A stretch of DNA of 61,623 nucleotides. Source: a virus. Lineage: Duplodnaviria > Caudoviricetes. Location: positions 1 to 61,623 of the IMG/VR virus record IMGVR_UViG_3300002219_000044; one strand, given 5' to 3'. Positions 1 through 61,623 of this stretch are shown here, one piece after another. Made by a program: the position numbers and the translations under genes. The notes under the pieces were generated by a model. The model had not been told where the DNA came from and did not search any database. It saw nothing but the letters and a program-made list of their open reading frames with translations. The first letter of the stretch is position 1; each line of letters opens with the position of its first letter.

Positions 1-44
1 AGGGATTTTAAGTCCCTTGCGTCTACCAGTTCCGCCACCCAGGC
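1..44 (-). tRNA. tRNA-Leu(TAA), 5' half only (cut by window edge); probable att core
   Basis: Reverse complement GCCTGGGTGGCGGAACTGGTAGACGCAAGGGACTTAAAATCCCT: acceptor 5' strand, D-arm, anticodon stem AGGGA/TCCCT with loop CTTAAAA. Confidence 0.9.
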
Positions 45-121
45 AGGCCCGTAAACACGCTGTTTATGCGGCTTGCCGCGTTTATTCCAAAATTGTAAAA
101 GTTACAAAAACCGCCAAAAAA

Positions 122-175
122 CATCAAAACAGTAACCAAATCGGTTACTGTTCGGTTACTGTTTTGATGACTGTT
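122..175. repeat. 16-bp perfect inverted repeat plus tandem TCGGTTACTGT; candidate integrase arm-type sites
   Basis: CATCAAAACAGTAACC (122-137) / GGTTACTGTTTTGATG (154-169); TCGGTTACTGT at 141 and 152. Confidence 0.6.
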
Positions 176-205
176 TACTTGCTTTTTTGCCGCCTGTCAA
201 CCGTC

Positions 206-688
206 TTAAAGCGGACCGTTTGCGGCCAATACCTGATCATAGGTCGCCATGATCGGAAGTTTCTGCCAGTACCCCGGCCAGACGGCCACCACGCCGGTTT
301 TTCCATATTGTCGGATAAACCGGTCTGCCCGCGACAACTGCTTTGTCAGTTTTTGCCACATGGTTTTATCCGGGCGCTCGGCGATCTGTTCGGCATACCT
401 GACGCCCATGGCCTCGAAATACACCATTGCCCCGTCCCACTTAGAGATTGACACCAACACGCCGTGACGCACAATCTGAAAATCCGATCTGCTTACCAGA
501 TCGTGAATCACGCCCGAGTAGGTACTTGTCCCCTTTAAGGCTGGCACGGATTCCCGGTCGTTGATGAAACCACGCGGGGCCAGAATCACCTGTTTCAGGT
601 AGTCGCTGTAATACGGCAATGGTTCCAGCAACCGATTGTATTTATAGTTGATCTCTTCAACGAACAGGCGTGATAAGAATTTCGACAT
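206..688 (-). CDS. DUF1353-like phage protein
   Basis: APRGFIND.ESVP and VIHDL motifs; last gene of lysis cluster. Confidence 0.65.
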   Translation of the reverse strand: MSKFLSRLFVEEINYKYNRLLEPLPYYSDYLKQVILAPRGFINDRESVPALKGTSTYSGVIHDLVSRSDFQIVRHGVLVSISKWDGAMVYFEAMGVRYAEQIAERPDKTMWQKLTKQLSRADRFIRQYGKTGVVAVWPGYWQKLPIMATYDQVLAANGPL

Positions 689-745
689 ATCTGCTTTCCG
701 TGCTGGTTTGCGCCACTATGGTTATCCGATACCGGCCGATGCGCC

Positions 746-1219
746 CTACAGGTATTGCGAAACGACGGTTTTCTGGTTCTGAATGCCACGCAGAAGCAAC
801 TGCCTGTCGAAGTCGCAAATAGGCAGGTCCGCCGACAGGCTGGTTGTAAATTTCGACAGGATAAACAGTTTGTTCTGGATCCGGTCCGGCAATAGGTCCA
901 ACTCCTTTTCCACGGCGATTATCAGATCCGCATAGGTGCTCATGCTCGTAACGTAGCCCTCTATCCGTTCCAAAAAAGCGTTCGCTTCGGCCGCCGTGTA
1001 AACTCCCTGGTAAAGCAATTCGTCATTCGCAAGCTGTATCAAGAGATCCTGACTCTCAGGATTGGGGACCGCCGCGCAGATAAGCGAGCCTTCCGGCGCG
1101 TCCTTACAGGCCGTGCTCGGTACCAGTTGGGTACCCGCGCATCCGGAGAAAAGCAGCAACGCCATGCAAAACATCAACGTCCAAGCAGACATAAACACTG
1201 AATACCGTTTTGATCTCAT
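746..1219 (-). CDS. Lipoprotein of lysis cluster
   Basis: Signal peptide with lipobox LFSGC. Confidence 0.65.
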   Translation of the reverse strand: MRSKRYSVFMSAWTLMFCMALLLFSGCAGTQLVPSTACKDAPEGSLICAAVPNPESQDLLIQLANDELLYQGVYTAAEANAFLERIEGYVTSMSTYADLIIAVEKELDLLPDRIQNKLFILSKFTTSLSADLPICDFDRQLLLRGIQNQKTVVSQYL

Positions 1220-1446
1220 TCGTTTTTATCCTTTCCTTGATTTTCCATGTATTTTTGCGCGACTTCGCCGGTTATGGCGATGCCAAGAAATGTTACCAGG
1301 CCAAACGGAAGATCCTGCACGGCGCCCGTAGCTATGCTGATTCCCGCCCACACATACGAAACCAGCAAGGTGCTGTGCAGGGCGATAAACCGCATGTTCG
1401 ACTCGCGGGTGCCAGACGTGATCAGCTTCCGAAAGAACTCACGCAA
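1216..1446 (-). CDS. Holin-like two-TM protein
   Basis: 76 aa, two hydrophobic segments, charged C-tail, overlaps endolysin. Confidence 0.6.
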   Translation of the reverse strand: MREFFRKLITSGTRESNMRFIALHSTLLVSYVWAGISIATGAVQDLPFGLVTFLGIAITGEVAQKYMENQGKDKNE

Positions 1447-1897
1447 CGTATTTCCGCCAGGCCGCCATGAACTTCTCAGGCGTCCCGTCCCCCAGTTTCG
1501 TGTTGTAATAGGTCTTCCAGTACCGCGCCATTCCCTGAATGTCTTCGTACTCCGGCAGCGCTTCTTTCACTCGCAGATAATGAATCCGCGCCATAAGGAT
1601 CTGGTAACGGAGATCGTATTGGAGCCGATCTTCGTCCGGGCCGGAATACCCCAGTTCAGCCAGCGCCGCCTTGATCTTCGGCTGATACCGGAGCCAATTC
1701 GCCCATATGTCCCGCTCGGTAAAAGGTTCCATTTGAAAGGGGCCAAGAGCGGGCCCGCCGCCGATCTGAAACCAGTATTCCCCCAGGGCTGACTCGACCG
1801 CGGCCGTACCCATAAGCAGGCTTACCGCTGACTCGGAATGAAGCCCTGCGACGCGCAACACAGAGGCGATCAGATATCGCAGTTGGTTTTTATTCAT
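1439..1897 (-). CDS. Endolysin, lysozyme/transglycosylase-like
   Basis: GTAAVES...GPALGPFQME...YWKTYYNT motifs. Confidence 0.75.
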   Translation of the reverse strand: MNKNQLRYLIASVLRVAGLHSESAVSLLMGTAAVESALGEYWFQIGGGPALGPFQMEPFTERDIWANWLRYQPKIKAALAELGYSGPDEDRLQYDLRYQILMARIHYLRVKEALPEYEDIQGMARYWKTYYNTKLGDGTPEKFMAAWRKYVA

Positions 1898-2261
1898 CGT
1901 TTAACCGCATAGGCCTTTGTGGCCCGCCGCCGTGGTCCGCCATGTACTGTTCCACGCGGCCTAAAAAGTTCGCCACTTTGGTGTACTGCTTTCGTGTTTC
2001 CTTGATTTCGTTGCATATGCTGTCCAGCTTCCTGCTGATCGCTTCCCGGCTTTCTGCCTTGTCTTTGTCGATCTGGTCCATGAATCTTTCGGCGTCCTTG
2101 TCGATCTGGATCATGGACTTTTCGATCTGTAGCCCTCGTTTGGTGCATTCACGGTTTGAGACAAATTTCACTTTCATCACCGCAAGCACTATTCCTCCAA
2201 TAGTAGTGCCTACCGCCGTGCTTATGCCCGCAATTTCCGAAATAGAGGCTGAGACTGGCAT
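1890..2261 (-). CDS. Single-TM coiled-coil protein (holin/antiholin-like)
   Basis: N-terminal hydrophobic helix plus coiled coil, upstream of endolysin. Confidence 0.55.
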   Translation of the reverse strand: MPVSASISEIAGISTAVGTTIGGIVLAVMKVKFVSNRECTKRGLQIEKSMIQIDKDAERFMDQIDKDKAESREAISRKLDSICNEIKETRKQYTKVANFLGRVEQYMADHGGGPQRPMRLNDE

Positions 2262-2288
2262 AATTCAAGACACGCTTTCTTTTGTGGG

Positions 2289-3302
2289 TTAGAAGTTTTT
2301 GTCAAATTCGTACCCGGCCAGCGCCCGCCCGTACTCGATTTCTTCCGGCGCATAGTGAGGCGGCAAGACGGGTCTCTGCTTCCTTTCGCCGCCGGGCAGG
2401 GGCAGGGTGTCCATGTTCACGCGGGAAGCCGCCTCGAAAAATCCGATAAGCGCATGGAAATCCGCTTCATCGGCCATGTGCAGCATCGCGGTCAGCACCT
2501 TGTCAGGCACGGCGACAACGGACTTGCCGGCGCATTCAAGTATGGCCTTCCGGCGGGTCTCTTTTGCGGCCTCCATTTCGGCCAGCGCCTTTTTCATGCT
2601 GTCGATCTGTCCGGCCTGGTTTTCGACTTCGGATCTCAGTGCATCCTCGTAGATGGCGGCCCGTTCAAGTTGCTCTTCCAGATCCACGGTCCGGATCTGA
2701 GTCGATGCCACCCAGGAATTGAGATACTTTTCGGCGGTGGCATCCGCCACGCCAGCCTTGCAAATGCTCTCAAGGATCATGTCTCGCGTTTGGCCACCGG
2801 CATTTTCGAGGATATAGCCGCGGTTTGCAGCGAATCCCGGCTGCAGGACATAATCGAATCCGTGGAAATCGCTGATCCGAGTAGCGCCTACCGCGCCGCC
2901 GTCCGTTCCGCCGCAGGCCCATGAAAACCCGCCGACTTTCGAGGCGTTCAGCCCTGTTACGACTTTGCCGGGCGCCGTTTCGAGGATCTCCTGGTGGTGC
3001 TCAACGGCCCCGTCCTTCCCGACTTCGAAAAACACGGTGACATTCGAGGGGATATTTTCCACGATAACGGATGACCCGTCCGGCAGCTTGACCGGCTCGA
3101 CTTCCTCAAGATTCATTTTCCGGGCGATAATCCGCCGGCCATGCCCCAAATAGCCGAAGGCTTCCCGAAGCCGGATCTTCTCCCTGGTGGGATCGGCGTA
3201 GCAAGCCTTGACCGCGCTTTCCAGAATATAGTTCCGGTGGTGGCCGGTGTATTTGCGGCCCTCCTGGAACAGGTTAAAATTGCACTTGATGATTTCTCCC
3301 AT
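2289..3302 (-). CDS. pro: Prohead processing protease, P1 Pro-like
   Basis: GYLGHGRR, GGFSWA, GFDYV motifs; follows portal; GGAGG RBS. Confidence 0.75.
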   Translation of the reverse strand: MGEIIKCNFNLFQEGRKYTGHHRNYILESAVKACYADPTREKIRLREAFGYLGHGRRIIARKMNLEEVEPVKLPDGSSVIVENIPSNVTVFFEVGKDGAVEHHQEILETAPGKVVTGLNASKVGGFSWACGGTDGGAVGATRISDFHGFDYVLQPGFAANRGYILENAGGQTRDMILESICKAGVADATAEKYLNSWVASTQIRTVDLEEQLERAAIYEDALRSEVENQAGQIDSMKKALAEMEAAKETRRKAILECAGKSVVAVPDKVLTAMLHMADEADFHALIGFFEAASRVNMDTLPLPGGERKQRPVLPPHYAPEEIEYGRALAGYEFDKNF

Positions 3303-3322
3303 ATAAAAAACCTCCTGATTTA

Positions 3323-4996
3323 TTAACCGTACAGCTCGCCTATGTAGCGATCCACCACGCGCTTGAGCTTCTTCATTCCCGCCGATTCCATGACCTCATC
3401 GTCGTCATCGTCTTCTTCGCCGGGTTCTGCTTCCGCAGGCGCTCCCTCGATCTTGTCCGGAAATATGCTCTTGAACTTTTCTTCGTCCACGCGCATGAGG
3501 TCGGTGAAAAAGTAGTTGGCAAGGGCGGTGCGGTCCACAGACGTAAATTCCGCATCGATGACCTGGATCAACTGGGCCACCATGGTAGCGAACGTGACGC
3601 GCCCTTCCGCATTCTCCCGCTCTTCGCGCTCCATGGCGGTCGATACAGAGTTAAACACGATCCGCCACGGCCGTTCGCCGGGCAGGAATACTTTTCCGTA
3701 TTTGTAGGCAAGGTGGATCTCGAAGAGGGACTCAACGCCTGTCAGAATGGCTTGCCGCAGCAAGTTGGCCTTGATGGCGGCCAGAACGGAGATCCGGAAG
3801 AAACCGCCGTCACCCAGGCCTCCGGAAAGCATTTCCCCGAAACCCAAAAGGGAAGGGTCGATTCCCAGGGCGGACCCCAGGCGCTTAATGTGAAAATCGA
3901 TATCCGCAAATCCGTCCAGGTTCGGGTTTCCTTCCATACTGGAAATGTCCAGCCGGCCCTTGCCGTCGCCGAATATGGGGATAGTGTGATTGATTACCGT
4001 GGGAACGTACCCGCGCCGCAAAGACTCCTTGGCGGCATTCTGGTTGACCTTGTGGAGCTGGCTTGTAACCGTGTTGAGGTATTGCGCTGCCCGCTGGGGC
4101 GACAGCTTGCCGGTATTGACGCCGATCAGCCGCTCCAGACGCGAGGCGTTTTTCCGGGACATATTCATTGAAAGGATGGCTTCCTGCAGGTCCATCCATG
4201 GCCCGAAAGCGGTTTCTATCAGGCTCGAACCGTAGTTCTGACTTTCGATGATACTTTCCGACCGGAAATCGTCGCTTGACATATCGAAGATCGCGCCGTC
4301 CAGCCTTGGCGGTTCAATGTCCGATTCCAGTTTCCATATCGGGATCCGGAACGCAACAAACTTCCAAGGGTCCATCATTTCGATTCGGCCGGCGTTGCGG
4401 ATGGGGTTCTGGAATGCCGACGTGTACCCGGCAAGCTGGCCGGCTTGCTCGTACGCCCGGACAAATTTCGGATGAGAATAGTAATCGGTCCGAACCAGTT
4501 CCACGCCCTTCCGCGGTGCGCCATAGACGCGAGTGTATGAGATTCCGTCAAGCGCCGCATTGTAGGCCCAAAACTGAGCGTTTTTATTAATGATGTCCTT
4601 GAACGTGTTCCGAAGATCTTCGGTGATCGGATCGTCCTTATCCGCCGTGGATTCGATGGATATGATTTCCCCGGTGTCGGATCGGGCGCTGAGGGCATGT
4701 GATATGTGCATTTTTATGGCCGAGTCAATGGTGGGATCGTCGGCCATGATTTTGAATACGGGATATTTCAGCAACCGGGACCGCGGAAGTTCGGATATCG
4801 GATACGGGTTGTCTTCCGGTTCCCTGGTAGGATCGCCTGCCAGTGGCGCACCGCCCAGGAGGGCATCCGCCGCAAAATCCTCAAATCCCGCCTGCGAAGG
4901 AATGGTGACGTTCGCATTGTCGCTCTTCTGTGTCTTGAGCCAGCCCGGGTATAACCGCCGCCACAAAGACGGTCTTTTTTTCTTTTCATCGTCCAT
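3323..4996 (-). CDS. prt: Portal protein, P1 Prt-like
   Basis: 557 aa from MDDEKK; NYGSSL, LGIDPSLLGF, LSGGLGDGGFFR; paired with protease. Confidence 0.8.
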   Translation of the reverse strand: MDDEKKKRPSLWRRLYPGWLKTQKSDNANVTIPSQAGFEDFAADALLGGAPLAGDPTREPEDNPYPISELPRSRLLKYPVFKIMADDPTIDSAIKMHISHALSARSDTGEIISIESTADKDDPITEDLRNTFKDIINKNAQFWAYNAALDGISYTRVYGAPRKGVELVRTDYYSHPKFVRAYEQAGQLAGYTSAFQNPIRNAGRIEMMDPWKFVAFRIPIWKLESDIEPPRLDGAIFDMSSDDFRSESIIESQNYGSSLIETAFGPWMDLQEAILSMNMSRKNASRLERLIGVNTGKLSPQRAAQYLNTVTSQLHKVNQNAAKESLRRGYVPTVINHTIPIFGDGKGRLDISSMEGNPNLDGFADIDFHIKRLGSALGIDPSLLGFGEMLSGGLGDGGFFRISVLAAIKANLLRQAILTGVESLFEIHLAYKYGKVFLPGERPWRIVFNSVSTAMEREERENAEGRVTFATMVAQLIQVIDAEFTSVDRTALANYFFTDLMRVDEEKFKSIFPDKIEGAPAEAEPGEEDDDDDEVMESAGMKKLKRVVDRYIGELYG

Positions 4997-5002
4997 GGCA
5001 CG

Positions 5003-5076
5003 ATTAGAAGCGATTAGCGCGACCGAGTAAATAGCCCAAAAACGGACCTTTAAGACCCAAAACCGGACCTTTCGGT
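5003..5076 (-). promoter_or_regulatory. Late promoter copy 1: tandem activator-like sites plus -35/-10
   Basis: 5025-5076 matches 42390-42441 at 45/52; TTTACT-17 bp-TCTAAT, 6 nt before the portal ATG. Confidence 0.7.
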
Positions 5077-5103
5077 TTTTTTTGATGGGGTGTCTTTTTT
5101 TTG

Positions 5104-5132
5104 TTGACAATAAATATATGACGATATATTTA
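5104..5132 (+). promoter_or_regulatory. Sigma70-like promoter with palindromic operator for accessory island
   Basis: TTGACA at 5104; TAAATATAT-gacg-ATATATTTA at 5111-5132. Confidence 0.6.
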
Positions 5133-5181
5133 TATAACCATGATGAGGGGAGATTGGCTCCCCCAAGAAAGCGAGGCAAAC

Positions 5182-5556
5182 ATGGAAAAGAAAATTAGAC
5201 CGATCTATTACGCCAGTTACAATTTCGGAGAAGATACCGACAAAAAGATCATTTATACCGCCGTAATCGAGCGGCACCTGCAGACCCGTGGAAAGAAAAG
5301 AATGTCGTTCCATGACTATGGATACGACCGGATTTACGGTCTAAGCACAAGGTCAGACAACGCTAAATACTTTGATACCAGGGAAGAAGCTGAACGCTTC
5401 TTGGACGGTTTGAAGGCGACCGATATTTCATGGTGGTACGAGGAAAAGGAATGGAAGCTCGTTCGCCTTGCGGGCGAATGGACCGACCGCGATGGTGCGG
5501 TTTTTGACTACCTCCATGGCATTAAGGCCGGGACCGTCGAAGGGAGCACAAAATGA
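5182..5556 (+). CDS. Hypothetical protein (accessory island)
   Basis: GAGG RBS, coupled to next ORF. Confidence 0.65.
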   Translation: MEKKIRPIYYASYNFGEDTDKKIIYTAVIERHLQTRGKKRMSFHDYGYDRIYGLSTRSDNAKYFDTREEAERFLDGLKATDISWWYEEKEWKLVRLAGEWTDRDGAVFDYLHGIKAGTVEGSTK

Positions 5557-5819
5557 CATCTGAAACCATGCAAAACATGATGGAGGACATCGGGCGGAGA
5601 GTTCTGGATAAAGACATCACCCCGGAGCGAGGACTTCGGGAGTTGGACGAAATAAGACCCGACGCCGATGCGGGGTATCTGCCGCGTCTGCGTAATGAAC
5701 TCCAAACAACTGATGGAGACGTGTTTGAGGTTGCCGCTGAATACTTCGTAGCGAGGCACCTGCACGATCTGTTTACCGGACTCGAAGATATGCTCAAGAT
5801 CCTCAAAACAAGGAGTTGA
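5553..5819 (+). CDS. Hypothetical acidic protein
   Basis: ATGA overlap, GGAG RBS. Confidence 0.65.
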   Translation: MTSETMQNMMEDIGRRVLDKDITPERGLRELDEIRPDADAGYLPRLRNELQTTDGDVFEVAAEYFVARHLHDLFTGLEDMLKILKTRS

Positions 5820-5821
5820 GC

Positions 5822-6163
5822 ATGGATCAAGTATCAAGTGAACTTCGTAGCCTGGGATCTGATGGCAGGCAAACCATAGGAGGAAGAGCCTTGAAAATAG
5901 CCGCGAAAATAGCCGAACGCAAATTGGTAGATGCAGATAGGGTTGCGGAAAAGATTGTCAGGAGGATTAAAGAACAGCCCGACATGTTTGGAGAATCGTG
6001 CATCGGATGGGTGGCGCGATTGCGGAGCCGCACAATCGTAGCCGCCTCATGGGTAAAACCATGGGTGTTGCATTACTGCTACGCATCTGTCTCTGGCAAA
6101 ATCATCTCCGTGCGTATTAACACGCTCTCCGGCGCGTTAAAAACAACCGCAAAAAACACTTAA
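5822..6163 (+). CDS. Hypothetical protein
   Basis: AGGAG RBS, operon position. Confidence 0.55.
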   Translation: MDQVSSELRSLGSDGRQTIGGRALKIAAKIAERKLVDADRVAEKIVRRIKEQPDMFGESCIGWVARLRSRTIVAASWVKPWVLHYCYASVSGKIISVRINTLSGALKTTAKNT

Positions 6164-6171
6164 AATCAACC

Positions 6172-6200
6172 GCCCGGCCTCCCGGGGCCGGGCAAAAAAA
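6172..6200. terminator. GC hairpin with A tract (minus-strand terminator-like)
   Basis: GCCCGGCC-tcccgg-GGCCGGGC followed by A7. Confidence 0.5.
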
Positions 6201-6219
6201 TAAAGAAGGGGTTAATCTC

Positions 6220-6411
6220 ATGAAAAGAAAAAACCTCCCAAAGTGGACAAGGTTTTTATCGGTGTCCGACATCCGTCACATTAAGGAAAGTGGCGGGTTG
6301 AAGATCGCAACAGTTATCGACAACGAGCGATTCCAGCGCGGTAAGAAGTTTCCTTGCTTTGATTGCAAGCGGATCGCCCGGATTTTGCGCGAAAACGGGA
6401 TAATAGAATAA
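6220..6411 (+). CDS. Small basic protein with CxxC
   Basis: 63 aa, CFDC, AAGGGG RBS. Confidence 0.55.
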   Translation: MKRKNLPKWTRFLSVSDIRHIKESGGLKIATVIDNERFQRGKKFPCFDCKRIARILRENGIIE

Positions 6412-6435
6412 ATTTGAATGAAGGGAATCAATAAA

Positions 6436-6951
6436 ATGGAATCTCTCTGGTACTCATGCTATCGCGGCAACCGCGCCCCGAAAGTGCAAAAACTTTCCAG
6501 GCAGGATCTCAACGACAAGACCGTTCCCTACCGGCTCGCGCTGGGTATGGCCTTGGGCTTGGCCGGCTATCGGCCGGTCCAGAACCTTGATGGCACCGTC
6601 ACATGGCGCTGGCCGCGTCAAACCGGCAACTGGTGGGCGCTTCCGGCCAGCCTGATAGAGCAAATCGATGAGGCTTATTTCGCCGCCCTTGATTCCGCTG
6701 CGGGGATTGGCACCGGCGTAGCTACTATCAGCACCCTTGCTCGCATATTGAACGCCCAAATCGCCGAGCTGGGCGGGATCACAATGACGACCGACATGCG
6801 GATAGCTGGCAGATCGGCTTTCCCGAAGAAAATCCTGGAAAGAATTGCCGCTGCAGAAGCCAGCCGGCGGGACTGTGACGATATTAACGTCTACCTAAAC
6901 GACTGGCTGATCATTGAACTCAGCCAGCCGGTTAAGAAAGCGAGGGGATAA
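6436..6951 (+). CDS. Hypothetical protein
   Basis: ORF in island, AAGGG RBS. Confidence 0.6.
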   Translation: MESLWYSCYRGNRAPKVQKLSRQDLNDKTVPYRLALGMALGLAGYRPVQNLDGTVTWRWPRQTGNWWALPASLIEQIDEAYFAALDSAAGIGTGVATISTLARILNAQIAELGGITMTTDMRIAGRSAFPKKILERIAAAEASRRDCDDINVYLNDWLIIELSQPVKKARG

Positions 6952-6956
6952 CGGCG

Positions 6957-7217
6957 ATGCCGAACGAGTTGAAAACCATGCCCGGAATCGTGAGAGATAT
7001 CAAAAATTACCGGGTAATATTAACGGCCAGGAAAGCGGCAAGTGGGGTAAGGGGCATACGCCGGAAGCACGGAGAGTATTCGACCTGGTACAACATTCAG
7101 TCAAGCTCTCCCGAGAAGGCAATCGCCTGTGCAATCCGATATTGCACGGTGCTACAGGGCAAGATAACCGGCGTTGCTTTCGAGGCCACGCCAGAAGAAC
7201 TTGGAGCGCAATCATGA
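6957..7217 (+). CDS. Hypothetical protein
   Basis: GAGGGG RBS, ATGA overlap with next ORF. Confidence 0.55.
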   Translation: MPNELKTMPGIVRDIKNYRVILTARKAASGVRGIRRKHGEYSTWYNIQSSSPEKAIACAIRYCTVLQGKITGVAFEATPEELGAQS

Positions 7218-7537
7218 AAAGGATCTGTGCCGCCTGCGGGCGGTATGTTGAGACGAAACCGATCGGAAAGGCGCAAGTCTGTGCGGACTGCGCCGAGCGT
7301 GTCAATGCGCTGATCAAGGCGACACGGGAGGACGGGGCTCCGGTCAACGTCGCCCACGTTGCCAAGCGGTTGTTTGTTCAGCGCCGCTTGGTCCACAGCG
7401 GCAAGCCGTCCATCTTCGTCCAGGACATTCCCGGCGAACTGGCCGGTTTGCTGGCCGATCGGGCGGCCAAAATGCAAATGTCAGAGAGGGAAATCATTCT
7501 CTCTGCCCTATGGGAGTACCTGAAAAATGAGGGCTGA
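7214..7537 (+). CDS. Zn-finger plus ribbon-helix-helix-like DNA-binding protein
   Basis: CAAC/CADC; C-terminal IFVQDIP...RAAKMQMSEREIILSALWEYL. Confidence 0.6.
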   Translation: MKRICAACGRYVETKPIGKAQVCADCAERVNALIKATREDGAPVNVAHVAKRLFVQRRLVHSGKPSIFVQDIPGELAGLLADRAAKMQMSEREIILSALWEYLKNEG

Positions 7538-7569
7538 CTCGGCGCTCATAAAACCCCATTTTATCGGTT

Positions 7570-7604
7570 AAAAAAAAGGCCTCGGGTACGCCCGGGGCCT
7601 TTTG
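7570..7604. terminator. Bidirectional intrinsic terminator
   Basis: A-tract, GGCCTCGGG-tacg-CCCGGGGCC, T-tract between convergent genes. Confidence 0.75.
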
Positions 7605-7627
7605 TGTTTTTCTTACCCTTCCGGCTC

Positions 7628-8104
7628 TCACTGTTTCAGGAGAAAACCCTTCATCTCCATCTCCGGATCATCGGAAGCGAATTCCACTGAGTCGGATCCG
7701 TCTACTGTCTCCATGACGTGAAACGGGTCATCGACCATATTCTTGCAAATCCGGACCTCTTCATAGGCATGGGCGGCAATGATATTCAGCTCCGGTTTGC
7801 CGTAATCCATCGCTTCGAGCCATTCCAGATCAACGGATTCGCCGAAAGCCAGATCCCCCTGATCGATGTAAACCTTTTTCAACGGCCACCAATACGGGCC
7901 ATATGCCCGGTAACGGGTCGGATCTTTCGTAAGGATAGCCTTTAACCCTGCCAGGAATTTTTTCTTCCAGGCTTCAAGCGTCTGCCCTGCCGTTGCCTGT
8001 TCCAGAATGCCCTGCAGATCACTTTCGGCCGGTTTGCTTATCAGATCCATGTGCGCTTCATCCCTTCTTGGAAAAGTGGGCGCCGTATCAGCGCCCACTT
8101 GCAT
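7628..8104 (-). CDS. ulx: P1 Ulx-like protein
   Basis: YRAYGPYWWPLK motif; ends the darB operon as in P1. Confidence 0.6.
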   Translation of the reverse strand: MQVGADTAPTFPRRDEAHMDLISKPAESDLQGILEQATAGQTLEAWKKKFLAGLKAILTKDPTRYRAYGPYWWPLKKVYIDQGDLAFGESVDLEWLEAMDYGKPELNIIAAHAYEEVRICKNMVDDPFHVMETVDGSDSVEFASDDPEMEMKGFLLKQ

Positions 8105-8139
8105 ATTTACCCTATCATACTATTCCTGCACGATTAAAA

Positions 8140-9501
8140 TCAATAGGCAGATCCCAGGTCCACCTTGCGCCAGTTGGTCCCGGTTATGGTGTTTCCGGCT
8201 GTCCCGCACACATAGAGGTAAGACCCGTCTTGACAGAACTCGTTTGTCAGGCCGACAGTGCCGTCAACGCCGCCTGCAAGGTGCTCCGCGCCCCAGGCCA
8301 CATGAGCCTCAACTCCAGTCTCGGTCTCCGTGGTGGCGATCTCATCGCCTGCAACGCCCTTGGTTTTTGCGGCCACTACCAGAGTGGTCGCATTACTGGA
8401 AACAGCCGTAACGGTAGGATGAACCGCCGCGCACTTGTAATCCGTGTCGGGTGTGCCGGCATGGTTGATGGCGTTTTTGAGATTCAGCAAGGTAGCTTCC
8501 GCGCTTGCCCCTATCAGGACCTCGCCTTCAAGCGGGGTCAATGCCGCCACCAAGGTATAGGTTTTTTCATCGATCGTGATCGTCTGCGCGTCCCGGCCGC
8601 CGGTGAAATACGCGCCCGTGCCGTCCCAGTCGAAATTGCCGACCGTGGTTGCCTTGTCGATCTCGTTGCCTGCAGCGCCGGCCACCTTCGCGGTGATCGT
8701 GGTAGCGTTTTCCGACACTTCCGCGGCCGTAACGTCCGGATGGGCGACGGTCCCGGTGCTGTAAATCGTTCCCACACCTTCGCCGCCGTTGATGGCAAGG
8801 ACAAGATTCGGCAACGGGGTTTCCCCTATAAGCACTTCATTGGGAACCGTGGCGGGATCTGTGGTCAGCGCCGTCTTGAAGGTGTAAACGGTTTCGCCGA
8901 TGGTTACGGTCTCGCCGTCATTGGGCGCTCCGGAAGCGGTCAAAACTCCGGTGGCCGCCGTGATCCCCACGGGCGTTGTTCCGTCAGACGTAAGGGTTCC
9001 GCCGGAAGCGACCGCATTGACCGGGGTCTTCTCTTTGCACACGGTAGGGGATGCAATCAGCACATAGTCAGCCAGGAGCGCCAATACCTCATTGGCTTCC
9101 AGCGACGTGTTGAGCCACACGGCCGCGCCTTCGGTCGGGTCCACGCACCGATAGACCTCTTTCGGGTCTGCCGCTGCATCGATCCAGATAGAGCCTTCCG
9201 AATAGCCTTCCGTGTCATCGTTCGTCACGGCCGGCGCTCCGTCGCCCGCAAGATTGTTCATGACATAGGGCGCATACGCAGCGGCAACACCATCGTCAAA
9301 GGTGTCGCCGACGGTGATCTCCATGGCCGGCCGTTTTGCCAGCACGGCCGCCGCCAGGGCTGTGGCCTTGTCGGCATCGACCGTTACCGACACGCCCGCG
9401 TCGCCGGTTGCACGGCCCGGGACTTCGAAGTCAACGCCATATCCGATGAAACTCAGACCGGATGCACTGTGATTTTCGAACTTGATCGTCTTTTTCAGCA
9501 T
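8140..9501 (-). CDS. Ala/Thr/Gly-rich virion fibre or decoration protein
   Basis: Two ~105-aa repeats (TxTIxExxYT..ALT..EVLIG..AIN..HP.VTA); C-terminal DGSYLYVC..NWRKV. Confidence 0.6.
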   Translation of the reverse strand: MLKKTIKFENHSASGLSFIGYGVDFEVPGRATGDAGVSVTVDADKATALAAAVLAKRPAMEITVGDTFDDGVAAAYAPYVMNNLAGDGAPAVTNDDTEGYSEGSIWIDAAADPKEVYRCVDPTEGAAVWLNTSLEANEVLALLADYVLIASPTVCKEKTPVNAVASGGTLTSDGTTPVGITAATGVLTASGAPNDGETVTIGETVYTFKTALTTDPATVPNEVLIGETPLPNLVLAINGGEGVGTIYSTGTVAHPDVTAAEVSENATTITAKVAGAAGNEIDKATTVGNFDWDGTGAYFTGGRDAQTITIDEKTYTLVAALTPLEGEVLIGASAEATLLNLKNAINHAGTPDTDYKCAAVHPTVTAVSSNATTLVVAAKTKGVAGDEIATTETETGVEAHVAWGAEHLAGGVDGTVGLTNEFCQDGSYLYVCGTAGNTITGTNWRKVDLGSAY

Positions 9502-9531
9502 TCTTGAACTACCTCCTTTTGGGTTATGTTT

Positions 9532-12500
9532 TTAAGCCATTAATTCGTAAATCTCTTTAAGATCCGTGGTAATCGAAACATACCACCACGCGCCGATGAA
9601 TTCTCCGCCAGCGCCCGAAAAGAATTTTGCCCCGAAACGCGCCTTGATGATTTCCTTGACCTTATACAGCATCCCGTATTTTCCGGCCCGGTCCTGGAAA
9701 AACCACTTTGAAAACGGCTCGTGTCCCGTGCCGGCGCGTCCCTTGAATCCAGGGATAGACATATTCGTCTTGTTGGTCTTGACCGTGATTCCCAGTCTCA
9801 GAAACGCCGCTTCAATCTCCTTCGGAACCTCCCTGTATCTCGGGTCTTTTTTCAGGGCTTCGTCCGCGGCCCGTTCCTTGTCCGCCTTTTGGGCCTTGTA
9901 CGCACGTATGAACGTATCCATTATGCCGGCAAAATCATTAATCACCATGCCGGATATCTCATCCCGGTTGTCGCCCAGTTCCACGGCTTCCGCCTTCGCT
10001 GTGTAGGAGGCGTCGTCAACAATGCCCCGAATGCGTCTCTGTGCGCTGATTTCATCCGGATAGCTTTCTGCAAAGTCCGCCGCAGCCTCATCGATGCTTT
10101 TCCCGCCGAGATGTCTTTTGAGGGTGTCGTTCCACGCTTTCGCGCACACGGGCAGGATTTCGGACTCGACGGCCTTTTTGCCGTAGGCCATGGCGGTCTC
10201 TTCGAAGTCGGCGCCGTACATGCTCACCACGATGTTCATTAACCCGTAAACGCCGCTCTTGCCGCCCTCCCGTTTCCTGGCAAGGTACGCTTCGCAGACG
10301 CCTTTTTTGAACTCTTCGTTTGCCGGATCCGGATAGACAATGGCCTCGGCCAGCTTGGAAGCCTGGTGATTATAGTTGCCAATGTTTCGAAAGGCGATTT
10401 TCCCGTTTTCGTCCCTGACAATATAATGCGAGTAATTATCCAGGCCTATTTCCATTCGGTGATCCAGGAAAGTTTCCTTGTCGAGCTTCCCTGCGATCAG
10501 GTCTTCGTACTTATATTTCTGCGCCAGGGCTTTTTTCAGGTCAATTTCCTTCTCGGAATAGGACACTTTTTTCAGGCCCTTTTTTTCCATATCTTCGATG
10601 CTGCTGACATCAAACCAGCCGTAATAATTCCCTACCGCACTGGTTTGCGTCAGGTTGTACGCCCCTAAAGAGCCGACAACATTTTCATACTTGAATGCCC
10701 GAATCTCCGGATTGACATCTGTGATCCGGAACAGCCCACGATACCACCCGCCGTCTGCCCTGAGTTCGTAGCAATCGCCCGCCGCAACGACTTTCCCGGT
10801 CAGCGAAACACAGGCCTTCCCGGGGTTGTCAATCAGCGCCTCATCAAACGGGAGCACTCCCTTCTTGGCCTTCTGCTTTAAAAGCCCGGCTGTCTGCTTG
10901 ATGGTTGAATCCAGTTGGGTGCGCTTTTTCCCATATTTCTCATCCAGCCCCGCCAGACCGGTCTTGCTGTCTGCAAGTTTCCGCTGCGCCCGAATAATCT
11001 TGGTTCCTAAAAGGAGCCGGCTCGGATCATCCTCATCCAATGCAAGGCCCCTCTCTTTGAGGGTTTTTATCTCTTCCTCAAGTTTGGGAATATCCTCTTC
11101 GAGCCGCGTCTTTTCCTTGACTTTTTTTTCGTCCAGCTTTGCCAGCTCGCTGGCCGCATGAGCCAATACCTGCAACTGGTTTGCGAGCCGCTTTTTCTCC
11201 TTGGCTTCATCCTCGGCCTTCTTTGCGGCCAGGCGTTCCAGCCGCCGCGCTTTGGCCGCTTCCGGATCCGCTTCGAGCATGTCCAGCATTTCATCCTGGC
11301 TCATGGCGTTGGCGTTTTCGGCCGTGGCGTCGCCGCCCTCGAAAAGATCCTGCATCCAGTTGGATTTCGCTTTCAGCACGTCCAGCCGGTAAGAGTCGAA
11401 TGATCCCTTGCCGCAATAGTAGTAGATAGCGATATTGGCGGCCGTGTTGCCCTGCCTGACCCCGCGGCCGTTGCGCTGTTGAATGCTGGCCGGCGTCCAT
11501 GGCAGGGTCAAATGGTGAATGGCCGTGGTTCCCTTCTGCAGGTTGACGCCGACCTCGGCTTTTTTGTTGCAGATCACGAATTTCAGTCCGCCGGCATTGT
11601 ACGAATCGGAGATCTTCTGCAGCGCATCGCCGTCGGCCTCATCGGCGTTGATAATGCCGATCAAGTTGGCAATCGTCGGAATATGATGAACAACCAGACG
11701 CAGTATTTTTTGATGCTGCGATTTTTCTTCCGTGAATATGAGCTGCTTCCCGTTCACTTCCAGATCTTTTCTCAGGTTTTCAATCAGCTTGCCGTATTTC
11801 GGCGTGAGCGGGTGCGACACGTCCGACAAGCTGATGCCGGCATCCGCCATGTGGTCAACAACGGTGTTTTCAAACTCTTCCGGAAACACCACAACATAGC
11901 TGTCGTTTTTCACCTGCGACGTGGTTTTCAGCGCAACCACGAACTCTCGCGCCTTGCCTTTTTCGTCGCCTTCCAGGCCCAGCGATTCGTTTTCCTCAGC
12001 GTTCGGTATGCGCCTGATCTTGATGGATTTCGGAAGTCCGCCGATCATGGCGTCCACTTTGGCCTTATCTCCAAGCCGGAAAACAAACGTCATGGTCTTA
12101 TGGTACAGGTCCATGTCCGTAGATACCCGGTCCATTTCCCGGATGATCGTAAACATGCTTTCGCCCTTGTTCCCCGGCTTGGCCGCATCTTTGGCCCGGT
12201 CGCGCAAATCCGAGTAGACTTCCTTCTGTTCGTCCGTCAATTCCACGTCCAGGGTGATTTCCTCGGAAGGCGGGAGCTTGATCTGATCCGGAAAGTCCTT
12301 GGCGGATTTCATGTTGACAAACTTATGGAACATGCTTCTCAGACCGTCAAGGTTCTGGAATCCGGTCAGGCCGTCTACCGATGCGACGGCGCCGCCAACC
12401 TTCATCTTGTCGATGCTCTTGATCTCACCGAAAACCCGGATAAAATCGTCCGGCGTATAGATGCCGTACTTTTCAAATTCTTCAACCGGGCACACAAAAG

Positions 12501-15500
12501 ACAGCATGTTGAAGATCTCAAACGGGCTGTTTGTCACAGGGGTTGCCGACATCATATAAGTTCCGCGGCCGTTGTTCCGGTCCCGGATATGGCTCATCTT
12601 CAAATTCATATCAATGGCGCGTTGCGCCGTGTCCGCCGCGGGCAGGTATGCGACCCGCTGGTAATGCTCTCCGCCGAGTTGAGAGTTTTTGAACTCGTGG
12701 CAGTTTGAGACAAGGACACTGTTTGCAAAATAATTGTGAGTATCGGCTACTTCTAAATCATAGACTGTCTGACCTGACGGATCACCGAGTCCAAGTCTGA
12801 CATAATCTCCTGGTTCCAGAACCTCAATACCGACCACCCTAACGCATTCAAGACCGCCGTTTTCCGCTCTCTGTACGGCCTCACTCGGAAAATATTCCCG
12901 CAATGCCTGCAAACTATGGCGACCCCGCAGGTTCCCCGCTTCGACATATCCCTCCTCTTCTGTCCATATCTTGTGGCTTTCAGTGCAGATAAAATGAGAC
13001 CCGTTTTCAAGCGTTACCTTGATAAGCGGTACAAAAAGCCTTTTTGGAAGCCACCGAACTATCGGCTTCCAAACCAATTCGCCGGTCCCAAGATCCCGAG
13101 AAAGAACATCTGTCTGAATCATATTCTCGCAGATATCCCCAATCTTCATGATGCCTGCCCGCGTCACTATCTCCGTGTCGTAGACAAAACACTCATCAAC
13201 GATCACGTCCGTAAACCCCATATCTTCGAAGTAGGGCAGTTCGCCCTTCTTGGCGGTCCCTTCGTCCGAAAACCGCTGCTGGTTGCGGATCTCATTCACG
13301 TCCTCGGCATACGACTTGCCCTTTACCTTGGTGTCACCCTCAAGCGCCTTCTTTTGCGCCTTCTCCGAAAGCAGGGAGCGATTCACCATCGCGTCGGTGT
13401 AGGTCTGCTTGGTTTCCGGCCGCAAGGGGATCTGCCCGAACTTGTCCTTGGTCATGATCACCAGGGAATAATTCGACGTGGGAATTTTCCACATGGCCTC
13501 CCAGGTATCTTCCTTGGAATCGCGCTTGAGAAGCTGATCCTGGTACATGGGCTTGCCGGTAAACTTGTTGATTTTGGTCTGGCCCTTTTCGTCCTTGACC
13601 GTCTCTTGCAGGATGGCTCCGGTCTTTTTGTCCGTCTTCGGCTCGTATCCGACGATCAATACGCCGTCATGCTTGCCCAAGTAGGTTTTCGATTCGTGAT
13701 ACCAGTTCGCCAGCACAGATTTGGGAACCACGATGCAGGTCTTTTTCGTCCGGCCGAGCTGCTGGTTGTAGGCGTGTAGTGCCAGTGCCGAGAATGTTTT
13801 TCCAAGCCCGACGTTATGCGCCAGGATTCCAGAACCTTCCTCGGACAGCCGCCGGACCGCCGAGTTCTGATAGCCGTGCAGCTTTATTTGAGGCGATACG
13901 CCCTTGATGCCCAGCTCCGTATCTTCGTATTCGAACGGCGTGTAGCCGTTGAATCGGCGGTTGTACTGATCTTCCAGAATGCCGATGTCCGTGTGTTGCT
14001 GCAGCCAGACATTGAACCGCTCTTCAAGTGACGCGCACCGGCTCTTGTACTCCGCAATGCGTTCCTGTGCATCTTCCCCGGAAGACGTGACGTTTTCACC
14101 GTTGAGGTACTTCAAAAACTGCTTATTGAATCCGCCCTTGTCATCGATGCCGATAAATGCGCCAAACGGATTGTCAAAATCCTGGACGAACTTGGTTTTT
14201 TCCTGCATGGTCCCGTCAAACGGGTTTTCTTCCGTCACCGTGCCTACTGTCCCGTAAGACAGTGCCGGATATCCGTTTTCACGCAGGAAATCGACAATGT
14301 ATTTGCGGTTGATCCACCGTTGCCGCATTCCGAAAACAATGTCCTCGGGCTTCGTGGTCTTGCGCCGCCTCATGATCGCTTCGATCTGTTTCAGAAATTT
14401 CCCTTTGAGGCGTTCGTCGGTCTCTTCTCCTATGGCTTGGCGCAAGGCGTCGATCTTCGGGTAAATATCGCCCGCGCTGTACCGGCTCATGGGTTCAATC
14501 ATTCCGTCCGGGGTAATGGCTATGGCGTCTTCGTCCGCCAGATCCGCAAGAGAGTGGATCTCCCGCTTTCCGGAATAGAGCTTTTGGATATCTTCCAGCT
14601 CAAGAGTTTTAATGCCTTCCCGGATAAAAAGGTGCTCCACGATGGCCTGCAGGTTGGTCGAATCGTATTCCAGCGTTCTGCCGGACCCTTCCAGCGTACC
14701 GGCCAGAAGGTCGGTAAACTGGCCTTTTTCGTCCACGGCACCCTTGAACAGGCCGAACATCTTGGACGATTCGCCGATCAGCATAAGCCCCTTGTTGTTT
14801 TTCGGATGCCCGAACCGATCGATCTCTTTCACGACAAGTTCTTGCAGCTCAAGACGGTCGGCGTCTTCCGCAGTCCCGTCATTCACCGAATTCTGATACC
14901 GGGCAATCATGCCGCCGATAACGGACCCCCGGAAAATTTGCTCCTGGTATTCCGTTTTCGGCTGAGACATGGCAAATTCGATGGATGCCTTCTGCAGCGG
15001 GCTTAACAGCTCCGGAAAAGACTTGTATGCCGCAAAGACCTGATCGGCGCTCAGGCCAAGGGTCTGATTGGGATTTGACAGCCTGCCTTTCAGCTCTTCG
15101 ATTGTCGCCGCGCCGTACTTCTGCGCGTCCACGGTGATCGATGAGTTTTCCTGAATGACCCGGACCCACATGCCGTTTTGCATTTCGTATTCAGCGCCGT
15201 TGATCATCTTCCGGTCGCCGTCGATGTAGTTCCGCACTATCGGCTCGGCGACTGCCAGCGCATCCCAGTCGATGCGGGAATTAAACCGCTGCGCGAGCCT
15301 GGCTTTCAGGCCGGCATTGTCTACGTCGCCGTCAACGGTTTCCCGGCTCCACCGGTCCCCCTCGACCTTGGGCATGTATTTGCCCATAATGAATTTCCGG
15401 CCTTCGCCAAGCCAGTATTTCCCTGAAATGAACTCATCCCAAACGACATTGGCGCTTTTCAGGGTCTCGAAGGGTATGGTTTCAATACTCTCCAAGAAAT

Positions 15501-16407
15501 CCTCCGGGTGCTTCTTGAATACCACCACGTCGACAACCGTGTCGGTTCCCTGAACGCCAAAGGTTTTTGACGGGAGCTTGTGGGCGCCCAGGAACTCGGC
15601 CTTTTTGCTGCAGGCGATCCTGAACTTTTCCCACTGGCCGCCCTTGGCGCCGACAATGTTAATCGGAACTACCAGGCAACAAAGCCCCCCCGGGCGGACC
15701 TTGTCCAGCGCCCGAAGAATGAAGTACCGTTCAATCCGCTTTTCGGTTTTGTACGCCGGATCTGTGTGTGCGCTCGCGCCTCTCGCGCTTCCGAAAGGCA
15801 CGTTTCCGACAACGGCGTCAAAGGTGTTGTCAGGCGTTTCGATGACCGTCTTTTCAAATGCCTGGTTCTTGATCGAATCCTCGGGGTTCAAGAGCTGTGC
15901 GACCCTTGACCCCACTTGGTCAATGTCCGCGCCGGTCACAAGTACGCCTTTCGGCTTCGTTGCCGAAAACACGCCCGCGCCCGTACACGGGTCCAGAACA
16001 TTGCCGTTTGCAAAGCCGTGCGCTTTCAGGCCGTCCCAAAGACCTTCCGCCACATAGGTAGGCGTGTAATACTCAAACTGTGAATTATCCGTAAGACCGC
16101 CGCGTCCTGAATACTGTTTCAGGACTTCCCGGTCCTTGTCGGTCAGATCGCCCGGATCTTTCACCCGCTCGATGATCTCCCGCGCCTGTTCGTTCAGCTT
16201 CTCGCGGGCTTTGATCCCCTTGACCTTCAAGCCGTAATCCGAATTGTCATTCTTGTAATCGTTCGGGTCTTTCGGCGGATCCTGCCCCGGAACCTTGTCC
16301 GGCGGTACGGCAAACAGTGTCTTGATGACTGTCGCAATCTCGCCGAAGCTCGTTGCCTCCGAAATCTGAGATTTGTAATCCGGTAAAGCGTCGCTTTCAA
16401 ATATCAT
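9532..16407 (-). CDS. darB: DarB-like N6-adenine MTase plus SNF2 helicase, intein-containing
   Basis: EYYTP, VLDPCTGAG, GNVPF; HNVGLGKT, DE/CH, SATP, QRNGRGVRQG. Confidence 0.9.
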   Translation of the reverse strand: MIFESDALPDYKSQISEATSFGEIATVIKTLFAVPPDKVPGQDPPKDPNDYKNDNSDYGLKVKGIKAREKLNEQAREIIERVKDPGDLTDKDREVLKQYSGRGGLTDNSQFEYYTPTYVAEGLWDGLKAHGFANGNVLDPCTGAGVFSATKPKGVLVTGADIDQVGSRVAQLLNPEDSIKNQAFEKTVIETPDNTFDAVVGNVPFGSARGASAHTDPAYKTEKRIERYFILRALDKVRPGGLCCLVVPINIVGAKGGQWEKFRIACSKKAEFLGAHKLPSKTFGVQGTDTVVDVVVFKKHPEDFLESIETIPFETLKSANVVWDEFISGKYWLGEGRKFIMGKYMPKVEGDRWSRETVDGDVDNAGLKARLAQRFNSRIDWDALAVAEPIVRNYIDGDRKMINGAEYEMQNGMWVRVIQENSSITVDAQKYGAATIEELKGRLSNPNQTLGLSADQVFAAYKSFPELLSPLQKASIEFAMSQPKTEYQEQIFRGSVIGGMIARYQNSVNDGTAEDADRLELQELVVKEIDRFGHPKNNKGLMLIGESSKMFGLFKGAVDEKGQFTDLLAGTLEGSGRTLEYDSTNLQAIVEHLFIREGIKTLELEDIQKLYSGKREIHSLADLADEDAIAITPDGMIEPMSRYSAGDIYPKIDALRQAIGEETDERLKGKFLKQIEAIMRRRKTTKPEDIVFGMRQRWINRKYIVDFLRENGYPALSYGTVGTVTEENPFDGTMQEKTKFVQDFDNPFGAFIGIDDKGGFNKQFLKYLNGENVTSSGEDAQERIAEYKSRCASLEERFNVWLQQHTDIGILEDQYNRRFNGYTPFEYEDTELGIKGVSPQIKLHGYQNSAVRRLSEEGSGILAHNVGLGKTFSALALHAYNQQLGRTKKTCIVVPKSVLANWYHESKTYLGKHDGVLIVGYEPKTDKKTGAILQETVKDEKGQTKINKFTGKPMYQDQLLKRDSKEDTWEAMWKIPTSNYSLVIMTKDKFGQIPLRPETKQTYTDAMVNRSLLSEKAQKKALEGDTKVKGKSYAEDVNEIRNQQRFSDEGTAKKGELPYFEDMGFTDVIVDECFVYDTEIVTRAGIMKIGDICENMIQTDVLSRDLGTGELVWKPIVRWLPKRLFVPLIKVTLENGSHFICTESHKIWTEEEGYVEAGNLRGRHSLQALREYFPSEAVQRAENGGLECVRVVGIEVLEPGDYVRLGLGDPSGQTVYDLEVADTHNYFANSVLVSNCHEFKNSQLGGEHYQRVAYLPAADTAQRAIDMNLKMSHIRDRNNGRGTYMMSATPVTNSPFEIFNMLSFVCPVEEFEKYGIYTPDDFIRVFGEIKSIDKMKVGGAVASVDGLTGFQNLDGLRSMFHKFVNMKSAKDFPDQIKLPPSEEITLDVELTDEQKEVYSDLRDRAKDAAKPGNKGESMFTIIREMDRVSTDMDLYHKTMTFVFRLGDKAKVDAMIGGLPKSIKIRRIPNAEENESLGLEGDEKGKAREFVVALKTTSQVKNDSYVVVFPEEFENTVVDHMADAGISLSDVSHPLTPKYGKLIENLRKDLEVNGKQLIFTEEKSQHQKILRLVVHHIPTIANLIGIINADEADGDALQKISDSYNAGGLKFVICNKKAEVGVNLQKGTTAIHHLTLPWTPASIQQRNGRGVRQGNTAANIAIYYYCGKGSFDSYRLDVLKAKSNWMQDLFEGGDATAENANAMSQDEMLDMLEADPEAAKARRLERLAAKKAEDEAKEKKRLANQLQVLAHAASELAKLDEKKVKEKTRLEEDIPKLEEEIKTLKERGLALDEDDPSRLLLGTKIIRAQRKLADSKTGLAGLDEKYGKKRTQLDSTIKQTAGLLKQKAKKGVLPFDEALIDNPGKACVSLTGKVVAAGDCYELRADGGWYRGLFRITDVNPEIRAFKYENVVGSLGAYNLTQTSAVGNYYGWFDVSSIEDMEKKGLKKVSYSEKEIDLKKALAQKYKYEDLIAGKLDKETFLDHRMEIGLDNYSHYIVRDENGKIAFRNIGNYNHQASKLAEAIVYPDPANEEFKKGVCEAYLARKREGGKSGVYGLMNIVVSMYGADFEETAMAYGKKAVESEILPVCAKAWNDTLKRHLGGKSIDEAAADFAESYPDEISAQRRIRGIVDDASYTAKAEAVELGDNRDEISGMVINDFAGIMDTFIRAYKAQKADKERAADEALKKDPRYREVPKEIEAAFLRLGITVKTNKTNMSIPGFKGRAGTGHEPFSKWFFQDRAGKYGMLYKVKEIIKARFGAKFFSGAGGEFIGAWWYVSITTDLKEIYELMA
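12703..13191 (-). mobile_element. Mini-intein (163 aa) in DarB helicase motif II
   Basis: CFVYDT start, CTESH block B, VYDLEV..HNYFAN..VSN end, +1 Cys; no LAGLIDADG. Confidence 0.9.
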
Positions 16408-16440
16408 TATTTTCGTTTCTCCTGCGTGTCGTTTTGGGTA

Positions 16441-19400
16441 TCAGCCCCACACATCTTCTTTTGACGCATTTTCTTTGATTCTGACTTCCTGTAGCCCAAG
16501 GGTGAATGACGTTATGACCGCTTTCGGGTATTTCGCCTCCATGCCCCTCAAAAAGCGCTTGTTGGCATCCAATGCGGCATAGAGCCCGCAAATAGGTTCA
16601 AGGGCTGATTGAAGAGTTTTGCCTTCTGCCGCCAGCGTGTATGTGCCCGGCTTAACTTTCAGGATTGCGGCCTCAAGGAGCATTCTCCTGTCGTTGCCGT
16701 AAACAGACAGATAGAGCTCATCCTTCTGCTTCCGATCTTTGGAGCGGATGATACGCGCCAATAGACTTTTTATGGTTGTCGGCCCGTTGTCGGATTCGAC
16801 GGTTTCGGGCCCGCTTTCGGGCGATTCGGTTTCTTTCGCCCATCTCGGCGACAGTCCGTGCTCTTTTGCCAGGTTTAGCGCCATTTTGTTCACGCCCGCC
16901 GCGCCGCCTCTCTGCTCGATAAGCTCCTTGGCCGCCGCTATCGCTTCTCTCTGCGTTGAATAGCCCATTGCCAGTGCCGTCCCGCTTTTCCCCTCTGTTA
17001 CGGCCCATTGCCCGTTTGCGTCCTTGCTGGTAAACAGATCGATGCCGGCAAACATTGTCAGATTATGCCCCTTGACTTCCCGCAGCTCGCCATTGCTTAA
17101 CCGGGAATAAAATTTCTTCGGGTCAGGCTTGTCTGCCATGTCCGAGAGCTTGATTTTCGCTGCTTCAAGGGCCGCCCGCCGCTCTTTTTCTTCCTCCCTT
17201 ATGATTTCCTCGGCTTCGCGTTTCCCCCTGATCCCCGGCCCTACTGATTCTTCCAGCTTCAAGGCATCCTTGTATGCTTTGTCCATATATTCGGGCCAGA
17301 TCGAAACTTCGACATCCTTCTTGAACCGCGCCTTGTCGCTTTCGGAAATGTCAAGCGCATCTATCTTCCGCCGGTAGTCGGCCTGAAGTGCAGGGGCTTG
17401 CTGTTTTGCTTCGGCAATCTCCAAGGTTTTTTTCAAGCCGTCGCTCATCTTGAACGAATGCAGCAAGGCTTCGTTTACGGCCTGCGTCAGATCGTCGCCC
17501 GCAAGCCCGCGCTTTGCCAGTCGTTCGGTGAACAACTCGGCTTCCATTGCCGCGCCGTCTTTGTCGGAAACCAGCTTAAGCAACCGTCTGGCCTCGATCC
17601 GTTGCAGTTCATCGCCCGTTTCGGCAACGTCTTCCCACTTCGCTATTTTGCCCTGATCTTCTACGGGGCTGTGAAGCAACTCGTTATAAGCGGTTTGGAG
17701 CTTGTCCACTTTTCTTTGCGCCGCGTCCCGCTTCTTTGACCCCGAAGCGCTTTTGTTCCTGGCTTGTTCGGCATCATACAGGGCGTCATAGGCTGCATCC
17801 AGGCTGGCCTTGTGACCCTCTACCTGTTTATCAAGCTCTGTTCGCTCCGGAGTGCCTTTGGCGGGTGTGGTGCGCTGTAGCGGCTCTTTTCTCTTTTGCC
17901 CGGTCATCTCTTCCAGATTCCCATAGTCCTTTTCGTACAGCCGGGCATACTCTTCGTGCGAAAGTTTCCCGGTTTTCAGGGCGTCAATGATTATCGGAAG
18001 GTGCATACCAAATGTCTGAGGAAAAGAAAGCGACCCTATGCTTTCGCCGTATTCTTTTGAGGTCATCTCCCAAGGCTCTTTTTGCTTGGCCGTTGTTTCC
18101 CCTGCTATCGGAAACACCTTCGTAAACGCCGCGCTCAGTTCGTCAAACGACTGGGCCCCGGCAATGGCCGCTTTCCAGCCGGGATCTTCGGCCGCTTCGG
18201 TTATGCTGCTGCCTCCGTATTCTGCCATTTTCTTTTTCAGCTCCTTGAGTGTCTTCGCCTGAATGCCGAATCCGTAATCATCGCAATAAGTTTCCTCAAC
18301 GATCTTCTCGGTCGGGCCATAGGCGACATACCGGATATAGTGCATTTCGCAGCCCTTATCATCCGTGCTGCATCCTCGCTGCTTGGTCAGCTTGCCGCCC
18401 GCGAACTGCTTTTTGAAAACTCCTTTCGCGCCTTCCAGCACCACGCCCATGTTTTCAACAACTTTTGCAGCCCGGTCATCGTAGAGCATGGTCATATTCT
18501 GGTCTTTTTGATTGGTTATGTCCAGACCGGCCAAATCGTTTTTCTCAAGCCACGCACGGACCGGCGGAATGCCTTCCGGATCAGCCGCCCGCGCCGTGAA
18601 AATCTTGACGGTTTCGCCGTTGGCAAGGTGCTCTTTTACGATGTCCATCATAAGCGGAACGGGTTCGCCGATGTGCTCATAGCCTTTCCAGCCGTCATAC
18701 CGGGCAAGCGTCCCGTCCAGGTCCACGCCGATCCATGAATTGGGATTGGAAGAAGATTCTAAAACCTTTTTCTTGACATCATTTCCCGGCGAATTTATAT
18801 TCATATTGAAGGGAGCGTCATGCTGCCCTTCATAAGGCTCCGAACCCCGGGCTTCTACCCTGGGTAAAATCGGGGCCTTTCGCTTTTCGTAAAGCACGTC
18901 CGGATCATGGTTGAGATTATAAAAAAGGTGCCCGAATTCGTCTTCCCCGACAGTCACGCCAACCAAAAGGGTTTCCCCTTCAAGTTCTACCTTCCCGTCA
19001 AAAAAGTGGAATCTTGTAATATTGTCATTTCGCGCCTTGAAAGGCTCCGAAACCGAATGCTTTCCTCGCAGGATAATAGCGGAAGCGGCCGGGAGCAACT
19101 TCGCCTTTTTAATATCCGTGGTTACGCCGCGCTTGAACTTTTTCCAGCCTTTCCCGGAAAACCTGATTTCGCCAACGCCTTGCCGCGTTACCGTTTTCCC
19201 CTGCATTTTTGCCCTGAAATAATTTCTGGCCGAAGCAACCGCATTCCCGGAATCAATGTTTTCGCCCAACTCTTTTCCGGTAAGCGTCGAAAGGACTCCA
19301 CCAGCACTTTCAAGGATCTCATCATCGTCTATTGGGGCTTTGGTGTCGCCTTCCTGCAGCCATGTCTTGAAATCATCCACGGTCAACTCCGCCATGGACC

Positions 19401-20604
19401 CAAGGCCCTGCCAGCCCTTTTCGTAATTTGACAGGTAGGCTTTCCGGGCTTCTGCTTCGGAAGCAAACCCAAGCATTATCTTGTGCTCATCGAACTTGCC
19501 TGATTTGATATCGGTCTGGTTGACGATAAACACCGTTTCGGCGCCTTCGGGATCCGGACCGAGAAAAACGTCTATGTGATCCTTGTCCTTTCCCTCCGTA
19601 CCCTTGATGTAGCCATAGTGGTTATGGATCTTCGATGTCCACCTTTTGCCGTCCGCGCCTATTCCGGATCGCTCCGACCCTGCCGGGTTTTCTATGGCGA
19701 TCTCTAATCCTTGGATAACGACATGCCCCTTGGCGTAATTCCCTGACTTTTTTTGGGCTTCCGTGGGTTCTGGCAGGTCGTTTTCCGGCGATGCCGCGGC
19801 CTTGTTTGCTTCCCGGTCGATTGCCGCCGACTCGGTGATCCTTCTTTTTTTGCCGCCGGCCGGATAAATCTCAATCGCATCAAGTCCGTGCGTAAACGAA
19901 GCATATACCTTGTTCGGCTTTACCGCTGTCAGCCCCAGGAATATGTTTTCTGACATGAAACGAGTCGGGCAAGTACCGTACATTTCGTGTATGGCGTCTG
20001 TTATGTTGTTCCCGTATTTATAGCTGTGAAGTTTGTAGCACCCTGCCGGCAAAGACAAAATCATCGCCCGGAGAAGCGCATTCGTGTCTCCGCCTGAATC
20101 AAGAAACTCGTACCAAAGGTCTGTCTTTTTATCGCGGCTTTTGGCATTTGCAATTTTTTTCAGCCAATCATTGATTGTTTTCGGGCCCGTAGATCCTTCC
20201 ATGATAGCGCCCAAGGGAACGGATTTTAAGACCGGATTGACGTCTTCTGCTTCCAGGGAAAGGTCCGCAAAACCTTCCGGCGGGATAAACCCGCGCAAAA
20301 CCTGAAAGCCCCGGATAAGATTCTGTTTGCCCTGGTAGTAGCCCTGGCTCATGATCAGAATATGGTGAATGTCCGCAGGCGCCGCCATGTCCAGGTCCAC
20401 CGGCTTGCCGTGCATACCGAAGCCGTAAGACTTGAAGTATTCCTTTAAGGCCTGCAGCGGCCGCTCGTATCCTTCCAGCATCGGCGTCAAGCGGATACGC
20501 GCCGGCTCTTCGGTTTCATACCGGGCCGCATCCATTTCCAGCAAGACCGCCCCGGAAAGCGTATCGATCTCAAACAGGTAAGGCGTGACAGGGTAGGGGA
20601 TCAT
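16441..20604 (-). CDS. Polyvalent multidomain protein (InPase-like, LPD3-like, HAD and unknown domains)
   Basis: GNYAKGH..IENPAG..HYGYI..DKDHIDVF..FDEHK; VDLDGTLA..IFTAR..YDD; ATGA overlap at 20601-20604. Confidence 0.8.
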   Translation of the reverse strand: MIPYPVTPYLFEIDTLSGAVLLEMDAARYETEEPARIRLTPMLEGYERPLQALKEYFKSYGFGMHGKPVDLDMAAPADIHHILIMSQGYYQGKQNLIRGFQVLRGFIPPEGFADLSLEAEDVNPVLKSVPLGAIMEGSTGPKTINDWLKKIANAKSRDKKTDLWYEFLDSGGDTNALLRAMILSLPAGCYKLHSYKYGNNITDAIHEMYGTCPTRFMSENIFLGLTAVKPNKVYASFTHGLDAIEIYPAGGKKRRITESAAIDREANKAAASPENDLPEPTEAQKKSGNYAKGHVVIQGLEIAIENPAGSERSGIGADGKRWTSKIHNHYGYIKGTEGKDKDHIDVFLGPDPEGAETVFIVNQTDIKSGKFDEHKIMLGFASEAEARKAYLSNYEKGWQGLGSMAELTVDDFKTWLQEGDTKAPIDDDEILESAGGVLSTLTGKELGENIDSGNAVASARNYFRAKMQGKTVTRQGVGEIRFSGKGWKKFKRGVTTDIKKAKLLPAASAIILRGKHSVSEPFKARNDNITRFHFFDGKVELEGETLLVGVTVGEDEFGHLFYNLNHDPDVLYEKRKAPILPRVEARGSEPYEGQHDAPFNMNINSPGNDVKKKVLESSSNPNSWIGVDLDGTLARYDGWKGYEHIGEPVPLMMDIVKEHLANGETVKIFTARAADPEGIPPVRAWLEKNDLAGLDITNQKDQNMTMLYDDRAAKVVENMGVVLEGAKGVFKKQFAGGKLTKQRGCSTDDKGCEMHYIRYVAYGPTEKIVEETYCDDYGFGIQAKTLKELKKKMAEYGGSSITEAAEDPGWKAAIAGAQSFDELSAAFTKVFPIAGETTAKQKEPWEMTSKEYGESIGSLSFPQTFGMHLPIIIDALKTGKLSHEEYARLYEKDYGNLEEMTGQKRKEPLQRTTPAKGTPERTELDKQVEGHKASLDAAYDALYDAEQARNKSASGSKKRDAAQRKVDKLQTAYNELLHSPVEDQGKIAKWEDVAETGDELQRIEARRLLKLVSDKDGAAMEAELFTERLAKRGLAGDDLTQAVNEALLHSFKMSDGLKKTLEIAEAKQQAPALQADYRRKIDALDISESDKARFKKDVEVSIWPEYMDKAYKDALKLEESVGPGIRGKREAEEIIREEEKERRAALEAAKIKLSDMADKPDPKKFYSRLSNGELREVKGHNLTMFAGIDLFTSKDANGQWAVTEGKSGTALAMGYSTQREAIAAAKELIEQRGGAAGVNKMALNLAKEHGLSPRWAKETESPESGPETVESDNGPTTIKSLLARIIRSKDRKQKDELYLSVYGNDRRMLLEAAILKVKPGTYTLAAEGKTLQSALEPICGLYAALDANKRFLRGMEAKYPKAVITSFTLGLQEVRIKENASKEDVWG

Positions 20605-22490
20605 GCAAATCCTTTCAGTTCTTCGTCCAGGAATATCGGGAGGTCTTCCCACTTTACATCTGAAGGCGTCGCGTGAGCGTCAACCGCCTTTGCAAGGTAG
20701 TACATACTTTGCGCGTTGACAGAAATGCCCTTTTGCAGATACAGCAAATACAGGTAGGCAAAGCTCAGGGCGTTTTTCATGGTTTTAAAAATCTCGGAAC
20801 GAAGGCCATCGTCCGCCCCGTCGGCCGGCAACCGGTAGCTTACAAAAGCCGAGTTTGACTTTTTTTGCCAATACCGGGCCGGGTGTTTTTCAACCCTTAC
20901 AACCAGGCCGCTGTTTTGCCAGAAAGAGCCTTTCTTTTTTACGATCGACTCCAGCCGCTTGTAAAAGTCGGCCAGGGCGTTTTCGTGCCCTTTGGTTCTG
21001 TCTATCGTTTTTGCGAATTCGTCCCGGTGAATCTTGTCCAGTTCGGTCATTTCGGATGCCGCAAACCCAAGCATGAGGCTCAACATTTCCGGATCTCGTT
21101 CGTAAAGCGTTATCATGCTTTCCGGAGTTGAGAGCATCTGCATTCCCATGGAAAGAACCTCGGTAGACGCATGGGGATAGACCTTCCCGACATACGGATC
21201 AAAAAAACTGTCTTCAAATGCGTATTCGTTGGCCCCGTAGTAGGGGTTTCCCGTGATCTTGGACAGCTTCTTTTTCTCAAACCCTTTTACGCGGCTTTCG
21301 CGGAAATCGACCGCCATGCCGTATGCCTTGGCGTTGCGTTCAAGCAGGTGCGCCATCTCATGAAACAAGACCCGCTTATTAAAGTCCGAACCCAGCCGGA
21401 CAACCCCGGTAGTATGGTCCGCATTCGCCCGCTTTTGGCCTTTCGTAGCGATAGATGCAGCACCCAGCTTGCCGCCGGTCAACCGGTAAAACTCCGCCAT
21501 ATCGGCCCGCAAGGATTCTTCCGCGTAACCCCTTTTTTTAAGCCGCTGAATCGCCGCCTTATCAATGCTTTGCCTGCCGGCCCAGTCGGTCGCCTCTTTC
21601 TCGGAAACCGGAGATTCTTTAAACAGGGCTTTTTTCACGGACTCAGAAAATTTTGCGGTTTGTTCTTTCAGATCCTTTTTCGGGCCATCCGTTTCTTCCA
21701 GAAAGGACTTTTCCAAAGCCTCAATGTCCTTATCCCGTCTGGAAAGCAACGGCCAGACATGCTCATCGCGCAGTTTTCTCAACTTCTCTAAAATGGCGGT
21801 TTGCTGTTCGCACAGCTCATTCCATTTCGCACTTTGTGCCTTTTCGTATTCAAACCGCTCATCACCGGAAGAAAAGGGAGGCTGATTTAGGTCATAGGGC
21901 CGGTTGGCCCAGGCAAATCTGAAATCCTTCATGCCAGCATAGAAATCATCATATTCATTCTGCAGCGCCGCTATGCCATATTCTTTTTTGACGCGCTCTA
22001 CCTCTTTGTCGTGAGCGTCCAGAACGCTACTCACCGCGGCCTGACGTTTCGCTTCAATCGTTTTCAGCCGGTTGTTGATTTCCTGCCGTTTTTCCAGAGC
22101 GATTTCCGCCCCGGCTTCCGCCAGCATCACGGCTCCGATTTCCGTGTTGACGGTTCGCAAGTGGCGCCCCACTTCATTCAGCTCCGGCCGGTTTTTGTAC
22201 CATAGCGCGTCGCGGGCTTCTTCTTGTTTCAGCCCGGCCATGGATATAATCCAGGGCTCTACATTATTTAAGGCATATGCAGCCGCATCATAACGCTCAA
22301 CAACGCCGGAGCCTTCTTTATCTTTCAGGATCTCCACCGCCCGCTTTAACCGTCCGGCCCGCTGAAAAGCCTGTTTGAAATCCAGGCCGCCGGGCCCGCC
22401 AAACAGCCCGGAAAACACGTCGAAAATATCATCTATGGAAGCGGCCGAACGAACGGCCGCCTTCCAATCCGCACTTGATTCCAGAATCAT
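20601..22490 (-). CDS. DdrB-like protein with zincin metallopeptidase domain
   Basis: LFHEMAHLLE, YVGKVY..STEVLSMG; Dar operon position. Confidence 0.7.
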   Translation of the reverse strand: MILESSADWKAAVRSAASIDDIFDVFSGLFGGPGGLDFKQAFQRAGRLKRAVEILKDKEGSGVVERYDAAAYALNNVEPWIISMAGLKQEEARDALWYKNRPELNEVGRHLRTVNTEIGAVMLAEAGAEIALEKRQEINNRLKTIEAKRQAAVSSVLDAHDKEVERVKKEYGIAALQNEYDDFYAGMKDFRFAWANRPYDLNQPPFSSGDERFEYEKAQSAKWNELCEQQTAILEKLRKLRDEHVWPLLSRRDKDIEALEKSFLEETDGPKKDLKEQTAKFSESVKKALFKESPVSEKEATDWAGRQSIDKAAIQRLKKRGYAEESLRADMAEFYRLTGGKLGAASIATKGQKRANADHTTGVVRLGSDFNKRVLFHEMAHLLERNAKAYGMAVDFRESRVKGFEKKKLSKITGNPYYGANEYAFEDSFFDPYVGKVYPHASTEVLSMGMQMLSTPESMITLYERDPEMLSLMLGFAASEMTELDKIHRDEFAKTIDRTKGHENALADFYKRLESIVKKKGSFWQNSGLVVRVEKHPARYWQKKSNSAFVSYRLPADGADDGLRSEIFKTMKNALSFAYLYLLYLQKGISVNAQSMYYLAKAVDAHATPSDVKWEDLPIFLDEELKGFA

Positions 22491-22504
22491 TAATCGTCCT
22501 GTCG

Positions 22505-22882
22505 TTAAGGTAGCAGTTCGCCCGGTTCCATCGTCCAGACTGTGATTCCGTATGTAATCGCCAGAACCTTCAACCGGTCCAGATAACGGACATCCCCCGG
22601 CTGTTCGATGATCAGCACGATTCCGGGTTTTTTCCCGGTCATGGCCGCGTAATACAGGCTTTGCCCGACCGCTTCGGCCCACTTTTGCGCGAAGTCGAAT
22701 TCGACCGCATAGGCTTCCATGAGACAATCCACGCGGGCGCTGTCCGGTAGAACGTGCTCACAGACGCCGCCGTGCTCGGAGCACCATTGCGCCTGGTACT
22801 CTTTTTCCAGGGCTGCATGTTTCGCCTGCACGGGCGCCGCAAACAAGAGAATCAACAAGATAAGGACTATGCTCCGCTTCAT
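22505..22882 (-). CDS. Signal-peptide protein with PD-(D/E)XK-like fold
   Basis: MKRSIVLILLILLFAAPVQA; RVDC..VEFD..WAEAVGQSLYY. Confidence 0.6.
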   Translation of the reverse strand: MKRSIVLILLILLFAAPVQAKHAALEKEYQAQWCSEHGGVCEHVLPDSARVDCLMEAYAVEFDFAQKWAEAVGQSLYYAAMTGKKPGIVLIIEQPGDVRYLDRLKVLAITYGITVWTMEPGELLP

Positions 22883-23940
22883 GCCGCCGCCCCCCACAGC
22901 CTGCCGAAAACCTCGCGCAGGGCGCTTTCCATGATAGACGAAACCTTGTCCTTGTTCGCCTCGATGTAAGCGATCGTCGGCGCCTTGATGGGTTCGATGT
23001 CCTTGATCTCTTCGATGATGTCTTTCAGGAGTTTCAGGAAGCCCTCGGGCGGTTCGCTGTTGTACTTGCCGGCCAGAAGGTCGGCGAGTTTCTGGCTTTT
23101 CGGCTGCTGCTTAATGTCCCTGTAAAAGTCCCCTACCGCATCGTCGGGATTTATATAGGAATCGGTTGTCACGGAATTGCCATCGGTATCGTTGTAGTGA
23201 ACAACAAACCCGCTGCCTTTCAGCTCTATCATGGCCTTGACGCCGTTGATGGAAAAATTCTGAAAGAAATCGCTTGGCGTTTCCGCCCTAAGCAGCTCTC
23301 CGCCGTATCCGACAATGGCGTCGATCATTCTTTGCTTGTCGTTCCTTTCGTTTCCGCCTTCGTCGTCTTCGGACTTGCCTTTCCGGAGTTGCCCCAGTGT
23401 TTTCGGCGTCCAATACAGGTCCAGCTCCACGTTGTTTTCTATCAGCTCTTCAATGCTGATATAGCCGACTTCCGCCATCTCGGTATCGCCGTTAAGGATC
23501 GCATAGCCATAGGCCTGATCCTGCGACTCTTCCTTGTCCTTTTCGATGATGTACCAGTCGGACCCGCCCTTGAAATAATGCAGAACGGCCTGCGCGTTAT
23601 TCCCTTTTTCCCGCGCCTGGTAGGTTGCCGGCATGTCCTGAATCGTCTTTGCGATCTCAAGGAACTTGTCCTTGAAGAATTGCCCTTCTTCGCCGCGGGC
23701 GCCGCTGCCCATGGCCGCGAGCTGCGACCGGCCGATAAAATGTTGAATCAGCGGCATGATCTTGTTGACATCGGTTGTGGTGGCCGGGCCCGCCGCGCTT
23801 CCGAGTTTTACCAGCGCTTCGTCCAGGTCCCGCTGCGCCGCTCTTTTCGCGGAAAAGGAAAGGCTGCCGGCTTCAAGCTCCGCCTGCTTTTCGTCCACCG
23901 TTTTTTGCAGGGATCTTTTTTCAGAGAATGAAAGTGCCAT
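22879..23940 (-). CDS. ddrA: DdrA-like protein with inserted DUF2958-like domain
   Basis: Helical termini (LADLLAGKY..FLKLL..AYIEAN); central HYFKGGSDWYIIE..EVGYISIEEL..ELDLYW; follows darA. Confidence 0.55.
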   Translation of the reverse strand: MALSFSEKRSLQKTVDEKQAELEAGSLSFSAKRAAQRDLDEALVKLGSAAGPATTTDVNKIMPLIQHFIGRSQLAAMGSGARGEEGQFFKDKFLEIAKTIQDMPATYQAREKGNNAQAVLHYFKGGSDWYIIEKDKEESQDQAYGYAILNGDTEMAEVGYISIEELIENNVELDLYWTPKTLGQLRKGKSEDDEGGNERNDKQRMIDAIVGYGGELLRAETPSDFFQNFSINGVKAMIELKGSGFVVHYNDTDGNSVTTDSYINPDDAVGDFYRDIKQQPKSQKLADLLAGKYNSEPPEGFLKLLKDIIEEIKDIEPIKAPTIAYIEANKDKVSSIMESALREVFGRLWGAAA

Positions 23941-26846
23941 TATTCAGCGTCCCCCCTTTCCTGTTTTGTTACAAATTTTTCATGTACCTTCTGGCAGGCC
24001 CGGACCGCTTCTTGCGGAGATCTGAACTCGGCGCTTGCGCCCGCTCCGCTCAGTGACCCGTCTTTCCTGATCCACCTGTAACCGGATGCCCCGGGAAGAC
24101 CGAAAGCCCAAGCCGTATAGCCCATATGCCTGCCGCCTTGATCGCTGATCGGGTCCACGCTGTACTTTACGCTCTTGTTCGGCCCAGCGCCCCCGCCGAC
24201 AACGATTCCATAACTCTTCTTGCCGGGCGCCGCGCCCGTGCCACCAGCCATCATGTTCCATTCCGCAAAGCCCGGAAGACCGCCCTTGCTGGCCTTCTCG
24301 AAAAGTTGATCTTCATCCATATCCGGAACCGCCGCATTCTCGAAACAGTCTTCGCCGACATGGAATACCTCGGCACCTATGGAGCCAACTCGGTACTTTT
24401 TGCCGTCGGAATCAACATAGGCCTGCGCCCCGGTTTTCTTGCAGGTCTTGAAAAACGAATTGTAGCCTACGCGGGCGTCATCTATAAAATCAAAGAATTC
24501 GCCTATTGACAGATCCTTAAAGAGTTTCTGCCCCGGCTTCCTTTTTGTTCCGCCCTCTAAGATTTGATCTTCGTCCGGATCCGGGACCGCCGCGCTTTCA
24601 GTCAGGCCCTTGGCTTTTTCCTTCAAGATGACCGTGAGCGCATCCGCCGACTCGTTCAGAAGCGCGTCGTACTTTTCCATCAAGCCCAGTTTTTCAAGCT
24701 GGCCGGCGGCATCGTCCAGCGCCTTGTCAATGGCCTTGGTGTCCTTGCCGTACTTCCCGGCAACGATGCCGTTCAAGATGTCAATGGCCGGCTGTTCCGG
24801 GGCAGTTGAAGGCTCCGGCGGCTCGTTTTTCGCTATCTCTTCCAAGTACTTGGCCTTTAAGGCTTCCGCTTTATCCATCGTTTGCAACGCAAGATCGTTC
24901 GCATCGGTAATGGTTTTTGCGTCAACGTGGTTGAATACCTGGTTGCCATCCTGTAAGGTCACACGGAACCCATCGGTGGAGGTCGAAACGTGGACCTCAT
25001 ACTTGCCGTTGCTGTAGTTAATCTGGTTGTCGAATTCCTGCTTTTTTTCCCACCCATCTGGCAGCACGGTGAGAGCCACAAGCGGACCTCCCCGCTGCCG
25101 TTGATCCTCAGTAAACATGGCGTTATTTATCGTTGATGCCATGCCTGTTACCGACTGACTCATGCCGTCCGGGTATTTGTGCTTTCCGTCCAGAACCCAG
25201 GTAATCGCAACCACATTCCGGCCAGCGCCGACAGATTTGACCTCATGAGACAGCCGGTGCTGTCTCCCGAAACTGACGGTAAACCAGAGATCCGAGCCGT
25301 TGCCTTTTATCTCCCATCCTAAATTCTGGAGTTGCGCCCTGACGTTGAAAAGGCGCTCGGCCATGGCCGGATCGAGAATGTCCTGCAGCGCGATCTGTTT
25401 TGATTCGTCCGCCAGGATCGCGTCGTAACCGCCCGCCTTGGCAATCGCGTCAATTGCCTTATCGTCGGCGCCGGATTCTTTCCAGGCCTTTTCCTCTGCC
25501 GGCTGCAGGGCAGGGGTGCCGGTCTCTTTTTTATCCGGTCCCGGGCCCAACAGTTTGGTCATCAACGCATATCTTCGCTCTCTCAGATCTTCCGTCAACG
25601 AGCCGGCGGATTTTTGCTTCTTATAAAGATCAGCGGCTTCCTCCATATCCTCATACTCACCCTTCCTTTTCGCCAGGAAAATCAGGTTTTCCGAATGGTA
25701 GTTTTCGTCTTCCAGCTTGTCGTAAATCTTATTGAAATCCGCTTCTGACAAAGTCTTGATGGAATCCTCGCCCACCCTCCATACTTCGTTGCCTACCGGA
25801 TCGTCTGTAGGCTTGAAGACCTTAACCTTGTCGCCCGGCCCAAACCGCCAGAACTTGCCTTCGGCTTTCATTCTGCGGTCAAATTCCATGGATTCGTCGT
25901 CGATATTGCCCTTCTTGGTTTCCAGCGCCTTTTTCAGCGAGGCGTTTGTCCGGCCCTCGAACTTTGCCCGGATCTTTTCCTCAAGGGTGCTGCCGCCTTC
26001 CGGCTTGCCTTTATTGCCGGCCTGCTTGGCTTTCAGGGCATCGATTTTGGATTGCAGATCGTTGTTGAAAATCTTCTGCTTTTCGATCCGGTTTCTCAGG
26101 CTGTTCTCCTGCACTTCCATGTCTTCCCCGTCGGCTTGGGCGGTCAGCAACTTGTCCCTGAGTTCGGTGTTCTGCGTTGCCTCGGCCTCTGCTTGGGTCT
26201 TGACCTCTTCGAGCTGTTTTCTTTGCTCGATAAGCGCCTTCTGCGTCGCCTGGAACCGTGCGGAATTCTTTTCGACCAACTGCGTTATCCGCTTGCCGAT
26301 CTCCTGCAGGCTGACCTCTGCGTTACCTTCCGGAGATACCACTTGAGTAATGTCCCGCTTGTTGAGAAGCCAGCGAAAGGCGATGATCTCATCGTCCGCC
26401 AGGATCTTCTTGTTATCGCCGTCCGGGCTGTGGAAAATGATGCTGACAACCTGCCCGTCGCTCATGGGAATCTGTACGGTGACGGTTGCAAACAGGCCGG
26501 ACTTACGCGGCTTTCCAATTTCCGGAACAAGCGCCTCGATGCCCTTGTCCTTCATGTGGCTGTTGAGTACGCGGATCAGTGCCAGCATCTTTTTTTCCGT
26601 GCGGGCAAACTTCTGTATCCGGATCGCTTCAAAAATTTCCTCGGTCGTCATCCGGTCGTTTTCGTCGTCATCCGGGCTGTAGACCTCATTGACCTCATCC
26701 ATGGTGGCCGTCTCGAAAAGCAGCCGTTCCTGCCCCTTGTCGGCGATCAGCCTGTAATAGGCTTCCGATAGCTGGGCCTGGGAAAAGCCCTGTGCGAAAT
26801 AGTCATACCCAAGGGTGATTCTATGGCCTTCCGTGATAGGATTCAT
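23940..26846 (-). CDS. darA: DarA-like internal head protein with inserted and appended modules
   Basis: DGQVVSIIFHSP..AFRWLLNKRDIT..NSARF N-domain; IVAGKY..LDDAA..LLNESAD C-domain. Confidence 0.8.
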   Translation of the reverse strand: MNPITEGHRITLGYDYFAQGFSQAQLSEAYYRLIADKGQERLLFETATMDEVNEVYSPDDDENDRMTTEEIFEAIRIQKFARTEKKMLALIRVLNSHMKDKGIEALVPEIGKPRKSGLFATVTVQIPMSDGQVVSIIFHSPDGDNKKILADDEIIAFRWLLNKRDITQVVSPEGNAEVSLQEIGKRITQLVEKNSARFQATQKALIEQRKQLEEVKTQAEAEATQNTELRDKLLTAQADGEDMEVQENSLRNRIEKQKIFNNDLQSKIDALKAKQAGNKGKPEGGSTLEEKIRAKFEGRTNASLKKALETKKGNIDDESMEFDRRMKAEGKFWRFGPGDKVKVFKPTDDPVGNEVWRVGEDSIKTLSEADFNKIYDKLEDENYHSENLIFLAKRKGEYEDMEEAADLYKKQKSAGSLTEDLRERRYALMTKLLGPGPDKKETGTPALQPAEEKAWKESGADDKAIDAIAKAGGYDAILADESKQIALQDILDPAMAERLFNVRAQLQNLGWEIKGNGSDLWFTVSFGRQHRLSHEVKSVGAGRNVVAITWVLDGKHKYPDGMSQSVTGMASTINNAMFTEDQRQRGGPLVALTVLPDGWEKKQEFDNQINYSNGKYEVHVSTSTDGFRVTLQDGNQVFNHVDAKTITDANDLALQTMDKAEALKAKYLEEIAKNEPPEPSTAPEQPAIDILNGIVAGKYGKDTKAIDKALDDAAGQLEKLGLMEKYDALLNESADALTVILKEKAKGLTESAAVPDPDEDQILEGGTKRKPGQKLFKDLSIGEFFDFIDDARVGYNSFFKTCKKTGAQAYVDSDGKKYRVGSIGAEVFHVGEDCFENAAVPDMDEDQLFEKASKGGLPGFAEWNMMAGGTGAAPGKKSYGIVVGGGAGPNKSVKYSVDPISDQGGRHMGYTAWAFGLPGASGYRWIRKDGSLSGAGASAEFRSPQEAVRACQKVHEKFVTKQERGDAE

Positions 26847-26849
26847 TGG

Positions 26850-27443
26850 TTATGCCGCCTCCTTCAGTTGATCGTATTCGGTCTGCAGCGCGTTTCCGAC
26901 TGCTACCAGGTTTTGATACTCCCTGTTCAGGGCTTCCACGGCGTCCGATTTCTGCGTATTCACCGTCTCGGCCTCAACAACCTGCGCCCTTACAGCCTCG
27001 TTTGCGGCTGATATTTCTGCAAGGGAGGACTGGAGCCGCGTAATCTGTTCGGCCACGCTGGTATTGACCGCCTTGATTTTCGGAACCTTCACCTTGATCT
27101 GTGCAAGCTGCTTTTCCTTCTGTTTCAGGTAGTTCTTTTCGTTGTCGTTCACATAATCAATGATTTCCCGGACCGCCTTGTCCAGATCATCGACGTTCTT
27201 GATTGCCAGCACCTTGTTATTGAGCTTGACCTGGAAAATGCCGCCGCCGGCCTTCGCCTTAACCAGAAGTTTCTGGCCCGACTCGAAGTTGATCAGAGCT
27301 TGCTTTACCAGGAATCCGGATTCCCGCTTCGCCTTGTCGGTCGCTTCCACCTCTCCGACCATCAAGCCCTCTTTTTCGAACTTTTTCAGAATAGGCTTGA
27401 GTCCGACCTTGTTGAACTTTTCAAAATCGATAGTAATTGCCAC
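26850..27443 (-). CDS. hdf: Hdf-like protein
   Basis: GTG start with GGAGG; KRESG..FESGQ..GGIFQVKLNNKV plus coiled coil; upstream of darA. Confidence 0.7.
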   Translation of the reverse strand: MAITIDFEKFNKVGLKPILKKFEKEGLMVGEVEATDKAKRESGFLVKQALINFESGQKLLVKAKAGGGIFQVKLNNKVLAIKNVDDLDKAVREIIDYVNDNEKNYLKQKEKQLAQIKVKVPKIKAVNTSVAEQITRLQSSLAEISAANEAVRAQVVEAETVNTQKSDAVEALNREYQNLVAVGNALQTEYDQLKEAA

Positions 27444-27456
27444 GTTTGCCCTCCTT

Positions 27457-27993
27457 CTATGCCGGCCAGCCGGCTGTAAAATCGTAAGCCTCAATTTCCG
27501 CAACGGTTTCCAGGGCGCCGATCGCCTCAGCATGTACCCGCTCCAAGCTGAAACAGGCTTGGACGTATGATCCAACCGCTTGGCCGATAGCCAGGAGCGT
27601 TGCCCTGTCGATCTGCACCCAGCCAGTTGCGCCCTTCCAGTCAATCAGGGCGACCGGATTCGCGTCGGAAAAGATCGTTGCCCCGCTTACCATCGCCTGA
27701 GATTCCCGGTCCGTCCGGATCGTTGCCCCGCCGATAGTGATTCCGGCCGTTTCACGCTCGTACCGGTATGCTGCCAGGGCGGCCAGTTTGTTGGACCGGG
27801 TTTCTCCCAGGGTATAGGTCCGGAAAGCCGCAAAGGGCCGCCCCTGATCGTCTGCCTGAATGGTTTTGCCTTCGGCTTGGGTCGCCAGCAAAGCAGCATG
27901 TTCCTCTTTCGTTATCTCGACCGCATCCTCCGGCATGTTGTTGCCGTGAATCTCGGGCGTGTAAAAACCGCGTGTTGATTCTGCATAGAACAT
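27457..27993 (-). CDS. Tail fibre assembly protein (DUF4376-like)
   Basis: GFY..IHG..PEDAVEI; RYERETAGI..TDRESQ. Confidence 0.75.
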   Translation of the reverse strand: MFYAESTRGFYTPEIHGNNMPEDAVEITKEEHAALLATQAEGKTIQADDQGRPFAAFRTYTLGETRSNKLAALAAYRYERETAGITIGGATIRTDRESQAMVSGATIFSDANPVALIDWKGATGWVQIDRATLLAIGQAVGSYVQACFSLERVHAEAIGALETVAEIEAYDFTAGWPA

Positions 27994-28003
27994 AATTGCC
28001 CCC

Positions 28004-29521
28004 TTAATATCCGACCGAAATGACATTGACAGCATTCAGGACCGTTGCACTGGCTCCGGTCAGCGCAACCTGCGAGGCCGAACACGAGCTATTCACCACT
28101 CCTACCGGCAAGGCACCCCCACCGCTGCTTGTCGTGTCACATGTCATGTCCATTAAGACGCCATTCGGGAATGTCATCGGCCGCGAAAACGTCTGAACCG
28201 TGTTCCCGGCCTCTGTCATCGAAACAATCTGCCACTGAATGATGATATTTTTCCGCTCACCGGTCGAGGCATCGCGAAACGGGATCGTCGCATAGCCTGC
28301 AGCCGCGGTACTGCCAGCCCCAAGCAGTCCCGCCAGCAATGCCGCCGCCGTTGCCGCCTTAACCGCATCCGTGCCGGCCAGGATCTCAGCCGATGAGGCC
28401 AGTTCCATAATGTGACTGTTGATCAACTGATAGTTGGTCCCGTCATACGCCAGTATGATGAGCTGCCCTTCAACTATGTCCCCGGCCGCCAGCGCCGTGC
28501 CGACATTCTTTTTGATTGCAACGGCATCCATGCCGTTGATCGCTACCGTAGCCGCGCCGGTGTTTGTGTGATTCGCCTTCATTATGACCGGCATACCGGG
28601 AACATGGGCGGTGATCGCGGGAACCAGGGTCAGCACATAGGCGTTACCGCTTCCCGTTGAGGTAATGAAGAGATCGTCTACCCGCTTGGGTGCGTTTGCC
28701 ACTTCCTGCCCGTATTTGACAGCGGACAGTCCCGCATCAACAGTGCATTCCCGGACCGTGACGGTGGTGAGTTCGGTACCGCTCGAATATGTTGACGGCT
28801 CTTTTACATAGCCGTAGGCGTCCGTTGTCTGATCGAGAAAAAGCGCCCTGTTTTTCGTGTAGGTTCCCGTCTTATCGCCCGCAACGGTAAACTGCGCGTC
28901 AGACACGCGGGCGATCTCTGCGGATTCCGTCACCCACAGAGATTCTTTTGTGTTGATCGCCGTCCGGATATCGGTGTGTGCGGTTCCAGACGTGTTGTGC
29001 GTACCGATGTCGGTCCCTATCTTGGTCCGGATATCGGTGTGTGCGTCAACGGCCTCGTTGTGATCTTCTATGTCCGAGACCTTGGCAACCGTTATGTTCG
29101 GGTCAATGACCAGGCTGATCACTTCGGTGCTGGCAACCTCGAAGATCAATCGGATGATCAGCTCTTTGCCCGCGCCTTCGGTAAAAACCGGCTTGTACGT
29201 TGCCGGGAACTTTCCGACAGCAAACAGGTTCGAGGTGACGCTGATGATTCCCGCTTCCCGGATCCACCATCCGCCTTCCGTCGCCGGGACAACCAGCTCA
29301 ATTATCACCCATCCGGGATTTTCGGGATCGGTGGTGATAGAATTGATCCCCGCACGATACACCTCGTTTACCAGTGAATTCTGCCCCCTGTTCGGCTCGT
29401 AATAAGCGCCGTTGCTGTCGCCTAAAACCACATGCGTCAGATTTACGACTGTGCTCCCCGCTATGGCCTCGGCATATTCCGCCTCTCCAAGCAAAGTTAA
29501 GATATTATAAAAATCCGCCAA
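28004..29521 (-). CDS. Tail fibre protein
   Basis: LGDSNG..GGWWIREAG..YKP collar domain; C-terminal IIQW..FPN. Confidence 0.85.
   Translation of the reverse strand: MADFYNILTLLGEAEYAEAIAGSTVVNLTHVVLGDSNGAYYEPNRGQNSLVNEVYRAGINSITTDPENPGWVIIELVVPATEGGWWIREAGIISVTSNLFAVGKFPATYKPVFTEGAGKELIIRLIFEVASTEVISLVIDPNITVAKVSDIEDHNEAVDAHTDIRTKIGTDIGTHNTSGTAHTDIRTAINTKESLWVTESAEIARVSDAQFTVAGDKTGTYTKNRALFLDQTTDAYGYVKEPSTYSSGTELTTVTVRECTVDAGLSAVKYGQEVANAPKRVDDLFITSTGSGNAYVLTLVPAITAHVPGMPVIMKANHTNTGAATVAINGMDAVAIKKNVGTALAAGDIVEGQLIILAYDGTNYQLINSHIMELASSAEILAGTDAVKAATAAALLAGLLGAGSTAAAGYATIPFRDASTGERKNIIIQWQIVSMTEAGNTVQTFSRPMTFPNGVLMDMTCDTTSSGGGALPVGVVNSSCSASQVALTGASATVLNAVNVISVGY
28962..29045. repeat. 21-bp exact direct repeat in tail fibre (AHTDIRT)
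   Basis: GTCCGGATATCGGTGTGTGCG at 28962 and 29025. Confidence 0.8.
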
Positions 29522-29538
29522 TGATTTGCTCCTTTCTC

Positions 29539-30255
29539 TTACGCCGGTGGTCTGGTTTCTATCGTCTCATACGCCATAAAACCGCTGCCGAATTTCGTCC
29601 GCGTATCCCCTGCCGTAATTGCCTGCAGGGTGTACGGGTTGACGGTGATTGTTTCCTCGCTCAACTCTCCAATGACGATTCTCGGCATCCGGATGGTCGC
29701 TATCTGTGCATAGTAGCGGAACCGGTCGAATACGATATGCAGCGGCAATACCTGCATACACCGCACAATCGCCAAGGTTGCCTCCGCGTCTGATATCGGG
29801 TCCGCCGAGATGTCGATTGACAGGCACCCCCTGGAGGTCAGAAGACATTCATCCGCGCTCAATGCGCCAAGCTGATCTTCCGTGTAAAAGGCATCCCCGT
29901 AAACCGCGCCCGGAAGCATGTAGAGCGGCTTCCATTCCACATCGATTCCAAGCCGCTGTATCGTCGCCCGCAACGGAACATCGGTCTCCTTCTGCATCAA
30001 CTCCATTTTCCGCTGGGATACCAGGATCGGCCGGTTTGCCTCTGGCATATCGGACTCGAAATACCCGCCCAGCTCCACGAGGATCTTTAGCTGATCGTCC
30101 GACTCTGCCGTATAAATCGATCTCGCATTTGTCAGGCGGTCAAACGACGGGTCAAAGTTCGCCTCGACAAACTCCTGAATGGCCTCCGCAAGCTCGGTCC
30201 ATCGGGAAGTGTCTTTTTTTACGGGCGACAGCCGCTTTTTCAGCCAGTCAATCAT
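29539..30255 (-). CDS. Baseplate wedge protein, P1 gp16-like
   Basis: WLKKRLSP..W; PLHIVFD; between baseplate and fibre genes. Confidence 0.65.
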   Translation of the reverse strand: MIDWLKKRLSPVKKDTSRWTELAEAIQEFVEANFDPSFDRLTNARSIYTAESDDQLKILVELGGYFESDMPEANRPILVSQRKMELMQKETDVPLRATIQRLGIDVEWKPLYMLPGAVYGDAFYTEDQLGALSADECLLTSRGCLSIDISADPISDAEATLAIVRCMQVLPLHIVFDRFRYYAQIATIRMPRIVIGELSEETITVNPYTLQAITAGDTRTKFGSGFMAYETIETRPPA

Positions 30256-31688
30256 ATGTATTCCAACGTGATTGTGGTGGTATCCATGTCGATATGCACC
30301 ATTTCGTGCAGGTCCGTTGCCTCTGTGACGCCTGAATGGGATACTTCGAAGTAGGCCCCGGCCGCATCAAAGTAACCGGTCCCGTCGATGATGCTGTAAA
30401 AGTCCTTGACCCGGACCTCTTCCAGCCGCGAAGCTGAATCCTTGCCGTAATTCTCTGTCAGCGCCGCTATGATTGCGGCCTGTGCGTCGGCGATTACAAC
30501 GCTGCTGGCAACCTTGCCCGTAATGGTCAGGGAGAAGGTCGAAAAGGCGGGTTCAACCCATTCAAACTTGCGGTTCAGTATGGACAGCTCGTTCAGCCGT
30601 TCGAAAATCTCTTCTTCCAGGTCGGTCCGGTCCGCCGCATAGGCCGTGACGAAAATTTTATTGATGTAAAGGACGTTCGGCCCATAGGCGGCCTCCATCT
30701 CTGTCTCTCCCCACACCTTGAGCCACAGGATATCGGCAACGGCCTGCTTGATGAAAAATATGTAATCGTCCCGCCACACCAGCTTTTCGTTATAGACAGG
30801 CCAGTATTTCAGATTATTCCGGATCTCTTCTATGGGTTCGGCGTCCTGCCCGTCCGTGACGGCCTCGGTGGCGGTGATAGTCAGGTCCGCAACCTGCCCG
30901 GCCATGTCCAGAACCTCGCCCACCAGGGCAAGCTGTTGCCCTTCCGCAAGAGACGTGTCGCCGTCCGTGAGTTCCAGGATGATCTTCACCAGAGCGCCGA
31001 CCGGCAAGACTTCGCCGACATATTCGTTTCCAAACCGGATGCCCGTCTGGCCGGTATGCGCGTAAAATTCGTCGTAAACCTGATCGCCCGGGTAGGCGTT
31101 CTGGAACAGCCTCGAATACGCCCACAGCTCGTATCCGAGACCGCCGTTGACATTCACATAGACCGTAAAATTACAGATCTTTGCCGCCTGTTCGGCCGTC
31201 AGTTCTCCGCTCAGGTCTTCGTCGAACACGATTTCATAAAACGCCTTCTCTTCGGTTACGGTATGGACCGCTTCAAGCCGGGTTTTCTGAATAAATTCGA
31301 CCGCGGCCGTTACGCCTGCAGCAATCAAGAGCGCCCGGTCCGTCACATAGTCCAGGTCCGCATCCGATGAAAGCGCCTGTCCGGAAGGCAGGGAAACCGC
31401 GACCGTCCCGTTGTTCTTGATCGTCCCGGCCCCGGATGCCGGCGTTTTTTTGCGGGGCAGGTAGGCCCTGTCTTCGGCGTGTGCTCGGATGCTCGATGCG
31501 TTCAGCGCCGTGGACAGAAAATATTCCTGGTAGGTCCGTTCGATCTTCCAGAGCGCTTCCCGCAACACCCAGCTCATGAATACGGCCAGGTGATTGAGGA
31601 ACTGCGACTTTGCGAGTATCTTCCATGCCGTTTTGACCGAAAGAATGTCCCTGAACTTCTGAATCGCTGCTTCTTTTGTTATGATCAC
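30252..31688 (-). CDS. Baseplate wedge protein, BplA/J-like
   Basis: FLSTALNASSI, IRFGN, G.DAEPIEEIR, LVWRDDY. Confidence 0.8.
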   Translation of the reverse strand: MIITKEAAIQKFRDILSVKTAWKILAKSQFLNHLAVFMSWVLREALWKIERTYQEYFLSTALNASSIRAHAEDRAYLPRKKTPASGAGTIKNNGTVAVSLPSGQALSSDADLDYVTDRALLIAAGVTAAVEFIQKTRLEAVHTVTEEKAFYEIVFDEDLSGELTAEQAAKICNFTVYVNVNGGLGYELWAYSRLFQNAYPGDQVYDEFYAHTGQTGIRFGNEYVGEVLPVGALVKIILELTDGDTSLAEGQQLALVGEVLDMAGQVADLTITATEAVTDGQDAEPIEEIRNNLKYWPVYNEKLVWRDDYIFFIKQAVADILWLKVWGETEMEAAYGPNVLYINKIFVTAYAADRTDLEEEIFERLNELSILNRKFEWVEPAFSTFSLTITGKVASSVVIADAQAAIIAALTENYGKDSASRLEEVRVKDFYSIIDGTGYFDAAGAYFEVSHSGVTEATDLHEMVHIDMDTTTITLEYI

Positions 31689-32038
31689 AGGCCTATCCTA
31701 TCTTCGAATGCGCCAAGGCGATGGTTGATTGAAACCTTGCACAGGTCGATTTCCTCGAACTCAACCCTGACGCCGGAAATAACCAGATTGTCTATGTCCT
31801 GCGGCATTTTCCGGGTAATGCTCATCTCAACCATGACCTCAAGATTGACTCCCTGGGGTTCGTGCTTCATCGCGCTCAGGTTATGCCCCCACGCCGGAAG
31901 GTCCGCCAGGGTTCCCTGCGGAGTTTCCAGCCATTCGCGTATGCGCTCCTGCAGCGCGTCGTCATCGTCGTATTTCTTGACCTCTGTGCTCGGATTCAGG
32001 CCTATCAGGCGATCGATCTCTTCAATGTACGTTCCCAT
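31685..32038 (-). CDS. T4 gp25-like baseplate protein (PmgA-like)
   Basis: EWLETPQG...PAWG. Confidence 0.7.
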   Translation of the reverse strand: MGTYIEEIDRLIGLNPSTEVKKYDDDDALQERIREWLETPQGTLADLPAWGHNLSAMKHEPQGVNLEVMVEMSITRKMPQDIDNLVISGVRVEFEEIDLCKVSINHRLGAFEDRIGL

Positions 32039-32040
32039 AG

Positions 32041-34446
32041 TCATATCCTGTCATAAGCCATGAGGGTCAGCATGGTGTCGTCAAATTCGGTCGGTATCTG
32101 TTGAGAGGCCGCGCCCTTCTTGTCTTTCCCCTGCATCTTGGAAACCGTTGCATTCAGGCTTTCGACGGCTTTCAGCATTGCAGCCGCCGTATTGTCCGAT
32201 CCTTGTGCGGGGCTGGCCGCCGCTTGCTTCCCGGCCAGCGCAAAGCTGTTCCCTGACGGGATCGCGGCCGTCATGCGCTCCGGTACGGCCGGTTTTATTA
32301 CGGGTTCCCCTCCGGCTGTCTGAATCGGCGTTTCTTCGGCCTGTGCGGTTTCGGCCAGAACGATCTGCCTTCTTGTTTTCTTTTTTTTGCCGGCTGTCTC
32401 TGCCGGTTTAACGGGTTCCGTCGCCGTTGCAACCGGCGCCGTCTGTGAAACCTGCCGGGATTCGGAAGTTATCGGAGCGGTAGCAGGTTGACCGGCGGCC
32501 GTTTCCACCGGTTTGATGCCCGGTTCCGGTGCTGCCGCAACTTGCGCCTGCGTTCCGGCTTGCTGCTTTTTCTGCTTGTCGATTCGGTCAACCGCCAGAA
32601 GGAATTCTTTTTCTTCCTGAATTCTTTTGGCCACGCCGGCCTGCACCTTGGGAGACGAATTCCGGAAATCCAACTTGTTGCGTTGCGCCTTGAAATCCTG
32701 CACGGCCGAAATGATATCCGCCTCGGACATCGCCGCAACGTCCCTGCCTTTCAGCGCCCTTTCGATCACATTGCTGTTCGCGCCGTACTGGTTTGCCGTG
32801 GAAAGCACCATCTCCTGTACGGCCTTGCCCTTGCCGGACAGATCCATGCCGGCGTCGGCCAGCTTTTTCATCATCGGCGCATACTTGGTGGCGAGGGTGT
32901 ACTGCTTTTGGGCTTTGGCGAATTCCGGATCCTGTTCGGCCGTGGACTTCCATTTTTCATCAAACTCTTTTGACCCGACCTTGAGGCCCGAAAACTGAGA
33001 CGCGTACCCTGATTGATTCAGGAACCGCTCTACCTCTCCGAGCTTTGAGGCCAGTTGATAGGTTCCGTAAGACTTGCCGCCCCGGTCGCCTTCCCCTGAG
33101 CTGATCGTCCCGGCCCTTTGCGCCAGGGTCTTTTTGCCCCGCCCGCTTTCAAATGATGCCGCGGCATCGTCCTTGTGCGTCCAGTCGTAAACCTGCCCGC
33201 CGATGCTCCAGCCCTTTTTACCGGTAACCTTTTCTCCGACCTTGCTGATACCCTTGTCTATTGCCGTTCCAATCCCAACGCCGACCGCCGCTGCCGTCGC
33301 CACGGCTGCCGCCGGAAGCAACGTTTTGGCCGCCGCCATAGCCCCACTGGCCAGCATTCCAGCGCCAGCCTTAACCTTGCCGCCAATGTTTCTAAACGGC
33401 CCGGAAACCTTGTCCTTTACGGATTTGAGGGCGGATCCGCTTTTTCCGCCCGGTTCGGTTTCTCCGCCGCCGCCATTGATGGCATCGATCAGCTCTTTAT
33501 GGCGTTTCTTGTCTTCCTTTTCGACGGCCGCTATCGCCTCTGCCGCCGTCTCTTCGTCTTCATCCTCATCTTCGGACCGACGGCCAAATTTGCCGGCAAC
33601 CTTTCCCAGTATCCCGTCTTCGCCCGTCGCATCGACCAGCGCTTCTTTCATCTCAATGGCGGCCTCGTACACCGCCCCGCCGACGGCCGTTCCTGCCGCG
33701 CCTTCAATCGCTCCCGGTTCGCCCCCGCTGCGGCCTCCGCCCCCGGTAACCGTATCGAAACCGTCTTTCAGGGATTGCAGCACTGACTTCTTTTCGGCCT
33801 CTTCGCGTTGCTTTTCCCGGGCTTCCTGCGACTTGCTCTTTCCGATGAACCGGCCGCTTGCGTCCCGCTTGTTATTTCCTTCGGATTCCGCCAGCTCAAC
33901 GCCGGCCGGTTTTCGCCGTGCTCGAGTTGCGCGTTTGACCGGTTCCGTTTCTCCTTGAGATAAGATCTCTTCGGTCTCGGCTGCCGCATCCCGCCGCTTT
34001 CGCTTTCCTTCGGGTGCCGGCTTCTTTCCGGGCTTTACAACCTTGATCGGGTCCGTAATGACGCTATCCTCGGCGTCCGCAATAATGCTACGGCTTCCGG
34101 CTTCCTTGGATTCAGCGACCCGGGCCCGGCGCCGGCCTGCCGGTTTCTTCGAAGTTTTTTCTTTAATCGCCGCCGCGGCTCTCGGCATCGACGCATACTT
34201 GGGGATATTGTACTTTGCAGCGGTAGCGGCCTTCGGGCTTTTCGGATTTGCCGGACCCGGAAGGGCAGACTTCTGCAGGCCAGCCGTGTTTTTCTCGATC
34301 CGCTTCAATAGAGGGATGACCGCCTTGGCTTCGGTCTCTTCAATCTTCTTGAGGACATCATAGAAGGCAACCATCGCCTTGCCGCTGTCTCTGCCTGCAA
34401 GCGACGTAACGGAACCAGTTGCGGTTTTTTTGCCTTCTTCGGTCAT
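32041..34446 (-). CDS. Tape measure protein with lysozyme-like domain (Sit-like)
   Basis: Ala/Lys/Gly-rich; FESG..GDRGGKSYGTYQL; gene order. Confidence 0.7.
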   Translation of the reverse strand: MTEEGKKTATGSVTSLAGRDSGKAMVAFYDVLKKIEETEAKAVIPLLKRIEKNTAGLQKSALPGPANPKSPKAATAAKYNIPKYASMPRAAAAIKEKTSKKPAGRRRARVAESKEAGSRSIIADAEDSVITDPIKVVKPGKKPAPEGKRKRRDAAAETEEILSQGETEPVKRATRARRKPAGVELAESEGNNKRDASGRFIGKSKSQEAREKQREEAEKKSVLQSLKDGFDTVTGGGGRSGGEPGAIEGAAGTAVGGAVYEAAIEMKEALVDATGEDGILGKVAGKFGRRSEDEDEDEETAAEAIAAVEKEDKKRHKELIDAINGGGGETEPGGKSGSALKSVKDKVSGPFRNIGGKVKAGAGMLASGAMAAAKTLLPAAAVATAAAVGVGIGTAIDKGISKVGEKVTGKKGWSIGGQVYDWTHKDDAAASFESGRGKKTLAQRAGTISSGEGDRGGKSYGTYQLASKLGEVERFLNQSGYASQFSGLKVGSKEFDEKWKSTAEQDPEFAKAQKQYTLATKYAPMMKKLADAGMDLSGKGKAVQEMVLSTANQYGANSNVIERALKGRDVAAMSEADIISAVQDFKAQRNKLDFRNSSPKVQAGVAKRIQEEKEFLLAVDRIDKQKKQQAGTQAQVAAAPEPGIKPVETAAGQPATAPITSESRQVSQTAPVATATEPVKPAETAGKKKKTRRQIVLAETAQAEETPIQTAGGEPVIKPAVPERMTAAIPSGNSFALAGKQAAASPAQGSDNTAAAMLKAVESLNATVSKMQGKDKKGAASQQIPTEFDDTMLTLMAYDRI

Positions 34447-34587
34447 CCTCAAGCCCTTTTCTTCAATTTGCGTTTCAGCGCATCGTGCAGGGTGATTACC
34501 TGCCCGGCCGGCGTCCGTCTCAATCCATCAATCGTTTGCCCGCCATACAGGCACAGATTTTCAACAATGACGTTCCAGGACCATTCG

Positions 34588-35322
34588 CTATAAACCTGGA
34601 ATGTAGTCGTTATTCCGAAAGGGATAGCGCAAGCGCGTCTTTGCCCCCTCCTTTGCCGGGCAGTCGTGAGCGGGTATAAGCAGGTAAAACCGGCCGTCTT
34701 CGTATTCGCCGTCCAGACCGTGCTTCATTTCGGCCCGCATTCCGGTTGCCAGCTCGGCGAACTCGGCAAACTCATCCAGGGACATCGCCACGATCCGCTG
34801 GTGCGTCTCTTTCCGGTTCTTTCCGCCAAACGCCACGCTCAGGATCAGACTTTCGATCCGCATTGAGGCCAGCCCCTTCCCCAAAAGGTCAACGTCCGTC
34901 TTCATGCGTTCCAGGGCTTCGAGGTTTGCGCCGGTCAACGGTTTCACGGTGAACTTTTCACCCCGCCAGTTGCCGGACCGTTCGGCCGGACCGTCAATCG
35001 GCGTGTACGCTTCGGCCAGCTTCCTGAAATCCTGCAGGCAGGTATGACTTTCGCCGCAATGATCGCACTGGTAGGTCAGGGCGACATCATGATCCTTGGC
35101 CGTATGCAGCCAATACCAGTAGAGGGCAAAGCGCCGGTCTTCCCCCGTCCATTTCTTCGGATCGTGAACGGCGCCCTCCTGCATTCGCGTCAAAAAAAGC
35201 GTCGCCAATTCTTCTTCGTGCCGTTCGTCCACGTCCGCAAAGTCAATCGCGTCGGCAACCGTCGCCTCTCTCAGGCTGACCTGAATGCTCGGATTCGACG
35301 GCAAGGTAAATGGTGTTATCAA
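34588..35322 (-). CDS. Baseplate hub/tail chaperone, PmgB-like
   Basis: LPSNP, CDHC; directly upstream of tape measure gene. Confidence 0.65.
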   Translation of the reverse strand: MITPFTLPSNPSIQVSLREATVADAIDFADVDERHEEELATLFLTRMQEGAVHDPKKWTGEDRRFALYWYWLHTAKDHDVALTYQCDHCGESHTCLQDFRKLAEAYTPIDGPAERSGNWRGEKFTVKPLTGANLEALERMKTDVDLLGKGLASMRIESLILSVAFGGKNRKETHQRIVAMSLDEFAEFAELATGMRAEMKHGLDGEYEDGRFYLLIPAHDCPAKEGAKTRLRYPFRNNDYIPGL

Positions 35323-35823
35323 CTATTCCCCCCATGATCTGAATTGAATGAAAGATATCGGAAATTCCGCAAACCCTTCCGCATCCACCGCCTCGGTGAT
35401 ATCGCCCATCCGGATCGGAAACATGAACCAGGTATCCTGGACTTCATCCGTTGCCAGGTTGACCCGTTCCACTTTTTTGACGTATTCGGATATCAGGTTG
35501 ACCGTCCCGTCATCGTTGACCATCTGCCCGCACCATGCGGCAAACCAGTCATAAATGCGTCTGTCCTGGTTGTCCCGCATCGTCATTGCCAGACCGACCG
35601 CCCCCGTGCCGGTCGGAAAGGTCAATGTCTGCATTCCGGCCTTGAAGGGTTCGGTTTCGATCTCAATGGGACCGAAAGATATGTCCTTGACGTAGATTTC
35701 GAAGTCTTCGGGCGTCGCCGGGTCATCGATGTCAAGGCGGAACTGCCAGCCTTCCTGAAAGTGCGTCTGCACCAGGCTTCGGACCATCAACCGGCGATAA
35801 TTAAGATCTTCGACGTAAGACAT
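35323..35823 (-). CDS. Tail tube-like protein
   Basis: Tube-fold pattern (W.F..MTMRD..IYDWF..FP). Confidence 0.55.
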   Translation of the reverse strand: MSYVEDLNYRRLMVRSLVQTHFQEGWQFRLDIDDPATPEDFEIYVKDISFGPIEIETEPFKAGMQTLTFPTGTGAVGLAMTMRDNQDRRIYDWFAAWCGQMVNDDGTVNLISEYVKKVERVNLATDEVQDTWFMFPIRMGDITEAVDAEGFAEFPISFIQFRSWGE

Positions 35824-35824
35824 A

Positions 35825-36370
35825 TCAATACACCGTCATCATGGGCAAAAGAGCCTGCGCTTCTTCCATGGCAAGCTCGATCGCCTCTTTTCTGGCTCTC
35901 AGCTCTTCGCCGGAAGGAAATTCGGTCTGCACTCCGGTAGCAAGCGCAATCTGCCGCGCCCGGTTCGTGTTGGGAATGTCTATCAGGGCTTCCAGGTAAT
36001 CGCGTAGCAGGCCTATTGACTCATCCGGCAAGGCTCCCGCGGCCGGGTCAATGCCGGACAGATCGGCAAAATACGACACCGAATACGGCTTGACGCTTTT
36101 CAGGAGGGATTCAACCACGGAAATGGATTCCGCGCTTACCTCCCATTGGTGCCAGCGGCCTTCCGCATCCGCAACCGAGATCACTTCAAGAAGGTCCGCC
36201 GGCCGCGCCATTTCGGCCGCGTCGGCGGACATCTGCACGGTTCGCACAACGCCAGCCTTGTCCTGGTAGGCCCGGATAGCCTGTTTCAGGAGTATTGCCA
36301 GCTTGGCAGGCTCGACATACACGACCTGAAACAAGGCCTTGACTTCATCAAGCAGCTCATTCGGCGTCAT
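35825..36370 (-). CDS. Head-tail adaptor, PmgC-like
   Basis: MTPNELL..LLKQAIRAYQDKAG; gene order. Confidence 0.55.
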   Translation of the reverse strand: MTPNELLDEVKALFQVVYVEPAKLAILLKQAIRAYQDKAGVVRTVQMSADAAEMARPADLLEVISVADAEGRWHQWEVSAESISVVESLLKSVKPYSVSYFADLSGIDPAAGALPDESIGLLRDYLEALIDIPNTNRARQIALATGVQTEFPSGEELRARKEAIELAMEEAQALLPMMTVY

Positions 36371-36376
36371 TGGTGA

Positions 36377-36910
36377 TTAATCTTCCCACGCAAGCGTTTC
36401 TTCCTCTTCGTCACCCGGCCAGTTGATCCAGTTTGCGTGAATCGTACCCGTGGGCTTTACCAGCACCGTGGTATCTTCGACCGACAGATCAATGCCGTCG
36501 ATCTCAATCCAACAGTCTTCCAGGGTAAAGGATCCGGGATCCGTTGACTCGGGCTGGCTTTCCGACACCAAGGCCAGATTGATTCGCAGGTACCGCTTGT
36601 TTTTCACCCAATCCCGGAGCGCCGCCAGAGCCTTTCCGGAAATGACCTCTTTGAAAGTGATCGTGATATCTTGGGCGTTCATGATGTTCCCCTGTTGCTG
36701 GAACATGACGCCATGCGGTCCCTTGGTTTCGATCATTTCCCGCTTGAGGCCCGGAAGCTGAGTTGCCTGAACGAGGTACTCCAGATTCGGATAGCGCTCG
36801 ATCACCATCCGGAAATCGTCGCCCTTGGCCCCTTCGCCCAGGGACACCATCTTCTTGTACGACCCTTTCACGAGCGGGACGTTTTGGTTCACGTTAGATA
36901 TGTTTGCCAT
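36377..36910 (-). CDS. Major tail tube protein
   Basis: LVQATQLP..REMIETKGPHG; sheath operon. Confidence 0.7.
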   Translation of the reverse strand: MANISNVNQNVPLVKGSYKKMVSLGEGAKGDDFRMVIERYPNLEYLVQATQLPGLKREMIETKGPHGVMFQQQGNIMNAQDITITFKEVISGKALAALRDWVKNKRYLRINLALVSESQPESTDPGSFTLEDCWIEIDGIDLSVEDTTVLVKPTGTIHANWINWPGDEEEETLAWED

Positions 36911-36937
36911 ATCCTGTTATCCTTTCTCTTGGCCTGA

Positions 36938-37651
36938 TTACGGCCAGGTTTGCCTGATGTTATCCCGGTTGAGCATGACCTTGGTGGCGATGGTCAGTGT
37001 GACCTCTGCCCTTACCAGATCCCCGTCTTTGGTCCGTTCCTTGTCCAGTGGGACCGACATGCTTTCTATGACGCAATTCGGAATCAGCATGGTCCGGCCT
37101 ATGTTGAGCATGACCGGCTGCGGGATTCGCCCGCCCGGCATGAGGCTCTTGGCCGTGGACTTTAGCACCTCCATGTACTGCTCTACCGCCGATTCCGTCC
37201 CGTCCAGATCCGGCTCTCCGGCCTCGACGTTCGGTCCCATCATCGCCTCCAATTCTCTCAGCGGGTACATGACTTCCTGCTTCGCATTGCTCAACGCATA
37301 AAACAGGAGCGTCAGATTGAACTCGCTCGGCGCGTTCCCCTCCCAAATCTGCGTAGAGGAAAACGTCGATATGGAGGTCCGGCTTGTGTGCGCCTGGACG
37401 ATCCCGGCCGTTTTTTCGAACTTCCCGCCGACATTGCTTTGCTCGAACGGGCTACTCCATTTGGATTGGAGGGACCGCGCCGTCCCGGGGCCGATCAGAC
37501 CGACCACGCAAGTGCTGATTTTGCCGTCCCAGTCCGGCTGCGCTATCCACGCCTTGAGGTACGGGCTTACCTTCGTGTCGGCGTTCCCGTACACCTGCAG
37601 GCTCTCAGAATTGCCTTGGGCGGTCTGTTTCTCGGCTTCGGTCAGGGCCAC
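36938..37651 (-). CDS. Baseplate/tube initiator protein
   Basis: WSSPF, QIWEG..P..F.L motifs. Confidence 0.55.
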   Translation of the reverse strand: MALTEAEKQTAQGNSESLQVYGNADTKVSPYLKAWIAQPDWDGKISTCVVGLIGPGTARSLQSKWSSPFEQSNVGGKFEKTAGIVQAHTSRTSISTFSSTQIWEGNAPSEFNLTLLFYALSNAKQEVMYPLRELEAMMGPNVEAGEPDLDGTESAVEQYMEVLKSTAKSLMPGGRIPQPVMLNIGRTMLIPNCVIESMSVPLDKERTKDGDLVRAEVTLTIATKVMLNRDNIRQTWP

Positions 37652-37655
37652 TTAA

Positions 37656-38309
37656 TTACATGCCCCGTTTTTTTCTCAGCTTCATGGACTTTTTACGGGC
37701 CAGCTTTGCCGCACCGGTAAAAGCCTTTCTTCGGGCTTTTTTGAGGCCGGCCTTTTGCGCTGCAGACAGCTTGACTCTCCGAGTGCGTTTCTTTTTCAGC
37801 ACGATCTTGCCGCCGCGGATAACCTTGATGGTCGATTCAAGGACCGGCTCTTCGTTGAGTGCGTAATTGCTGATGATCTCATCGTCTTCGGCTTCGATCT
37901 CATCCATTTTCCCGGCCAGGAAGCCGCCGATCTTCTCACCTTCGTCATCGTCTTCATCGTCAATGAAGGTCTGCACATTGCCGGCGTCTGCGCCCAGTGC
38001 AACAAGCGCCTCTCCGACCTCGGCCAGCAGCTCGTTGTAAAAGTCTTCTTCGTCTTCGGTCAGCTCATCGTCGCCGTCCAGATCCGCAATAACGGTAACG
38101 GAATCCAGGAGCGCCCCGGCCGAATAGTCGCCGTTCTCGATCCACGCCAGAGCGCAGGCCATGCCCTGAGACCGTAACTGAGTGCCAGCAAACCCGCCGA
38201 CAGCGCCGGCGCTTGCAGCTTCCTCGAAAATTTTCTGATCTTTTCCGCCGGCCGCTTCCAAAACCATGCCGCCAAAGATTGCTTCCGCTTCTTGATCGCC
38301 AAAAATCAT
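37656..38309 (-). CDS. Prohead core-like protein (PmgG / T4 gp68-like tail)
   Basis: Very acidic body, basic tail ARRKA..ARKKSMKLRKKRGM. Confidence 0.6.
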   Translation of the reverse strand: MIFGDQEAEAIFGGMVLEAAGGKDQKIFEEAASAGAVGGFAGTQLRSQGMACALAWIENGDYSAGALLDSVTVIADLDGDDELTEDEEDFYNELLAEVGEALVALGADAGNVQTFIDDEDDDEGEKIGGFLAGKMDEIEAEDDEIISNYALNEEPVLESTIKVIRGGKIVLKKKRTRRVKLSAAQKAGLKKARRKAFTGAAKLARKKSMKLRKKRGM

Positions 38310-38344
38310 TTCTCTATTCTCCTGGTTGTTGATTGCTCGGGTTG

Positions 38345-40216
38345 TTATTTAATAAGCCGGGGCTGTCCCGCAATGCGCCGCGCCGCGCCCGTCGGGCAGA
38401 AATCCCAGGTCACAAGCCACAGATCAATTTCTTGCTGCGCCACGGTCAGAATGTACGGCTCGTTTCCGTCTGCCGTGTCTCTCGGCTTAACCAGCGCCCC
38501 GGAAGTGACCAGATCGTCCAGGATCTCCTTCGTCAGGCGGGTAAGGCCGGCTTTGGTAAGGCCGTCCGGCTCGAATTTCATGTAGGCAGCCGCCTCGACA
38601 AACCGATGATCGATATAGTTTGCGATTCGGTTCACCCAAATGAACCGGCTGTAATTCTGCTTGTAGTGAATTGTCAGCGCGTCATCGATCACCGCGCCGC
38701 CGCTGTCGCCGCTGATAACCGGGTTAATCCGGGCATCGTAGAAATCGTCTCGGTTGATGACATCTTCCGAGAACAAGGGCGCCACATTCGTCCGGCTCAA
38801 TTTGGCCCGGTTGATGCCAGCCGGGGCATAGTGGATGCCAGGCGTTGCGCCGGAATAATTGGCGTTGCCGATAGCACAGGCCGCAACGGCCGCACCGGAA
38901 GCGCCCCACACGGTTTTTCCGTCATACCAGCGATCCCTTGCGGAAAACGGGCAGTAGTAGGCAGCCGCCTGACGGCTCTCAAGCCCGGTTCCCCTGATCC
39001 ATGCAATCGCCGCATCGGATTGAAGGTTCGGGTTGACATCGAAGAAAAACGAACAGTGGCGTTCTTCGGCAATTTCAATGCAGTTTGCCAGCACGGCCGC
39101 ATCGTAGTTGCCAGCAGCAAACATGAGGTCGCAACTGAAAGTCTCGTTGCGGAACAGATCCCAGGCGTCGATGAAGTCAGCCGCTTCCGGATCGGTTCCG
39201 TTCGTGCCGCCGGCAAATGCGGTTTTCAGTCCGTACTTCAAGGAGGGCTGAATAGTCGCCCAGGTCAGGTCTTCGTCAATATTGCACCGGAAACGGTCGC
39301 TGTTTTGCTCCAGCGCCGTTTCAATGAAGGCCGGCCTGCCAAGGTCGTCTTTGTCGTCCGGATTCAGGCCCACGGAATAGGTTTCAAGAACGTATTCGTC
39401 TCCGTTTTCGTCCTTGTCGTAGATGTTGACCGTGAACCGTTCGTCGTATTCACCCCTGTAGACTTTCCAGTTGGTTCCGGGAATCGCCAGCGTCGGCGCT
39501 TCTTCCGCCACAGACGTATGGGCTTTTATACAGATCAGGCTTCCATCGGTCACGGTAACCACGTCATTGATCAAGTAGTCCGTCGCCCCGGCCCACGCGC
39601 CTTTTTCGGTGATCACGTTTGCGATCTCCACAGATCGGTTCGTGCTCGGATCTCCATCGATAGGCCAGATCTCCATGACGTAACCGGCGCCCAGGGACAA
39701 GGCCGTCCCATAGGGGTGTCCGTCCGCATCAGAGGTCTGCCCGATTTCCATGGTGGTGGTGAATACGGCCCAGTTCGTTTCGTTCGGCGGATCGTTTTCT
39801 TCGCTGGCAGTATGACCCAGGATGCAGATGTACTTCACTTCATTCAGCTCAACAACATCGCCCTCAACATACCCATGGCCGGATGACCACGCGCCATGAT
39901 CGTCAATCAGCTTGACCAGCATGGACGGGTACCGCGCATCGCTTTTGACCACGCGGACCACATTGACGTAATCGCATTCCTTGGCCGCATCGGCCAGGTG
40001 CCGGAGTCCTTCCATGTTGGAAGAGCGCCGGGAAAGCGGAGTTCCGAAAATGTCCTCCCAGTTGTCGTCTCGCACCTGCGTAACGACTCCGACCGGGCCC
40101 TTACTGGCTACCAGTGCGGTAACGCCCACGGAGACCGGACCGCCGCCCGTCTTGAAGGTGTTGTCAATCAGCCGCAGAACGGTGATTTCGGCGGCATTCG
40201 TGATTGTTGATTTCAT
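38345..40216 (-). CDS. Tail sheath protein with two CBM-like inserts
   Basis: KGPVG, FAGGTNG, APAG.NR, RINPV, FEPD. Confidence 0.85.
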   Translation of the reverse strand: MKSTITNAAEITVLRLIDNTFKTGGGPVSVGVTALVASKGPVGVVTQVRDDNWEDIFGTPLSRRSSNMEGLRHLADAAKECDYVNVVRVVKSDARYPSMLVKLIDDHGAWSSGHGYVEGDVVELNEVKYICILGHTASEENDPPNETNWAVFTTTMEIGQTSDADGHPYGTALSLGAGYVMEIWPIDGDPSTNRSVEIANVITEKGAWAGATDYLINDVVTVTDGSLICIKAHTSVAEEAPTLAIPGTNWKVYRGEYDERFTVNIYDKDENGDEYVLETYSVGLNPDDKDDLGRPAFIETALEQNSDRFRCNIDEDLTWATIQPSLKYGLKTAFAGGTNGTDPEAADFIDAWDLFRNETFSCDLMFAAGNYDAAVLANCIEIAEERHCSFFFDVNPNLQSDAAIAWIRGTGLESRQAAAYYCPFSARDRWYDGKTVWGASGAAVAACAIGNANYSGATPGIHYAPAGINRAKLSRTNVAPLFSEDVINRDDFYDARINPVISGDSGGAVIDDALTIHYKQNYSRFIWVNRIANYIDHRFVEAAAYMKFEPDGLTKAGLTRLTKEILDDLVTSGALVKPRDTADGNEPYILTVAQQEIDLWLVTWDFCPTGAARRIAGQPRLIK

Positions 40217-40615
40217 TTATTTTTTCCCCTTTTTCTTGGATTTCGGCTTGCTGGCTGCCGGTTCCGTTTCGTCCGGTTCCTTTTCGTCCGGTTCCTTTTC
40301 GCCAGCGGCCCCGGTTTCTGCCGGTTCCGTTTCATCCGGTCCCGTATCTGCCGGTTCCGTTTCGCCGGTGGCCCCGGTTTCGTCCGGTTTGTCGGCTTCT
40401 TTTTCAGCGTCCGGCGTCTCTGGCACGGCTTCCACCGGTTTGCCTGGCAAGCAAACCACAGCGGGATGCCGCTTTTTTATGTGCGCCAGCACGTCATTGA
40501 CATACTTGGCCGGAACATCGACGGTCACGGCCGACCGGCCCGGAATGTCCAGGGAAAAGCCCCTGTATCTCCGGCTCACGCCCGACACGCTGCTATTCTC
40601 GAATCTGATTTTCAA
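40217..40615 (-). CDS. Hypothetical protein with low-complexity PDETEPAETG tail
   Basis: AGGAGG RBS; tandem degenerate repeats at ~40255-40390. Confidence 0.6.
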   Translation of the reverse strand: MKIRFENSSVSGVSRRYRGFSLDIPGRSAVTVDVPAKYVNDVLAHIKKRHPAVVCLPGKPVEAVPETPDAEKEADKPDETGATGETEPADTGPDETEPAETGAAGEKEPDEKEPDETEPAASKPKSKKKGKK

Positions 40616-40642
40616 AAGAACCTCCTTGGTGGCTTTTATTGT

Positions 40643-40676
40643 GGGTCAGGGAGCGCCGGTTAGCACTCCCTGACCC
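40643..40676 (-). terminator. Hairpin after major capsid gene
   Basis: GGGTCAGGGAG...CTCCCTGACCC; no U-tract. Confidence 0.45.
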
Positions 40677-40694
40677 AGGGGGGAGGAAAGTGGT

Positions 40695-42302
40695 TTATTC
40701 CGTGTCGGTGATAACCAGCTCCATGAAATACTCGCGTCCGTCAAACGGGTTGAGGTCGCGGTAAGCCAGTTCCCACAGGGTATTTTCGTACTTGAGATCA
40801 CTCTGCATGGCGTGTTTGAAGGCCATCGCGGGGATCGCGTCGCCGGCGACATACCCGGCCTCGCCGATGCCGCGGCCCTTGGCGAAGCAAAGGCTACTGT
40901 AATCGGTGGCTCTCTGAGGATCTTCGTACACGTCCCACATGCCGAACAGCCGACCGATAAAATGCGGCTGAGGAATCCGGACATATCCCGGAATCGGCGT
41001 AAAGTTGGGTTCTTTCATGCTCTTGAACACGGTTGCCGATTTGGAATCAGCCACGATGCCGACCAGGCCGGACTTGCCGGTCTGAGCCATGAGCGCCGTG
41101 TCGACCTCCAGAAGGGTCTGCCGCACCGTCTCATAGTGCTCCTGGAAGTAGATGTCTCCGACAAGGTGCATGTTCCAAGACTTCTGCCCCTTCATGTAAA
41201 AGTACATGTCGGACAGGTGCTTGCGGTCCTTGTCGGCCGCCAGAAGGTTCCGCATGGCAAGCATGGCCATGGAATCGGCATTCATGTTGAACTCACGCCG
41301 CAGGCCCCAAAGAGACTGCAGGGTCGTGCTCGCCTCAATGGCCGCCTCATGGGGGTACAGGGTCCGGGAATCCATCTCGTGATTGATCGCCGGGATCAGA
41401 GTCGGATCTTTCTCGATGTCGATATCCACGCCGACATGGACTTCAATGCCGTTTGCCGGAGCCGTGGAAAAGACGGGGTGAACGATGCCGCTTGCGTAGT
41501 TGACCGTGCCGGTTACCGTAATCGTGGTTTCTCCAACGACAAAGCTGCCGTGCAGGGCGGATATGCCGTCATCCACGGCTACCAGGTCGCGGTCGTGGTA
41601 GACCTTGATGGATTTTTTCTTGAAAGGCCGTACCGATCCCCACTTGGTATTGGAATTCAGGTCGAACTCGGCCGCGGATCCGGTATCCTCTCCATCTCCG
41701 GTTCCGGTCAGGAATCGCTGATCCATGCTGGAATACTGCCCGGAAAAATTGTGGTCAATCCGGTCGCCGACGGTAAGGTCGCCGAAGGTGCTTGCCGCAA
41801 CGCGGTGGACCTTGAATATCTCGCTCTGGTTGAACGTGCCGGGAATGTGCGTAACGATATTGCCAGTCACCGACATCAGCATGGCGGGAAGAATCAGGGC
41901 GATCATTCGATCTCGCATGAGGATGCCCTCGGTGGTGGAAATATTGGCCGCTTCCAGAACCATGCCGCTGACTTCCTGCCGTCCGCGCCCAGCGGATGCG
42001 AATATGGCGTTATCGATTGCCTGATAGACGGATGCCAGAAGCTCGTCGGAAGGCATGTGGCCCCGCTGTTCGTAAAACAGCCGCAAGGCATTCGAACCGG
42101 TCGCCTGGACCATCGGCCCGCCTTTGCCAATACTTTCGAAGATCGTTCCCTTTGTCGCCGCCTCCAGACAATCCGCCCGCGCCTTCCTGTCGCTGATGAA
42201 CCTGCCGGTTCCCTGATCCAGCACCGGAAAAAGCAGCGCGTTTTTCATGTGGGCCGCCTTGTCGTTGATCGACTTTACTCGTTCGCTGTATTTTGCTTTC
42301 AT
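40695..42302 (-). CDS. Major capsid protein, P1 gp23-like
   Basis: 535 aa, first gene of late operon; DIEKDP.LIP, GEAGYVAGDAIP. Confidence 0.75.
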   Translation of the reverse strand: MKAKYSERVKSINDKAAHMKNALLFPVLDQGTGRFISDRKARADCLEAATKGTIFESIGKGGPMVQATGSNALRLFYEQRGHMPSDELLASVYQAIDNAIFASAGRGRQEVSGMVLEAANISTTEGILMRDRMIALILPAMLMSVTGNIVTHIPGTFNQSEIFKVHRVAASTFGDLTVGDRIDHNFSGQYSSMDQRFLTGTGDGEDTGSAAEFDLNSNTKWGSVRPFKKKSIKVYHDRDLVAVDDGISALHGSFVVGETTITVTGTVNYASGIVHPVFSTAPANGIEVHVGVDIDIEKDPTLIPAINHEMDSRTLYPHEAAIEASTTLQSLWGLRREFNMNADSMAMLAMRNLLAADKDRKHLSDMYFYMKGQKSWNMHLVGDIYFQEHYETVRQTLLEVDTALMAQTGKSGLVGIVADSKSATVFKSMKEPNFTPIPGYVRIPQPHFIGRLFGMWDVYEDPQRATDYSSLCFAKGRGIGEAGYVAGDAIPAMAFKHAMQSDLKYENTLWELAYRDLNPFDGREYFMELVITDTE

Positions 42303-42367
42303 TCCCTTCGCCTCCGTAAAAAAATGTTTGGTTTCGCAAAACTCAATGGTTTTGCCCTGTTACTGCG

Positions 42368-42441
42368 AGGATAGGGAACGGCCGGAGTTGAGTAAATGAC
42401 CCAAAAGCGGACCTTTTGGACCTAAAAACGGACCTTTCGGT
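42368..42441 (-). promoter_or_regulatory. Late promoter copy 2
   Basis: Same 52-bp element as 5025-5076; TTTACT-17 bp-TATCCT. Confidence 0.7.
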
Positions 42442-42448
42442 CAAAATG

Positions 42449-42492
42449 AAAAAAAAGAAGGCCGGCAAACCGTCTTTCAGGTTTGCCGGCCA
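42449..42492 (-). terminator. Intrinsic terminator
   Basis: GGCCGGCAAACC stem followed by T-rich tract on minus strand. Confidence 0.75.
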
Positions 42493-42524
42493 GGGCAGGG
42501 GTAGGCGGGAATGGTAGGCTTGTC

Positions 42525-42716
42525 TTACTCTATCTGTTCATTGTCAATCGCGGTCCGGGCATTGGCCTGTATCTCATCCACAACTCCATCCGACACCGCT
42601 TGAACGAATTCCTGCATCCAGTTGCCGGCATCCCGGCCGTTGGCCGTAGTGTCGAAGCCGAGCGCTGCCAGGTTGGCAATGATCCGGGCTTTCAAACTGC
42701 TTTTATCTAACGCCAT
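42525..42716 (-). CDS. Small tail-spike-associated protein
   Basis: MALDKSSLK..VVDEIQANA; follows spike gene. Confidence 0.6.
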   Translation of the reverse strand: MALDKSSLKARIIANLAALGFDTTANGRDAGNWMQEFVQAVSDGVVDEIQANARTAIDNEQIE

Positions 42717-42719
42717 CTG

Positions 42720-43508
42720 TTATCCTTTCGATGCTGTGACGTTGATCGAATAGTCGGAATGCGGTTTCCCTGTGAACGGGCATATGCAGTCTTGCGTCAC
42801 CACTCCGCTCAGATCAGCAGATCCTCCATCGATGTCGACGCCGGCCATGGAGGTCAACTCCGTCTTGCCGGCCACATTGACCCGTGCGCCGCCCTCTATG
42901 ATAGCTCTCAGGTTTTCCATGGCGGATGCAAAGATGTTCTTTTCGCCGTGGAGGGTGATATCTCCCACGGCTGATACCCTGACAGCCGTACCTGTGGCCC
43001 GCTGCGTGATCGTGAGGGAATGATCCTCGTTGATCTCTACCGTGACGCCGTGCTGCGTAAAGACGCCCGCTGCGTGATACTCGGCCGCCGTGGGCCCGGG
43101 TTCTTCTCCGGTGGTTTTGTGTACCAGCTTTTCGGGTCCGGCAAACGATTCGTGCGGGAAATTGGGAACGCTCCCGGGCGCGTAATGCACCGCGCCGGTG
43201 ATACGGGGTCTGCGGGGATCGCCGCCATACGGATAATCAACCCATACCCAATCGCCGACATCGACCGGGGTAAAGTATCCGTCATTGGCTCGGACCCCGG
43301 CCGGAAGTTTGTACTCGGCCCATGGCAGATCCTTCGTCTGAACCATCGCGGTATGGATCACCGCATCCCGGACCTGCACACGCATAAGGCGGTCGGGATC
43401 ATCAATGCACTCAACTTGTCCGACATGCTCCCCGTAGACCCGGTCCTGTCGCTGTTGTTGCCTCAAACTTTCGTCGCTCATAGTGGAAGAACTCCCTTGA
43501 CTCTGCAC
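42720..43508 (-). CDS. Baseplate spike (gpV/gp5-like)
   Basis: DDPDRLMRVQV, LPWA, VGDWVWV..GGDPRRP; C-terminal CPFTGKPH. Confidence 0.85.
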   Translation of the reverse strand: MQSQGSSSTMSDESLRQQQRQDRVYGEHVGQVECIDDPDRLMRVQVRDAVIHTAMVQTKDLPWAEYKLPAGVRANDGYFTPVDVGDWVWVDYPYGGDPRRPRITGAVHYAPGSVPNFPHESFAGPEKLVHKTTGEEPGPTAAEYHAAGVFTQHGVTVEINEDHSLTITQRATGTAVRVSAVGDITLHGEKNIFASAMENLRAIIEGGARVNVAGKTELTSMAGVDIDGGSADLSGVVTQDCICPFTGKPHSDYSINVTASKG

Positions 43509-44479
43509 AGATATTTCTGCGTTGCGTAATGGTGCGCCACAGTGCCGATGATCACCTGTTCCGGAAGACTTTCGTCAATGGGCGCGTCGAGCTTGGCGGT
43601 ATTCCATTTCAGTGCCAGCGGAATACCGGGCATAAGCTGGCCGTTGCCCAATGCCGTGTAATCGATAGCAGGGTAGGGCATTTCAACCAGGTTCCGCAAT
43701 GCCGCCAGACTGGAAACCGAAACATATTCCGGTGGGTCTTGTGTCTTTTTGCCCGACTTGATCACGCCGTCAACCATGTGCCAGCCGATCAGGTGCCGGT
43801 TCACGCGGTCCTGCAATACGGCCTTGGTGTTCAATCGCGTGTAGTGGACTATCTGATTGGCCGCGGCCGGGTTGTCATATTCATACGAATATTCCACCTT
43901 CTGCACGGCCAAATCCTGAGCCAATTTCCGGAATACCAGCGTCCCGCGCCGATAAAAGCAGACGGCCCCTTTTTCGGCCGCCATTTGACGGAGTAAGCGG
44001 GTAGGGCGCTCGCCCGGCAACAAATGGGCATTGTCCGCAACGGGGAATGCGCCCACGTCATATTTCAGGCCGGGCGCCAGCTTTTTCAGGATGGTTTCCA
44101 CGGGCTTCTTGGTGAACAGGATCGCTTGTTTTGCGGGCTGTTTCAACCTGTCGACATCGGCCTGCATACAGTTCAATGTGACGATGTTTCCGGCATTCGG
44201 CATGGTCCAGACGGTGAACATGATCGTCTGATCCGTCCCGTCCCGCGCCCAGGCGTCGGCAATGCGGATCTTGAGCGCGTCTCTTGTCCTGACTCCCATA
44301 TCGTCCCGGATGATGGAATGCGGATCGTCAAAGGTCATCATCAACCGCGGCCCTGACAGATCCATGGTCTCGATGAGGGTTGCCGATTTGAGAAACGACA
44401 GATCGAACGAGGCGGCTTCCTTCCCGTCCCGGATCAGAATTACTTTTTGGATGAGGTAGTCTTCCTGTTTATCAGCCAT
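43478..44479 (-). CDS. Baseplate hub protein, P1 gp6-like
   Basis: LIETMDLSGPRL; upstream of spike. Confidence 0.6.
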   Translation of the reverse strand: MADKQEDYLIQKVILIRDGKEAASFDLSFLKSATLIETMDLSGPRLMMTFDDPHSIIRDDMGVRTRDALKIRIADAWARDGTDQTIMFTVWTMPNAGNIVTLNCMQADVDRLKQPAKQAILFTKKPVETILKKLAPGLKYDVGAFPVADNAHLLPGERPTRLLRQMAAEKGAVCFYRRGTLVFRKLAQDLAVQKVEYSYEYDNPAAANQIVHYTRLNTKAVLQDRVNRHLIGWHMVDGVIKSGKKTQDPPEYVSVSSLAALRNLVEMPYPAIDYTALGNGQLMPGIPLALKWNTAKLDAPIDESLPEQVIIGTVAHHYATQKYLCRVKGVLPL

Positions 44480-45212
44480 TGACGGGCGCTCCGCTTTCAT
44501 AATCCAGGTAGTTTGTCAACGCGCCGTTAATCGTGATCTCTTCGGGTGCAATCGCGCCAGCTCCGAAAATTACGTCCGTTGCAATCTGCAGGCCGGTGGA
44601 CACGGCGTAAACCCGGCTTGCGTCCTGTCCCGGCGGAATGCTTTCGTCGGCAAACAGCGGGGCTTTGTGGTCCAGCAGGTAGGCGGGAATCTCGAACGTG
44701 TCCGTTTCGCCTATCTGGTAGAGGCAGGGGAACTTGTCGTTCAGGGCTGAATAGGCGTACCAGGCCAGTTGGAGCTTGTCCAGGGTCGGCTTATCCCACG
44801 CCAGAAAATACAACTTGAAATCCAGCGTCAACGGCAACACCACAAACTTGTAGGCGTTGCCAAGGGTGCCGTCTTCCAGCTCGGCGAACATGAACTTGCC
44901 GCGCCGGGTAACCTCCCTCCCATCTCCGCTTGTCATGCCGGGCTTGCGAAAATAGTAGATCAATGGCAGCTCCAGCGGGTTCAGCTTCGCGCCGGCCGCG
45001 GTGCTTTGCGCCGCCTGCGCCGCCCGGTACGCCTTGACGAACTCGGCCGGGCTGTCCGCATCGTGCCGATATACCTGCCTGGAAACCGGCCGGGAAAGAA
45101 ACTCCCGGAACGCTTTCGGCCCCGCCTGATCATTCAGGCCGGACAGGGCCCCGGCGATAAACGCGCCCAAGGCGAAATCAACCGCCTGCAGCTCGGAAAA
45201 TTCGTTGCTCAT
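44472..45212 (-). CDS. Tail completion protein, P1 gp24-like
   Basis: Size and gene order; LPLIYYFR. Confidence 0.5.
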   Translation of the reverse strand: MSNEFSELQAVDFALGAFIAGALSGLNDQAGPKAFREFLSRPVSRQVYRHDADSPAEFVKAYRAAQAAQSTAAGAKLNPLELPLIYYFRKPGMTSGDGREVTRRGKFMFAELEDGTLGNAYKFVVLPLTLDFKLYFLAWDKPTLDKLQLAWYAYSALNDKFPCLYQIGETDTFEIPAYLLDHKAPLFADESIPPGQDASRVYAVSTGLQIATDVIFGAGAIAPEEITINGALTNYLDYESGAPVNG

Positions 45213-45535
45213 CGTGTCTCTGCCCTCTCTTTTTCTCCGGCTTCCCGGAGCGCATGGTGCAGCCGCATTAATGCGTTGAAAGCAATCTGCGCCAGGTGAT
45301 AGCACCCGGTTTCAGGATCTTTCGCCAATGGGTCAAGCTGGCTGGCCCGGTTATGCCGCATCATGCCGTCGAAAAACCGCCGCGATGAACTCTTGAACGG
45401 TTTTAGACAGTTGAAAGTTTCATATTTTTTCTCGCCCGCCGCGTAAACGTCTGCCAGCGGTTCCAGTATTTCCAGCGGCATCGCATACCAAGGCTGTTTA
45501 CCTGCATCGAACTTTAACCCTTCTTCTTCTCTCAA
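45209..45535 (-). CDS. dATP/dGTP diphosphohydrolase-like (DUF5664)
   Basis: GLKFDAGK..W, GEKKY, DPETGCYHLAQIAFN. Confidence 0.75.
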   Translation of the reverse strand: MREEEGLKFDAGKQPWYAMPLEILEPLADVYAAGEKKYETFNCLKPFKSSSRRFFDGMMRHNRASQLDPLAKDPETGCYHLAQIAFNALMRLHHALREAGEKERAETR

Positions 45536-45536
45536 C

Positions 45537-46352
45537 TTAAAACGCCTCCATGGTGGTAAATCGTGTTTCCTCCGACCAATCCGACCATACTTCCGTTTCG
45601 CCTTCGAGATCTCCGGCCGCGCCCCGGTATCTCACCCGCCAGAAATAGTCGGATCCGGGCGCCAGAATTCCGGCCGGAAGGGTATGCGTCCGGAGATCCG
45701 TGCAGGCCTCGCTGTCATGGACAGGATCATCGTAGGCCCCGGCATCCGTCCGGACCTGCCACTGGCTCTTGGTGTGCGTATCGTCGGTCCCGTGAACAAC
45801 AAACTCGCCGGCCGCCAGCGTCGGCGTCTCTCCGATGTCCGCCGCTTCATCCGCCGGGCTTTCAGCAACCGGCGCTTCAATGTATTCGAAGTCGAAAGCC
45901 TGGAAGGGTACGCAGTAGTGCTTTTCACACGCGCCCGGAGCTTCCCCTATGATTTCGCTTCTCATGACGTACAGGGAAACCGCCCGGAGATCCGTATCGT
46001 TGATAAATTCCCGGTACTGAACAATGCTCTGCTTCGGCACAGAGGGATCGCCGATCAATAAAACGACCGGCTGATCGGCGTTCCCGTCCGGCTCTCCGCC
46101 CGCATCCACAGACCCGAAAGGGAATTCATCCGGGATCTGAACGACCTTGACGATTGCCGGGTCCTGGTATTCCAGCGCCCTTTCCTCCGCCTCCAGCGCC
46201 CCTACCACGTCGGTATTTACGGCCGTTTTCTCGGGCGAATCCTGATCCGGCTTGAACAGCAACGCCTCGAATGCGTCCGGATGATTCCGCACATACACCA
46301 TGAAATCATCTGCCATGGCCCGGCTAAAATCCCTGTAGTCTCTTGTCTTCAT
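45537..46352 (-). CDS. Neck/tail protein (P1 gp7-like) with C-terminal FN3-like domain
   Basis: PDAFEALLF; YFWRVRYRG..WSDWS. Confidence 0.55.
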   Translation of the reverse strand: MKTRDYRDFSRAMADDFMVYVRNHPDAFEALLFKPDQDSPEKTAVNTDVVGALEAEERALEYQDPAIVKVVQIPDEFPFGSVDAGGEPDGNADQPVVLLIGDPSVPKQSIVQYREFINDTDLRAVSLYVMRSEIIGEAPGACEKHYCVPFQAFDFEYIEAPVAESPADEAADIGETPTLAAGEFVVHGTDDTHTKSQWQVRTDAGAYDDPVHDSEACTDLRTHTLPAGILAPGSDYFWRVRYRGAAGDLEGETEVWSDWSEETRFTTMEAF

Positions 46353-46362
46353 CCCGCCCGCC

Positions 46363-47556
46363 TCATATGTTGATTTTCTTAGCCATTTCCTGCGCCTGTT
46401 TCATGCCGATCTTGCTTTCCTCCGCATACGCCCTGATCGCATCGGCCCGGCTCATCTTGTCCCGGTACACTTTTATGGCAAGCCCGGTAGCCATCTTCTG
46501 CACGGCCACGTCGCTTTCCAGCCTTCGCCGCCTTTCAATCTCCGCCTTTGCCACCTTCTCGGCCACGGTCCCTTTGCCTGTAATGTCTGCCATCTTTGCC
46601 GCCGTTTTCTTTCGTGTTTTGCCGCTTAACATGCTCTTGAGCTTTTTGGCGAATCCCTCCCGCGCCCGCGTGAGATCCCGGAAAGCCTTTTGAATGCTCG
46701 CATCGCCGCTGACCTCAGAGGCTTTCAGCTCATCGCCGCCCATGAAGGTTTCGGTCGGGCGCTCCCCGTGCAGAAGCCGGCTGAACCAGCCCTTTTTCTT
46801 GGCCTGAGCCTGCATTTCCTTGGCGATCTGATTTTGCACGAACGGCATTTGCAGGACCGCCAGGGTCTTCAATACATGCTTACAGCAACAGCCCTGCAGC
46901 TTCGGGTTCCGGATCTTCGGAAAGGCGTGTTCTTTCGGGTCCAGCGCAAACCCGCCAATCGTCGCCAGATACCGGTACCAGTATTGATGCCGGCCGCAAT
47001 CGCAATCAAACGACACCCGGCCCCGGGTTACCTTGACCGCCGCCGGCAAATAAGAATCGCCCGTGCCGGCCCTCGCTTCGTGCTCCCAGTCTTCCAGCCG
47101 GATCTTGGCCTGGTGATACTGGTGCTGGCTGTCGGAACTGGCCTTGGCCCGGAACAGGAGAATTGACCCATCGAACTTGTAGAGGGTCGAATTGGCTATC
47201 AGTTTGGCCCGCGTCACATCTATCGGCCGGGATGCCGCAACCAGGCTTGCCACGGGAACGCCGCGGGAGGCCGTGTCAAACTTTGACTCGGCCCGCTCCA
47301 TGGACTTGGCCATCTTGTTGAGGTCGGCCAGGGTGTAAGATATTTTACCGCCCCGGGCCCCAAAATCAAGCACAAGATTCTGCTTGCCGCTTTTCGTGAT
47401 TTGCCGGCGCCGCCGCAAAAGGTCCGGCGTAAGGAAGGCGTCGCGCCGATCCGCTTGACGGTGGGCGCTTTTCTTCGTCCAGACCTTCTTGAAGACCCGC
47501 TCGAACTGTTTGAATTCGTCTTTTTTCTTATCGCCGAACAGACCGAAAAATGCCAT
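46363..47556 (-). CDS. P1 gp25-like protein with SWIM-type Zn finger
   Basis: FDCDCGRHQYWYRY..PKIRNP..CCKH. Confidence 0.65.
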   Translation of the reverse strand: MAFFGLFGDKKKDEFKQFERVFKKVWTKKSAHRQADRRDAFLTPDLLRRRRQITKSGKQNLVLDFGARGGKISYTLADLNKMAKSMERAESKFDTASRGVPVASLVAASRPIDVTRAKLIANSTLYKFDGSILLFRAKASSDSQHQYHQAKIRLEDWEHEARAGTGDSYLPAAVKVTRGRVSFDCDCGRHQYWYRYLATIGGFALDPKEHAFPKIRNPKLQGCCCKHVLKTLAVLQMPFVQNQIAKEMQAQAKKKGWFSRLLHGERPTETFMGGDELKASEVSGDASIQKAFRDLTRAREGFAKKLKSMLSGKTRKKTAAKMADITGKGTVAEKVAKAEIERRRRLESDVAVQKMATGLAIKVYRDKMSRADAIRAYAEESKIGMKQAQEMAKKINI

Positions 47557-47564
47557 GGCTATGT

Positions 47565-48032
47565 TTATTTGCCTTTGCTGTCATAAATAGTTTGAGAATT
47601 GGAAATTTTCTCGTCCATTATCTTCACCAGCGAGGCCAGGCCATTTTTAAATCTCTCAATGTTTTTTATTTCGCTGCTGTCTTTTGCGAGCCCAATATCA
47701 CCTATCCCGCGAAACGCCATAAAGTCATTGACAACAGCCAACAAATCGACTTCGGCCAGGAGAGGGTTTCCTTGGCATATCTCTGGCCAAAAAATAAGAT
47801 AAATGGCTTGGCCTCTGGATGCAGCCTCAGACAATTGATCCTCACAATCGTCCGGAATATCAGCTTCTATACCATTATCAAGACAGCCTCTCAGGCTATC
47901 AACGATAGCCTGTTCAAAATAAATTTCTGCCAAACCTTTAACAGCAATATTTGCCCGTGCAACTTTTTCAATTTCGTCTATATCGTAGCAGTAGAAACTT
48001 TCTTCTGAAGTTGCGTCCTTAACTTTTGCCAT
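47565..48032 (-). CDS. AT-rich acidic hypothetical protein (moron-like)
   Basis: GAGGA RBS; visibly lower GC than neighbours. Confidence 0.6.
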   Translation of the reverse strand: MAKVKDATSEESFYCYDIDEIEKVARANIAVKGLAEIYFEQAIVDSLRGCLDNGIEADIPDDCEDQLSEAASRGQAIYLIFWPEICQGNPLLAEVDLLAVVNDFMAFRGIGDIGLAKDSSEIKNIERFKNGLASLVKIMDEKISNSQTIYDSKGK

Positions 48033-48035
48033 TGT

Positions 48036-48341
48036 CTATTCCTCATTTCCGGCGTAATACTTGATTCGTTCCCGTATCCACGCTATCGGCGGGAGCCGGA
48101 TCGTCGTGCCGGCCGTCATCGGCTCGCGCATTCCGTCCAGTTCGGCCGCAATCAGAATCACCCATTTCAGTTGATCGGTCCCATAATACCGGTACGCTGT
48201 CAACTCCGGCCGAAGGACTTCGTCCGGCTGAATCACATACCCGGCCCAGCCGTCGTTGCCCTTCCGGATTTCCCGGTACAGGCTGGCCCTCATGATATCG
48301 TCGGTTATGTTGTAAGGCGAAAGTCTTGACAGGGTTGTCAT
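48036..48341 (-). CDS. Baseplate protein, P1 gp26 / LysM-like
   Basis: RPELTAYRYYG..LKWVIL..G..IRLP. Confidence 0.7.
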   Translation of the reverse strand: MTTLSRLSPYNITDDIMRASLYREIRKGNDGWAGYVIQPDEVLRPELTAYRYYGTDQLKWVILIAAELDGMREPMTAGTTIRLPPIAWIRERIKYYAGNEE

Positions 48342-48643
48342 GCGGCCTCTTCCTTCATTTTTGAGAGGCTCTTGCCGTACTCATCCCTGGCCTGCGTTGC
48401 TTCTTTGACGAAGAGGTCCATAATTTTGTACATCAAAGCCTTAAATATCCCTTGGTCTACCAGATACCGCGCCTGAATGCGCCGGCCTTCTCTGGCCTGT
48501 TCCGATATCTCATTCCAGCCCATAAACCTGGTGGCTTTTTCGCCAAACTTCTCGGCCGCCACGGTGGCCCCTTTTTCAACGGCCTCGCGGCCGGCTTCGT
48601 GCAGCTCTTTTGCCAATGTTTCAATGTCTATCATCGTGCTCAT
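48338..48643 (-). CDS. Hypothetical protein
   Basis: AGGAG RBS, coupled in operon. Confidence 0.55.
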   Translation of the reverse strand: MSTMIDIETLAKELHEAGREAVEKGATVAAEKFGEKATRFMGWNEISEQAREGRRIQARYLVDQGIFKALMYKIMDLFVKEATQARDEYGKSLSKMKEEAA

Positions 48644-49304
48644 GCAAATACTCCTTTCCTTTTTTTGCAAGTTCCGCCCTTGCCCTGTCCAGCGCCTTGT
48701 GTGTTTCGATGTCCCGCTTTTTGATCAGCCTTTCCATCCGCCTGACCGGATTGTAATCGTCCGGATCCGGAGCCGGATTCCCAAACATGGCTTCCAGAAA
48801 CCGACCGCTCAACGGCTCCGTCATGGCCGCAACCACACACAGAAGGATAGCCCTGTGGCCGCCGCCGAAAGCCGTCCAGTCAATCGAATAGACTGACCGG
48901 CCCTTTTCATCCTGCTTTTTCTCGACCTTCTGCCCTTCGCTTCCGGACCGGATCAGGAAGCGCTTCGCATCGTCATCCACTACCAGGTTGCCCATGTCCT
49001 GCAGCGCAAAGTACCAGTCCAGCGCCTCATACAGGTTGCTCCGCTCTTCCACGTCTTCCAGGAGGTACTGGGTTCCGTGTTGCGCTATCAGGTCGGTTCG
49101 CTCTTCGATGATCACCGCATACCCCTTGCCGCTTTTTTCCACGATCTCATCAACCAGGGGCTTGCGCCATGCGTTGAAAATGCCCGCAATCGGCAAAACA
49201 GACGTAATGACAAGCTGTTCGCCGTTGAATACCGCATATGCCTTGCTTTTCTGGCCGCCCATGAGGGACACGGCCATTATTTTCAGGATACTATCGTCCG
49301 TCAT
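48621..49304 (-). CDS. Hypothetical protein coupled to terminase
   Basis: ATGA overlap with pacB. Confidence 0.6.
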   Translation of the reverse strand: MTDDSILKIMAVSLMGGQKSKAYAVFNGEQLVITSVLPIAGIFNAWRKPLVDEIVEKSGKGYAVIIEERTDLIAQHGTQYLLEDVEERSNLYEALDWYFALQDMGNLVVDDDAKRFLIRSGSEGQKVEKKQDEKGRSVYSIDWTAFGGGHRAILLCVVAAMTEPLSGRFLEAMFGNPAPDPDDYNPVRRMERLIKKRDIETHKALDRARAELAKKGKEYLHEHDDRH

Positions 49305-50806
49305 GAGGCTTCCCCTTCGGCAATGATCTTCTTTGCCATCGCCAGAATGTCATCTTCTTCACCCGCGGCCGATGCCAGGCCTGCGAGGTCATCGTCTGCC
49401 GGCGTGTAATCGACCAGGAAAAAGAAGCAATGCGTATCGAATATATCCGGGCTTTTGATGCCGTGCGTTTTCATCTGATCTTTCGGCATCATGGCATACC
49501 GGCCCGCTTCATCGATCTTGTATGGAAGCAATGACCCCTGATCGACGGCTTTCCGACTGGAGGCTATCTTCATTCGCCCGCCGAATATCGCCTCTCTGGC
49601 CTTGACATGGGAATAGGCCCTTAGATTCTTGTATCGCTTCCGGTCCCCCTCGGTATGAGGCGGCAAACCCCAGTGGATGCGCTCGACCGTATGCCCGAGA
49701 TCTTCCAGATCCAGAATCACCGTTCGGCCCGGCCCGTCCGCGTCCACGGCGATAGTGACGTTTGAAAGGCCGCCAACCCGCTCATGGATTTTCCGGGCAA
49801 ACTGTTTCTCGTTGAGATCCAGGTACTCCGTGGAATCCACGACCTCAACGCGCCTGTCCGAGTCGTAGCCGGACACCTTCGCCAGCGTCCACACGGAAGA
49901 GTCGCGGTGAACGCCTTCGGCCACGTCCGCCGTCAACACCCATCCCCACGGGACCGGATGCTCGATGATAAGCAGCCGTGACTCTTCCAGCCAGGTACGC
50001 GGAATCAGGAAGCCGGAAAGGTTATCGGGAAACCGGCCCAGGACTTTGATCTGATATTCCGGGCTATGATGCCCGCCATACTCGAGCAATTTTTCCCGGA
50101 TGAATTTCTTGGAAACAAGCGGGCTTTCTTCCGAGTTGAACGTCAGGCATGTGTAAATGTCTTTCAGCGATTTGAACGCATCGGCGAAGTGGCCGACCGT
50201 CCGCGTCGGCTGAGAAATCATGCAGTATCTATTTTCCTCGTTCGTCAACGCGCCGCGCAACACGCCATGGATGACATCATCCACGCCGCTGGCCTCATCC
50301 ACCAGGACCGTGTACCATTGCCGATGTTGGCCGGCCACACCCTCCGGCTTGTGCTTCGGCGCCGTCTTCGGGATCACATACCAGCTATCTTTGTGGCCCC
50401 GGGCGTAATATCGAAGCGTCTCTTTGACGAAATAGCCATACAGCCAGGGAAACCGTTGCTCAACTTGCGCCGTTACGGTGTCCAGCTCCTTCCAGACCAC
50501 GCTTCGAAGCTGGGTGACGTTCGTAGCCGTGAGCATGGTGTTGCTCATGGGGTACACCTTGAGCAACCAGTCACAGGTTACCGCATACCCCAAACTCTTG
50601 CCCGTTCCATGACCGCTCGCGCAAGCCGTCCGGCTTCCGGGCTTTTCGATCGATTCAAAAAGCTGCCGTTGCTGCCAGGTCGGTTCCATGCCGCACACTT
50701 CGATTGCATACCGGTTGAGTTGATGCCGGTACCGGGCGCAAAAATCCTTGTACCGGTCCACAATCGCCCTGGAAGCGCTCAGTATGCTCTGACCTTTTTT
50801 CGCCAT
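49301..50806 (-). CDS. pacB: Terminase large subunit
   Basis: SGHGTGKS, VDEASG, ADVAEG, KSPD. Confidence 0.9.
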   Translation of the reverse strand: MAKKGQSILSASRAIVDRYKDFCARYRHQLNRYAIEVCGMEPTWQQRQLFESIEKPGSRTACASGHGTGKSLGYAVTCDWLLKVYPMSNTMLTATNVTQLRSVVWKELDTVTAQVEQRFPWLYGYFVKETLRYYARGHKDSWYVIPKTAPKHKPEGVAGQHRQWYTVLVDEASGVDDVIHGVLRGALTNEENRYCMISQPTRTVGHFADAFKSLKDIYTCLTFNSEESPLVSKKFIREKLLEYGGHHSPEYQIKVLGRFPDNLSGFLIPRTWLEESRLLIIEHPVPWGWVLTADVAEGVHRDSSVWTLAKVSGYDSDRRVEVVDSTEYLDLNEKQFARKIHERVGGLSNVTIAVDADGPGRTVILDLEDLGHTVERIHWGLPPHTEGDRKRYKNLRAYSHVKAREAIFGGRMKIASSRKAVDQGSLLPYKIDEAGRYAMMPKDQMKTHGIKSPDIFDTHCFFFLVDYTPADDDLAGLASAAGEEDDILAMAKKIIAEGEAS

Positions 50807-51643
50807 TTACACGGTCACGTCCGGCCCGAAAGAATCCGCGTCTTTCAGATCGTCCTTCAATGCCTTCACTTCGGCTTGGCGCTCGGGTACCCACTCGGTT
50901 TCTTGCCGGTTCTGCTTTTCCAGGTTTTTCTGGTATCGCTCTTCCAGCTCTTCATCCGTAAATGCCGGCGGAAGATCCGGCTCGGGCGGTTCCGGCGTAA
51001 TCTTCGAAAGCTCGATCTTTAAAGCCTCCGGGATCGGAAGCCCCAGGATATTGAATTTATACGCGGCTTCCCGCACGGTGATCTTATCGTCCAGAACGTC
51101 CTTGAGAATCTTGGCCGTGCGCCGGTCCTGCACCGGAGTTTCGGTATTGAACAGTTTCAAATACCTGCCAAGCAATTCCAGGGCGGCCCGCTTGTCGGAC
51201 AACCTGAATCTCACCTTGCGGACCGGAATAATGCCGTCCGCCGTATGATCCGCGCCTTCCTCGAAGTTGACTTCCTGAATCGCCGCCGCCTGCGCCCGGG
51301 TCAGGTCTTTCAGATTAACAACAACCGACCCGTCTTCTTGGATCTTCAAGTAATCCAGCATGTTTGCAAAGGCAACCTTCGCGGCCTCCTGCAAAACAGC
51401 GTCGCTGGTAATCTCGATCTTTTCCAGCTTGCGGCCAAGAGCCTTCTTGATCGCTGCAGCGACTCCAACATTTTCCATCAGCCGCGGCCCCGCCGTTCCC
51501 GCCACCTTTTCGCTGACTTTGTACCCGGCCCGGATATAGGCCTGAGTCGCATTCATGTCTATGAGATACTCCCGGCAAAATCTTTGCTGCTTTGGGGTCA
51601 GGGCGCGCTTCTTGGCCTTTGTTTTTTTATCGCCTGCCTTCAT
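50807..51643 (-). CDS. pacA: Terminase small subunit
   Basis: LTPKQQRFCREYLIDMNATQAYIRAGY; DKRAALELLG. Confidence 0.85.
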   Translation of the reverse strand: MKAGDKKTKAKKRALTPKQQRFCREYLIDMNATQAYIRAGYKVSEKVAGTAGPRLMENVGVAAAIKKALGRKLEKIEITSDAVLQEAAKVAFANMLDYLKIQEDGSVVVNLKDLTRAQAAAIQEVNFEEGADHTADGIIPVRKVRFRLSDKRAALELLGRYLKLFNTETPVQDRRTAKILKDVLDDKITVREAAYKFNILGLPIPEALKIELSKITPEPPEPDLPPAFTDEELEERYQKNLEKQNRQETEWVPERQAEVKALKDDLKDADSFGPDVTV

Positions 51644-51960
51644 GGATTCCCCTTTCCCGGCGGCAAACTTTGCCACCATTTCTTGTATTCCAGCCTACTC
51701 ATTTCCCATCTGCCACATATTTTCTTGGCGGGCAGCCCCGCCCGGATCCGGCCGACAACAGCGGTCCACTTTGCCAGCCTCAAAAATGCCTTGATGCCCT
51801 TGCGCCCGACGATCATATCACCGTCGCCGGCTTCCGCCGCCGGGCGCATCTTTCCCCATCGGCCGCGATTTTGTTTGATTGCGGGCCCGTCCTGGTTCAA
51901 CAGGCCCGCAAAATCCGAAACGCATCTTGTTGCACCGCCCTTGCTGCTTTCCGCCGTCAT
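51640..51960 (-). CDS. Small excisionase-like HTH protein; candidate late regulator
   Basis: IVGRKGIKAFL..GLPAKKICGRW. Confidence 0.45.
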   Translation of the reverse strand: MTAESSKGGATRCVSDFAGLLNQDGPAIKQNRGRWGKMRPAAEAGDGDMIVGRKGIKAFLRLAKWTAVVGRIRAGLPAKKICGRWEMSRLEYKKWWQSLPPGKGNP

Positions 51961-52019
51961 CTTCCCCCTTCCTAAAGCTCATGAATATGAATCTCGGTCA
52001 TCGGCCGGCTGTATCGTTA

Positions 52020-52478
52020 TCAAAATCCATAATGCTTATCACCCCACAATGCCACCAGGACGGCGTCTGCCTCATTGTCGTCTATTGGCGGCCGGCCCAA
52101 AAATTTTTCTGCCGCCGCTATCATCTGTTCTTTCCCCGCCCCACCTTTGCCGGTTGCCCACTTCTTCAGGGATGTTGTCTCTACAATCGAGTGCTCGATG
52201 CCGTTTGCGGCCGCGAGCTCCTGTATCCGGCCACTGAGATTGACGCAAATCTCGGTGGCCGCTCCGCCCCGGTGGTGGGCGCGTTCATAAACAATCAGAT
52301 CAGGCTTGCACGTCGTGATCAGCTCGGATAGCCATTTCCTAAACTTCAGGAACAGCATTCCATTCGACTCGCCACGGCGCTTGGCGAAATCTTGTACGCC
52401 GCTTTCCTCGATCTCTCCGGATCGGCTGATGAACGCCCATCCAGTTTTTGTCGCCGCATCTATGCCGAGAATTTTCAC
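52020..52478 (-). CDS. ruvC: RuvC-like Holliday junction resolvase
   Basis: ILGIDAA..GWA, IVYE, KKWATGKG, DNEADA. Confidence 0.85.
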   Translation of the reverse strand: MKILGIDAATKTGWAFISRSGEIEESGVQDFAKRRGESNGMLFLKFRKWLSELITTCKPDLIVYERAHHRGGAATEICVNLSGRIQELAAANGIEHSIVETTSLKKWATGKGGAGKEQMIAAAEKFLGRPPIDDNEADAVLVALWGDKHYGF

Positions 52479-52660
52479 CTGCTACGCCCTCCTTCCCAAT
52501 CATCCCGGCATTCCGCGTCGCACCATCGGCGGCCGGCCGGTAATATTTCCCCGCAATGGAGACAGCGGCCGGTGGCCCCGGGCCCTTCCGGTTTGCGCTT
52601 GGCCAGGTTCCTTGCCAGCTCTTGCGCTTCAAATTCGGCCGCTACATCGCCTTCGTTCAT
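52475..52660 (-). CDS. DksA/TraR-like C4 Zn-finger protein
   Basis: CLHCGE..RRWCDAEC. Confidence 0.65.
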   Translation of the reverse strand: MNEGDVAAEFEAQELARNLAKRKPEGPGATGRCLHCGEILPAGRRWCDAECRDDWEGGRSR

Positions 52661-52681
52661 CCATCCCTCCGCATCTATCCG

Positions 52682-53137
52682 TCAAAATGGGATATCATCC
52701 TCCGGAATCGTCGGAACACCCGTGCCGCTGTACCAGCCATCGTCTTTTTTCTTGGTACTGGTAGAAGATTGCTGTCTGTCGCCGCCGCCGCCTTCCGACT
52801 TCTGGCCTCCGTCGCCAAGCATCTGCATGGTGGATACCACGATCTCGGTTATATACCGGGTTGACCCGTCCTGTTCCCAGGATCTCGTCTGAAGTTTGCC
52901 GGTTACGAAAACCAACATGCCTTTTGATACATATTTGCCTACTATCTCGGCTATCTGCCTCCAACACACAATACGCACCCATTCGGTCTTTTCTTTTTTC
53001 TCGCCAGAATCCTTGTCTTTCCACGTTTCTGACACGGCTATTGAAAAATTAGCTACCGGCGTTCCGTCCTGTAAATATTTGATTTCGGGAGGTTTCCCGA
53101 CTCTCCCTATAAAGTTACACTGATTTAAGTTTGCCAT
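52682..53137 (-). CDS. ssb: Single-stranded DNA-binding protein
   Basis: OB-fold motifs, C-terminal DDIPF. Confidence 0.95.
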   Translation of the reverse strand: MANLNQCNFIGRVGKPPEIKYLQDGTPVANFSIAVSETWKDKDSGEKKEKTEWVRIVCWRQIAEIVGKYVSKGMLVFVTGKLQTRSWEQDGSTRYITEIVVSTMQMLGDGGQKSEGGGGDRQQSSTSTKKKDDGWYSGTGVPTIPEDDIPF

Positions 53138-53759
53138 TTTCTCTATCTCCAGTGTGTAGTTTGGCGTGATCCGTTGCTGTCATTATAACCAAATTGTCGG
53201 GGTCGTTGTTGGTCTTGCTTTTATCTACATGATGCACATGCTCACCATTTTTTAGTGGTCTTCCATATTTCCTCTCTGCTACGGCGATATGTACGCTCTT
53301 GCCGGCATACGGTCCATTCTCACGGCTGTTTGTAAACACACAATAACCCTGAGACGACGTTGTTATACCCCCCTTCCATTTTTTGTTTTTAGGCCCCACA
53401 AGTTCCCTTAATTTGTTCTTCGCTGCATCGCTCAATCTCCTGCCCGTTGACGATTTTCTTATTTTTTCTTTTACATCTGGCCTGTTTTGTGACAGTTTTT
53501 TATTTTCTTTTGAGTCCCTAATTTTTACCTTATTTGCCTTTAAAATTCTCCCTACATGAGTTCCGGAAAGGCCGTATTTCGTGCCTATTTCGCTTGTTGA
53601 CATTCTATCTGCAACATATAAACGCACTATCGTTTCGTCGGGAACTTTCCTTTTTGTGGCCCCACATTTACGGCAACAAAACTTCCTCTCATCCCACTGC
53701 CTCTTGCCATATCCATGAGGCTTATAAAAAGTTTCATTACACACAGGGCAGGTTTTCAT
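53115..53759 (-). CDS. HNH homing endonuclease
   Basis: Start MKTCPVC with GGAGG; VHHVD..KTNN..NL..HAKLH; AT-rich. Confidence 0.85.
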   Translation of the reverse strand: MKTCPVCNETFYKPHGYGKRQWDERKFCCRKCGATKRKVPDETIVRLYVADRMSTSEIGTKYGLSGTHVGRILKANKVKIRDSKENKKLSQNRPDVKEKIRKSSTGRRLSDAAKNKLRELVGPKNKKWKGGITTSSQGYCVFTNSRENGPYAGKSVHIAVAERKYGRPLKNGEHVHHVDKSKTNNDPDNLVIMTATDHAKLHTGDRENGKLKSV

Positions 53760-53998
53760 TATTTCCTCCACGCGACATACCCCAGCACCGCCAGGGCGAA
53801 GTAAAGTGTAAAAAGAGCACCCTGGGCCGGGATTCCCGCGCCGAAATCTATGGCCGCCCAAGATATGTTCGTGAACATCCACACGATGAACGAGGACCGC
53901 TTTTTTTGGATGTTCAGGATCACGCTCAATACCATCGACAAGGGTGTTTGCAATTTCTGTTTCAGTTGTGTATTGAAAAGCGGAATCGGCTGGAACAC
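53759..53998 (-). CDS. PnuC-like small membrane protein, possibly 5'-truncated
   Basis: LNIQKK..FIVWMFTN..W..Y..LAVLGYVAW. Confidence 0.45.
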   Translation of the reverse strand: MFQPIPLFNTQLKQKLQTPLSMVLSVILNIQKKRSSFIVWMFTNISWAAIDFGAGIPAQGALFTLYFALAVLGYVAWRK

Positions 53999-54161
53999 AT
54001 ACGCTTGCTTCCGTTGGTTGACCGTCGTTTCTTGGGTCGATGGTTCTTAGATACAAAACCCTGTCTTTCGGCGGAAAATACAACCCAAAAGTGTGCATTT
54101 TGTAAAAATCCGCATTGTTTGGCCTCGCTAATTCTTCGTGGCTATAGGCCCATTCCGCTTT

Positions 54162-54338
54162 CTACATCTCGACATTGTCAAAAATCGACTCGTTAATTTC
54201 TTCGAGTTGCCACTTGCCATATTCGGTTCGTGCGCGAACCGCTTTGTTCCGGTCTTTAACATCCAGTCGATTCCAGCAGGCCAAACAATAGCCGTATGTC
54301 ACCGCTGTTTTGTAGCATTTTTCAGTTACGCATTTCAT
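54162..54338 (-). CDS. Small Cys-rich protein
   Basis: GGAGG RBS, ATGA overlap. Confidence 0.45.
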   Translation of the reverse strand: MKCVTEKCYKTAVTYGYCLACWNRLDVKDRNKAVRARTEYGKWQLEEINESIFDNVEM

Positions 54339-54649
54339 TGCCGCCTCCCTTCCTCGATCAGCCAAATCAAGCCCTTGACGTTGCGGATACTTCTAAGGTT
54401 GTCGCCATATCCGGCTTTCAGCGCCCCACGCCCATAATTGTTTTCGTAGACGAACCAGGAAATCCAGTCATCTTTGTCCCCAACAGCGATCGACACGGCT
54501 TTGAGAGAGGCTTCCATGGCTTTCCAGCACTCATTGAAAAACCCAAAATCCGGCTGAACGCCCAATGCGCTCTCTAGTTTATCGAATGCGTCACTGGCCG
54601 CCTTGTGCGCGTCTATGGCTTTTTTGATAGCCTTGGTGGTGGTGGACAT
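54335..54649 (-). CDS. Hypothetical phage protein
   Basis: DWISWFVYENNYG; follows loader gene. Confidence 0.6.
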   Translation of the reverse strand: MSTTTKAIKKAIDAHKAASDAFDKLESALGVQPDFGFFNECWKAMEASLKAVSIAVGDKDDWISWFVYENNYGRGALKAGYGDNLRSIRNVKGLIWLIEEGRRQ

Positions 54650-54652
54650 TAT

Positions 54653-55489
54653 TCAAACCCCCTTCTTTCTCAGTTTCCGATAGTCCGGCATTTTCAGGCT
54701 GATTACCGTCATGTCTGCCAGCCGGGAGGCGATCCGCGCCCCGTACTGGTTTTCAATCTCCTGAATGCCAAGATTCGATGTAATCACCGTCGGCCGCATT
54801 TCCCGGTTGCGGTAGTCGATGATCAGATAAAGCGTTTGGACAGCCCACTCGGTTGCCTTGTCCGCGCCCAGGTCGTCAATGATCAGTAGATCCCGAGCCG
54901 TGAACTGGTCAACAAGCGCTTTTTCGTCTGAATTTTTTGAAAAACAGGACCGGATAGACAGTAGGATCTCCGGCGCTGTGGCAAACAGGACATTCAGGCC
55001 TGCGATCTCCGGGAGCCGATGCCGGAGCGTAGCAACGGCCAAGTGGGTTTTCCCGCATCCAGCGCTTCCGGACAGCAGCACGTCCTTGCCGGCAACCGTC
55101 TGCAGCACGTCCTTGACCTTTTCGCCGCCTTGAAAGTTCTGGAATGAGCATTGTAGGAATTTTTTAGGGACGCCAAATTGCCGCAACCAGTTTTCCGGGT
55201 GCTCTTGGATTTGCCGGATTCTTTCGGCTTCGGCTTGAGCCTCTTCGGCTTTTCTTTGCCTTTCGGCTTCCTTCGCTTCTGCCCGGCATTCCGGGCAGGT
55301 GGCCTTTGGGTTGCCGTGCTCGCATTTTTGCCGATAGAGGTTATTCAGTGACAACGAGGTCAATGGGGTAGGGGTTTCCGTCCCCGAGACAGCGGCCGCC
55401 TGCGCCCGTTTTGACATAAGACGCGCCTGCGCCTGCATCAACAACTCTGAGCTTTCCGTTTCCGTTGCCATTGCCGCCGTTGTTTCCAT
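54653..55489 (-). CDS. DnaC/IstB-like helicase loader
   Basis: GSAGCGKT, IIDDLG, ITSN, RIASRL. Confidence 0.9.
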   Translation of the reverse strand: METTAAMATETESSELLMQAQARLMSKRAQAAAVSGTETPTPLTSLSLNNLYRQKCEHGNPKATCPECRAEAKEAERQRKAEEAQAEAERIRQIQEHPENWLRQFGVPKKFLQCSFQNFQGGEKVKDVLQTVAGKDVLLSGSAGCGKTHLAVATLRHRLPEIAGLNVLFATAPEILLSIRSCFSKNSDEKALVDQFTARDLLIIDDLGADKATEWAVQTLYLIIDYRNREMRPTVITSNLGIQEIENQYGARIASRLADMTVISLKMPDYRKLRKKGV

Positions 55490-56210
55490 GTTTTTGAGCC
55501 TCCATCTTGATTTTTAGAGCGTCGAATTTTTCCCTGAGTTTCTTGGTGCTGAGAATGTTGCATTGCCAGAACGGGTCTTGTTGTACCCAGGCGATCACCG
55601 CCCGAATGTCTTCCGGGCTTCGGTTGTCAACCCGGATCATCAGGTCAATGTCTTTTGCCCATGCCTGCAAGTTGGGTTGCTTGTGGTTAGGGTTGCGCTT
55701 TCGGATTTCATCGAACAGGAATTCTGAAAGCTGAAACTCAGGCGACTCGATTTGAAATTCAAGCGACCTCCGACAAGAAGAAAGAGATTTATCTCTTTCT
55801 TTATCTGTATCTGTATCTGTATCTAGAACGTTACATTTCTGTTTCTGTAACGTTTCTGTAACGTTACATTTTAATATCTTTTGTTTTTCCCGGTACTTAT
55901 CAACACGCTCGGAAACACGGTCGCTCTTAAATTGGCGTTTCTTCCAGTGCATCACAGACACGGTTTTGACCCCATTTTTGCCGTTTTGGGACACCAGCAA
56001 ATTTCGATCAAACAGCGTTTGAAACGTTTCTGTAACGTTACACCTGCGAGTCTTCCACGCAATTTCTTCAATGTTTAAGCCTGTATCGCCGTCTTTATCG
56101 GCCTCGCAAGCGAGGCACAAAACCTCTATCCATGTCCGGAATTCTGCATCCGACAGCGTTCCGATTTTTGGGTCATTCAGCATTTCGGCGTACAATCTAA
56201 GCCACCGCAT
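55341..56210 (-). CDS. Phage replication initiator
   Basis: WLRLY..NDPK; DTDTDTDK; FWQCNILSTKKLREKFD; internal iterons. Confidence 0.85.
   Translation of the reverse strand: MRWLRLYAEMLNDPKIGTLSDAEFRTWIEVLCLACEADKDGDTGLNIEEIAWKTRRCNVTETFQTLFDRNLLVSQNGKNGVKTVSVMHWKKRQFKSDRVSERVDKYREKQKILKCNVTETLQKQKCNVLDTDTDTDKERDKSLSSCRRSLEFQIESPEFQLSEFLFDEIRKRNPNHKQPNLQAWAKDIDLMIRVDNRSPEDIRAVIAWVQQDPFWQCNILSTKKLREKFDALKIKMEAQKHGNNGGNGNGNGKLRVVDAGAGASYVKTGAGGRCLGDGNPYPIDLVVTE
55802..56041. repeat. Intragenic iterons (probable origin)
   Basis: GTT(A/T)C at 55830/41/52/63; TGTAACGTTACA at 55857 and 56031. Confidence 0.7.
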
Positions 56211-56273
56211 GACAACCTCCCCCCATCCTAACCGCCTTTTATCATTGCCTATTTTTATCCGCGTATCGCTCGC

Positions 56274-56375
56274 GTTACATCGTGTTACAAGTGCGTTACA
56301 TCGCGTTACATAGGCGTTACATGTGTGTTACATGGGTGTTACTGTAACGTTTCAGTAACGTTACTGTAACGTTAC
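56274..56375. repeat. Array of ten GTTAC-core units at 10-11 bp period
   Basis: Cores at 56274, 84, 95, 305, 316, 327, 338, (349), 360, 371. Confidence 0.85.
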
Positions 56376-56660
56376 AACCGGAGAACAAACGGGCGAAAAC
56401 AGCTCTCCGTCCCGTTCTTCAAGCAGCCCACATTTGAGCAAGCCGTTGGTAAACACACCATCGACACCGACACCCGTCCAGCCTGCAATTATTTCAATAT
56501 CCTCCTTATCGAACCCCGAAAGTGCTCCGTCCGGCCGGTATTCTGCAACCCATGTCCACAGGCGGATCAGGCAGTAAAAAGCCCGGTCCCCGCAATGGCG
56601 CATCAACTTGAGAACCCTTAGATCGCTCATGGTTTTGACCGACAATCGTATTTCTCTCAT
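56361..56660 (-). CDS. Initiator-like N-terminal domain, ends inside iteron array
   Basis: LIRLWTWV..DG.L..EDIE..AGW..L..CGLL. Confidence 0.5.
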   Translation of the reverse strand: MREIRLSVKTMSDLRVLKLMRHCGDRAFYCLIRLWTWVAEYRPDGALSGFDKEDIEIIAGWTGVGVDGVFTNGLLKCGLLEERDGELFSPVCSPVVTLQ

Positions 56661-56726
56661 CGCTTCCCCCCTCTGTCGTGTTTCGTTTAATTTCAAGCAA
56701 GTAAAAAGTTCTATATTATGAATAAT

Positions 56727-57044
56727 TTACGGTATCGAATTTAAACAAACACTTTTGGTTCTACACCTGATAATAACCTCTATGCCATGGACATATTCGT
56801 CTATCCGGTCCAGCATCTTGCGTCTGGTTTCGCGCATCTCATACAGACACGCCTCTTCATCGTGTGCGTATTTTTCGGCATGACCCTTCATGACGTGGTC
56901 AATCCCGATCAGCACCTTGTCTATGGTTATGGTTTCGGCAACCGGCAAAGCCACGGCACCAGCATACTGATAAAAAAAAGGGTCCCTGAAACCAGGATAG
57001 TCAACAGCGCAAACGATTTTCCTGTCATATCTTCCCCCTACCAA
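56727..57044 (-). CDS. Hypothetical protein
   Basis: ORF co-oriented in early operon. Confidence 0.4.
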   Translation of the reverse strand: MVGGRYDRKIVCAVDYPGFRDPFFYQYAGAVALPVAETITIDKVLIGIDHVMKGHAEKYAHDEEACLYEMRETRRKMLDRIDEYVHGIEVIIRCRTKSVCLNSIP

Positions 57045-57145
57045 AATAAACCCATCGGCCTAGCGATCCCTGCCGCTTCCGACCCGGCCGATATTGTGTC
57101 AACGCCCGGGCGCGACAATGCACCCCCGCATACCTCGCGCCTTTC

Positions 57146-57544
57146 CTACGCCCGCATGTATTCCAGCCTGTATATGCACGGTATGCAGATCCCCTCTTTG
57201 CGCTCCTTTACTCGAGCGCAATGGCGGCAAGGGCTTCCGGTTTTCCCGGATGCCTCCCACGCTTCTTGGTCGAAATCTATGGCGGGCTGAAATGGTTCGG
57301 TAAGGGGTCTTGCCGGTGGGGTTTTGGGTACTTGTACTTCGATCTTGAGCCGTTGCAACCGCTGGCCCAGGGTTCGCCGCGGCATTGAAAGGGCGCTTGC
57401 TGTCTCGGTGATATTTTGGTCGAAATATCTCAACACACGGAGAAATGCCGCCTTTTCTTGGTGGCTTTCGAACTCGGTTCCCAATAGATCGTTGATCTGT
57501 TCCGTAACTCTGGCCCAATCTCTTCTCTGCCGCACTTGGGTCAA
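57146..57544 (-). CDS. Fis-type HTH protein with C-terminal CxxC pairs
   Basis: NITETASALSMPRRTLGQRLQRL. Confidence 0.65.
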   Translation of the reverse strand: MTQVRQRRDWARVTEQINDLLGTEFESHQEKAAFLRVLRYFDQNITETASALSMPRRTLGQRLQRLKIEVQVPKTPPARPLTEPFQPAIDFDQEAWEASGKTGSPCRHCARVKERKEGICIPCIYRLEYMRA

Positions 57545-58041
57545 CCTCGCTTCATGTTGGCAATGACCGCCTCGTTTTCGTCCAGCTCTATTTCCAGTGA
57601 TTCCCTGCAGGCCCGGATTCTATCCATCGTTGAACCGGGATCGGTCAACGCCGCATGATACGAGGCCAATGCGGGAATATCTTCGAGGCATTCCCGGCAA
57701 ATATCCTTGGACTTTGTGGCGGGCAGATTTTCGGGCGCCAACCGGCAACCGACAATTCCGGCCAAGCGCCGGACCATGGCACGGGCAACCTCATCGCCGC
57801 CGGGAACCGACACGCATTTGCGCAAGATCCGCTCCAGCTTTTCAATGGGGTTTTCCCGTGGATATTCTTCTGAGGTATAGTCTGGATCGGCGGTATATCT
57901 AAGGATCTGTTCGCCGGAAACATGGAAGACATTGACAAGAAACTGATCGGAAAGGAGGCCCCTGCAGGCCGTCAGGAATTGCCGCGAATTTATTGGCGCG
58001 TCGATTTCGTGGGTTGTTTTCGACTCATTTTTTTGTTGCAT
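57541..58041 (-). CDS. CII-like regulatory protein
   Basis: Downstream of cro; NPIEKLE motif. Confidence 0.55.
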   Translation of the reverse strand: MQQKNESKTTHEIDAPINSRQFLTACRGLLSDQFLVNVFHVSGEQILRYTADPDYTSEEYPRENPIEKLERILRKCVSVPGGDEVARAMVRRLAGIVGCRLAPENLPATKSKDICRECLEDIPALASYHAALTDPGSTMDRIRACRESLEIELDENEAVIANMKRG

Positions 58042-58125
58042 AATTCCAAATCCTTATGATAGCCTGTTTTTGATTGTCACTAAAAAGTGAATACGATTCA
58101 GCAAACAGCGAAAAAAAACCCGGAA

Positions 58126-58341
58126 TTAATCCGGGAAATTCTCTGGAACTAACAGCTCTTTTAATGTAATGTGTTCGCCCGTTGCGTCATGGATGCGCTG
58201 GGCTATACGCTTGGCGGTCGGATAGGATAGCCGCCGCTGGCCCCGCAGGAACCTTGACAGAAAAGATTCGTGCAGACCGGCCAAGTTTGCGAGTTGCCTG
58301 TTCGACAGGCTGTGTTTTTTTTTCAGGTCCGGCAAATTCAT
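58126..58341 (-). CDS. Cro-like XRE repressor
   Basis: LSNRQLANLAGLHESFLSRFLRG. Confidence 0.8.
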   Translation of the reverse strand: MNLPDLKKKHSLSNRQLANLAGLHESFLSRFLRGQRRLSYPTAKRIAQRIHDATGEHITLKELLVPENFPD

Positions 58342-58348
58342 GGAGCCA

Positions 58349-58399
58349 ATATTAGGCTGTTTATGCCTTAACGTCAAGGCAAAAATTGCCTTTTATGGT
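58349..58399. promoter_or_regulatory. Immunity switch: divergent promoters with two operators
   Basis: Minus strand TTGACG-17-TAATAT; AGGCTGTTTATGCCT at 58354, AGGCAAAAATTGCCT at 58377. Confidence 0.75.
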
Positions 58400-58406
58400 A
58401 AATACG

Positions 58407-58970
58407 ATGGCTGATATTGATTACAAAAAACTGATCGCCCAAAATATCCGAAAGCACCGGGAAATTCTCGGCTGGAACCAGACTACACTGGGCATACTGG
58501 CCCTGGGGTATCCGGATACGGCGAAAGGCCGCCAGGCGGCTCAGTCAAAAATCAAGAACATCGAGCTGGGGAAAGTCGATGTCCGGATCAATCAGCTTGT
58601 GGACATCATCCACACGCTGAATATCTCGCTGGTGGATTTGCTGGTGGACGAAGGGCGGGGCGTCGCGCCGTCCATGCAGGACGTAAACACCGGGAATTGC
58701 ACACTGGAATGCCCTTACAAAACCTGTTCAGAAATCGCCTTTACCCTCTGCCGGGACGCCTTGGAGGTTATCGATTCACACCACTCCGAGGCCGCAAATG
58801 CGCTTGCCTCCAATATACAGATGATCAAGGCTTATATTCGGCGGTCCGAATCGTTTGTAGCGCTGCAGCAGGACGTTGAGCGCCTGGGCCGATCCCTGGA
58901 AGATATCACAAGAAAGACTGCCGAAGAGGCGCTGCCCCCTTTTCCGCATCTCATCGAACTGAAACGATAA
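58407..58970 (+). CDS. CI-like XRE repressor
   Basis: NIRKHREILGWNQ..IELGK; divergent from cro. Confidence 0.75.
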   Translation: MADIDYKKLIAQNIRKHREILGWNQTTLGILALGYPDTAKGRQAAQSKIKNIELGKVDVRINQLVDIIHTLNISLVDLLVDEGRGVAPSMQDVNTGNCTLECPYKTCSEIAFTLCRDALEVIDSHHSEAANALASNIQMIKAYIRRSESFVALQQDVERLGRSLEDITRKTAEEALPPFPHLIELKR

Positions 58971-59145
58971 GAAGTTGCCATTCCATAGAGGCAAAAAACG
59001 GCAAGCTACCTTGTTCACATAATGCCGGCAAGCCGTCAAGCGAAACCGAAATATTTTCTTTACCCGCCCTCACCCCCTGTCAATAAAATGGACAATTCCA
59101 ACATACTGCCGTTCACGCGGAGCATAAAACAAGGAGGTTGATAAA

Positions 59146-59577
59146 GTGAAAAGGCTTTGTTATTTTTGGGTTTTTCTGGTTCTGGCATTTGCCGCTATCC
59201 CGGCCGTCACACGCGCCGACGATGCGGATAGTGTGAAGAATGGGTATCTGCCGATTGACAGAAATTTGACGGTCGGCGAGGCCTTCGACCGCTATCCGTA
59301 CTTCTCGCGGATCGCCTGGAACGCACACGCAGACGCCGGGCGCCGGGTGGTCGAGGTCACTGTAATGCTGGACACGGACACGCACCCCCACATGCCGGAT
59401 TTCCGGCATTTCATCATCGAATACATATTCGAGATCTACAACGACGGCACCTTCCAGGTCATCGAGTCCTACCTGGACTTCAAGAAAAAATCCGGAGAGG
59501 CAGCGACAACGCAGATCGGACCGGATCAGACTTTCAGGTCACTGTGCGCCCTCTATGCAGGATCTCCGGACCTGTAA
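59146..59577 (+). CDS. Exported protein (possible lysogenic conversion or exclusion)
   Basis: AGGAGG RBS, signal peptide ending TRA. Confidence 0.65.
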   Translation: MKRLCYFWVFLVLAFAAIPAVTRADDADSVKNGYLPIDRNLTVGEAFDRYPYFSRIAWNAHADAGRRVVEVTVMLDTDTHPHMPDFRHFIIEYIFEIYNDGTFQVIESYLDFKKKSGEAATTQIGPDQTFRSLCALYAGSPDL

Positions 59578-59766
59578 GGCCCGGCCCCGCAAAAACCCCG
59601 CATTTATAAAAGGGTGAGGCTTCGGAAGAGGCCCGCCCTTTTTCTTTGCGCTGAAACCGGGAATTTTTATAGAGAAATTCCCGGTTTTTTTGGGACACCT
59701 TATAGATCGTGTCCCATTTTTTTGTTCCCCGCGTAACTTATCAATTTTGCCTATTTCCCGCCAAAA

Positions 59767-59809
59767 AGGCATAAAAAGCCTTGACATATAGACAAATAAC
59801 GCCTATTAT
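59767..59809 (+). promoter_or_regulatory. Early promoter with repressor operators
   Basis: TTGACA-17-TATTAT; AGGCATAAAAAGCCT at 59767, AGACAAATAACGCCT at 59790. Confidence 0.8.
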
Positions 59810-59966
59810 CCGAACCATGCTTGCAGGAAGTACCGCCTGACGCCGACAGGCTGAAACCGGGAACCCTGGAAGCGATCCGGGCGCAACCGCTCGCGCTGCA
59901 CTTGAAACTGGGCGAGCGACGGCGGAAGGGCCAGAACCGAGGGAAAGAGTAGAGGGGATAGTGGTT

Positions 59967-60125
59967 ATGAGGTGGATTTTGGGGTTTTTGATGTTCGTCG
60001 GGCTGGCGCTTGCCATGTCCGACTCGGAGTATCCGGGGATCTATCCGATTCCCAACCTGATCGGCATACTCGTTTTGCTTGCGGTCCTTCTGGCCTGCAA
60101 GCGGATTGAGCCACCGGTCGAGTAA
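59967..60125 (+). CDS. 52-aa membrane peptide (below ORF-track cutoff)
   Basis: MRWILGFLMFVGLALA..LIGILVLLAVLLACKR; GAGGGG RBS. Confidence 0.55.
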   Translation: MRWILGFLMFVGLALAMSDSEYPGIYPIPNLIGILVLLAVLLACKRIEPPVE

Positions 60126-60153
60126 ACCCCACAAGAAGAAAGGAGAAGAGGGG

Positions 60154-61248
60154 ATGGCAAAAAAAACCGAGAACAGCCCGAAAGAGACGGCCATGGCGCG
60201 TCTCGAAGAGTACCGACTGAGCGGGGCGCACCTTCTTATTCCGGAGATGCGCTTCGAGGGGCTTTCGCCCTACCACGCACCCGTGGTTGAGAGCGTAACT
60301 GCCAGTCTTAACCCGGCCGATGGGGACATTTACCCGCACGAAAAGAGCGGGAACGCCGTATCAAGCTGGAGGCTTACCGGCCTCTTCCTGCAAAAACTCT
60401 CCGTTTGCGCCGGAATTCTCTGGCGTACACAGGACACCCACAGGACCGACCCGCGCAACGATAAAGATTATGTCTCATACCAAGCGGTTGGAAGTATCGT
60501 CAAGCCCGACGGGTCTGCCGTCACCATGAAGGGCGAATATGACGTGGACATTGAAATCATCCGCGAGGAAATCACGGAATCCTATTCCAAGAAGGCAAGG
60601 GATTGGGAAAAAAAGGACTGGTTTAAGAAGATGTCGGCCCAGCAACGGACCGACTACGTCGAATCCTGTATTCGACGGGACGTTATGCAGAAAAGAAAGC
60701 ACAAGCTAAAACTGGCAGAGACGGGCGCGAAATGCCGGGCGATCCGGTCCTTGCTCGGGTTGAAAAATACCTACACCACGGAAGAGTTGAAGAAGCCGTT
60801 CGTCATGGTCCGGATTGTAGCACGGCCGGACTATAACGATCCGAATGTGCAAAAAGCCATGCTGGCCGCCACCGTGCAGGCGATCACGGGCATTTATCAC
60901 GAGCCGGCCATTGATGCCGATTATACGGCCGAAATGCAGCCGGCCGGGGCATGGCCCGAGCCGACCGAACCGGCAACGCCACCGCCGGCCGCGCCTGTCA
61001 ACACAAATACCCCCCCAACCCCCGAGGGCCCTCCGGATCCGCAGTTGATCGACTTTCAGAATGCGAATCCGGAATCTCGGGTTTGCGCCATTAAAGCACT
61101 GGCCGAGCGGAAAAAGTACGATCTGTCCGCTCTCCCGATGCCCGTTGCCGGAATGCAGCCCCACACCCAGGAGCGCCTGTTTAAGACCCTTCTGAGTCGC
61201 CCACTTCCAACCGAACCCGAACCCGTCGCAGACGGCATACCGTCATAA
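60154..61248 (+). CDS. Probable recombination/annealing protein
   Basis: AETGAKCRAIRSLLG..YT.EEL; Pro-rich tail; next to nuclease. Confidence 0.5.
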   Translation: MAKKTENSPKETAMARLEEYRLSGAHLLIPEMRFEGLSPYHAPVVESVTASLNPADGDIYPHEKSGNAVSSWRLTGLFLQKLSVCAGILWRTQDTHRTDPRNDKDYVSYQAVGSIVKPDGSAVTMKGEYDVDIEIIREEITESYSKKARDWEKKDWFKKMSAQQRTDYVESCIRRDVMQKRKHKLKLAETGAKCRAIRSLLGLKNTYTTEELKKPFVMVRIVARPDYNDPNVQKAMLAATVQAITGIYHEPAIDADYTAEMQPAGAWPEPTEPATPPPAAPVNTNTPPTPEGPPDPQLIDFQNANPESRVCAIKALAERKKYDLSALPMPVAGMQPHTQERLFKTLLSRPLPTEPEPVADGIPS

Positions 61249-61258
61249 GGAGGCTGCA

Positions 61259-61623
61259 ATGAAAATTTTGCACATGGCCGATATACACGCACGGGACAAG
61301 GACATTGACGAAATCCGGAAGTGCATGGAATTCATCATCGAAACCGCCGACGCCGAGAAGCCGGACATCATCATCATTGCCGGAGACACGTTTGACAGCC
61401 AGAACGTCAAGCTCGACAGCGCCTCAGCAAAATACATCTTTGACGCCGTGACGCGGATGGCAGACATCGCGCCCGTCGCGGTCCTGATCGGTACCCCGAG
61501 CCATGACGGCATGGCCGCCGAGGTATTGAGACACATCAATGCGGATCATGCCGTGCATGTGTCCACTAAGCCGGAGCAAGTCTATTACCACTGGGGCGAA
61601 GTTCTCAACACGACGCGGCCCAT
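61259..61623 (+). CDS. SbcD/Mre11-like metallophosphoesterase (partial)
   Basis: MKILHMADIH, IAGDTFD, GTPSHD; AGGAGG RBS. Confidence 0.85.
   Translation, partial: MKILHMADIHARDKDIDEIRKCMEFIIETADAEKPDIIIIAGDTFDSQNVKLDSASAKYIFDAVTRMADIAPVAVLIGTPSHDGMAAEVLRHINADHAVHVSTKPEQVYYHWGEVLNTTRP

Follow-up and report, generated by a model that had tools for sequence, protein, structure and literature searches.

The window, by which we mean the whole 61,623-nucleotide stretch of the IMG/VR virus record IMGVR_UViG_3300002219_000044 analysed here, is part of a P1-like myophage. It contains homologues of hdf, darA, ddrA, ddrB, darB and ulx, the ddrA and ddrB matches being partial, and a gene for a 1387-aa protein between the ddrB-like gene and darB. 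Portal, prohead protease (Pro), capsid, sheath and tail-fibre genes are present in the same window. Pro homologues that bear a source name come from Desulfobacterales. The Dar genes occupy positions 7628-27443 on the minus strand, and their intergenic spacing of -19 to +33 nt, from overlaps to gaps, fits one coupled operon. The open reading frames and family matches bear out the coupled operon of about 20 kb, with the gene order below, that the initial annotation described.

26850-27443, minus strand: hdf-like gene (phrog_1620, E 1e-26)
23940-26846, minus strand: darA-like gene, 968 aa (DarA_N, E 6.5e-29)
22879-23940, minus strand: ddrA-like gene (phrog_1855, E 5e-6; the match covers the C-terminal 53 aa only)
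22505-22897, minus strand: orf130
20601-22490, minus strand: ddrB-like gene, aligning only with the C-terminal HExxH region of P1 DdrB (E 9e-15)
16441-20604, minus strand: 1387-aa polyvalent protein with InPase, LPD3 and HAD-like domains
9532-16407, minus strand: darB, with methyltransferase and SNF2-type helicase
8140-9501, minus strand: orf453
7628-8104, minus strand: ulx-like gene (phrog_1629, E 1e-32)
2289-3302, minus strand: Pro, the prohead protease (P0002; 32% identity to P1 Pro, E 5e-40)
3323-5179, minus strand: portal protein, with VME598↓SA near the C-terminus
40695-42302, minus strand: major capsid protein, with VLE117↓AA at 41952-41960

The arrow marks the bond after the Glu residue at P1. 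The ddrB-like gene starts with an ATG at 22490, with AGGA 8 nt upstream, and its 3' end lies 4 nt inside the gene for the 1387-aa protein. Its product begins with M-I-L-E↓S-S, followed by a helix referred to as the DW-helix, and contains an HEMAH zincin motif. DarB begins with M-I-F-E↓S, followed by a DW-helix at residues 7-36.

In the numbering of the 1403-aa ORF, the 1387-aa protein has an InPase domain at 298-433 (E 1e-56, 190.9 bits) and an LPD3 domain at 473-578 (E 1e-13, 51.8 bits), both above the Pfam cut-off, and a HAD-like domain at about 628-730, recognized by a phrog_1238 match and a DLDGTL motif. It thus combines at least two unrelated effector-type domains of families typical of polyvalent proteins in a late/virion gene context, and it is assigned to this class. 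The proposed fragments, in 1387-aa numbering, would be as follows.

1-136: N-terminal domain
137-258: R1
259-432: InPase
433-616: LPD3
617-724: HAD-like
725-803: small module
804-1270: DW-helix and helical region, with a weak DUF2188 match
1271-1387: R2, a paralogue of R1

R1 and R2 both match one and the same C-terminal module of homologues. Pfam searches at E values up to 10 with the N-terminal domain, R1, the C-terminal 584 aa and the DdrB-like protein return only sub-threshold DUF2188, and an ESM Atlas search with the N-terminal domain gives no usable match. A search of phage GenBank with the 1387-aa protein yields 489 records, all over InPase only and without a full-length relative, and a scan of IMG/VR with the whole protein yields InPase matches only.

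The initial annotation placed a short Glu-containing motif at seven positions of the 1387-aa protein, and the window coordinates of P3-P1 agree for all seven. The numbers of alignment ends refer to the comparison of homologues described below.

20197-20205, minus strand: IME136↓GS, junction of the N-terminal domain and R1 (4 alignment ends within 10 aa)
19831-19839, minus strand: ITE258↓SA, junction upstream of InPase (13 alignment ends within 10 aa)
19309-19317, minus strand: ILE432↓SA, InPase/LPD3 junction (16 alignment ends within 10 aa)
18757-18765, minus strand: VLE616↓SS, LPD3/HAD-like junction (13 alignment ends within 10 aa)
18433-18441, minus strand: VLE724↓GA, downstream of the HAD-like module (8 alignment ends within 10 aa)
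18196-18204, minus strand: ITE803↓AA, junction followed directly by a DW-helix at residues 806-834 (4 alignment ends within 10 aa)
16795-16803, minus strand: TVE1270↓SD, start of R2, non-canonical with Thr at P3

With the strict motif [ILVF][LTFMI]E↓[SAG], which was fixed after the data had been seen, the 1387-aa protein gives eight matches where residue shuffles lead one to expect 1.68, and at least eight are reached in 0 of 300 shuffles. Two of the eight, VTE1204 and LLE1311, lie within conserved modules away from the junctions. TVESD is outside the strict form. The columns of IMEGS and TVESD read I[NED]TDNG in homologues, without Glu at P1, so neither is a conserved site, and IMEGS is a weaker site. 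At the position of ITE258↓SA, the 13 closest homologues also carry the motif. Judged from sequence, six of the seven sites are supported as candidate cleavage sites, the remaining one being the non-canonical TVESD. The codons at the seven sites differ from each other, which points to selection at the protein level; the same difference led to the rejection of a recombination signal in the DNA of the junctions. The assertion that every recognizable domain is bounded by the motif is correct for InPase, LPD3 and HAD of the 1387-aa protein but does not extend across the family. InPase is followed by a motif-less segment in 5 of 12 homologues (P0004, P0006, P0007, P0008 and P0012), and in four of these five the segment runs from InPase directly into the HAD module.

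The same motif is found at known maturation sites of P1 head proteins. P1 gp23 is cut between E120 and S121, as determined by Edman sequencing, to give the mature N-terminus SVAAEM (PMC9024508). The cut region reads AMLE↓SVAAEM, and VLE117↓AA of the window capsid aligns with it. The cut column is [ILV][LF]E↓[SA] in all 11 capsid proteins compared, namely those of the window, P1 and nine IMG/VR relatives with 52-80% capsid identity. The junction motif is the peptide at the mapped P1 capsid cut, and the 1387-aa protein carries this form at six module junctions. In P1 DarA, the cryoEM model lacks residues 1-69, and a fragment of about 9 kDa is known to be removed (PMC12810830). P1 DarA carries LLE68↓A69, and the motif is present in the column aligned with LLE68↓A, at the start of DarA_N, in 10/10 DarA homologues. 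The DarA-like protein of the window has four strict matches against 0.9 expected.

Near the N-terminus: ITE6↓G
26628-26636, minus strand: IFE73↓A, start of DarA_N
24597-24605, minus strand: LTE750↓S
24555-24563, minus strand: ILE764↓G

VME598↓SA of the window portal protein and ILE559↓S of P1 Prt lie in corresponding regions.

Two comparisons proposed in the initial annotation, of domain boundaries with motif positions and of the places where homologues gain or lose modules, both agree with its expectation. An all-against-all BLASTP comparison covered 18 related polyvalent proteins and gave 992 internal alignment ends. Of these, 460 are no more than 10 aa away from a strict motif, where 99 would be expected; this 4.6-fold enrichment locates the sites at module boundaries. 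Relative to the motif, the distribution of alignment starts has its maximum at -5 to -1 and that of alignment ends at 0 to +4, and the order of modules varies among homologues. Across the family, 55 of 85 strict sites lie at clusters of alignment ends, with the consensus [IV][LF]E↓SA; in distinct junction contexts, P1' is Ser in 43/52 and P2' is Ala in 35/52. Because the other 30 strict matches lie within conserved modules, the tetrapeptide alone cannot define a cut.

The motif at InPase is specific to this phage lineage and rare elsewhere. It lies directly upstream of InPase in the window protein and in five of the six InPase-bearing proteins of the relatives defined by their capsid; the sixth starts with InPase itself. 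At 22 InPase loci of other phages, taken from the IMG/VR scan as an out-of-lineage control, the motif is found upstream in 2/22 and downstream in 1/22. Distant polyvalent proteins have Ala/Pro-rich linkers in place of the motif. An alternative definition of the clade by any non-InPase module shared with the query gave an upstream motif in 10/17 against 2/38; it was discarded because it mixed lineages and mis-projected domain starts.

The window phage encodes a protease of the gp21/assemblin type, as indicated by homology to P1 Pro and by fold matches to T4 gp21 with weak E-values. The top three PDB matches of a Pro model (pLDDT 74.8) are T4 gp21 chains, with probabilities of 0.93-0.96 and Foldseek E-values of 0.035-0.067, none of them at or below 0.001, and herpesvirus proteases come next. 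No Pfam family matches Pro, and a profile of 30 Pro homologues finds nothing meaningful among PDB sequences, so only the fold search led to gp21. T4 gp21 cuts after L/I-X-E (PMC9026906). Pro itself carries the strict motifs YILE28↓S, MILE178↓S and FFE290↓A, and also YILE166↓N outside the strict form. Three strict motifs compare with 0.44 expected, at least three being reached in 4/300 shuffles, and L165, E166, L177, E178 and E290 do not vary among 30 homologues; Ser127 and His54 of Pro are invariant as well. P1 Pro has seven matches to a looser form in which Met at P3 and Val at P2 are also allowed. A search found 219 members of the Pro family. Three Pro homologues are extended at the N-terminus by a module of about 190 aa: the modules of P0075 (LPD3) and P0077 are joined to Pro through VTE↓SV, and that of P0078 through ITE↓SA.

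On these sequence comparisons, the 1387-aa protein is probably cut into separate injected proteins inside the phage head by the head protease. The Dar genes would act as one late operon whose products are packaged into the head, with the 1387-aa polyvalent protein as a precursor. Its conserved N-terminal domain (residues 1 to about 120), the recurrent DW-helix of about 28 aa, or both, would bring the precursor into the prohead. There, Pro, with its T4 gp21/assemblin-like fold, would cut after Glu in [IV]-[LF(TM)]-E↓S/A/G, in the same reaction by which the capsid protein would lose its scaffold-like N-terminus and DarA its propeptide. About seven to eight products would result, namely the N-terminal domain, R1, InPase, LPD3, a HAD-type phosphatase, a 79-aa module, a helical piece of about 51 kDa and R2, and these would be ejected together with the DNA. 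The DarA-like protein would shed its C-terminal modules likewise. We infer packaging, cleavage, the role of Pro as the cutter and ejection for this phage, and an anti-defence activity of the products is conjectural. The initial annotation had proposed that modules are strung together, packaged and released by the head protease. Every comparative test that was run agrees with this proposal. The mechanism is partly supported, because the motif is the P1 capsid cut, is conserved in capsid and DarA proteins, is enriched in Pro, marks the positions of module swaps and is lineage-specific; cleavage, packaging and injection stay at the level of prediction.

Three other explanations deserve weighing. 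That a short, loose motif was simply picked by eye in a long protein rich in Glu, Leu and Ser is extremely improbable. A loose form, [ILVMT]xE[SGA], does match 15 times in the 1387-aa protein and 13 times in DarB, and the strict form is not enriched in DarB (3 against 2.5 expected, at least three being reached in 128/300 shuffles). However, a chance origin does not account for eight strict matches that no shuffle reaches, for the enrichment of alignment ends at the motif, for its conservation at the capsid and DarA sites or for its rarity upstream of InPase in other lineages. Processing by the HEMAH zincin of the DdrB-like protein, before packaging or after injection, appears improbable as well. 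The genes are translationally coupled through their 4-nt overlap, the DdrB-like protein aligns with the HExxH region of P1 DdrB, and MPTase domains have been argued to process polyvalent proteins into units (Iyer 2017, PMC5512222). However, maturation of the capsid protein and of DarA is ascribed to Pro in P1, and the peptide at those sites is also the junction peptide, of which Pro carries further copies. Cutting after Glu is typical of head proteases of the T4 gp21 type, and no link between motif and zincin was found. The zincin region has no Pfam match.

It is also unlikely, if less strikingly so, that the motif is an uncut junction or docking peptide, serving for instance as a tag that binds Pro or scaffold and aids packaging, or as a cassette-exchange linker, and that the polyvalent protein is delivered whole. 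P1 DarB and N4 vRNAP are packaged uncut despite their great size (PMC9024508, PMC5512222), and the 30 motif matches inside modules are presumably uncut. In DarB, the DdrB-like protein and the DarA-like protein, the motif lies 4-6 residues from the N-terminus, an odd position for a useful cut. An AlphaFold model of residues 1-1190, built from a 13-row alignment, is poor (mean pLDDT 49) and does not display exposed sites: the six junction sites have pLDDT below 50, as does 65% of the model, and three of them are drawn within low-confidence helices. Against delivery of an uncut protein, one copy of this peptide has been mapped by experiment as a cut site in P1 (PMC9024508), the preferences for Ser at P1' and Ala at P2' are as a protease subsite preference predicts, and the codons vary between sites, so that DNA-level homology is not what holds the motif. 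Furthermore, capsid-targeting leaders of T4 also end in the protease motif and are then removed (PMC9026906).

Two P1 Dar proteins count against cleavage by Pro. P1 DarB, which lacks the strict motif, has a size of 250 kDa in virions (PMC9024508, PMC5512222). P1 DdrB has a single strict site, LFE441↓S, which predicts products of about 48 and 61 kDa. These disagree with the processed form of 76 kDa in the older literature, as relayed by Iyer 2017 (PMC5512222); a looser site, IGE737↓A, would give about 81 kDa. A DW-helix profile finds no match in 12 P1 proteins at E values up to 10. The link between the DW-helix and the mapped 30-residue targeting signal of P1 DarB (N30), whose capsid localisation has been assayed as a fluorescent fusion, is one of position only.

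Glu-cutting head proteases, capsid-targeting leaders, Dar proteins and polyvalent proteins are already known, and no single ingredient of the cleavage by Pro proposed here is new. The statement in the initial annotation that such processing logic is undescribed for polyvalent proteins goes too far, since processing into units was proposed in PMC5512222 and trimming by head proteases is known. As a tentative reading, this lineage may use its head protease as a true polyprotein processor, with a grammar of targeting element, module and [IV][LF]E↓SA, repeated. The targeting element would be the N-terminal domain or the DW-helix, and modules would be swapped as cassettes at the cut sites and even fused onto Pro. 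If this grammar is true, each infection delivers at least eight separate small enzymes from one gene, the injected proteome of uncultured phages becomes predictable from sequence alone, and P1-type capsids can be loaded with foreign proteins according to a rule. Confirmation would turn a general conjecture on the cutting of polyvalent proteins into a specific, testable rule for one lineage that specifies which enzyme cuts, at which peptide, and which products with which new N-termini are predicted, and would make injected cargo predictable from metagenomic phage sequences. A consensus is also proposed for P1 Pro, for which one site has been mapped so far and no motif was found stated in the available portions of the P1 literature. 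Because P1 is a standard delivery vehicle, the rule could also help to design single constructs from which several foreign proteins are packaged.

The closest known system is the Dar system of P1 together with Pro. The window has homologues of Hdf, DarA, DdrA, DdrB, DarB and Ulx as well as of Pro, portal and gp23, and P1 DarA and gp23 are both processed, with the same peptide at both sites. The P1 Dar proteins are head-internal proteins, and those of the window are predicted to be so too; systems of the P1 type defend incoming DNA against type I restriction. P1 has two Dar operons, whereas the window has one, to which orf130, orf453 and the 1387-aa polyvalent protein are added. Unlike P1 DdrB, the DdrB-like protein keeps the zincin region only, and the ParB-type DdrB domain is found within polyvalent proteins of some relatives. 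The DarA-like protein differs from P1 DarA in a 330-aa C-terminal extension with motif-flanked modules, and DarB of the window differs from P1 DarB in carrying a mini-intein.

Polyvalent proteins as described by Iyer, Burroughs, Anand, de Souza and Aravind in 2017 (PMC5512222) likewise combine many unrelated effector domains, InPase (PF18823) and LPD3 (PF18798) among them, in one virion-associated polypeptide. In their proposal, such proteins are split up into units that function separately; they assigned the processing to embedded zincin MPTases and described assemblin-like peptidases fused C-terminally to some polyvalent proteins. The available text of that study defines no cleavage sequence, whereas the window implicates a stand-alone head protease and a lineage-specific junction peptide. 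The head proteases of T4 and SPN3US trim injected proteins after L/I-X-E or A-X-E (PMC9026906, PMC10052503). T4 gp21, with IPI-III and Alt as substrates, phiKZ gp175 and SPN3US gp245 share with the proposed window system the assemblin fold, cutting after Glu and a three-residue motif; their substrates include proteins that are later injected, they cut themselves, and short N-terminal leaders end in the motif. However, most of their cuts take off propeptides, rarely at the C-terminus, or break down scaffold proteins; in SPN3US, 13 of 14 sites serve propeptide removal. These cuts do not release individual products from a string of unrelated enzymatic domains. Polyproteins of eukaryotic RNA viruses resemble the proposed precursor in that one reading frame encodes many units released by a viral protease at short conserved junction peptides. 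In contrast, they have no homologous parts, and processing in the window phage would take place in the prohead of a DNA phage and would serve delivery into the next host.

The 61.6-kb virus record comes from a P1-like myophage. Its capsid protein is 32% identical to P1 gp23, its portal is of the T4 type, and the portal gene is adjoined by a gene for a homologue of the P1 head-processing protein Pro (32% identity, E 5e-40); sheath, baseplate and tail-fibre genes are also encoded. Nine minus-strand genes, named here from Pfam and PHROG matches, lie in series, and no overlap or gap between neighbours exceeds 33 nt:

27443-7628, minus strand: Dar operon, in the order hdf-like, darA-like (968 aa), ddrA-like, orf130, ddrB-like, the gene for the 1387-aa protein, darB (2291 aa), orf453, ulx-like

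The ddrB-like protein, which probably starts at the ATG at 22490 (AGGA lies 8 nt before it), has only the C-terminal HExxH region in common with P1 DdrB (E 9e-15). With its InPase (E 1e-56), LPD3 (E 1e-13) and HAD-like modules, the 1387-aa protein is polyvalent as Iyer et al. 2017 use the term. The small orf130 (22505-22897, minus strand) has a hydrophobic, signal-peptide-like N-terminus (MKRSIVLILLILLFAAPVQA) and is without a match in Pfam or PHROGs; a secreted product would be odd amid head-internal proteins. Between darB and ulx, where P1 has no counterpart, orf453 (8140-9501, minus strand) encodes a Thr/Ala/Gly-rich protein of 453 aa with internal repeats TxxAxxxxxGxAGNxI, and its sole PHROG match is weak (phrog_33012, aa 58-133). 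In darB, a 163-aa mini-intein (12703-13191, minus strand) splits helicase motif II, reading VIVDE/C...VSN/CHEFKN; the DarB homologues of six relatives have an uninterrupted DE[CSA]H.[FY]KN at this site, the P1 DarB alignment jumps over window DarB residues 1073-1230, and the Pfam Intein_splicing match is sub-threshold (23.7 bits).

All seven pentapeptides that the initial annotation had placed along the 1387-aa protein are present there. The strict motif [ILVF][LTFMI]E/[SAG], in which the slash marks the presumed cut, is a tightened form fixed after the data had been seen, and it was compared with 300 residue shuffles per protein.

Strict motif matches in window proteins and in residue shuffles
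1387-aa protein: 8 matches; 1.68 expected; 0 of 300 shuffles reach 8
Pro: 3 matches; 0.44 expected; 4 of 300 shuffles reach 3
DarA-like protein: 4 matches; 0.90 expected; 4 of 300 shuffles reach 4
Capsid protein: 2 matches; 0.44 expected; 22 of 300 shuffles reach 2
DarB: 3 matches; 2.46 expected; 128 of 300 shuffles reach 3

Two strict matches are also present in some tail proteins (PmgG-like, phrog_1053, fibre-like) of the 55-ORF set examined, and a motif match alone is therefore no mark of a head protein. For the phrog_1053 (37656-38309, minus strand) and PmgG-like (36938-37651, minus strand) tail-region proteins, with two strict matches each, this level is reached by 17 and 7 of 300 shuffles, respectively. 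One copy in this pair, GGMVLE18/AAGG, is close to the N-terminus; these copies could be due to chance or mark additional substrates.

The same motif is found at maturation sites of the head. According to PMC9024508, the only mapped cut of P1 head maturation is E120/S121 of gp23, placed by Edman analysis of the mature N-terminus SVAAEM; the sequence around it is AMLE/SVAAEM. In the aligned column the window capsid protein reads MVLE/AAN and nine IMG/VR relatives (52-80% capsid identity) read ILE/AA, LLE/AA, IFE/SA, VLE/SA, VFE/SA or ILE/SS, the motif being present in 11/11 sequences (window, P1 and the nine relatives). P1 DarA is reported to shed about 9 kDa, and its residues 1-69 are unseen in a 2026 cryo-EM structure (PMC12810830). 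At that point P1 DarA reads LLE68/A69, and 10/10 DarA homologues have the motif in the aligned column; in the window DarA-like protein its position coincides precisely with the beginning of DarA_N. The capsid protein (40695-42302, minus strand) has a second motif ahead of its main maturation site, TIFE56/S, shared by the window and 9/9 relatives and absent from P1, and DarA homologues likewise have a second conserved copy (LLFE/T, LLLE/S or MTE42/S). This points to fragmentation of the capsid and DarA propeptides, for which SPN3US offers a reported precedent. In the C-terminal part of the DarA-like protein (24300-24610, minus strand), two copies of an acidic linker, AAVPDPDEDQILE/GG and AAVPDMDEDQLFE/KA, flank a module of about 75 aa; this module sits in a 330-aa extension that P1 DarA does not have.

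A search of 5.8 billion proteins gave 59 matches to the 1387-aa protein. The 12 closest homologues contain the same modules in differing order and number (N-terminal domain, InPase, LPD3, HAD, R domain, DW-helix region and DdrB-type ParB domain), and the tetrapeptide stands at their seams, as in NILE/SAESVL, NITE/SASIDREA, AILE/SAQGG and VILE/SAGSW. All-against-all BLASTP covered 18 proteins: the window protein, these 12 homologues and five from capsid-defined relatives; G004_32887 (a relative's protein identical over its last 800 residues to the homologue P0009) and five ORFs that are shorter or of DarA type were excluded. The initial annotation had named gain or loss of modules at motifs as a check. 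Of 992 internal alignment ends, which are not independent events, 460 are no more than 10 residues away from a strict motif, where coverage alone would predict 99. Relative to the motif, starts concentrate between -5 and -1 and ends between 0 and +4. Alignment-end clusters hold 55 of the 85 strict matches, with the consensus [IV][LF]E/S-A; Ser occupies P1', the residue after the cut, in 43/52 distinct junction contexts, and Ala occupies P2' in 35/52. The remaining 30 lie within conserved modules, for example HVIE/AAKLIKK, typically with Ala at P1'.

Six of the seven boundaries proposed in the 1387-aa protein fall at junctions (E136, E258, E432, E616, E724 and E803), and the seventh, TVE1270/SD, is non-canonical; VTE1204 and LLE1311 are module-internal strict matches. 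IMEGS and TVESD, which precede the two R-domain copies, are not conserved, because R-domain homologues read I[NED]TDNG there. In P0004, P0006, P0007, P0008 and P0012, all homologues of the 1387-aa protein, a conserved VERGxxGSYRQD segment without the motif comes after InPase and, in the first four, runs straight into the HAD module.

The motif stands immediately upstream of InPase in five of six InPase-bearing proteins of capsid-defined relatives, the sixth starting with InPase. At InPase loci of other IMG/VR phages (n=22) it is found upstream in 2/22 and downstream in 1/22, and distant polyvalent proteins have Ala/Pro-rich linkers beside InPase in its place. The motif therefore tracks the phage group and not the domains, as would be expected from these sequences if a lineage-specific enzyme reads it. 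Codons vary among the seven sites (Leu CTT/TTA/CTG, Ser TCG/AGT/TCT, Ile ATC/ATA), so that conservation is at the peptide and not the DNA level.

The putative cutter is Pro, whose residues L165, E166, L177, E178 and E290 never vary across 30 aligned homologues. In P1 Pro a slightly looser motif (Met at P3 and Val at P2 also allowed) occurs seven times, and motif copies within Pro are what one would expect if this head protease processes itself. The best PDB matches of the AlphaFold model of Pro (pLDDT 74.8; Foldseek) are three chains of the T4 head protease gp21 with probabilities of 0.93-0.96, TM-scores of 0.44-0.50 on target and weak E-values of 0.035-0.067; herpesvirus proteases rank after them. 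T4 gp21 is reported to cut after L/I-X-E (PMC9026906). The Pro homologues P0075, P0077 and P0078 have an additional N-terminal module of about 190 aa (LPD3 in P0075), linked through VTE/SV in P0075 and P0077 and ITE/SA in P0078, some 15-20 residues ahead of where Pro normally begins; MSEL[LI]FILE/ opens both P0077 and P0078.

A profile search delineates an element of about 28 residues, named the DW-helix, roughly D-W-K-x-A-I-x-x-A-x-S-F-D-D-I-x-x-V-F-x-x-x-F:

18103-18189, minus strand: DW-helix in the 1387-aa protein, directly after ITE803/AA
22379-22481, minus strand: N-terminal DW-helix in the DdrB-like protein, after MILE/SS
16318-16404, minus strand: N-terminal DW-helix in DarB, after MIFE/S

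It is also N-terminal in the DarB homologues of six relatives (MILER-ALPDWK...; two weak, E 0.004 and 0.76) and lies after cut motifs inside polyvalent proteins of relatives. The first 30 residues of P1 DarB are reported to suffice for capsid targeting of a reporter (PMC9024508), and the DW-helix of the window DarB occupies the same position. The profile has no match in the 12 P1 proteins searched (E up to 10), and the link to the P1 signal is therefore positional only. The DW-helix is a candidate capsid-targeting signal. [quoted passage not shown]

The best reading, which we hold to be rather probable, is a precursor-product scheme. The 1387-aa precursor would be targeted to the prohead and severed at its junctions by Pro, in one step with capsid and DarA maturation; the predicted products, of about 9-20 kDa each and one of about 51 kDa, would be stored and then ejected together with the DNA. 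The polyprotein-cargo interpretation of the initial annotation thus stands in part: its support is strong on comparative grounds, and packaging, cutting, ejection and any anti-defence role are inferred.

Against the precursor-product scheme count the 30 module-internal copies among 85, the two non-conserved sites and the weak Foldseek E-values. The poor structure model of the 1387-aa protein (mean pLDDT 49) also counts against it, as does P1 DdrB, whose single strict site, E441, does not yield the reported 76-kDa form. The motif may instead be a junction or docking peptide that stays uncut in the polyvalent protein, which we consider unlikely but worth keeping in mind; against it, the same motif stands at the mapped gp23 cut. 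Processing by the adjacent ddrB-like zincin appears improbable, although zincin processing of polyvalent proteins was proposed by Iyer et al. 2017 (PMC5512222); the earlier claim that such processing logic is undescribed for these proteins is incorrect. Chance occurrence would account for the DarB count, reached by many shuffles, but not for that of the 1387-aa protein, where no shuffle reached the observed number; as a general explanation it is highly implausible.

Searches of a full-text library, together with PMC9024508, PMC12810830 and PMC5512222, gave no P1-type head-protease consensus; nor did they find a consensus at domain seams of polyvalent or Dar proteins, or module exchange at consensus-bearing seams. 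The ingredients, P1 Dar proteins with Pro and polyvalent proteins, are already known. The known proteases T4 gp21, phiKZ gp175 and SPN3US gp245 cut after Glu and trim injected head proteins, and 13 of the 14 mapped cuts reported for SPN3US take off N-terminal propeptides. Use of this known head-protease machinery to take a string of unrelated enzymes apart would be new.
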